From Chiloscyllium plagiosum (Eukaryota), in assembly GCF_004010195.1 (NCBI RefSeq), contig NC_057749.1, positions 16,830,901 through 16,864,321 of the forward strand: a DNA stretch of 33,421 nt. Direction: 5' to 3'. Position 1 is the stretch's first letter. Every line of letters starts with the position of its first letter. The notes beneath the pieces were generated by a model. The model had not been told where the DNA came from. It searched no databases and was given only the letters and a program-made list of their open reading frames with translations. Below are positions 1 through 33,421 of this stretch, one piece after another. The translations under genes were made by a program, and so were the position numbers.

Positions 1-104
1 AAGTTTTACAGGTTTGGGCTGAGGCTTTTAAATTGCAGTAGTAGTATCCCTGCCTCTGAACCAGGAGACCTGGGTTGAAGCCCCATTGGCTCCTTTTTGC
101 TGAG

Positions 105-301
105 GAGAAAGTGAGGTCTGCAGATGCTGGAGATCAAAGTTGAAACTTTATTGCTGGAACAGCACAGCAGGTCAGGCAGCATCCAGGGAACAGGAGATTC
201 GACGTTTCGGGCACAGGCCCTTGAAGGGCCTGTGCCCGAAACGTCGAATCTCCTGTTCCCTGGATGCTGCCTGACCTGCTGTGCTGTTCCAGCAATAAAG
301 T
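105..301. mobile_element. Palindromic non-autonomous Penelope-like element, family A
   Basis: Perfect 79-bp inverted arms 144-222 / 224-302. Exact 14-bp direct repeat tcctttttgctgag at 91-104 and 302-315. Partial hammerhead motif GAAGGGC-ctgt-GCCC-GAAACGTC-gaat. Confidence 0.8.
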
Positions 302-514
302 TCCTTTTTGCTGAGCTCAGAATGGATTGTATTAAATGTTCCCACAATGAAAGTTGCTGCAGCTGGCCCCTGGTTATTTCAGGAATCAATAATTTGGCCA
401 AATTGTTACTTTTCAACCTGTTCAACTTACTGTGACAAGAATCTTCACCTCTCCCATCAAAAGATATGGAACAGAGATTATTTACAGATTATTGTTCCTC
501 ACTGGAGAATGTCC

Positions 515-559
515 ACAGACAGAAAAGAAACAAAACATTTTTAATTTGCTGGATTTATT
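515..559 (-). terminator. Probable polyadenylation signal of ADAMTSL5 (AATAAA plus downstream GU/U-rich element)
   Basis: Minus-strand AATAAA at 554-559, followed about 15 nt later by tgttttgtttcttttctgtctgtg. AT-rich UTR-like sequence lies at about 870-1080. Confidence 0.6.
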
Positions 560-1512
560 GAATTTCTTCTTGCCGGTAATGTGACAGACATGGTGTCAAA
601 ATTGGAGAACGCTGCATTTTTGCACAGAATACACAACTCAGGTAAACAATTTGTTGATGCATTTCTCCTTGTCTCTCAGTCCATTGGTCACTCTTGCCCT
701 GCTCTCCTACCCTTCCACCCCACCACACCCTTTCCCCAGCTCCCCCTCTCCCTGACCTTCTCCCCTCTCCTCTCTTTGCCCCCTCCCCCTCTCCAATTCT
801 ATTTCTGCCCCTTGGCCCCTCCCCAGTTATTCCTCACTTGAATATCTCTGGCATTTATGCAACAACACGTTATTATTTACTGATATCAAACATGATTCTG
901 AATAAATACTTCTATATATTCTGAGCTATACATAGATATTTATATATGAATCTGTATATTTAGTCACTAATACAGTATAACTCTCTCTTTAAACAGTCAC
1001 CATTTAATATCATCATTTTGTTTTTCAAAATCACCAGATTATTTTAATAAAATTGATGAAACAGAATACAGTTCTTTTATATCCCTGAAGTGTTTTGGCA
1101 GCACCCACTCAGGAATGGATTCACTTTCTCTCTCTTTCCCTCACTCACCGTGAAATTAAGAAGTATGTTTCTGTCTAAAGTCAGGGTGCAGTTGTTGGAT
1201 GAGGGTTTAATCAGGTACTGTACAGTTGAATGTTTACATCCTATGATTTACAAACGAGTTTCCGACAGCCTCATGCCTGATTCACTTCACTGTGTGTTGT
1301 TGACATGTTCTTCCCAAGGGGTTTCGGAGTGACAGGAATCACTTGGAATCCCTTGGAGTGATTTACCAATCACTGCAGCATCTCCCGTAACGGAGACGCC
1401 ATCTCAAAGCGCTGGATTGAAGTGTACTCACTGTTACAATGCAGAAAACACAAGAGCCAATTTACACTTTGCAAGCTCCCATACTCCTCAGACAAGGTAA
1501 TTAGTTTTAGAT

Positions 1513-1714
1513 GCAACTTACTGCAGATGCTGAAATCTGTACTGAAAACAACAAAGCACTGGAAATCACAGTGGGTCAGGTAGCATCCATGGAGAGACAG
1601 TGAACTAATGTTTCCAGTCTAGATGTGTCTTCATCAGAGCTTGAAATGTTAGCTCACTGTCTCTCAGGATGCTGCCTGACCCACTGTGATCTCCAGCACT
1701 TTTTGTTTCCAGTC
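1513..1714. mobile_element. Palindromic Penelope-like element, family D (degenerate)
   Basis: Imperfect inverted arms. Exact 10-bp TSD agttttagat at 1503-1512 and 1715-1724. Minus strand reads gct-CTGATGA-a...GAAACATT-ag. Confidence 0.7.
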
Positions 1715-2352
1715 AGTTTTAGATCAGGAAGATCTCCACTATCCTTTGAAATGGTGACATGGAATTGTTTTACTTTCATTTGAGAGGGCAGAAGGGGGTT
1801 TCTATTTAACATCTTGTTGGAAAGACAACATCTCCAACAGTGCATTGCTCCTGTTCCAGCCTCTGGAAAGGATTCGGGGGTGAGTGGGTGAGTATATTAC
1901 CCACAGAAAACGACTGATTGTGGTGTTAGCCCTGATGACAGTATTAGATTAAAATACAAAGAGAAAGAAAGTGAGAGAGGGTCCAAGTGGAGAGCATTCT
2001 CTTATCAAGCCTGATCCTGAAGGTAGATCCCTTTGATATGGAAGGCGACCGTATTGTGTAAACCCATACGGGTAGGTTTGTGTTAGTAAAGAGCTGAGCA
2101 AGTGGTGCTAATACGTCATTGAATGTGGGCTCCAATTCTCAGGCTTTGTTCTGAAGCTCAAATATCTCGGATTCTCTCTGACTGAAGCCTTTCTGGTAAT
2201 GTCAGTAATTTAACACCCAACCCAAGCTGGATCACAACCCAATCAGCAATCTCACCGATCAATATCAGTGATTACAAAATGATCAAAGTGTGCTAATGCA
2301 GTGATTGACCCAGTGACCACTCACAATGATTACAGTGATCACTCTCAATGAT

Positions 2353-2552
2353 GTTAAAAATCACACAACACCAGGTTACAGTCCAACAGGTTTATTTGGA
2401 AGCACTAGCTTTCAGAGCACTGCTCCTTCATCGGGTGGTAAGCAGCGCTCCAAAAGGTAGTGCTTCCAAATAAACCTGTTGGACTGTAATGTGGAGTCGT
2501 GTGATTTTTAACTTTGTCCACCCCAGTCCAATACCAGCACCTCCAAACCATG
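2353..2552. mobile_element. Palindromic Penelope-like element, family B
   Basis: Inverted arms about 2353-2424 / 2440-2511. Exact 12-bp flanking repeat actctcaatgat at 2341-2352 and 2553-2564. Minus strand reads cac-CcGATGA-a-ggagc-agt-gctct-GAAAGCTA-gtg. Confidence 0.75.
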
Positions 2553-2772
2553 ACTCTCAATGATCATAGTGATCAAGAAATGATTAACTGCAGTGACCAA
2601 TCCCAGTGATTAATTGCAGTGATCAATACAGTGACCAATCCCAGTGATCAATTGTAACCCAATTTGTTGAGCATGCCCTGAACTGCTTCATTAGAGACTC
2701 TCCCCGATGATGTTCCCTCATATGGTGACGAAACATCTGAAAACAAACCTTCAAGCCCAGTGAGCTAACATC

Positions 2773-3083
2773 CGGTGGCACAGTGGTTAGCACTGCTGCC
2801 TCACAGCGCCAGAGACCTTGGTTCAATTCCCAACTCAGGCGACTGACTGTGTGGAGTTTGCACGTTCTCACCATGTCTGCGTGGGTTTCCTCCGGGTGCT
2901 AACAGTCCAAAGATGTGCAGGTCAGGTGAATTGGCCATGCTAAATTGCCCGTAGTGTTAGGTAAGGGGTAAATGTAGGGGTATGGGTGGGTTGCGCTTCA
3001 GCGGGGCGGTGTGGTCTTGTTGGGCCGAAGGGCCTGTTTCCACACTGTAAGTAATCTAAAATAATCTAATCTAATCTAATCTA
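2773..3083 (+). mobile_element. tRNA-derived SINE, HE1/V-SINE type
   Basis: A-box-like ggtggcacagtggttagc, B-box-like ggttcaattcc, V-domain-like core tgtgtggagtttgcac...gggtttcctccggg, CR1-like tail gggccgaagggcctgtttccacactgta, and (aatct)n end. Confidence 0.85.
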
Positions 3084-3430
3084 TACACTGAGCTGTTGTG
3101 TATTAAAATGGCCAACTTTCTTCTCTCTAAATTCCCTGTAGAGTCAAAAATACAACTGAGCTCATGACACAACTTGGAGCGTGTCTGAGTCACCCAGAGA
3201 TTGAGTTTTAGACACCATATGGAGCATACAGAGCCACAGGAAGCCATGGATCAGAGTGGCTCACGGGATCCCTGCTGTATGCAGCAAACTGTGAGAGTGT
3301 GCAATGTCTGAGGGGGGAGCTGTTTGCTGTAAAGTGTCAGAACCCCCACTGCGTTCCTCACGTCACTCACACTTGGTCCACACACAGTGACTGGAGCAGC
3401 CACCGAGCCCACCAAGGCTGGGCTTGATAC

Positions 3431-3765
3431 TTATCTGAGTGTGTTACCCGTGAGCTGGTATCCTCGCTTCTCACACTCCTCATCCAGGCCCCTCATGAGT
3501 CTGTCCTCCTGAGGTCTGTACCTTCGGACAAAGCTGTCTTTCTGCAGCAGGACCCGGTTCAGTGTCCGCTCATAGTTCACATGTCGGTGTGCCATCACCA
3601 CATACTGCTTCATCTCGACCAATCGGGGACAGTCGCAGGTATTCGGCACCCACAGATACTCCCGCCTTAAGACAGCAAAGCCTTTCTTGTACGCCTTCAC
3701 CACCTCAACGTCATAACATGTCTCCAGACCAACAATTCTTTTATTAATAACCTTCACATGTAAAA
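3431..3765 (-). CDS. ADAMTSL5: ADAMTSL5 last coding exon, NTR (netrin-like C345C) domain
   Basis: Acceptor ttccttccag|TT (phase 1). Translates (V)LHVKVINKRIVGLETCYDVEVVKAYKKGFAVLRREYLWVPNTCDCPRL...LDEECEKRGYQLTGNTLR, then TAA at 3431-3433. Contains the NTR CxCP motif. Confidence 0.95.
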
Positions 3766-3834
3766 CTGGAAGGAAAGAGGAGAGGGAAGATTCAGCAACA
3801 TTTCTCCAGCCACTTTGTTGTGAACCTGTCCAAT

Positions 3835-4497
3835 TTTTAGTGTTCATTTGTGGGATATGGGTGTTGCTGGCTGGGCCCAGGATTTATTGCCCGTCCCTAG
3901 TTGCCCTTTGAGAAGGTGGGGGTGAGCTGCCTTCTTGAACCGTTCAGTCCATACACTGAGGGTTGACTCACAATGTCCTTAGGATCGAACTTCCAGGATT
4001 TTGACCCAGCGACAGTGATGGATGGTGAGTGGTTTGGAGGGGAACATGCAGGAAGTGCTGTTCCCATTTATCTGCTGCCCTTGTCCTTCTAGATGGAAGG
4101 GGGCGTGCATTTGGAAGGTGGTGTCTGAGGATCTTTGATGAGTTTCTGCAGTGCATCTTGTAGATAGTACACACTGCTGCTACTGAGCGTCGGTTGTGCT
4201 GGGAGTGGGTGTTTGTAGATGTGGTGCCATTCAAACGGGATGGCTTTGTCCTGGATGGTGTTGAGCTTCTTGAGTGTTGTTGGAGCTGCCCCCATCCAGG
4301 CAAGTGGGGAGTATTCCATCCCACTCCTGAGTTGTGCCTTGGAGATGGTGGACAGGCTTTGGGACGTCAGGAGATGAGTTAATCACTGCCTCTGTCCTGC
4401 TTTTGTAGCCTCTGTGTTTATGTGGTGAGTCCGTTTGAGCTTCTGGTCAATGGTAACCCTCAGCGTGTTGATAGTGGGGGATTCAGTGATGGTAACT
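3835..4497 (-). mobile_element. Degenerate LINE 3' fragment (L2/CR1 group)
   Basis: Frameshifted ORF2 C-terminal remnant MEYSPLAWMGAAPTTLKKLNTIQDKA. Its 3' tail gggcaataaat...ccagc...cccatatcccacaaatgaa recurs at about 7970 and 27480. Confidence 0.75.
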
Positions 4498-4567
4498 CTT
4501 ATCTTTTGGCTTTCTTTCATTTCTGCTGAATTTTTGTAACTAAGATGGCACTGGAGAATAGTGATTT

Positions 4568-4915
4568 TATACCCTGTCCTCCTGTACCCTGTCCTCCTAT
4601 ACCCCCTTCTCCTGTCCTCCTGTACCCTGTATTCCTGCCCTCCTGTAAACTGTACTGTCCTGTCCTCCTGTACCCTGTCCTCCTGTACCCTGTATTCCTG
4701 CCCTCCTGTAAACTGTACTGCTGTATTCCTGTCCTCCTATACCCTTTACTCCTGTACCCTGTCCTTCTGTACCCTGTCCTCCTATACCCTGTACCCTGTC
4801 CTCCTGTACTCTGTCCTCCTGTACCCTGTCCTCCTGTACCCTGTCCTCCTGTACTCTGTCCTCCTGTACCCTGTCCTCCTGTACCCTGTACTCCTGTACC
4901 CTGTACTCCTGTATT
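4568..4915. repeat. 15-bp minisatellite (cctgtaccctgtcct)n
   Basis: Directly visible tandem units; source of the VLLYP and QEDRV pseudo-ORFs. Confidence 0.9.
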
Positions 4916-5127
4916 CCAATACTATGTGACAATAACATCTAATTCCAGTTCTAACCTATACATACTGTTCTGAAGAGTGAGGTCATGAGAAAATCTTTGG
5001 GAAAACCAGCCACTGAATTCCGAGCTCTACCTCCAAGCCCAGTGGAAGGCCTGGTCACTGGGCACAATCAGGACAACGCTGGGCCCAAGTTTGAATGAAG
5101 GGAATGAGGATCAGAGAAAGGACTCAC

Positions 5128-5199
5128 CAAAGTCTCTCTCGCAGTACTGCCTGACGCGGTTTGATCTTCCACGAACCCTTTGGCACTTGCCGCAGTTGC
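5128..5199 (-). CDS. ADAMTSL5: ADAMTSL5 exon, start of NTR domain
   Basis: 72 bp, gtcctgtag|GC...TTTG|gtgagt, phase 1-1. Translates (G)NCGKCQRVRGRSNRVRQYCERDF(V) and joins in frame to the last exon (YCxxDFV NTR motif). Confidence 0.95.
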
Positions 5200-5617
5200 C
5201 TACAGGACACCAAGAGAGAAAGAGAAACCCACAATCAGGTTTAGGAACTGGATGGAGAGACTGGTCACCCCCACTGTAACAGGGACTCACCAGCATTTAT
5301 ATAGATCCTAACTCAACACCAGGAAGGCCATACTGTTTCACTGCCATTGAAGTACTTCTGAAGAGTGGACCCCGTTGCAAGAAATGCAGCAGAGCATTTG
5401 TGCATAGCAAGATTCCACAAAGAGCAAACTGATGGTGACCAGACAGTCCTCTTACAGCGAGGTGCATTCAGTCAGAATGCTGCATTGCCACGTGGGCCTT
5501 CGGTTTGGAATCAGCTCTGAAATCAAACTCCTACCAGATCTCTCAGGAGGTGATCAAAGATTCGGTGACATTGCCCAAAGAACAGGGTCCAGGGGCTCAT
5601 ATTTAATCTATGACAGA

Positions 5618-5868
5618 CTTTTGTGGTGCAGTGGTAATGTCCCTGGCTCTGAGCCAGGAGATCATGGTTCAAATCCCACCAGCTCCAGAGGTGTGCAATA
5701 AAGATCTCTGAACAGACTGATCAGGGAGTATCTCCCCGGGTCTTTATCCCATCCTTGTTTATAGGCCATACTTCCTAACCAACCCGTTCAGGCATACCTC
5801 TGGAGCAGCTGGGACATGAACCCAGAGCTCCTAGTTCAGAGATAGGGATACTACCACTGCACCAAAGA
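5618..5868. mobile_element. Two short tRNA-head SINE copies in inverted orientation
   Basis: 5618-5720 (+) tggtgcagtggtaatgtccct...ggttcaaatccc..ctccagagg, with a reverse-complement homologue at 5793-5868 (-). Related copies lie at about 34-90 and 18471-18545. Confidence 0.65.
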
Positions 5869-5909
5869 TAGGGACACTGCCACTATGTCACGAGTGCCCT
5901 TTATGGGCC

Positions 5910-6060
5910 CTGCTCGTGGGAGCTTGCTGTGCACACATTGGCTGCCTCATTTCCTACACGACAGCAATGAACTTCGATTTGATAGCTTGGCTCTAAGGCT
6001 TCTGGCACCCCCTGAGGTTAAGAAAGCTGCTACAGAAATGCAATTCTTTTGTTTCTTTTG
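5910..6060 (+). mobile_element. DeuSINE-type (SacSINE1/AmnSINE-like) 3' fragment
   Basis: gtgggagcttgctgtgcacacattggctgcc...tttcctaca...ctgagg..aaag..gcta.agaaatgcaa. Homologous pieces occur at about 10130-10250 (+), 11470-11625 (-), 21525-21660 (-) and 23800-24131 (+). Family assignment is from recalled consensus. Confidence 0.6.
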
Positions 6061-6355
6061 GTTCTGGAATTGTGTTACCAATGGAGACAAAGATTGCAGC
6101 CACCATTTTTAGCAGCAAATGTTTACATTGTTGAGTTGCCATGGACCCTGAAGTTGACATTGGCACCAGCTCAGTGAAGCGTTAAAATATCTCACACTGT
6201 GCCAATGCCCAGGGCACTCATTCCCCCGTGCACAGCTGCCTCCATCTGTTACTCATTCGAAAACAATGGGAAAGAGCTGCCTACGGCTGGTCAGCAGCAG
6301 AGGGAGTGATTGAGATAATTCACAATTCTCTATGTGAAGGATGTAATCAGCAGAC

Positions 6356-7054
6356 CATAGAGTCAATGAGTCATCCCGCACGGAAACCCTTCGGTTCAAC
6401 CAGTCCATGCCGACCAGAATCCCAAACTAAACTAGTCCCACCTGCCTGCTCCTGGCCCATATCCTGCCAAACATTTTTTTTATTCATGTACTTATCCAAA
6501 TGTCTTTTAAACGTTGTAACTGTGTCCACACCCGCCACTTTCTCAGGAAGTTCCTGAACTTCCTACACGCGAACCACCCTCTGTGTAAAAAAGATTGTCC
6601 CCAAGTCTTTTTTAATTCTCTCTCCTCTCACCTTAAAAATGTGCCCCCTAATCTTGAAATCCCCCATCCTAGGGAAAAGGCAACTACCATTAACCCTATT
6701 TATACCCCTCGTGATTTTATAAACATCTATAAGGTCACTTTGCAACCTCCTACACTCCGGTGAAAAAAGTCCCAGCCTATCCAGCCTTTCTTTATAACTC
6801 AAACCTTCTGTACCTGGCAATATCCTGGTAAATCTCTTCCAAATCCTCTCCAGTTTAATAATCTCCTTCCTATAATTGGGCGACCGGAATTGGATACAAT
6901 ACTCCAGAAGAGGTCTCACCCACTGTCCTGTATAACCTCAACATGACGTCCTGACTCCTATACTCAAAGATCTGAGCAACAAAGGCCAGGGTGCTAAACA
7001 CCTTCTTAACCCACCGCTCCCCCATCTACCCATGACGTAAACTTCAAAGTGTTA
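6356..7054 (-). mobile_element. CR1 (HER1-like) LINE 3' fragment
   Basis: ORF 6563-6919 RPLLEYCIQFRSPNYRKEIIKLERIWKRFTRILPGTEGLSYKERLDRLGLFS...RGHIFKV...FFTQRVV is the typical CR1 ORF2 C-terminus. A 3' UTR and gactctatg-type tail follow at about 6356. Confidence 0.9.
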
Positions 7055-7549
7055 TGAGACAACAACAAAGGAACATATTTCTGGAACACAGTCTCTGCTG
7101 CTCACCTACAGCCTCTCTTTCCAGCCCTTGACAGTCCTGCCTTCGGCTGGAGCCTAGTTTCTCCACATTATCCTGATCGAAGCTCTCTTGATCCTTTTAC
7201 CTTCCTGTCCTCCATGTGACCTACATGAGAGGATTGACTGTGCACTCTCTCCTCTTAACCAGCAGCAAGGGCTGAAGCAGCTTTCCAAACCTGACCAAGG
7301 TGTTAACGTTCTGAAAGGGTTTGATAGGGGAGGAGGTGGAGAGAAATTCTTGCCAGTTCTGGGGCAGATCAGATACTGTCAGTGTCAGTCACCATTGCCA
7401 TTCTTGTGTGTACGCCCCGAGCTGGGAAAGGCACAGAGAAGCTGAAACAGTGCCACGGGTATTTACATCCTTTTGCCCATAAATAGCCCCTCAATAGTCA
7501 CCACAGACTGCTGTTTCTCACCTTGCATTACATATAAGATAGGACCAGG

Positions 7550-7805
7550 CCTCAGGAGAGGTGTTAGGAAGCACTTCTACACACAGAGAGGGGAGATGTT
7601 TGGAACTCTCTGCAGTAAATGGTAATGGATACTGGATCAGTGGCTAACTTTAAGTCTAAGATAGATAAGGTTTTAATAAGCGAAGGTATTAAGGGTTATG
7701 GGCAGAAGGCAGGTTTATTGAGATAGGTGAAGGATCAGTTAGGATCTCATTGAATGATGGAACAGGCTCGAGGGGCTGAATGGCCTCCTCCTGTTCCTAT
7801 GTTCT
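7550..7805 (+). mobile_element. CR1 LINE 3' end
   Basis: aggaagcacttctacacacagag...tggaactctct...gatctcattgaatgatggaacaggctcgaggggctgaatggcctcctcctgttcctatgttc. Confidence 0.75.
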
Positions 7806-7964
7806 GCCGAAAGCCAGTGGTTCCAAATAAACCTGGTGTGTGATCTTTTTCACTTTGAAAATAGGTCAAACCTGTGACAGGGAATCAAGCAGGAGGAAGT
7901 GCTGCTTTGATGAGAGGGGGAGGGTTGGAAGGGAGCATAAACCCCAGTTGAATTGAGGGTCTGC

Positions 7965-8250
7965 TTTTTTTAATGGGATGTGGGTGTCACTAGCTGGGGC
8001 ATTTGCTGCCCGTTCCTAACAGCCCTGGCAAAAATGGATGCAGGTACTGTGAGGAACAGATGCCCAGAAGTTTGACCCAGCGATACTGAAGGAATGGCGA
8101 TATATTTCTAATTCAGTTTGGTGAGTGTCTTGGAGGGGAACTTGCAGAGGGGTGGTGTTCCCCTGTTTCTGCTACTCTTGTCCTTCTAGATGGAAGTGGT
8201 CATAAGTTTGGAAAGCTGTGTTGGAGGAGCCGTGCTGAGTTGCTGCAGTA
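7965..8250 (-). mobile_element. LINE 3' fragment, same family as 3835-4497
   Basis: Shares tttgacccagcga, ttggaggggaac.tgcag and ttgtccttctagatggaag with 3990-4100. Confidence 0.7.
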
Positions 8251-8924
8251 GATTCGCTGTAGATATCATGGAGGTCTGTCAAAAGGCCTCATGTGTGGCT
8301 GGGTGCTATTATGATCAAAGTTAATCTCACTTCACTCGTTATTAGCAGGGATTTGAACTGAGATTGGGGAGGTTTATGTCCCCCAGACCCCAACCTTCCA
8401 TGGGACCCTTCCATGTTCTGAACTTTTCCTGCTGATTTTTCTCATTAACAGATACTTTTGAAGCAAGATTTATGCATTTGTCAAAAACAGTGACTTCGTG
8501 GGAATTAATAACTATCACCAATAAACCTGTGATTTGATTGGTTTATCAGTCTGGAATCAGCCACTGAACATTTGCCAAATCTCTTCCTCAGTTTGACAGC
8601 ATAAACAACATGAATCTGAAAAGACAAAGATTTTGAAACATTCTTTCAGACGTGAACACTTTACCTTATTAGGAGATGATATGATGGTACACATCATATG
8701 GTTAATCACATTCGCTCTCATCTCATGTCTTTAGCTCGTTGCTGCCTTCAGTGTCATCAAGGCCAGGTTCGTCACAATCCAAACATTAAATCCCAATCCC
8801 TCTTACCCCAGCACCTTATACTCATTGAAAGTCAAGGGCAGGCTCCTTCACTGGATGCTCCCAGTGGAAAAGAATGTTTAGCAAAAGGTCAAAAAGAATC
8901 CAGAGCCACAAATGCTAGAGTCAC

Positions 8925-9310
8925 AAGACATCAGAAATAGGAGCAGGCGTAGGCCATTCAGCCCCTCAAGCTTGCTTCGCCATTCAGTGGGATCATGGCT
9001 GATCCAACATTCCTCAGTTCCACTTTATGCCCTTTCCCCATAACCCTCATGAATCTCTCTATCCCAGCAGTAAATATACACAAGGACTCTACTTCCTCGG
9101 CTCTCTCTGTGGCACAGAGTTCCAAAGATTCACAATCCTCTCAGAAAAAAAATCCCTGCTTATCTTAGCGTTTCATTAATGTCCCTTTATTCAGAGACTG
9201 TACCCTCTGGCCCTAGACTCTCCCCTGAGGGGAAACATCCTCTCAGCATTGACCCTGTCAAGCTCCTTCAGAATCTGATATGTTTTACTGAGATCACGTC
9301 TCAGTCTCCC
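8925..9310 (-). mobile_element. CR1 LINE 3' fragment
   Basis: agaaataggagcaggcgtaggccattcagcccctcaag...gagttccaaagattcacaatcctctc...ggggaaacatcctctc, the reverse complement of a CR1 3' end. Confidence 0.75.
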
Positions 9311-9354
9311 AAACTTCAGAAACTCCGGGAAACTGCCCAGGACTTAACCCCAGA

Positions 9355-9582
9355 ATAAAAGCCAAATACAGCGGATGCTGGACATCTGAAACAGAAACAG
9401 AGGAAGTGTTGGAGAATCTCAGCGGGTCTGGCAGCATCTGTGGACAGACAGAGTGTTAATATTTTGAGTCTGGTGGAGTTCTGAACTAGTGTGACCAGAC
9501 TGGGAACGCTAACTCTTGTTTCTTTCACTACAGATGCTGCCAGACCTGCTGAGTTTCTCCAGCACTCTCTCTGTGTTTGTTT
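9355..9582. mobile_element. Palindromic Penelope-like element, family C (degenerate)
   Basis: Inverted arms (tggagaatctcagcgggtctggcagcatctgt / acagatgctgccagacctgctgagtttctcca). The centre reads gagtt-CTGAAc...GgAACGCT-aactc. No clear TSD. Confidence 0.65.
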
Positions 9583-9841
9583 CATGGTTTGTTCCTGACC
9601 AGTTGCGAAATGTAAATTATAAACAAATGGTGAATCATTACTGGTATACAATTGAAGGGTGGGGCATCGCAGGAACCTGAGTGTAATATATAATAATCGG
9701 CATTAGTGCGGATGAGATGTTCAATTGGAGTCCTTTGTCTTTCCCCCTCAGGATTCATGCCAGTAAAACAAAGAAGGGTGAGGTGGGAGGCGGGGGAGCC
9801 TGGTCAATCTCTAAAAGACATTATGGCAGATTATGACACCA

Positions 9842-10132
9842 GGTGGCATGGAGGCTCAGTGGTAAGCACTGCTGCCTCACAGCGCCAGGGACCTGGGTTT
9901 GATTCCAGCCTCTCTCTGTGTGGAGTTTGCACATTCTCCCCGGGTCTGCCTGAGTTTCCTCTGGGTGCCCCAGTTTCTACCCAGAGTCCAAAAGTATGCA
10001 GGTTAGGTGGATTGGCTGTGGGAATGCAAGGTGAGGGGGGTAAGGTAGGGTCTGGGTAGGACGCCCTTCAGAGAGTTGGTGCAGACTCGATGGACCAAAT
10101 GGCTTACTTCTGCATGTAGGGATGTTATGATT
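9842..10132 (+). mobile_element. HE1/V-SINE type SINE (diverged)
   Basis: Colinear with 2773-3083: ggctcagtggtaagcactgctgcctcacagcgccaggg...tgtgtggagtttgcacattctcccc. Confidence 0.8.
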
Positions 10133-10644
10133 AACTGGGCATTATTGCCTCCAGGACAACAGTGACTAAACTTGCAAAAGTACTTTATTGACTGTGAGAC
10201 TTCGCTTTGGGACATCACCACGTCTATATAAATGTATCTTCCTTTCTGTTAAGAATTAGAGATGTCACTTAGATACTTGGGAGCAGTCTGCTCTTCATAT
10301 CAAGCAGACACTGCCTTATGATCACTAACTATAAATGGAGCTGACATGTTTAATCTTCTTTAACCAGCTTCCTGTGCCTACTGGTCTGTATCCTCTCCTG
10401 CGGCTTTCCTATAAAAAGGTCAACACTGTGTAAGTTTATAGATTTTAAAGAACCAGATTTTAAAGGATTAAAGTACATTCAGAATCCAGCGGTGGGGGGC
10501 CTGATCTCCAGCTCCCAGCTGCTCATGTAGAGAGTCTGTGTCAGCGATTGGAATGGCTTCCTGTCCCAGAGCACCTTGGAATAATCAGGACTTAGAGTTC
10601 AGGAGCCTGGCTCAGCTTCCTCTTAGTGACAGCTTCCACCAGCA

Positions 10645-10947
10645 TGTGTGTGTGTATGTGTGTGTGTGTGTATGGGTTTGTGTGTGTGTCTCTTTGCGTG
10701 TGTGTGTTTGTGTGTGTTTGCGTGAGTGTGTGTGTGTGCGTGTGTCTGTGTGTGTGTGCGCATGGGTTTGTGTGTGTGTGTGTATTTGTGTGTGTGTGTC
10801 TGTGTGTGTTTGCGTGAGTGTGTGTGTGCGTGTGTCAGTGTGTGTGTGCGCATGGGTTTGTGTGTGTGTGTGTATTTGTGTGTGTGTGTCTGTGTGTGTT
10901 TGCGTGAGTGTGTGTGTGCTTGTGTCTGTGTGTTTGTGTGTGTGTGG
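10645..10947. repeat. Compound (GT)n microsatellite with internal duplication
   Basis: GT runs with repeated interruptions catgggtttg, tgtatttg and ttgcgtgag. Confidence 0.9.
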
Positions 10948-11343
10948 TTAAACATATCATCATTGCTTTTCATTTCTATTCCTTCAGACATTAACCCTAG
11001 TTGCTTTGATTCATTTTTGTGGTTTGGTTAGTCTGTATTGCTGTTAATTGTTTATGAATCTGTTCCCCATGCCCCTTCTGATTGTCAGACACATACACAT
11101 ATATATTCTCCCCACATGGACACACACACACTAACAGACACATGTGTGCTTCCTCGCGCACAAACATAAACACATGCAAATCTGCACTCAATGTACAGAC
11201 ACACTGTAAATGTCCATGAATTACACAGAATCTCCTTCCCTGCCAGTAAAAATCACCATCTCACATGTATCCACATTGCAATCCATTTGATAATCGCACT
11301 CAACTTTAATTTTAACCTGCAATGTGCCAGGAGATGCACTGAC

Positions 11344-11436
11344 CTGGTCTGGAGGGATACAGTAGACGGTTTCTCTGTGGCCAGTCTTTTCTCTGAGAAG
11401 CTGTGTAACCGCGAGATCGAGCAGGGGACCTTTGTG
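11344..11436 (-). CDS. ADAMTSL5: ADAMTSL5 linker exon
   Basis: 93 bp, ctgatctttag|CA...CCAG|gtcagt, phase 1-1, open frame (A)QRSPARSRGYTASQRKDWPQRNRLLYPSRP(G). Joins to give PGNCGKC. Supported by splice signals and frame only; no domain motif. Confidence 0.72.
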
Positions 11437-11637
11437 CTAAAGATCAGAACATAACAGCAGGTCAAAGAGGTGAAAGGAAACACTTGCATTGCTGTTGTCA
11501 CCTTCCACATCCTCAGGAGGTTTAGGAATGCTTCAAAGCCAAGGAGGTACATTTAAACTGTCATTCACTGTCATCATGTTGGACACATAGTCACCAATTT
11601 GTGCACAGCAAGCTCCCACAAACAACAATATGATAAT

Positions 11638-11754
11638 AAAAGCAAAATACTACTCATGCTGGAAACCTGAAACAAAGACAACCACTCTGTTTCTCCCTCT
11701 GCACAGATACTGCCAGACCTGCTGAGTTTCTCCAGCAATTCTCTGTGTGAGAGT
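11638..11754. mobile_element. Truncated Penelope-like element, family C, inside a DeuSINE-like remnant
   Basis: acagatactgccagacctgctgagtttctccagca arm. Exact 11-bp TSD aatatgataat at 11627-11637 and 11755-11765. Confidence 0.65.
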
Positions 11755-11930
11755 AATATGATAATGTCTAGATAGTCGGTTTAGGTTTAGTTTTGCTGTT
11801 GGAGGGACAAATTGTGACCAGGATCCGGGGGAGATTCCAGCTTTCCTACAGCTCCAGCTCATTACATGCATTCCATTTCTCCAGTAACGGACCAAAGTTC
11901 ATTATTTACATCTTTGAAGCCTGACCAACT

Positions 11931-12250
11931 TAGAGTCATAGAGTCACACAGCATGGAAACAGACCCTTCGGTCAAACCATTCCATACTGACCATGCTCCC
12001 AAACTAAACTACTGCCATCTGCCTGCGCTTGACTCATATGCCTCCAAACTGTTCCTATTCATGAACTTATCTTTGTACATCCATTGTGGAAAACTTCATT
12101 TCTGCCAGAAGGTATCCCAATCTATCCTTTTACTGTCCAAAATAGATAACCACACAATTTGGAATCCATCTGCCGGTTTTGTCCATTCACCCAATCCATC
12201 AATATCCCTCTGTAATTTTATGTGATCAGACACACTGTCCACAGTGCCAC
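11931..12250 (-). mobile_element. CR1 LINE tail and RT remnant
   Basis: tagagtcatagagtcacacagcatggaaacagacccttcgg tail, homologous to 6356-6500, followed by degenerate CR1-like sequence. Confidence 0.6.
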
Positions 12251-12849
12251 CTAAGAGCTGGTCTGATTACAGCCTAACCCAGCCTGTCCCCATCACCGTG
12301 ACTCCTTTTTCCAGTTGAGAATCTGTCCAACCCAGCCTTGGATATAACCCATTGCTCTCTGGGGAAGAGAATTCCAAACGTTAATGACCACCCGAGAGAG
12401 AGAGAGAGGGAAGATCCTCCTCCTCTCCGTCTTTAATGGGAAACCTGTCATTCTCAATTGTTCCTGTGGTTGCAGGAAGAGGCCTCCTGCATTTCCTTGT
12501 TTTCAAAGATGCGTGTTCCTGTATTTCCAGCCCATTCTGCTCCCCTGCCTCATGGTCCCTCATCTTTTATAGGAAGAGGGTTTTTTCTTAATCCTCTGAA
12601 CCTAAACGAATCACCTCCCACTTTACATTTCTGCTCATCAAGCCGGCCACTCTGTCTCATTATCTCCTTGATATATTTGATGTCCTCCTCATTGTCACCT
12701 CAACATGCCCAATGTCATAGCGTCTGCAAATATTACCACCGTCCTTCCAATTCCTCAAACCGTACAAACGGTGAATAGCAGAGCTCTCAGCAAGGATTCC
12801 AAAGGGATACTGCTTCCCAATTTCTGCCAGTCTCAACGCCTTCACTCAC

Positions 12850-12900
12850 CTGCTGCTTCCCATTTTCCAGAACTGGGATGTGCTCCTCCAATTCCTGACT
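12850..12900 (-). CDS. ADAMTSL5: Candidate small alternative linker exon of ADAMTSL5
   Basis: 51 bp, gccctctcag|AG...GCAG|gtgagt (consensus donor), phase 1-1, open frame (E)SGIGGAHPSSGKWEAA(A). The acceptor tract partly derives from the adjacent antisense SINE head. Confidence 0.35.
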
Positions 12901-12906
12901 CTGAGA

Positions 12907-13241
12907 GGGCAGCAGGGTGGCTCAGCGCCAGGGGCCCAGGTTTGTATGTTCACCCCTGTGTGTGCATGGGTTTCCTCTGGCGCTCTGGATTTCCTCCCAC
13001 AGCCCAAAGATGTGCAGGTTAGGGTGGATTGGCCATGGGAAATGCAGCAATTGGGGATGGTGGGGGTGTCTGGGTGGGATGGTGACTGAATGGGGTCAAG
13101 ATTAGAGTGTTGCTGGAGAAGCACAGCAGGTCAGGCAGCATCCGAGGAGCAGGAAAATCGATGTTTCGGGCAAAAGCCCTTCATCAGGAAGACTGAACGG
13201 ACTGAACATCCTTTTCCCGCACTGTAGGCCTTCTATGATTC
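12907..13241 (+). mobile_element. HE1/V-SINE type SINE interrupted by a Penelope-like insertion
   Basis: gggtttcctctgg.gctctgg.tttcctcccacag.ccaaagatgtgcaggttagggtggattggccatg core and ctgtagg..ttctatgattc tail. Confidence 0.7.
13094..13190 (-). mobile_element. Penelope-like element family A (single arm) with intact minimal hammerhead-like core
   Basis: Minus strand reads ttc-CTGATGA-A-GGGC-tttt-GCCC-GAAAC-ATC-ga (13158-13190). TSD gactgaa(t/c)gg at 13084-13093 and 13191-13200. Confidence 0.75.
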
Positions 13242-13705
13242 TCTTGCACATCCCTTGACATCCATTGTTTCTGCAAAGTGCTGTGGGACATTTTATTTCA
13301 ATGAAGGGGCTATACAAATACGATTGGCAAAGCGTTTTGCGCAGAAAAGCACCGTTTTATGGTGGATTTCACGGGCTGAAGGGATCTATTTGGAGAAGCT
13401 CCCTAATTAATCCTTCAAACTGACCTTTGCCCCCATGAGAAGGGGAATGTATCCAGGTGCCAGCACCAGCCCATGGTACCAACCTCCCAGAATTGTAGGA
13501 TAGTCACCGCCAGACGCTCTTTATTTTACAATTCCAATTATTTCTGTAAAGCTGCTGGGAACGGAGGTTGACTAGCTGCTTTCGAAACAATCAAAAATGA
13601 ATCAGATTGGATAACAAAAACCTGTTTCTGTTCCAATTGGCCATTTGAAGGTGGTGCACCTGGAGGATGGACCAATGGTGGGGGAGGGGGAATCTGTTGA
13701 CTGAC

Positions 13706-13979
13706 CAATGGTGTGAGCAGAAAGGGGGCAGTTCTTGAGATTACCACCCAGTAGTGCTGGAGACGCCGATTGGTTTGGGAACCCACCTGAGAGGGGGGTG
13801 GTTGTCATGGCAACGGTGGTGGGCTCATTTGGCAGTGCTTGCAAGAATGAACGAGACGCGTGGACAGCCGCGTGTTGGGCCCCTTGCAGAACATTCCGGT
13901 CTCCGTGGTACAGCCAGTACTGATCGTTCGGAAGCCAGTATTCATAATCAATCCCGGAGTCTTGCTCCATGGATAGAAC
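13706..13979 (-). CDS. ADAMTSL5: ADAMTSL5 exon, end of spacer domain plus S/T/P-rich linker (donor uncertain)
   Basis: Acceptor cctttccacag|GTT, phase 0. Translates VLSMEQDSGIDYEYWLPNDQYWLYHG..., matching the spacer-end GIxYEY motif. Phase-1 donor candidates: 13706 (TG|gtcagt, used here), 13745 (TG|gtaatc), 13622 (AG|gttttt). Confidence 0.85.
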
Positions 13980-14075
13980 CTGTGGAAAGGTTTAAGATAA
14001 AACTCCCTCTTAAATCAAGATTTTGACAATATCAAGATTTCCCATTTTGCCGCCCGTTGAATGTTTTTTGGAGAT

Positions 14076-14299
14076 TTAAATAACTCAGTGGAGGCTGGTA
14101 TCCCATCATCCTTTATTTACAGTGTATGGACTGTGGGCAGTCAGCTCAGAGCCAGTCAGTCCCCAGAATGAACAGAACCCCTGACACTCCTGTTTATATC
14201 TGTCAGCCAGGGCTCCCTGATTGGGTCAGGGAAACAGCCCCAATCAGGGATCTCACACTCACTGAGACCCACCTGGTCAACCTCATTCCAATCACTACA
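14076..14299 (-). mobile_element. Probable solo LTR
   Basis: Minus strand begins TGTAGTG and contains CCAAT (14220-14224), TATAAA (14193-14198) and AATAAA (14112-14117) in LTR order. It ends ...gagttattt(a)a. The terminal CA and TSD are degenerate. Confidence 0.5.
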
Positions 14300-15585
14300 G
14301 AAACGCAGCACCCAACCTACACACAGCAAAAAGTCCACAGAGACTGATAAGACCATAGCCTCTCCTGGTGGTGTTTAATGCTTTATTTTTGTTCATGGGA
14401 AATGGGAATACAGCATTTATTGCCTGTTCCGGAACTGCCCTCAGCTCCAGAGTCAGTTACATTGCTGTTGGTCTGGAGTCACATGTAGGCCAGACCACTA
14501 AAGGACATCAGATTTCCTTTGGTCACAGTCATAGAGATGTACAGCATGGAAACAGATTCTTCGGTCCAACCCATCCCTGCAGACCAGATATCCCAACCCA
14601 ATCTAGTCCCCTCTGCCAGCATTTGGCCCATCAGATGGAGCTTTTACAAGAATTGACAATGGATTCATAGAACTCATTTTTTTAAAAAAAAGCCCACCTT
14701 ATTGAATTAGAATTCTAACATCTGCCGTGGGTAGGATTTGAACTGATGTCCCCAGAATATTTACCTGAGGATCTGGATTACGAGCCATTACTACAACATC
14801 ACCACCTCTCCTCAGTACTTACTGCGGAGAATACCTCTTCTACAAAACAGTGATGGTGAGAGGGGACTGGCGGACAGTGTATGATGTGACAATCAGTTCC
14901 TCGGACCGAGCAGCACTCCCTCAGTGCTACTGTGGAGTGTCTGCTTTACCCTTACAGAGCAGCACTGACAGGAGAGTGGGAAACCTCACAGGGCAGATTT
15001 AAAATGACTGAGAAAAGAACGAGGAGGAAGTAGGGTAGGGGATAGTGAGTTATTGTGACCTGGGACTCGCTGCTCTGAAAGACTGGGAGAGGAAGGTTCA
15101 ATAGTTACCTTTGAAAGGGAATCTGATAAACGTGTTGAAACAAGAGAAAGCAATTGGTCGGCAAAGAGAAAGGAGTGGTGGTGGAGAGGAGCCAGTACAA
15201 GCACAATGGACTGAATGGTCTCTTCTCATGTGATGCCCAATCCTCCCACACTGACTGAGGGCTGGAACGTAGACCTGGATGAACAACAGACCACCCTCCA
15301 GGGAGGGGGCAGTGAACATGAGACAGGGGTTCCCTCTTCAAACAGTAAATCACTCCACAAACCACATCAGGGGAAATATTCCAGACAGATACCCGGAAGC
15401 TTGTCCCCTGACTCCCCGATCCCCACGGTCCCATTCCCCCTCCACAGGGTTAATGCCTCACCAGATCCTCAGCTGGATTGTCAATGCTAATGGGGGCAGC
15501 AATTACAGACCTGCAGGGACAAGTTCCACAAGGAGAATCGAAGGAGTTAGAGGAGAGCAAGCATGGTTTTTCAATTGCTTTTGAT

Positions 15586-15780
15586 TGTGTATGTCAGTGT
15601 TTCTGTGTACACGTGTGTTCATGTGTGTCTGTGAATGTGTGTGTATATGTGTGTGTACATGTGTGTGTCCATGTGTCTGTGTGTGCATCTTTGTGCCTGT
15701 GCACATCTGTGCCTGTGTGTGTATGTGTGTGTGCGTGCGTGTGTGTGTGTGTATGTGTGTGTGTGTGGGCATGAATGTGT
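15586..15780. repeat. Degenerate (GT)n microsatellite
   Basis: Directly visible. Confidence 0.85.
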
Positions 15781-15949
15781 GGGTGGCTGCAGGTGCATAT
15801 GTGTAGGATCTTTGGGGAGGGGATGGAGGGGAAGAGCAGGGAAGGTGAGCTTTCCATGGGTTTGATGTTCTGGGTGTGAGGAGATTGGTGACAAAGCAGC
15901 GAGTCTGCACTCAGCGCTGAACAATGAGAAGTGCGGGCTGTGATTTTAC

Positions 15950-16113
15950 CATCAGGTGCAGATCCTCCTTCGTGGGTCCGATTGCCTCCAAACTCTCTCG
16001 GTGATCCGCAGAGCGCCTGTACTGGACTTTCGTCCCAGCTGCTGAGTACGTCCCTGGCCAGTTAATGGCCCAGTTCCCGTTAATGATGGAATTGTAGTTT
16101 CGGTTCTGCAAAG
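15950..16113 (-). CDS. ADAMTSL5: ADAMTSL5 exon, ADAMTS spacer domain
   Basis: 164 bp, ctcctgcag|CT...ATG|gtaaaa, phase 1-0. Translates (A)LQNRNYNSIINGNWAINWPGTYSAAGTKVQYRRSADHRESLEAIGPTKEDLHLM (NGxW, AGT and GPT spacer motifs). Confidence 0.95.
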
Positions 16114-16267
16114 CTGCAGGAGTTCAACAAGGTTAAACCGATTGACCAGAGGAATCTACACTCCATCTCGAATAAGTGTGAAACAGTGTGAGAGACTGCA
16201 CCGCACTGACCATTGACATGCTCCTCAGATTCCTTGACGTCCCCTGGTGAGAGCGACAGGCTCTGGG

Positions 16268-16772
16268 TAACCCTAACCCTAACCCTAACCCTAACCCTAA
16301 CCCTATCCCTAATCCTAAACGTAACCCTAACCCTAACGATAACCCTAACCTATTCGTAACACTAACCTTAACCCAATTCCTAAACCTAACCCCTATTCCT
16401 AATCCTAATCCTAACCCTAACCCCTATTTCTATCCCTAACCCTAACCCCTATTTTGAACCCTAACCCAATCCTAACCCTAACCCTTATTCCTAAACCTAA
16501 CCNNNNNNNNNNNNNNNNNNNNNNNNNNNNNNNNNNNNNNNNNNNNNNNNNNNNNNNNNNNNNNNNNNNNNNNNNNNNNNNNNNNNNNNNNNNCCCCTAT
16601 TGCTAACCCTAACCTTAACCCGTAATCCTAAACCTAACCCTAACCCAAACCCTAACCCTAACCCCTATTCCCAACCCGAACCCCTCATCCTAACCCTAAC
16701 CCGTAATCCTAACCCTAACCCCTACTCCTAAACTAATCCCTATTGCAAACCCTAACCACTAACCCTAACCCT
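16268..16772. repeat. Interstitial telomeric-type repeat (CCCTAA)n with variants, containing an assembly gap
   Basis: Perfect taaccc units at the left end, variant units (cctatt, cctaat, cctaaa) further in; N gap 16503-16593. Confidence 0.9.
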
Positions 16773-17128
16773 CTGGCTGAGAATCCGGGCTCCTATGGCA
16801 CTGAGTGTACCCCCCAACCCGGGCAGCTGCCCAGACCCATTCAGGGCAGGAGCCTCCCCGGAGGCTGGGAATTGGTGTCAGTCACAGACTCTCTGCAGCC
16901 CACATTCCTGACGTTGGGATTGTGGGGTGCCAGAGTCTCGTTCAGTATTTGGGGGTTACCCTGCCCTGACTCACAGACTCACTTACCCCTCTCCCGGGGT
17001 GGGGCAGAGAGGTGGTGGGTGACACCACTACCTCAGACGCAACCCATCACCCCTTCACCTTCTACATTCAAGAGGAGGCAGCGGTGAGCAATGGCCGTCA
17101 CAGAACCTGCTGGCCTCCTGTTAGAGAT

Positions 17129-17228
17129 AAACACAGAGTGTGCTGGAGAAACTCAGCAGATCCAGCAGGGTCCAGAGAGAGAGAGAGAGTTCAATGTTTT
17201 CAGTCCAGTGGGACTCTCCTTCAGAATT
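17129..17228. mobile_element. Truncated Penelope-like element, family C
   Basis: tgctggagaaactcagcag...gagttcaatgttttcagtccagtgggactctccttcagaa. TSD tgt(t/c)agagat at 17119-17128 and 17229-17238. Confidence 0.55.
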
Positions 17229-17329
17229 TGTCAGAGATGGTTGCAGCTAATGTTGGTTTTCAGTTCAGTCTGGGTTATGGGGTTCAGAGTGTGTTAAAGT
17301 TTCCAAATATTAAATCGATAACTGCTCAC

Positions 17330-17413
17330 CCAGATAATTGCTGCTGTTATCGGTCACTTTGATGTGAGTGGCTCCGGCTGGGATCATGGTTACCTCATTA
17401 TACTGCAGTGACC
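17330..17413 (-). CDS. ADAMTSL5: ADAMTSL5 exon, start of spacer domain
   Basis: 84 bp, ctgccttcag|GG...CTGG|gtgagc, phase 1-1. Translates (G)SLQYNEVTMIPAGATHIKVTDNSSNYL(A), with the YxxVxxIPAGAxxI and NYLA motifs. Not in the ORF track. Confidence 0.95.
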
Positions 17414-17469
17414 CTGAAGGCAGGAGGAACCCAAGTGAGAGCCAGAAACTCATCAACTATTTCTACAAG

Positions 17470-17930
17470 GAGACACAGACACCTCCAGGGAGAGAGAGTG
17501 TGTATGAGAGAGAGAGAGAGACACCCCCAGGGAGAGAGAGAGAGAGACACTCCCAGGGAGAGAGAGAGAGAGACACTCCCAGGGAGAGAGAGAGAGAGAC
17601 ACTCCCAGGGAGAGAGAGAGAGAGACACTCCCAGGGAGAGAGAGAGAGAGACACTCCCAGGGAGAGAGAGAGGAGAGACAACGAGTGAGAGAAACCCCCA
17701 AGGAGAGAGAGAGAGAGACAGATGTAGGGAGAGAGACAGAGACACAGAGAGTGAGAGATAACCCCATGGGGAGAAAGAGAGAGAGAGAGAGAGAGAGATA
17801 CCCTCAGGGAGAGAGAGAAAGGCGGATGTAGGGAGAGAGAGACAGAGAGCAATGGATACCCGCAGGGAGAGAGAGACACACCATGACAGAGCGAGAGATA
17901 CCCCCAGGAATAAAGAGAGAAAGAGATACC
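17470..17930. repeat. GA-rich minisatellite, unit gacactcccaggg(ag)n
   Basis: Directly visible tandem units 17505-17670 with degenerate flanks. Confidence 0.85.
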
Positions 17931-17996
17931 CACAAAATTATACACACACACACACTCCTTTAGGAAGTGTTCACCAGGGGAATGTCTGACACTCAC

Positions 17997-18120
17997 CAGG
18001 GGGGAGATGGGGTGTGATGAAGACGCTCTGATATCGCTGACACGTGTTGTTCTTGCCGCCACAAACTCCACACACATCCTCCGTCAGCTCTGAGCCCAGG
18101 ATAGCACCACAGCCAACGGC
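17997..18120 (-). CDS. ADAMTSL5: ADAMTSL5 exon, end of cysteine-rich module
   Basis: 124 bp, ccctcacacag|GCC...CCTG|gtgagt, phase 0-1. Translates AVGCGAILGSELTEDVCGVCGGKNNTCQRYQSVFITPHLPP(G), with the DxCGVCGGxNxTC motif. Confidence 0.95.
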
Positions 18121-18963
18121 CTGTGTGAGGGAAGGTCATTACACAGAGCAGCAGAGACACTCTGGCGTTCAGACATCAGCACAACAGAAAGGCCGAGGGT
18201 GTAGAGCTCAGGAGGACATGACTCACACCCTGCTGCATGGTCCCAGGCTCCCACAGTCCGAGAACAGCAGCCAGTGTACTGGGTCAGAATACAGAGGTGT
18301 TCATTGACAGAGCAGGGAATATCCCCCAAATAGGGAGGGGCGGGGTGGAGCGTGGGTATGGGACTAGCCAACTGGAATGATCCTTTTATTCTCAAAGTCC
18401 TACCACAGGATGGCAACTGGATCCATCCCCACATCACCTAAAGGCCAGCATACACAGAGAATCTAAATGGGAGCTCTTGTGACACAGTGGCAGTGAACCT
18501 ACCTCTGAACCAGGAAGCTCTGGTTCAAGTCCCACCTACACCAGAGAAAGAATTTTACAGTACAGAAGGAGGCTATTCGACCCATCGTGGTCTGCACCAG
18601 CTAGCCAGCTAGTCCCAGTCTCCAGCCCTATCTCCATCACCCTCTGATACCATCCCTTTCAAATCCATGTCCAACTCTCCTTTGAAACCTCCCAGAATGT
18701 GTTATAACATCCCCGACCAGGTATATTCACAACATCTACAAACTGAAACAGTAATTCAAAAGTCTTATGGAATGATGGCTTTCATCTGAAAGGAACAGGG
18801 ATGCTAATGGGATGGAGTTTATGTGATATCTGGTCACATCCAATCTGGAGTAAATATGTTCCAGTCAGACCTTGCTATGGGGAGTGCAGTGTGCACCTAT
18901 AGGGAGGAACAGAGAGTCAATGATGAGACAGGCTGCTTGATAAAGCGCCATATTCCCTTAATG

Positions 18964-19131
18964 GAGCAATATTCTGCAGATGCTGGAAAAGCTCAGTGGG
19001 TCTGGCAGTATCTGTGGAGAGAAATTAGAGTTAATGTTTTGAGTCGAGTGACCCTTCCTCAGATCTCCAATCTCTCTCCACAGACGCTGCCAGACCTGCT
19101 GAGTTTCTCCGGCAATGTCCGTTTTTATTTA
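18964..19131. mobile_element. Palindromic Penelope-like element, family C
   Basis: Inverted arms. Minus strand reads CTGAGGA-a-gggtc-actc-gactc-aAAACATT-aac. Confidence 0.65.
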
Positions 19132-19243
19132 AAATACTAAAAGGGACTGACAGGTCAGATCGAGAAAAACTGTTTATCTAGGTCGGTGGGAGGGCGATGG
19201 GAACAAGGAGAGGGATGTTAGAGTCAGATCACTCAGGGATGAG

Positions 19244-19423
19244 TCCAAAAGTGTGGTGCTAGAAAAGCACACCTATCAGGCAGCATCTGAGGAGCAGGAG
19301 AGTCAACGTTTAGGGCATAAGCTCTTCATCAGCAATTTCCTCAGATGCTGCCTGATCGGCTGTGCTTTTCCAGCACCACACTCTTGACTCTGACCTCCAG
19401 CATCTTCAATGTGCATTTTCTCC
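19244..19423. mobile_element. Palindromic Penelope-like element, family A
   Basis: Inverted arms. Minus strand reads CTGATGA-a-gagc-ttat-gccc-tAAACGTT. Flanking repeat tca(c/g)tcaggga(t/g)gag (13/15) at 19229-19243 and 19424-19438. Confidence 0.7.
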
Positions 19424-20261
19424 TCAGTCAGGGAGGAGCAGGAAGTGAGGACAGTGCAGGGTGCGGTGTTGGAGAATGATTGGAGCTGGAGGATGGATAG
19501 ATTCTAGTTAGAGAGGAGGAGTAGGAGAAAGGGATGTGAGGGATTGATTAGCCATGACCCCAGTGAAGAGCAGAGCAGACCCTAAGGGTTGAATGGCTTC
19601 CTGTTAGGACAATAGATGCAATGGTTGTGGCAATTCAGGAGGTTTGGGCACCACACGTCTCCTTTCACCCCAACACTGTCTACAATCCAATCAGGACAGT
19701 GGGATGGAACTCTCCTCACCCGTTTCCATATTTTCCTGAGGGAACTGTCTCCTCACTGAGGGCGGGCTGGCGGGGTGGTGAGACTGGATGGTGGGAGGGT
19801 GGGGATCTTGGTGGAGGGTGGGGAAGGGCGGTAGAGGGTGGAGGAGTGGGTGGGAGTGTGGGGGACGGTGGTGAAAGGTGGGCGAGTTTGGTGGAGGGTA
19901 AGTGTGTGGGGAAGGGTGGGAGAGAGTTGGGGGAAGGTGAGTGTAGGGGGGAGAGCGGGGGGAGTTTGATGCAGGGTGGGCAGAGGGTGGTGTAAAGTGA
20001 AGAGGGATCAGAGAGGGGTTTCCCAGAATCCAACTGATGGTTCACTCAGTGATGGAGGAGGTCACCAAGAGGATCAGAGAATCAAATCCCAGGAGAATGG
20101 AGCTGATACCTTGGAGACGTCCTTGTTGATACAATGCTCCACATGTGGAACTGCATTTATATAGCATCTTAAACATCCCAAAGCACTTCACAGAAGTCTT
20201 ACCCAGTAAAAGTTGACCTTCAATATATCTATGCAAGGGATGCAAGTGGTGTTATTGCTGG

Positions 20262-20566
20262 AGTGTTGATCCAGGGACTCAGCTAATATTCTGGGAAGCT
20301 GGGTTCAAATCCAGCCACAGGTGATGGTGGAATTTGAATTCAGTAAAAAATCTGGAATTAAAGATTCTTGCCAATTGTCAGAAAAAAACCCATCTGGGTC
20401 ACTAATGTCCTTTAGGGAAGAAAACTGCCATCCTTACCTGGTCTAGCCTATATATGACTCCAGACCCACAGCAATGTGGGTGACTCGAAACTGCCCTCTG
20501 GGCAATTAGGGATGGGCAATAAATATAGGCCTAGCCAGTGATACCCTCATCCCGTGAATGAATAAG
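20262..20566 (+). mobile_element. tRNA-head SINE with LINE-derived 3' tail
   Basis: ctgggttcaaatcc B-box; gatggtggaatttgaattc; tail gggcaattagggatgggcaataaat...ccagtgataccctcatcccgtgaatgaataa matches the LINE tail at 3835-3905. A related antisense copy lies at about 14380-14810. Confidence 0.7.
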
Positions 20567-20965
20567 AAATATATATTTATACACATGTGGACATAAGAGC
20601 ACAGGTGACCAATAGGTTAGGCCAAGAACGAAGGTTTTGTGGGGGGTTCCAAGGGGACACGGAGGGGCAAAGGGAGGGAACTCCAGAGTTTAGGGCCCAG
20701 GCAGCTGATGGGAGTGAGGGTTACTATAAAGGCCAGTTACACTCTGAGTTTAAACTGCTCTTTCACCTTGTATTTGATGATGGCCCATATGGGGAGCTGA
20801 TTGCTCAGTGGTAACATCACTGAACTAGATGCTCAGGGAGCTAATCTGCTGGAGCACAAGGGTTCAAATCCCACCACCGCAGCAGCTGTGGTGAGTTTAT
20901 ATAACAATGAAACAAGTGTCAGTCAAACTACGAATGCCCCTTCGAAAGGATACCTGTTGTCTATA

Positions 20966-21091
20966 ACTGATGAAGAGTTTTTGCCCAAAACATCGGTTCT
21001 CCTGCTCCCCAAATGCTGCCTGACCTGCTGTGCTTTTCCAGCACCACACTCTTGACTCTGATCTCCAGCATCTGCAGTCCTCACTTTCGCC
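20966..21091 (+). mobile_element. Penelope-like element family A (single arm)
   Basis: CTGATGA-a-gagt-tttt-gccc-aAAACATC at 20967. Flanking repeat ta(c/g)ct(g/a)ttgtctata (13/15) at 20951-20965 and 21092-21106. Confidence 0.7.
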
Positions 21092-21907
21092 TAGCTATTG
21101 TCTATACCTGGTCTTTCGGAAATGTGATTCTCTAACTGCAAACCTCTTTCAAGAGCAGTTAGGGATGGACAACAAATACTGGCTTCACATTGTGCAAAGG
21201 CATTAGCTGGAGGCTCACTCCTGGTGGATGCTGTGGGCAAACACAATCCAGCTGTCCCTCGGAGGTGGGAACCTGAGGACAGACTCTCTTGCCTTCTGAA
21301 GTGGGTCATTTCATGGCTGATGGAGTGGGCCGGGCCTGGCCAGACCTGGACTCACAGGCAGCTTTCTCACGGGCAGTCTGAGCTTCCCTGTCACTTTGTG
21401 CCCTCCCCTTTTGTACAAACTGTTCCTCTGTGGAAATATTTTCTCTGGAGTGTCTTGTTGGTTTGTTAAAAATAGCACAGCGATTAAAAACGTGGAACAG
21501 GGCCCAGGATATAACTTTTAAAAAGAACTTCCTCTTTTCACAGCATCCCAAAGGCACTTTGCAACCAATGAGCTGATTCCTTGATGTGAGGTCACTGTTG
21601 AAACGGAGGAAATTAGGAAGCCAATTTGGGCACAGCAAGCTCCCACAAACAGGGATGAGGTAATGACCGAAACATCTGTTTCGCGGATTTTGATTCAGTT
21701 ATAAAAATAAATTGGGACACTGATTTGAAGGAGTGACGTGTTATCTTGAACACCCACCTGAGATGTGAACCATGGTTGTGGTTTAGCAACTCAGTGGGCT
21801 CTTTCTGTGCCCAACCTCATCGAAAACAGCATCTTGGACTATGCAACAAGGACCCTGGAGTGGGTATCAATGCCACCACCTCCAGCCTTGGAGGGCTAGC
21901 AGTGTGG

Positions 21908-22102
21908 AGAGTGTGATGCTGTAAAAGGGCAGCAGGTCAGGCAGCATCCGAGGAGCAGGAGAATCAATGTTTCAGCCCTTCATCAGGAATCATGTCCGAA
22001 ACGTCGATTCTCCTGCTCCTTGGATGCTGCCTCACCTACTGCGCTTTTCCAGCACCACACTCTCAACTCTGATCTCCAGCATCTGCAGACCTCACTGTCT
22101 CG
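21908..22102. mobile_element. Palindromic Penelope-like element, family A
   Basis: Inverted arms around cccttcatcaggaat...ccgaaacgtcgattc. TSD gggct(a/g)gcagtgtgg (14/15) at 21893-21907 and 22103-22117. Confidence 0.75.
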
Positions 22103-22191
22103 GGGCTGGCAGTGTGGCACCCTGAGGGTCCAGCACCATGCAGGGGTGACCTCCCCCTTCACCCCCCCCTTCACCACCCTCCGCCACTTAC

Positions 22192-22319
22192 CAGGCACTG
22201 CCCGTTGATGCAGATGCCGTTGGAACCAGCTCCACATTTTGTCCCATCCAGCACCCGCCCGAAATTGTAATAAAACATCCGGCCTTTGGCCAAACAGCTG
22301 AGCTCACAGGGACTCGGGG
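22192..22319 (-). CDS. ADAMTSL5: ADAMTSL5 exon, cysteine-rich module
   Basis: 128 bp, tgtgttgcag|CC...CTG|gtaagt, phase 1-0. Translates (A)PSPCELSCLAKGRMFYYNFGRVLDGTKCGAGSNGICINGQCL (CxLxC, VxDGTxC and ICxxGxC motifs). Confidence 0.95.
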
Positions 22320-22339
22320 CTGCAACACAAACCAAACCA

Positions 22340-22436
22340 GGAGGGGGAAGGTCAGTCACGGACACACACCGGGGGAGGGGTAGGGGAGGGGACGGGGTCA
22401 GTCACGGACACACACCGGGGGAGGGGTAATGGGGAG
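22340..22436. repeat. G-rich minisatellite (ggtcagtcacggacacacaccgggggagggg...) running into an assembly gap
   Basis: Two visible units; N gap 22437-22525. Confidence 0.7.
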
Positions 22437-22683
22437 NNNNNNNNNNNNNNNNNNNNNNNNNNNNNNNNNNNNNNNNNNNNNNNNNNNNNNNNNNNNNNNN
22501 NNNNNNNNNNNNNNNNNNNNNNNNNATCAGTCACACATTTATTTAATGACAAATTCTACTGACATTTTCTTCCACATTCAGAAATCTTATTTTCCTCCCT
22601 CTCTCGTACTTTTCAAAGTGTTGTTTGAACTTTGGTGCATCACATCATATCCTGTGAAGGCTCACCAGATAAAGGATTGTTCA

Positions 22684-22870
22684 GGTGGCACGGTGGCTCA
22701 GTGGTTAGCACTGCTGCCTCACAGCGCCAGGGCCTGGCTTCGATTCCAGCCTCAGGCGACTGTCTGTGTGGGGAGGGGGATGAATCTGCATGGGATGCTC
22801 TTTGGAGGATCAGTATGGACCTGTTGGGCTGAATGGCCTGTTTCCATACTGTAGGGATTCTATAATTCCA
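22684..22870 (+). mobile_element. HE1/V-SINE type SINE, internally deleted
   Basis: ggtggcacggtggctcagtggttagcactgctgcctcacagcgccaggg head joined to a gggctgaatggcctgtttccatactgtagggattc tail. Confidence 0.8.
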
Positions 22871-24404
22871 TGAAAGGAGAAAATGAGCCAGAGGGTCAAT
22901 CTCAGAGAGGAAGATGAGAAATAGAATGATAGTCATTGCAATAAGAAATAGAGACAAAAAAAGGGAGAACATAGAGAAGGAAAATATTAAAAAAAAGACT
23001 GCTGTAGTAAGAATGGAGACAAGAAATGGGCAATAAATAAGACAGACACAGAAACAATCACATACAGACAGACAGACACTGTATGTAATCTCCTGCTGCT
23101 TTCTCTCTGCTCCCATTCCATTTGGGATCATACTGTGCCACACTGGAACCATGGGACTCTCTTTCCTTTCCACGTGGCCATGTTCCCAGCTCTATCTCTA
23201 CCTCCACCCTCCCCGTGCCCCCACCCCCACACTCTTCACTGGTTCCAGTACAACCCATAGATTTCTGAATACTGGGCAAGTCCTGAATGCAAGTCTCTGA
23301 GTGTGGGTTAGTGAGATCACTGTGTAATCGCATTATTTCAACCACAGTCTCTGTTCCTGTACAGCTGGACCCCACAAACATTAACTGAACCGATGCATTA
23401 GCAAATTTACTGTGAGTGATGTTGGTCAAAGAAGGGAGTTATAACAGCTATGGGACCTTTCACATTGACCTGAGAGAGGACATAAGATCTCAGTTTACTA
23501 TCTTGTTCAAAGATAGCCTTCACTGAGAACGCAGCACTCCCTGGGTATGCCAGCTCGATACAGTACACACAACCATCTCACAGTAAAGATCAGGCACTGT
23601 AATCAATCACAGCCAGACCGCAGAAACCCGAGACAAAACCTGGGCCCTTGCTGCCCCAGTGTGCAGCCAGAGAAACCGCCTTCACATTGAGATGATAAGT
23701 AGGTGCCCTCCGAGTTGCCTGGGGAAGAATCCCATGGCGATATGTCAATGAAAACCAGTGGCTGTGTCCTGGCCAATCGTTATCCCACAACCAACGTCAC
23801 AAAAACAGATGATCACACTGCCGTTTGTGGGATCCTGCTGTGTACGCAATGGCTGCTGCGTTTCCTACATTCCCACCGTGACTACGTTTTTAAATCTCGA
23901 GGTCACGAACCAATCCCAACTCCCAGAGACACTTCCCAAAACCCATGGCTGGAGGTGGGGTCTGGGATCAGGCCCCATCAGCCACAGAATCCCCGACCCG
24001 TGACACGGAACCTCTGGTAGATAATCATATACTCATTAATCACCACATTTAAGGCAACTCACAGGCTGTGAAATGCTCTCAGACTTCCTGGGGTCGTGAA
24101 AAATGCTATATAAATGCGATTCTTTCTTTCTGTTTAACTTCCTGTGCTAAATCTAATATCATAATGTTGAAATGACAGATGTATTAAATATCCCCAGCAC
24201 ACACTGGATAGTTTAATGGTATTACATGAACTATCTGATATGATGCTGTGTTTGTTATCTGGAATAGGGCCTTCAATGGTCACACAGCTTACAGCTGTAT
24301 ACACCCTGGGGCAGGGTGGAAAGGAAGCTGATTCCTTGACAATCATTCCCTGGGGATGGTCTTCGGGAAAGGGCTGAAAGCTGCAAGAACGGGAAGTCTC
24401 TCAC

Positions 24405-24516
24405 CTCCAAAGAAAGGAACCCACTCAAAGGCAGCGCCTCGGATCTGGGGGATCTGGCGGCCATTGTAGGCTGCACATTGAAGCTGTCGGAAATCCTTGG
24501 TACCTGGGGGGCAGTC
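24405..24516 (-). CDS. ADAMTSL5: ADAMTSL5 exon, end of TSP1 / start of cysteine-rich module
   Basis: 112 bp, tctcctcag|GAC...GGAG|gtgaga, phase 0-1. Translates DCPPGTKDFRQLQCAAYNGRQIPQIRGAAFEWVPFFG(A), with the CP...DFRxxQC and WVP motifs. Confidence 0.95.
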
Positions 24517-24544
24517 CTGAGGAGAGACAGAGACAGCTTCAGAA

Positions 24545-25720
24545 CCCCAGCAACAGGCCTGACATTACCCCAGCAACAGGCCTGACTCTATCCCGGCAAC
24601 AGGTCCGATATCACCCCAGCAACAGGCCTGATATTACCCCAGCAACAGGCCTGATATCACCCCAGCAACAGGCCTGATATTACCCCAGCAACAGGCCTGA
24701 TGCTACTCCGGCAACAGGTCCGATATCACCCCAGCAACAGGCCTGTAATTACCCCAGCAACAGGCCTGACATTACCCCAGCAACAGGCCTGATATTACCC
24801 CAGCAAAAAGCCTGATGCTACTCCGGCAACAGGTCCGATATCACCCCAGCAACAGGCCTGATATTACCCCAGCAACAGGCCTGATGCTACCCCGGCAACA
24901 GGTCCGATGTCACCCCAGCAACAGGCCTGATATTACCCCAGCAACAAGCCTGATGCTACTCCGGCAACAGGTCCGATATCACCCCAGCAACAGGCCTGAT
25001 ATTACCCCGGCAACAGGTCCGATATCACCCCAGCGACAGGCCTGATATTACCTCAGCGACAGGCCCGATATTATCTCAGCAACAAGTCCTATATTACCCC
25101 AGCAATAGGCCTGATATTACCCCATCAACAATCTCAATATTACCTCAGCAACAGGCCTGATATTACCCCATCAACAGGCTGGATATTACCTCAGCGACAG
25201 GCCTGATATTACCCCAGCAACAGGCCTGATATTACCCCAGCCACAGGCCCGATATTACCCCAGCAATAGGCCTGATATTACCCCAGCAACAGGCCCAATA
25301 TTTTCTCAGCAACAGGTCCAATATTACCCCAGCAATAGGCCTGATATTTTCCATCAACAATCTCAATATTACCCCAGCAACAGTCTCAATATTACCTCAG
25401 CAACAGGTGTGATATTACCCCAGAAACAGGCTTGATATTACCCCAGAAACAGGCCTGATATTACCCCAGCAACAGGTTCGATATTACCCTAACAACATGT
25501 CCGATATTACCAAAGGAACAAGTCCAATATTACCCAAGGAATGGGGTCAGTATTACACCAATATCAGATCCAAAATTAACACAGGAACAGGCCCAATCTT
25601 ACACCAGAGTTGAGGCCTAATATTTTCAAGGAAAGACTCAGAGATACCCCAGAACAGGTCCAAGATCCAGAATTACACCACATGTAGACTCAGTATTACC
25701 CTTGCCACAGGCCTGATGTC
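24545..25720. repeat. 23-bp minisatellite (atattaccccagcaacaggcctg)n
   Basis: Directly visible. A three-unit higher-order pattern appears on the left; units decay progressively to the right. Confidence 0.92.
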
Positions 25721-26293
25721 ACTATTGAAGTTATTCTGTATTGTTTTAGCACAGCTCTTTGAGCATGCTGGAGGTGAGTCAGTCAGGATCAGCCAAAGTT
25801 TGAAGGCCACACATCGATCTACAGCCTTACACTCATGAGAGCACTGTGCCATGTTGGGGGAATCTCACTTATTTATTGTCCATTTGGTATCGGTGTCTGT
25901 TGTCCATGCGCAGTTGCCCTGGAGAAGATGGTTACATTTTCACACAAACAAGTGGCAACTTTAGGGGCAGGTCAAGTTAGTTTGGGGCTGGACATGTGCA
26001 GGTTAGATGAGTCAACATGTGAATCCACTGGATTCCAACAACTTGTGCCAAGACTGTTTTCAGATTTTAAAGTCTTCAACAGAATTCAAATACTCAACGT
26101 GACATGATGGGTTTTGAACTCATTCTCTGGACCCTGTGTCCAGTCCCCTCTTGTAATGGAACCCCCGCAGTGCCATGCCCTTACACACAGGAAAGCTCAG
26201 TAATACGTTCATCATGAGAAAAAAGGACTCTGTGGACTGAATTGGGGGAAGTTGCTGGTAAGAACCTTCCAAAATGTTTTTGGATGATCTTAC

Positions 26294-26354
26294 CTCAGTA
26301 GCACACACTTTGTACTGTCTCTGGTCCCCTGGACAGGGCTTTCCAAAGGGATGT
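26294..26354 (-). CDS. ADAMTSL5: ADAMTSL5 exon, C-terminal half of thrombospondin type-1 repeat
   Basis: 61 bp, ttttcattcacag|A...GAG|gtaaga, phase 2-0. Translates (R)HPFGKPCPGDQRQYKVCATE and joins to DCPP (CxG...YxxC..xCP). Confidence 0.9.
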
Positions 26355-26381
26355 CTGTGAATGAAAAACAGAGAACATTCA

Positions 26382-26418
<37 letters not shown>

Positions 26419-26585
26419 TCACACACATACACACTCTGCATACAAATACACTCTTACACAAACACACACAGTCATGTGCAGACACACGCACACACAAAGA
26501 AATGCACAGGCACATATGCACAAGCAAACCCCACACCCAGGCACGCACACATAGGTACATGCACACAGATAGACATGTGCACACC
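26382..26585. repeat. (CT)n(CA)n compound microsatellite
   Basis: Directly visible. Confidence 0.85.
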
Positions 26586-27149
26586 CATTCTCTGATACAC
26601 AGTGGAGATTTTGCGTTTGATCCCATCAATTGGTTGGGGGGGTAACGTGTGATGGGCATGATGCCTCACTGAGCTGCTAGAGATAGGGTCCAGGCAAGCT
26701 ATCTGAGGATGTGACGAGCCAATGTGGGGAATCTGCAATCTTCGAGAACTTGCTTCCTGCAGCTTTCCCTGAAATGGAATGGCGGTCTCTTCCCTGCCCT
26801 CAGACTGAGCATCACCGGGAAGTGACGGACAGTTATAGAGACAGGAGCAGAGAGGTGGGGAAGGTAGAAACAACCCAGAAGTCACCGAATCAATGACAAA
26901 CACTAACCCAGCGCTGGGATTCAATATTCCTCGATATAAAGAGTTCAAAATCAGTAATCTTGGATAGAACCCCCCTGTCAGGTCACCATGTCTGTTCTGA
27001 ATCATGCCAGAGTTGAAATGTTAACTCTGTTTCTCTCTCTACAGTTGGTATCTGACCTGCTGAGTTTCTCCAGCAGTTCCTATTTCGCTCAGAACTGAGC
27101 ACTGTTCCGAGTTCTCCTTCCTTTCTAAACACAGTGGAAAGTGCAATTA

Positions 27150-27600
27150 AGGATAATCCAGAATTGAGAGGCTGCAGCTATCGGCAACAATTAAGCAGGT
27201 TAGCAATATTCCAGAAAAGTTGAAATGGAAAGGTGATCTGATAGAGTTCAGTAAAATGATGAGTGGGTTGGCCAGGGAGAATGTGGTGAGCTATGTTTCC
27301 ACTTGTGGGAAAGTCCAAAGGAGGGTCAAAAATACAAGAGAATTGCAAACAACCAAAACAGGCAAATAAGGAGCAAGTTCCCTAATGAGAGAGTGATGAG
27401 AATGTGGATCTCATTCCCACAGGAAGTGGTTGTGGCAAAATTCAGAGATTCTTTCAAAAGGAAGATTTATTTTTCCATTAGTTCACAGGATGTGGGTGTT
27501 GCTGGCTGGGTCAGCATTTATTGACCTTGAGAAGGTGGTGGTGAGCTGTCTTCTTGAACCACTGCAGTCCCTGTGCTGTAGGTAGACCCACAATACTGTT
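27150..27600. mobile_element. Degenerate CR1 fragment (+) followed by L2-type LINE tail (-)
   Basis: aaggtgatctgatagag...gagagtgatgagaatgtgg resembles CR1. 27480-27600 ggatgtgggtgttgctggctggg...ccttgagaaggtggtggtgagctg matches 3850-3970. Confidence 0.55.
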
Positions 27601-28395
27601 ATATACCATGTGTGATATACATTGAGGGTTATATAGACAATGTGTTATACCTGTGTAATATCCCATGTATTATGTATACTGTGTGTTATATACCCCGTGT
27701 GTTATATATCCCGTGTATTATATACCCTGTGTGTTATACCCAGTGTTATATACCCCGTGTGTTATATACCCCGTGTGTTATGTACCCCGTGTGTTATATA
27801 CCCCGTGTTATATACCCCATGTGTTATATACCCCATGTGTTATGTGCCCCGTGTGTTATGTGCCCCGTGTGTTATATACCCTGTGTTATATACCCCGTGT
27901 GTTATGTACACCGTATGTTATGTACCCCGTGTGTTATATACCCCATGTGTTATGTACCCCGTGTATTATATACCCTGTGTGTTATATACCCTGTGTGTTA
28001 TATACCCCATGTGTTATGTACCCCGTGTGTTATATACCCTATGTGTTATATACCCTGTGTGTTATATACCCCGTGTGTTATGTACACCGTATGTTATGTA
28101 CCCCGTGTGTTATATACCCTGTGTGTTATGTACCCCGTGTATTATATACCCTGTGTGTTATATACCCCGTGTGTTATATACCCTGTGTGTTATGTACCCC
28201 GTGTGTTATATACCCTGTGTGTTATATACCCCGTGTGTTATGTACCCTGTGTGTTATATACCCCATGTGTTATATACCCTGTGTGTTATATACCCCATGT
28301 GTTATGTACCCCGTGTGTTATATACCCCATGTGTTATATACCCTGTGTGTTATATACCCTGTGTGTTATATACCCCGTGTGTTATGTACACCGTG
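27600..28395. repeat. 16-bp minisatellite (gtgttatataccc[c/t]gt)n
   Basis: Directly visible; source of the CYIP and VLYTP pseudo-ORFs in all three plus frames. Confidence 0.93.
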
Positions 28396-28484
28396 TATGA
28401 TAAAGACTGTGCGTTATACACAGACGATCCTCCAATGCTGAAATTTATAAAAGCAGAATCTTCAGAGTGGAAGTCATCAGAGTT

Positions 28485-28825
28485 GTGAATGGAGTGGGGG
28501 TCAGGGGTCATGAAAGGGGTGAGGCCAGAGGTTATTAAGAAGTTAGGGGTTAGGAGTTATGAAGTTGATGAGGTCAGGATTATGGACAGGCTGGGGTCAG
28601 GGGTTATGGAATGTGTGGGGGTTAAGGGGTTATGAATGGAGTGGGAGTCAGGCATGTGAAGGGGGTGAGGTCAAGGGTTATGGAGGGGATTGAGTCCAGG
28701 TGGAGTTAGGTGTTATGGAGGGGGTGGGGGACTCAGGGGTTATGAATGAAGAGGGGTCAAGGCTTATGGAGGGGTGGGGGGGTCAGGGGTTATGGAGGAG
28801 GTGGGGACAAGAATTGTGAAGGGGA
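28485..28825. repeat. Degenerate G-rich tandem repeat (ggggtcaggggttatggagg-like)
   Basis: Recurrent ggggtcagg and ggttatg(g/a)a motifs spaced about 23 bp apart. Confidence 0.7.
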
Positions 28826-29040
28826 TGTCCTTGACATGAGTTCTGAGTAATGGTCACTCGATCCAAATTGTCAAGATTATTTAGATTAGATTAGATTACT
28901 TTACAGTGTGTCAACTCTCATTTCTGCCCAAAGATACTTCCAGAGTCGCTGTTGTTGTCAATCTCTGTTGCATCCCATCCCCATCATCCACCCCCACCCC
29001 CATGCCACTGTAATCGTGGTGCTAAAGTGTGCAAACCATC

Positions 29041-29132
29041 AGAGAGAGAGAGAGGGAGCGAGAGAGGGAGGGAGGGAGAGAGAGAGACAGAGAGAGAGGG
29101 AGGGAGGGAGAGAGAGAGAGAGAGAGAGAGAG
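29041..29132. repeat. (GA)n/(GGGA)n microsatellite
   Basis: Directly visible. Confidence 0.9.
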
Positions 29133-30424
29133 AAAAACAGTCAGAAAGGAAATGAGATGACAGCGGTGCGAGCTGCTAGTTCACCCACAACTCCAGGAGA
29201 TCCTGGGAAGGGAGTGGGTGGAGTAAGGAGGTCATATGGGGACAAACCACAGTACAGGGTCCCAAAAAGGTATTATGGACAGAATGGCCTCTCCCAGTGT
29301 ATGATCTGTGGCTGATCAGTGTGTCTGGGTGGAGAGTTCACAGCTGTCAGAACATCTGCCTGGCTGTGATGCACCCTGTAGCCAAATATCCTTCTTTAGA
29401 TTCTAAAAAAACTGCAGTCACTGACTGTGGAGAGGTGGTTACCGGGGAATGCAGGGTGAGATGGTGATAGCACCCGCTCAGTGAGAGAATGGTTACTGTA
29501 CAGGTAGAGACCACTCAGCCCATCATGGATGGAACCTGGAGTGACCCAATCCTGAGTCAGGCACTGGGTCTGATCCTTCAGTCTTTACAAACCCACTCAT
29601 TACCCGGACCCAGTGGTAGGTGAGGGTTGGATGGGGGCATGTGTGCGGAGGACCAGAGGGTGGGAGGGATGAGTGGCACTGGAAGGCAATGCAGTCAGGT
29701 CTGGGTGACGGTTTGACTGTGATGCCTACTGTAGTCTAATAGCCTGCCATGCACCATGGTTAGACCAGAGGAGAGGCCATTAATTTGGCACATTGACCGA
29801 TACAGAAAGTGTGGGTTTGGACTGGGATTTCTGAAAGTTTCACCATTTAATGTAATATTCACCTCCTGTCTTGCCCTGCCTCACCCAGTCAAATAGCCGC
29901 TATTCCCGCCTCAGCTAAGAGAGGTGAACTCGACTATCTGGGGATTAGACATGGGGTCTTGCTTGTTGATAGGATATTGTTGTCTGTGACCAGCCAATCT
30001 CCCTCCATCCCCGATCCTCCCTACACTCCTTCACCAATTGCAGTGCTTTATAAAGATTGGAAAATCAGAGGCTGGACCTAGTTCAGGATGGAGTTACTCT
30101 GTGTCACCTGCTCTCCACTGAGGTTAACGTCAGAATGCTGCTGCTCCCTTTATCACCGCCAGGATATTTAACTGTGAGAGGCATCACAGCCAAATGAGAC
30201 CCAGCCCCCATCTGATGCCAGAGGTGTACATAGTGCATGTGAGGGTGCAGTGTGAGGGTAGGATGTCTTCCACAGTTCAGCAGCCCACTCACAATGGCCT
30301 GGCTGAGACCAGAAGAACTGTGTCACCTCGAGATACTTCAGGGTGGGGGGTGGGGGAGGGGGGTTCATTTATGAACCAATCCCAACAGAGTTCCAGTTGC
30401 AGGTAAAGTGAGGATTTGACTCAC

Positions 30425-30497
30425 CGCAGCTAGTAACTGAGAATGTACGATGATTCCGAACACGGTGACATTCACAAGCAGAAATCTGGGCTGGGCC
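30425..30497 (-). CDS. ADAMTSL5: Probable ADAMTSL5 signal-peptide exon
   Basis: 73 bp, ctgtttgttccag|G...GCG|gtgagt. The phase 2-0 frame reads AQPRFLLVNVTVFGIIVHSQLLAA (basic residue, hydrophobic core, small residues). It cannot join directly in frame to the 26294-26354 exon. Confidence 0.55.
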
Positions 30498-31319
30498 CTG
30501 GAACAAACAGTAATACAGCATGACGGTCAGTCCCTCATCTTCACAGCCTCCCCTCAAACCTCCAGCTCCTTCAAATTCCTCCCTCCCCCTCCCTCTTCTC
30601 TCTCTGTATTTCTGTGTAACTATGAGGGACAGTACGGATTTCCATGGAATAGGCCAATCCATTTAAAAATATACGGAGTACACTTAATTCATATAGACCC
30701 TGAATTAATAGCATATTCCAGATTCACTGTCAGTTCAGCAAACTGTACTCCATCAGATCGTCTCATTCCATAGCCTCCTCTCCTCTTTAAAACTGAAAGT
30801 AAAGCTCCCTCTACACAGTTTCCCCATCAAACGCTCCCAGGACAGGGACAGCACAGGGCTAGATACAGAGTAAAGCTTCCTCTACTATGAGAGTCACCCC
30901 TGGTTCTCTGTGCTGTTTAACCTGCAACATTTAACCTACAAATTCTGTGACAGTGTGGTGCTTGATGAATTGACTGTGTGTAACCTGGTACTCAGACAGT
31001 GGTTAATGGTTAACCAATCCCTGCCTTCTGAATGGGCAACATGGTAGCTGAGATTCATGCCAGGCCACGATGGCTGTGACAGTCACTCGGTAACTCACTC
31101 ACACCTGAATAATGTGATTTAATGTTTAATGTGGTTTCTCTGGAAAGTGATTGGGATACTCCTTCCAGCAAGATGGCGGGTGGAGTCAGGCTTGTCTGCA
31201 TTTCATTTCATTTCTTTTCTTTGTTTTTCTCCCCTCTTGTTTGTTTCTTCTGTTTTATTTCACTTATCGCTTGGTGAAGCGCTTGGATTGGCAATGGCAT
31301 TGGGGTGAGGGAGCCCGGC

Positions 31320-33421
31320 GGCACGGACTGGAGTGGGCCCAGCAGACTGGCTGGAGTGGGCCCAGCAGCACGGACTGGAGTGGGCCCAGCAGCACAGACT
31401 GGAGTGGGACCAGCAGACTGGCTGGAGTGGGACCAGCAGCACGGACGGGAGTGGGCCCAGCAGCACGGACTGGAGTGGGACCAGCAGCACAGACTGGAGT
31501 GGGACCAGCAGACTGGCTGGAGTGGGACCAGCAGCACGGACTGGAGTGGGACCAGCAGACTGGCTGGAGTGGGCCCAGCAGCACAGACTGGAGTGGGCCC
31601 AGCAGCACAGACTGGAGTGGGACCAACAGCACGGACTGGAGTGGGACCAGCAGACTGGCTGGAGTGGGCCCAGCATCATGGACTGGAGTGGGACCAGCAG
31701 CACAGACTGGAGTGGGACCAGCAGACTGACTGGAGTGGGACCAGCAGCACGGACTGGAGTGGGCCCAGCAGCACGGACTGGAGTGGGACCAGCAGCACTG
31801 ACTGGAGTGGGCCCAGCAGCACAGACTGAAGTGGGCCCGGCAGCACGGACTGAAGTGGGACCAGCAGACTGGCTGAAGTGGGCCCAGCAGCACGGACTGG
31901 AGTGGGCCCAGCAGCACAGACTGGAGTGGGACCAGCAGACTGGCTGAAGTGGGACCAGCAGCACGGACTGGAGTGGGCACAGCAGCACGGTCTGGAATGG
32001 GACCAGCAGCACTGACTGGAGTGGGCCCAGCAGCACAGACTGAAGTGGGCCCGGCAGAACGGACTGGAGTGGGACCAGCAGACTGGCTGGAGTGGGCCCA
32101 GCAGCACGGACTGGAGTGGGCCCAGCAGCACAGACTGGAATGGGACCAGCAGACTGGCTGGAGTGGGACCAGCAGCACGGACTGGAGTGGGCCCAGCAGC
32201 ACGGACTGGAGTGGGACCAGCAGCACAGACTGGAGTGGGACCAGCAGCACAGACTGGAGTGGGAGCAGCTGCACGGACTGGAGTGGGCTCAGCAGCACTG
32301 GCCCAGCAGCACAGACTGGATTAGGCCCAGCAGTACAGACTGGATTAGGCCCAGCAGCACTGGCCCAGCAGCACGGACTGGAGTGGGCCCAGCAGCACAG
32401 ACTGGAGTGGACCCAGCAGCACTGGCCCAGCAGCACGGACTGGATTGGGCCCAACAGCACGGAATGGAGTGGGACCAGCAGCACTGAATGGATTGGACCC
32501 AGCAGCACAGACTGGAGTGGGACCAGCAGCACAGACTGGAGTGGACCCAGCAGCACTGGCCCAGCAGCACGTACTGGATTTGGCCCAGCAGCACGGACTG
32601 GATTGGGCCCAGCAGCACTGACTGGAGTGGGCCCAGCAGCACAGACTGGAGTGGGCCCGGCAGCACAGACAGGAGTGGATCCAGCAGCACGGACTGGAGT
32701 GGACCCAGCAGCACAGACTGGAGTGGGCCCGGCAGCACAGACTGGAGTGGGCCCGGCAGCACAGACAGGAGTGGATCCAGCAGCACGGACTGGAGTGGAC
32801 CCAGCAGCATGGACTGGAGTGGATCCAGCAGCACAGACTGGAGTGGGACCAGCAGCACTGGACCAGCAGCACGGACTGGATTTGGCCCAGCAGCACGGAC
32901 TGGATTGGGCCCAGCACCACGGACTGGATTGGACCCAGCAGCAAGGACTGGAGTGGGACCAGCAGCACAGACTGGGGTAGGCGCAGTTGCACGGACTGGA
33001 GTGGGACCAGCAGCACGGACTGGAGTGGGACCAGCAGCACAGACTGATTCCTGAAGAAGGTCTTATGCCCGAAACGTCGATTCTCCTGCTACTTGGATGC
33101 TGCCTGACCTGCTGCGCTTTTCCAGCAACACATTTTCAGCTCTGATCTCCAGCATCTGCAGACCTCACTTTCTCCTCCCAGCAGCACGGACTGGAGTGGG
33201 CCCAGCAGCACGGACTGGAGTGGGCCCAGCAGCACGGACTGGAGTGGGCCCAGCAGCACGGACTGGAGTGGGCCCAGCAGCACTGACTGGAGTGGGCCCA
33301 GCAGCACGGACTGGAATGGGACCAGCAGCACAGACTGGAGTGGGCCCAGCAGCACTGACTGGAGTGGGCCCAGCAGCACGGACTGGAATGGGACCAGCAG
33401 CACAGACTGGAGTGGGCCCAG
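31320..33421. repeat. 24-bp GC-rich minisatellite (gggcccagcagcacggactggagt)n with 23-bp and shorter variants
   Basis: Directly visible, more than 2 kb, runs off the window end. Source of many overlapping pseudo-ORFs on both strands. Confidence 0.95.
33047..33177 (+). mobile_element. Penelope-like element family A (single arm) inserted in the minisatellite
   Basis: attc-CTGAAGA-A-GGtC-ttat-GcCC-GAAAC-GTC-gat at 33047-33081. The rest matches the family A arm ending ctccagcatctgcagacctcactttctcc. Confidence 0.8.

What the first reader, a model, noticed from the sequence alone, without database searches (positions are those of the whole stretch)
105..33177. Four families of short hammerhead-ribozyme-bearing, TSD-flanked palindromic retro-insertions (non-autonomous Penelope-like system)
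Seen: about 14 short elements of 50-230 bp (105, 1513, 2353, ~7806, 9355, 11638, 13094, 17129, 18964, 19244, 20966, 21908, ~27015, 33047) fall into four sequence families. The less truncated copies share the layout stemI-CTGAnGA-A-stemII-GAAA-(CG|GC)-TH-stemI'. The stems differ between families yet still pair. Family A: attc/gaat (composite of the 33047 and 105 copies) with GGGC/GCCC. Family B: cac/gtg with GGAGC/GCTC(T/C). Family C: gagtt/aactc with GGGTC/GACTC. Family D: gct/agc. The stem III position is a 4-nt palindrome (ACGT or AGCT) where it has not decayed. Nine copies have 10-15 bp flanking direct repeats of variable length, and many have a variably truncated inverted second arm. Established: Penelope-like elements carry minimal type I hammerheads that lack stem III and are thought to cleave as dimers. 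They insert with variable TSDs and often have inverted, truncated terminal repeats. An extra A after CUGAUGA occurs in natural hammerheads. Inference: these are very abundant, ORF-less, ribozyme-bearing derivatives mobilised in trans, here about one per 2.5 kb. Most copies have decayed cores. Whether these particular families are already described cannot be judged from the sequence.
Basis: partly seen in the sequence, partly recalled or inferred. Interest (0 to 1): 0.8.

Follow-up and report, generated by a model that had tools for sequence, protein, structure and literature searches.

The report
Truncated Penelope retroelement tails with hammerheads
The short palindromic repeats are the chopped-off tail ends of ordinary Penelope-like jumping genes, which code for their own proteins and carry a small hammerhead ribozyme motif; this is a known kind of element, here very abundant in a shark-like genome.

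Summary
BLAST finds 13 of the 14 listed elements, and the 14th is visible by eye. They fall into four families. Each is a ~130-nt module: a minimal type I hammerhead (CUGANGA, one unpaired nt, helix II, GAAA, a 4-nt palindrome, UH) followed by an ~85-nt tail. Stems covary between families while the core stays fixed. Ten of 14 have 10-16 nt flanking direct repeats, and seven are two-armed.

These are Penelope-like elements (PLEs), but I found no ORF-less system of their own. In longer genomic copies each family's module follows a PLE ORF: RT plus GIY-YIG for A and endonuclease-homologous ORFs for B, C and D. The 3' ends are bimodal, about 40 nt apart, which is the published PLE 'tail' signature.

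No window copy passes a strict hammerhead descriptor. Intact copies exist elsewhere in the genome. The youngest A and B subfamilies carry a stem mismatch or C at core position 4.

One feature may be new. Half of the insertions (34 of 69) start exactly at the hammerhead's 5' edge, about 30 nt downstream of a TATA-like box. This suggests run-off copies of pLTR-promoter transcripts. It is a known kind, so interest is low to moderate.

The parts
105..299 (.). Family A two-armed insertion. The minus-strand arm (102-222) reaches the distal 3' end. The plus-strand arm (223-295) stops at the proximal 3' end. Both arms are cut inside the hammerhead. TSD at 89-104 / 300-315.
   Evidence: (I1: 79 nt, 100% complementary)
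1513..1712 (.). Family D two-armed insertion. The minus-strand arm (1513-1641) starts at the hammerhead's 5' edge. TSD at 1501-1512 / 1713-1724.
   Evidence: (I7, I19)
2353..2549 (.). Family B two-armed insertion. The minus-strand arm holds the whole hammerhead (core CCGATGA) and ends at the proximal site. The plus-strand arm is cut inside the hammerhead and reaches the distal end. TSD at 2338-2352 / 2550-2564.
   Evidence: (I3)
7807..7860 (+). Family B fragment that begins inside the hammerhead. No TSD found.
9355..9584 (.). Old C-like two-armed insertion with a decayed hammerhead. No TSD found.
   Evidence: (I5)
11638..11754 (.). Family C insertion. The plus-strand arm starts at about the predicted cleavage site. 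TSD at 11627-11637 / 11755-11765 (11 nt, exact).
13094..13190 (-). Family A single arm. It starts at the hammerhead's 5' edge and ends at the proximal 3' site. The stem-III palindrome has decayed to ACAT. TSD at 13084-13093 / 13191-13200.
17129..17228 (-). Diverged C-like single arm, not found by BLAST at E<=1e-4. TSD at 17119-17128 / 17229-17238.
18964..19130 (.). Family C two-armed insertion. The minus-strand arm holds the whole hammerhead, with G12 decayed to A. No TSD found.
   Evidence: (I6)
19240..19423 (.). Family A two-armed insertion. TSD at 19229-19239 / 19424-19434.
   Evidence: (I12, I23)
20970..21097 (+). Family A single arm running from the hammerhead's 5' edge to the distal end. 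TSD at 20957-20969 / 21098-21110.
21908..22102 (.). Family A two-armed insertion. The minus-strand arm runs from the hammerhead edge to the proximal end. The plus-strand arm is cut inside the hammerhead and reaches the distal end. TSD at 21893-21907 / 22103-22117.
   Evidence: (I2)
27016..27085 (+). Family C fragment that begins inside the hammerhead. No TSD found.
33044..33178 (+). Young family A single arm from the hammerhead's 5' edge to the distal end. It is 97-99% identical to many genomic copies. It sits inside a 24-nt satellite, so the TSD cannot be judged.

Best explanation
The elements are dead-on-arrival copies of the 3'-terminal module of several autonomous, endonuclease-bearing Penelope-like retroelement (PLE) lineages that fill this genome. 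The module is about 130 nt long: a minimal type I hammerhead followed by an ~85-nt tail.

Shown here:
- The module is contiguous with RT/GIY-YIG ORFs in longer copies.
- TSDs vary from 10 to 16 nt.
- Copies end at one of two 3' sites about 40 nt apart.
- About a third of insertions are head-to-head pairs. In most of these, one arm ends at the distal site and the other at the proximal site.
- The hammerhead core is invariant across five families, while both stems covary.

Inferred from published PLE biochemistry (the anole element PAc, PMC11167929):
- The RT-EN protein makes staggered cuts, which produce the TSD.
- It primes reverse transcription from both DNA strands.
- It starts copying at internal sites in the tail RNA, which explains the bimodal 3' ends.
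- The two cDNAs meet head to head, which produces the inverted arms.

My own inference concerns the insertions that begin within a few nt of the hammerhead's 5' edge. Half of them do, and the edge lies ~30 nt downstream of a TATA-like box in all four families. The RNA template probably starts there, at a pLTR promoter. The 130-nt copies would then be full run-off cDNAs of short pLTR-initiated transcripts and not random truncations.

The hammerhead is kept by the master lineages. It presumably acts as a dimeric or protein-assisted ribozyme that processes multimeric or read-through RNA. Its catalysis is probably not needed for insertion, because the youngest A and B subfamilies carry a helix II mismatch or C at core position 4.
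For: ORF linkage:
- A: L026 has a 561-aa frame with RVT_1 (E 1.4e-8, above cut-off) and GIY-YIG (E 5e-4, below cut-off). A ~150-nt UTR, the hammerhead and the tail follow.
- A: L008 has an open 187-aa EN frame next to a young A tail.
- That EN protein gave 168,230 first-look candidates in the genome, of which 150 were scored at E<=1e-83.
- C: L078, E 8e-15. D: L089, E 2e-24. B: L048, E 1e-5, decayed.

Hammerhead:
- The strict descriptor gives 12 hits in 269 kb of loci against 0 in 20 simulations. The relaxed one gives 96 against 0.3.
- In 18 natural copies of 5 families, 127 of 144 stem cells pair, against 50-61 of 144 with slid partners.
- Helix I pairs 1-3 and helix II pairs 2-4 each use 3-4 different Watson-Crick pair types.
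- G10.1-C11.1 is kept in 17 of 18 copies, and an unpaired nt after GA is present in 18 of 18.
- These are the features listed for PLE min-HHRs in PMC4209133 (whole text read).

Insertion anatomy, from an unselected sample of 69 insertions (13 of the window's 14, plus bystanders in 197 kb):
- The longest arm starts at the hammerhead edge in 34, upstream in 12, inside the hammerhead in 21 and downstream in 2.
- Of 24 two-armed insertions, 19 have one distal and one proximal 3' end.
- TSDs.

Promoter geometry: a run of six or more A/T lies at -36 to -22 in 4 of 4 families, against 15% of random positions.
Against: - No window copy has an intact hammerhead.
- Self-cleavage was not tested, and published PLE min-HHRs cleave poorly in vitro (PMC4209133).
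- Rfam hammerhead models give no hit even on intact copies.
- The EN domain scores below Pfam's GIY-YIG cut-off.
- For B the ORF link rests on one decayed copy (E 1e-5).
I could not see a full-length element, its 5' end or a pLTR tandem, and I made no RT phylogeny.
- The transcription-start idea rests on genomic pile-ups and a post hoc motif only. Families A, C and D share tail motifs, so the four are not independent.
- The stem counts come from rows picked by a descriptor that requires pairing. The percentage paired is therefore inflated, and only the variety of pair types is informative.
- The loci were chosen around PLE copies, so densities from them are biased.
Confidence: 0.85

Rival explanations
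1. The four families are ORF-less, non-autonomous hammerhead-bearing elements (SINE-like or retrozyme-like). They have their own master copies and are mobilised in trans by PLE proteins.
For: - Copies pile up at a discrete ~130-nt length: 34 of 69 start at the hammerhead edge.
- Short copies vastly outnumber long ones. Contig and read depth over the module is 10-40 times that over the UTR and ORF.
- Non-autonomous PLE derivatives are proposed in print (bioRxiv 10.64898/2026.07.22.740005; part 1 and passages read).
Against: - Every family's module is found joined to a PLE ORF.
- The youngest A variant itself occurs with the upstream UTR and an open EN frame.
- A 130-nt copy lacks the upstream TATA-like region and so has no evident promoter of its own.
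- The window holds no tandem arrays of the units: 26 TRF rows, none of these units.
Confidence: 0.1
2. Non-LTR retrozymes. Tandem hammerhead repeats are transcribed, self-cleave, circularise and are copied back into DNA. The window copies would be their solo monomers.
For: - The same type I hammerhead with a weak helix III is present.
- A 2026 preprint finds retrozymes in its one chondrichthyan genome and links them to PLE pLTRs.
Against: - Copies are dispersed singles or head-to-head pairs with TSDs, not direct tandems.
- Unit ends are not at the predicted cleavage site. Few 5' ends lie there.
- Copies are contiguous with ORFs.
Confidence: 0.03
3. Foldback or MITE-type DNA transposons, or hairpin RNA genes, in which the hammerhead-like boxes are chance.
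For: - The elements have a palindromic shape.
- There are weak miRNA-model hits, all far below gathering scores.
Against: - TSD length varies from 10 to 16 nt.
- Arms are unequal and variably truncated.
- Single-armed copies are the majority: 45 of 69.
- The elements are linked to RT/EN ORFs.
- The motif count is far above simulations.
- Stems covary.
Confidence: 0.01

Closest known systems
Minimal hammerheads (min-HHR) in the pseudo-LTRs of metazoan EN+ Penelope-like elements (Cervera and De la Pena 2014, PMC4209133; Lunse, Weinberg and Breaker 2017, seen only as a reference in PMC6765202)
   Same: - Type I hammerhead with no real helix III and a palindromic 15.2-16.2.
- An unpaired nt between positions 9 and 10.1.
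- A conserved G10.1-C11.1 pair.
- Several covarying families per genome.
- Most motifs are solo or paired on opposite strands 100-700 bp apart, and were ascribed to truncated PLEs.
   Different: - The host is a shark-like genome, which I did not see treated in the papers read.
- Helix II here is 4-6 bp.
- The youngest subfamilies carry C at core position 4 (B) or a helix II mismatch (A).
Poseidon PAc of Anolis carolinensis (Frangieh et al. 2024, PMC11167929)
   Same: - The hammerhead lies ~90-130 nt upstream of the insertion's 3' end.
- There are two alternative 3' ends, the 'tail'.
- Both target strands appear to be used.
- Hammerhead catalysis is dispensable for insertion in vitro, which fits the damaged cores in young subfamilies here.
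   Different: - In PAc the ORF starts inside hammerhead stem II. Here I found no open frame running from the module into an ORF.
- No biochemistry was done here.
- The EN linker here carries a CX4CxxC motif. PMC8557442 ascribes that motif to the Neptune/Nematis clades, not Penelope/Poseidon. The clade was not tested by a tree.
Drosophila virilis Penelope regulatory region (Schostak et al. 2008, PMC2377424, passages read)
   Same: - The promoter lies in the pseudo-LTR.
- The 3' pLTR can drive outward transcription.
- The transcription start lies shortly upstream of the hammerhead.
   Different: - The Drosophila promoter is TATA-less and internal, with a 75-bp intron between the start site and the hammerhead.
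- Here a TATA-like box sits ~30 nt before the hammerhead edge, and no intron is evident.
Metazoan non-LTR retrozymes (Cervera and De la Pena 2020, PMC7229834, search listing only; Li, Clavereau and Pollet 2026 preprint)
   Same: - Type I hammerheads.
- A proposed PLE origin.
- High copy numbers.
   Different: Retrozymes are direct tandem arrays that give circular RNAs. These elements are dispersed, TSD-flanked singles or inverted pairs joined to ORFs in longer copies.

Membership tests
Penelope-like elements (EN+) | A single ORF with a reverse transcriptase followed by a C-terminal GIY-YIG endonuclease, contiguous with the repeat | tested here: met
   - A: L026 has a 561-aa frame with RVT_1 (E 1.4e-8, 35.1 bits, above the 29.6 cut-off) and GIY-YIG (E 5e-4, 20.7 bits, below the 22.6 cut-off). 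The module follows ~150 nt after the stop.
- tblastn with that protein: C in L078 (E 8e-15), D in L089 (E 2e-24), B in L048 (E 1e-5, decayed).
- For B to D only the EN part was seen.
Penelope-like elements (EN+) | The RT groups with PLE/telomerase RTs in a phylogeny | not tested
The closest database proteins carry RVT_1, GIY-YIG, PF26215 and PF28514 and are unnamed or 'uncharacterized'.
Penelope-like elements (EN+) | Variable-length target-site duplications | tested here: met
   10 of 14 window copies have TSDs of 10-16 nt. One of them lies in a satellite and cannot be judged. Controls reached the same score in 68 of 300.
Penelope-like elements (EN+) | Strong 5' truncation, with an adjacent inverted 5'-truncated copy | tested here: met
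   24 of 69 insertions are two-armed, and only 12 of 69 extend upstream of the hammerhead. Long palindromic copies also occur in L023 and L024.
Penelope-like elements (EN+) | An optional 30-40 bp 'tail' extension, often at one end only | tested here: met
   The 3' ends are bimodal: A at 684-693 vs 724-730, B at 681-690 vs 717-729 in reference coordinates. 19 of 24 two-armed insertions have one of each.
Penelope-like elements (EN+) | Partial tandem arrangement forming pseudo-LTRs | not testable with these tools
   The 5' parts of long copies read N, so no full-length unit could be inspected.
PLE-type minimal hammerhead (min-HHR) | Core boxes CUGANGA and GAAA, a UH cleavage site and type I topology | tested here: met
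   12 strict hits in the loci against 0 in simulations. The window copies are all damaged: 0 strict hits and 3 relaxed hits. Young B copies have C at position 4: 30 of the 30 loci retrieved with a query that carries the same base.
PLE-type minimal hammerhead (min-HHR) | An unpaired nt between 9 and 10.1, a G10.1-C11.1 pair and a palindromic 15.2-16.2 | tested here: met
   The unpaired nt is present in 18 of 18 copies (A in families A-D, U in E). G-C is kept in 17 of 18. The palindrome is ACGU, AGCU or AUAU, or a CpG-decayed form.
PLE-type minimal hammerhead (min-HHR) | Compensatory changes in helices I and II between families | tested here: met
   Helix I pairs 1-3 and helix II pairs 2-4 each use 3-4 Watson-Crick pair types. 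127 of 144 stem cells pair, against 50-61 of 144 when slid. The rows were chosen by a pairing descriptor, so the percentage is inflated.
PLE-type minimal hammerhead (min-HHR) | Site-specific self-cleavage (as a dimer or with protein) | not testable with these tools
   The RNA reads laid showed no pile-up of ends, but the library was poly(A) single-cell and cannot show this.
Rfam hammerhead families (type I, II, III, HH9, HH10; family names recalled) | A match to a curated covariance model | tested here: not met
   No hammerhead hit at E<=10 in the window or in five loci holding intact copies. This is expected if the models require helix III.
Non-LTR retrozymes | Direct tandem repeats in which each unit holds a hammerhead | tested here: not met
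   None of the 26 TRF rows in the window has these units. Arms are single or inverted.
Non-autonomous (ORF-less) retroelement family | No longer copies in which the repeat continues into a coding region | tested here: not met
   All four families continue upstream into PLE ORFs in some copies.

The most novel reading that the evidence does not exclude
The ~130-nt copies are a specific product and not random truncations. A TATA-type promoter in the PLE pseudo-LTR would start transcription exactly at the 5' edge of the hammerhead. Because PLE reverse transcriptase initiates internally ~85 or ~130 nt downstream, every such transcript would template a run-off mini-copy. This includes read-through RNAs from the 3' pLTR of any long copy. 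It would explain why hammerhead-plus-tail modules swamp the genome. It would also place the hammerhead at the very 5' end of the element's RNA, where cleavage would remove the cap and the first ~32 nt. The recent bursts from subfamilies with a damaged core (C at position 4, or a helix II mismatch) would then show in vivo that ribozyme catalysis is dispensable for PLE copying.
Probability: 0.35. Interest if true: 0.45.

Novelty: new member of a known kind. Interest (0 to 1): 0.25.

Why it matters
The result explains a very abundant class of short palindromic repeats in a large vertebrate genome: about one per 2.4 kb in this window. They are ordinary by-products of Penelope-like retroelements, and there is no need to propose a new mobile system.

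It also offers natural in vivo data on three open questions about PLEs:
- The paired distal and proximal 3' ends fit priming from both target strands and internal initiation. So far this has been shown only in vitro, for one lizard element.
- The sharp 5' boundary at the hammerhead, with a TATA-like box 30 nt upstream, gives a testable position for the RNA start.
- Recently amplified subfamilies with impaired hammerhead cores bear on whether the ribozyme is needed for transposition.

None of this changes the known picture unless the run-off model is confirmed.

Tried and rejected
- Rfam: the gathering and E<=10 scans gave only weak miRNA-like hairpin hits and one tRNA-like hit, and no hammerhead.
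- RNA evidence: no RNA holder was listed among the indexed runs.
- Read laying: I laid two raw poly(A) single-cell RNA runs and two contig sets on L026:500-1400. One raw run gave 0 reads. The other gave 2381 reads on both strands, of which 92% ran on into unrelated sequence. No place was flagged where molecules begin or end. The depth profile mirrors genomic copy number. This library type cannot show small or uncapped RNAs, so it says nothing on cleavage or on a start site.
- ORF start in the module: I looked for an ORF start inside the module, as in PAc. Family A has an ATG-led frame open to the end of the tail, but C and D do not. Shark gene models P0025 and P0038 show no such N-terminus. 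This stays unresolved.
- Full-length proteins: the 'longer' search gave nothing above 51% identity. The 'near' search gave 66-81% identical fragments named from orectolobiform sharks.
- Full-length elements: the ORF bodies and 5' parts read N. I left them so.
- Dimer folding: thermodynamic dimer folds only gave trivial strand-swapped stems and cannot test helix III. Monomer folds of intact A and C copies do give helix I and helix II with an open core.
- Alignment: MAFFT misplaced family B by one column, so I counted pairs by anchoring on the core boxes in a script and did not use the count of structure pairs.
- Earlier-findings look-ups gave nothing for this genome or this sequence.
- Lunse et al. 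2017 is not held.

Full report
**What the window is.** The window is vertebrate-like DNA (GC 0.43-0.54) from a 3.56-Gb assembly that is held as G000. The closest named relatives of the retroelement protein found here come from orectolobiform sharks, at 66-81% identity.

**Checking the observation.** I read all 14 listed places and made four oriented family references from longer genomic copies. BLAST of these against the window finds 13 of the 14. The copy at 17129 is a diverged C-like copy visible by eye.
- Seven elements are head-to-head pairs of arms. The best is 144-222/224-302, 79 nt and 100% complementary.
- Ten of 14 have direct repeats of 10-16 nt with at most one mismatch abutting their ends. 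The one at 33047 lies in a 24-nt satellite and cannot be judged. Among 300 random pseudo-elements, 68 reached the same score, mostly in satellites.

**The hammerhead motif.** Rfam finds no hammerhead in the window, at gathering scores or at E<=10. It also finds none in five loci that hold intact copies. The curated models do not see this stem-III-less form. I therefore wrote two descriptors.
- The strict descriptor requires CTGANGA, 0-1 unpaired nt, helix II of at least 4 bp closed by G-C, GAAA, a Watson-Crick NN, TH, and helix I of at least 3 bp.
- It finds 0 motifs in the window and 0 in 200 simulations. Every window copy is damaged.
- In 87 genomic loci (269,283 bases, chosen around such repeats) it finds 12, against 0 in 20 simulations.
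- A relaxed descriptor tolerates the usual CpG decay: CG to TG or CA in the palindrome, and G12 to A after C11.1. It also allows C at position 4 and one stem mismatch.
- It finds 3 in the window against a mean of 0.005 (200 simulations), and 96 in the loci against 0.3.
- All strict hits have the extra unpaired nucleotide.

**Covariation.** I took 18 natural copies from five families: A to D plus a fifth, E, met by chance in the loci. I anchored them on the core boxes.
- Helix I pair 1 is C-G, U-A or A-U.
- Helix I pair 2 is U-A, A-U or C-G.
- Helix II pairs 2-4 each use three or four different Watson-Crick pairs.
- G10.1-C11.1 is kept in 17 of 18.
- Overall 127 of 144 stem cells pair, against 50-61 of 144 when the partners are slid.
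- The rows were picked by a descriptor that requires pairing. The percentage is therefore inflated, and the variety of pair types is the real evidence.
- These are the features that Cervera and De la Pena list for PLE min-HHRs: an unpaired nt between 9 and 10.1, a conserved G10.1-C11.1, a palindromic 15.2-16.2, and covarying families (PMC4209133, whole text).
- Minimum-energy folds of intact A and C copies give helix I and helix II with an open core.

**Partners.** The 33047-type tail has copies at 97-99% identity, with 2290 first-look candidates of which 40 were scored.
- In 3 of 8 loci the homology runs on upstream.
- In L008 it reaches an open 187-aa frame with a weak GIY-YIG match.
- That protein has 168,230 first-look candidates in the genome, of which 150 were scored.
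- L026 has no withheld stretch. It carries a 561-aa open frame with RVT_1 (E 1.4e-8) and GIY-YIG (E 5e-4, below cut-off) and a CX4CxxC linker. About 150 nt of UTR, the hammerhead and the tail follow.
- The same holds for the other families: C in L078 (E 8e-15), D in L089 (E 2e-24) and, more weakly, B in L048 (E 1e-5, a decayed frame).
- The A and C endonuclease regions are only about 30% identical, yet the hammerhead core and its place ~130 nt from the 3' end are the same. This argues for long-term selection in the master lineages.
- Many ORF stretches read N. I left them, so I saw no complete element, no 5' end and no pLTR tandem.

**Anatomy of insertion.** To avoid query bias I used the 13 window copies found by BLAST plus bystander copies in 65 loci (197,075 bases) fetched for other families. 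That gives 69 insertions, 24 of them two-armed.
- The 3' ends are bimodal, about 40 nt apart.
- In 19 of 24 two-armed insertions, one arm ends at the distal site and the other at the proximal site.
- In 15 of those 24, the arm that reaches further 5' has the proximal end and the other arm the distal end.
- This is the PLE 'tail present only at one end' (PMC8557442, passages).
- It fits the anole element PAc, whose protein cuts and extends both strands and starts reverse transcription at two internal sites. Hammerhead mutants of PAc insert normally (PMC11167929, parts 1-2).

**A sharp 5' boundary.** The longest arm starts within 590-609 of the reference, which is the 5' edge of helix I, in 34 of 69 insertions. 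It starts upstream in 12, inside the hammerhead in 21 and beyond it in 2.
- In the window the boundary is real, because TSDs or the other arm abut it.
- It is not the predicted cleavage site, which lies ~32 nt downstream.
- In all four families a TATA-like A/T run lies 24-34 nt upstream of this boundary. Such a run occurs at 15% of random positions.
- In Drosophila Penelope the promoter lies in the pLTR, the start site lies shortly upstream of the hammerhead, and the 3' pLTR can drive outward transcription (PMC2377424, passages).
- I therefore propose that the boundary is the RNA start, and that the 130-nt copies are run-off cDNAs of short pLTR transcripts.
- This is inference. The motif was defined after seeing it, and families A, C and D are related.
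- The only raw RNA reads on hand (poly(A) single-cell) showed no pile-up of ends and cannot test it.

**State of the ribozyme.** Most differences from intact copies are CpG decay.
- All 30 loci retrieved with the window's young B copy, which itself has C at core position 4, share that base. Older B copies have U there.
- The youngest A subfamily has a U-C mismatch in helix II and a U-U mismatch in helix I.
- That core position 4 is needed for activity is recalled knowledge, not checked here.
- If it holds, recent amplification went on with impaired ribozymes. That agrees with PMC11167929 and with the remark in PMC8557442 that hammerheads may merely ride on PLEs.

**Comparison and verdict.** Every tested defining feature of EN+ PLEs and of their min-HHRs is met. 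The RT phylogeny, the pLTR tandems and cleavage itself were not tested.
- The retrozyme definition (direct tandems) is not met.
- The 'ORF-less family' definition is not met.
- My searches turned up no paper on these shark families. One 2026 preprint reports retrozymes in a single chondrichthyan.
- I could not consult Repbase or Dfam, and bioRxiv supplements are closed.
- The finding is real and was well read, but it belongs to a known kind. Its most original part is the 5' boundary and its promoter geometry.

Noticed in passing
L004:356-397 (+), L044:295-336 (-), L029:2473-2515 (+): A fifth hammerhead family (E), not present in the window. The unpaired nucleotide is U instead of A, helix II is 6 bp (GUUACC/GGUGAC type) and helix I differs from the other families. 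I did not check whether it ends a PLE.
   Followed up: partly
window 33087-33170 and the tails of families A, C and D (e.g. window 19065-19130, 1513-1600): Downstream of the hammerhead, families A, C and D share a conserved tail: GATGCTGCC(T/A)GACC..CTG..TTTCCAGCA, followed by CAGCATCTGCAG. The GATGCTG and CAGCATC stretches could pair over a long range. This is a candidate binding or initiation signal for the reverse transcriptase. Family B has an unrelated tail.
   Followed up: no
window 16268-16772, around the withheld run 16503-16593: An interstitial telomere-type repeat, (TAACCC)n, of about 500 bp on both sides of a stretch that reads N.
   Followed up: no
window 5624-5696 and 5792-5864; also 45-100: Two tRNA-derived SINE-like copies lie in inverted orientation (73-nt arms, 81% complementary). 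One scores as a tRNA in Rfam (31.6 bits, just above gathering). A third fragment lies at 45-100, next to the family A insertion at 105.
   Followed up: partly
window 31313-33421, 24544-25511, 27681-28396, 4570-4913, 10645-10946: Several satellites and microsatellites, with units of 24/48/72, 23, 16, 15 and 2 nt. The 33047 copy sits inside the first. L002 likewise shows family A copies inside a satellite, which recalls the published PLE bias for simple repeats.
   Followed up: no
L043 (oriented +) 1098 and 1499; L002 (oriented -) 1500 and 2119: Two same-strand copies share identical upstream junctions, 401 and 619 nt apart. They look like later tandem duplication of an insertion together with its flank, not retrozyme-type arrays.
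   Followed up: no
L008, L018, L026 (EN linker of the family A ORF): [quoted passage not shown] PMC8557442 ascribes this motif to the Neptune and Nematis clades of PLEs. The clade was not tested by a tree.
   Followed up: no
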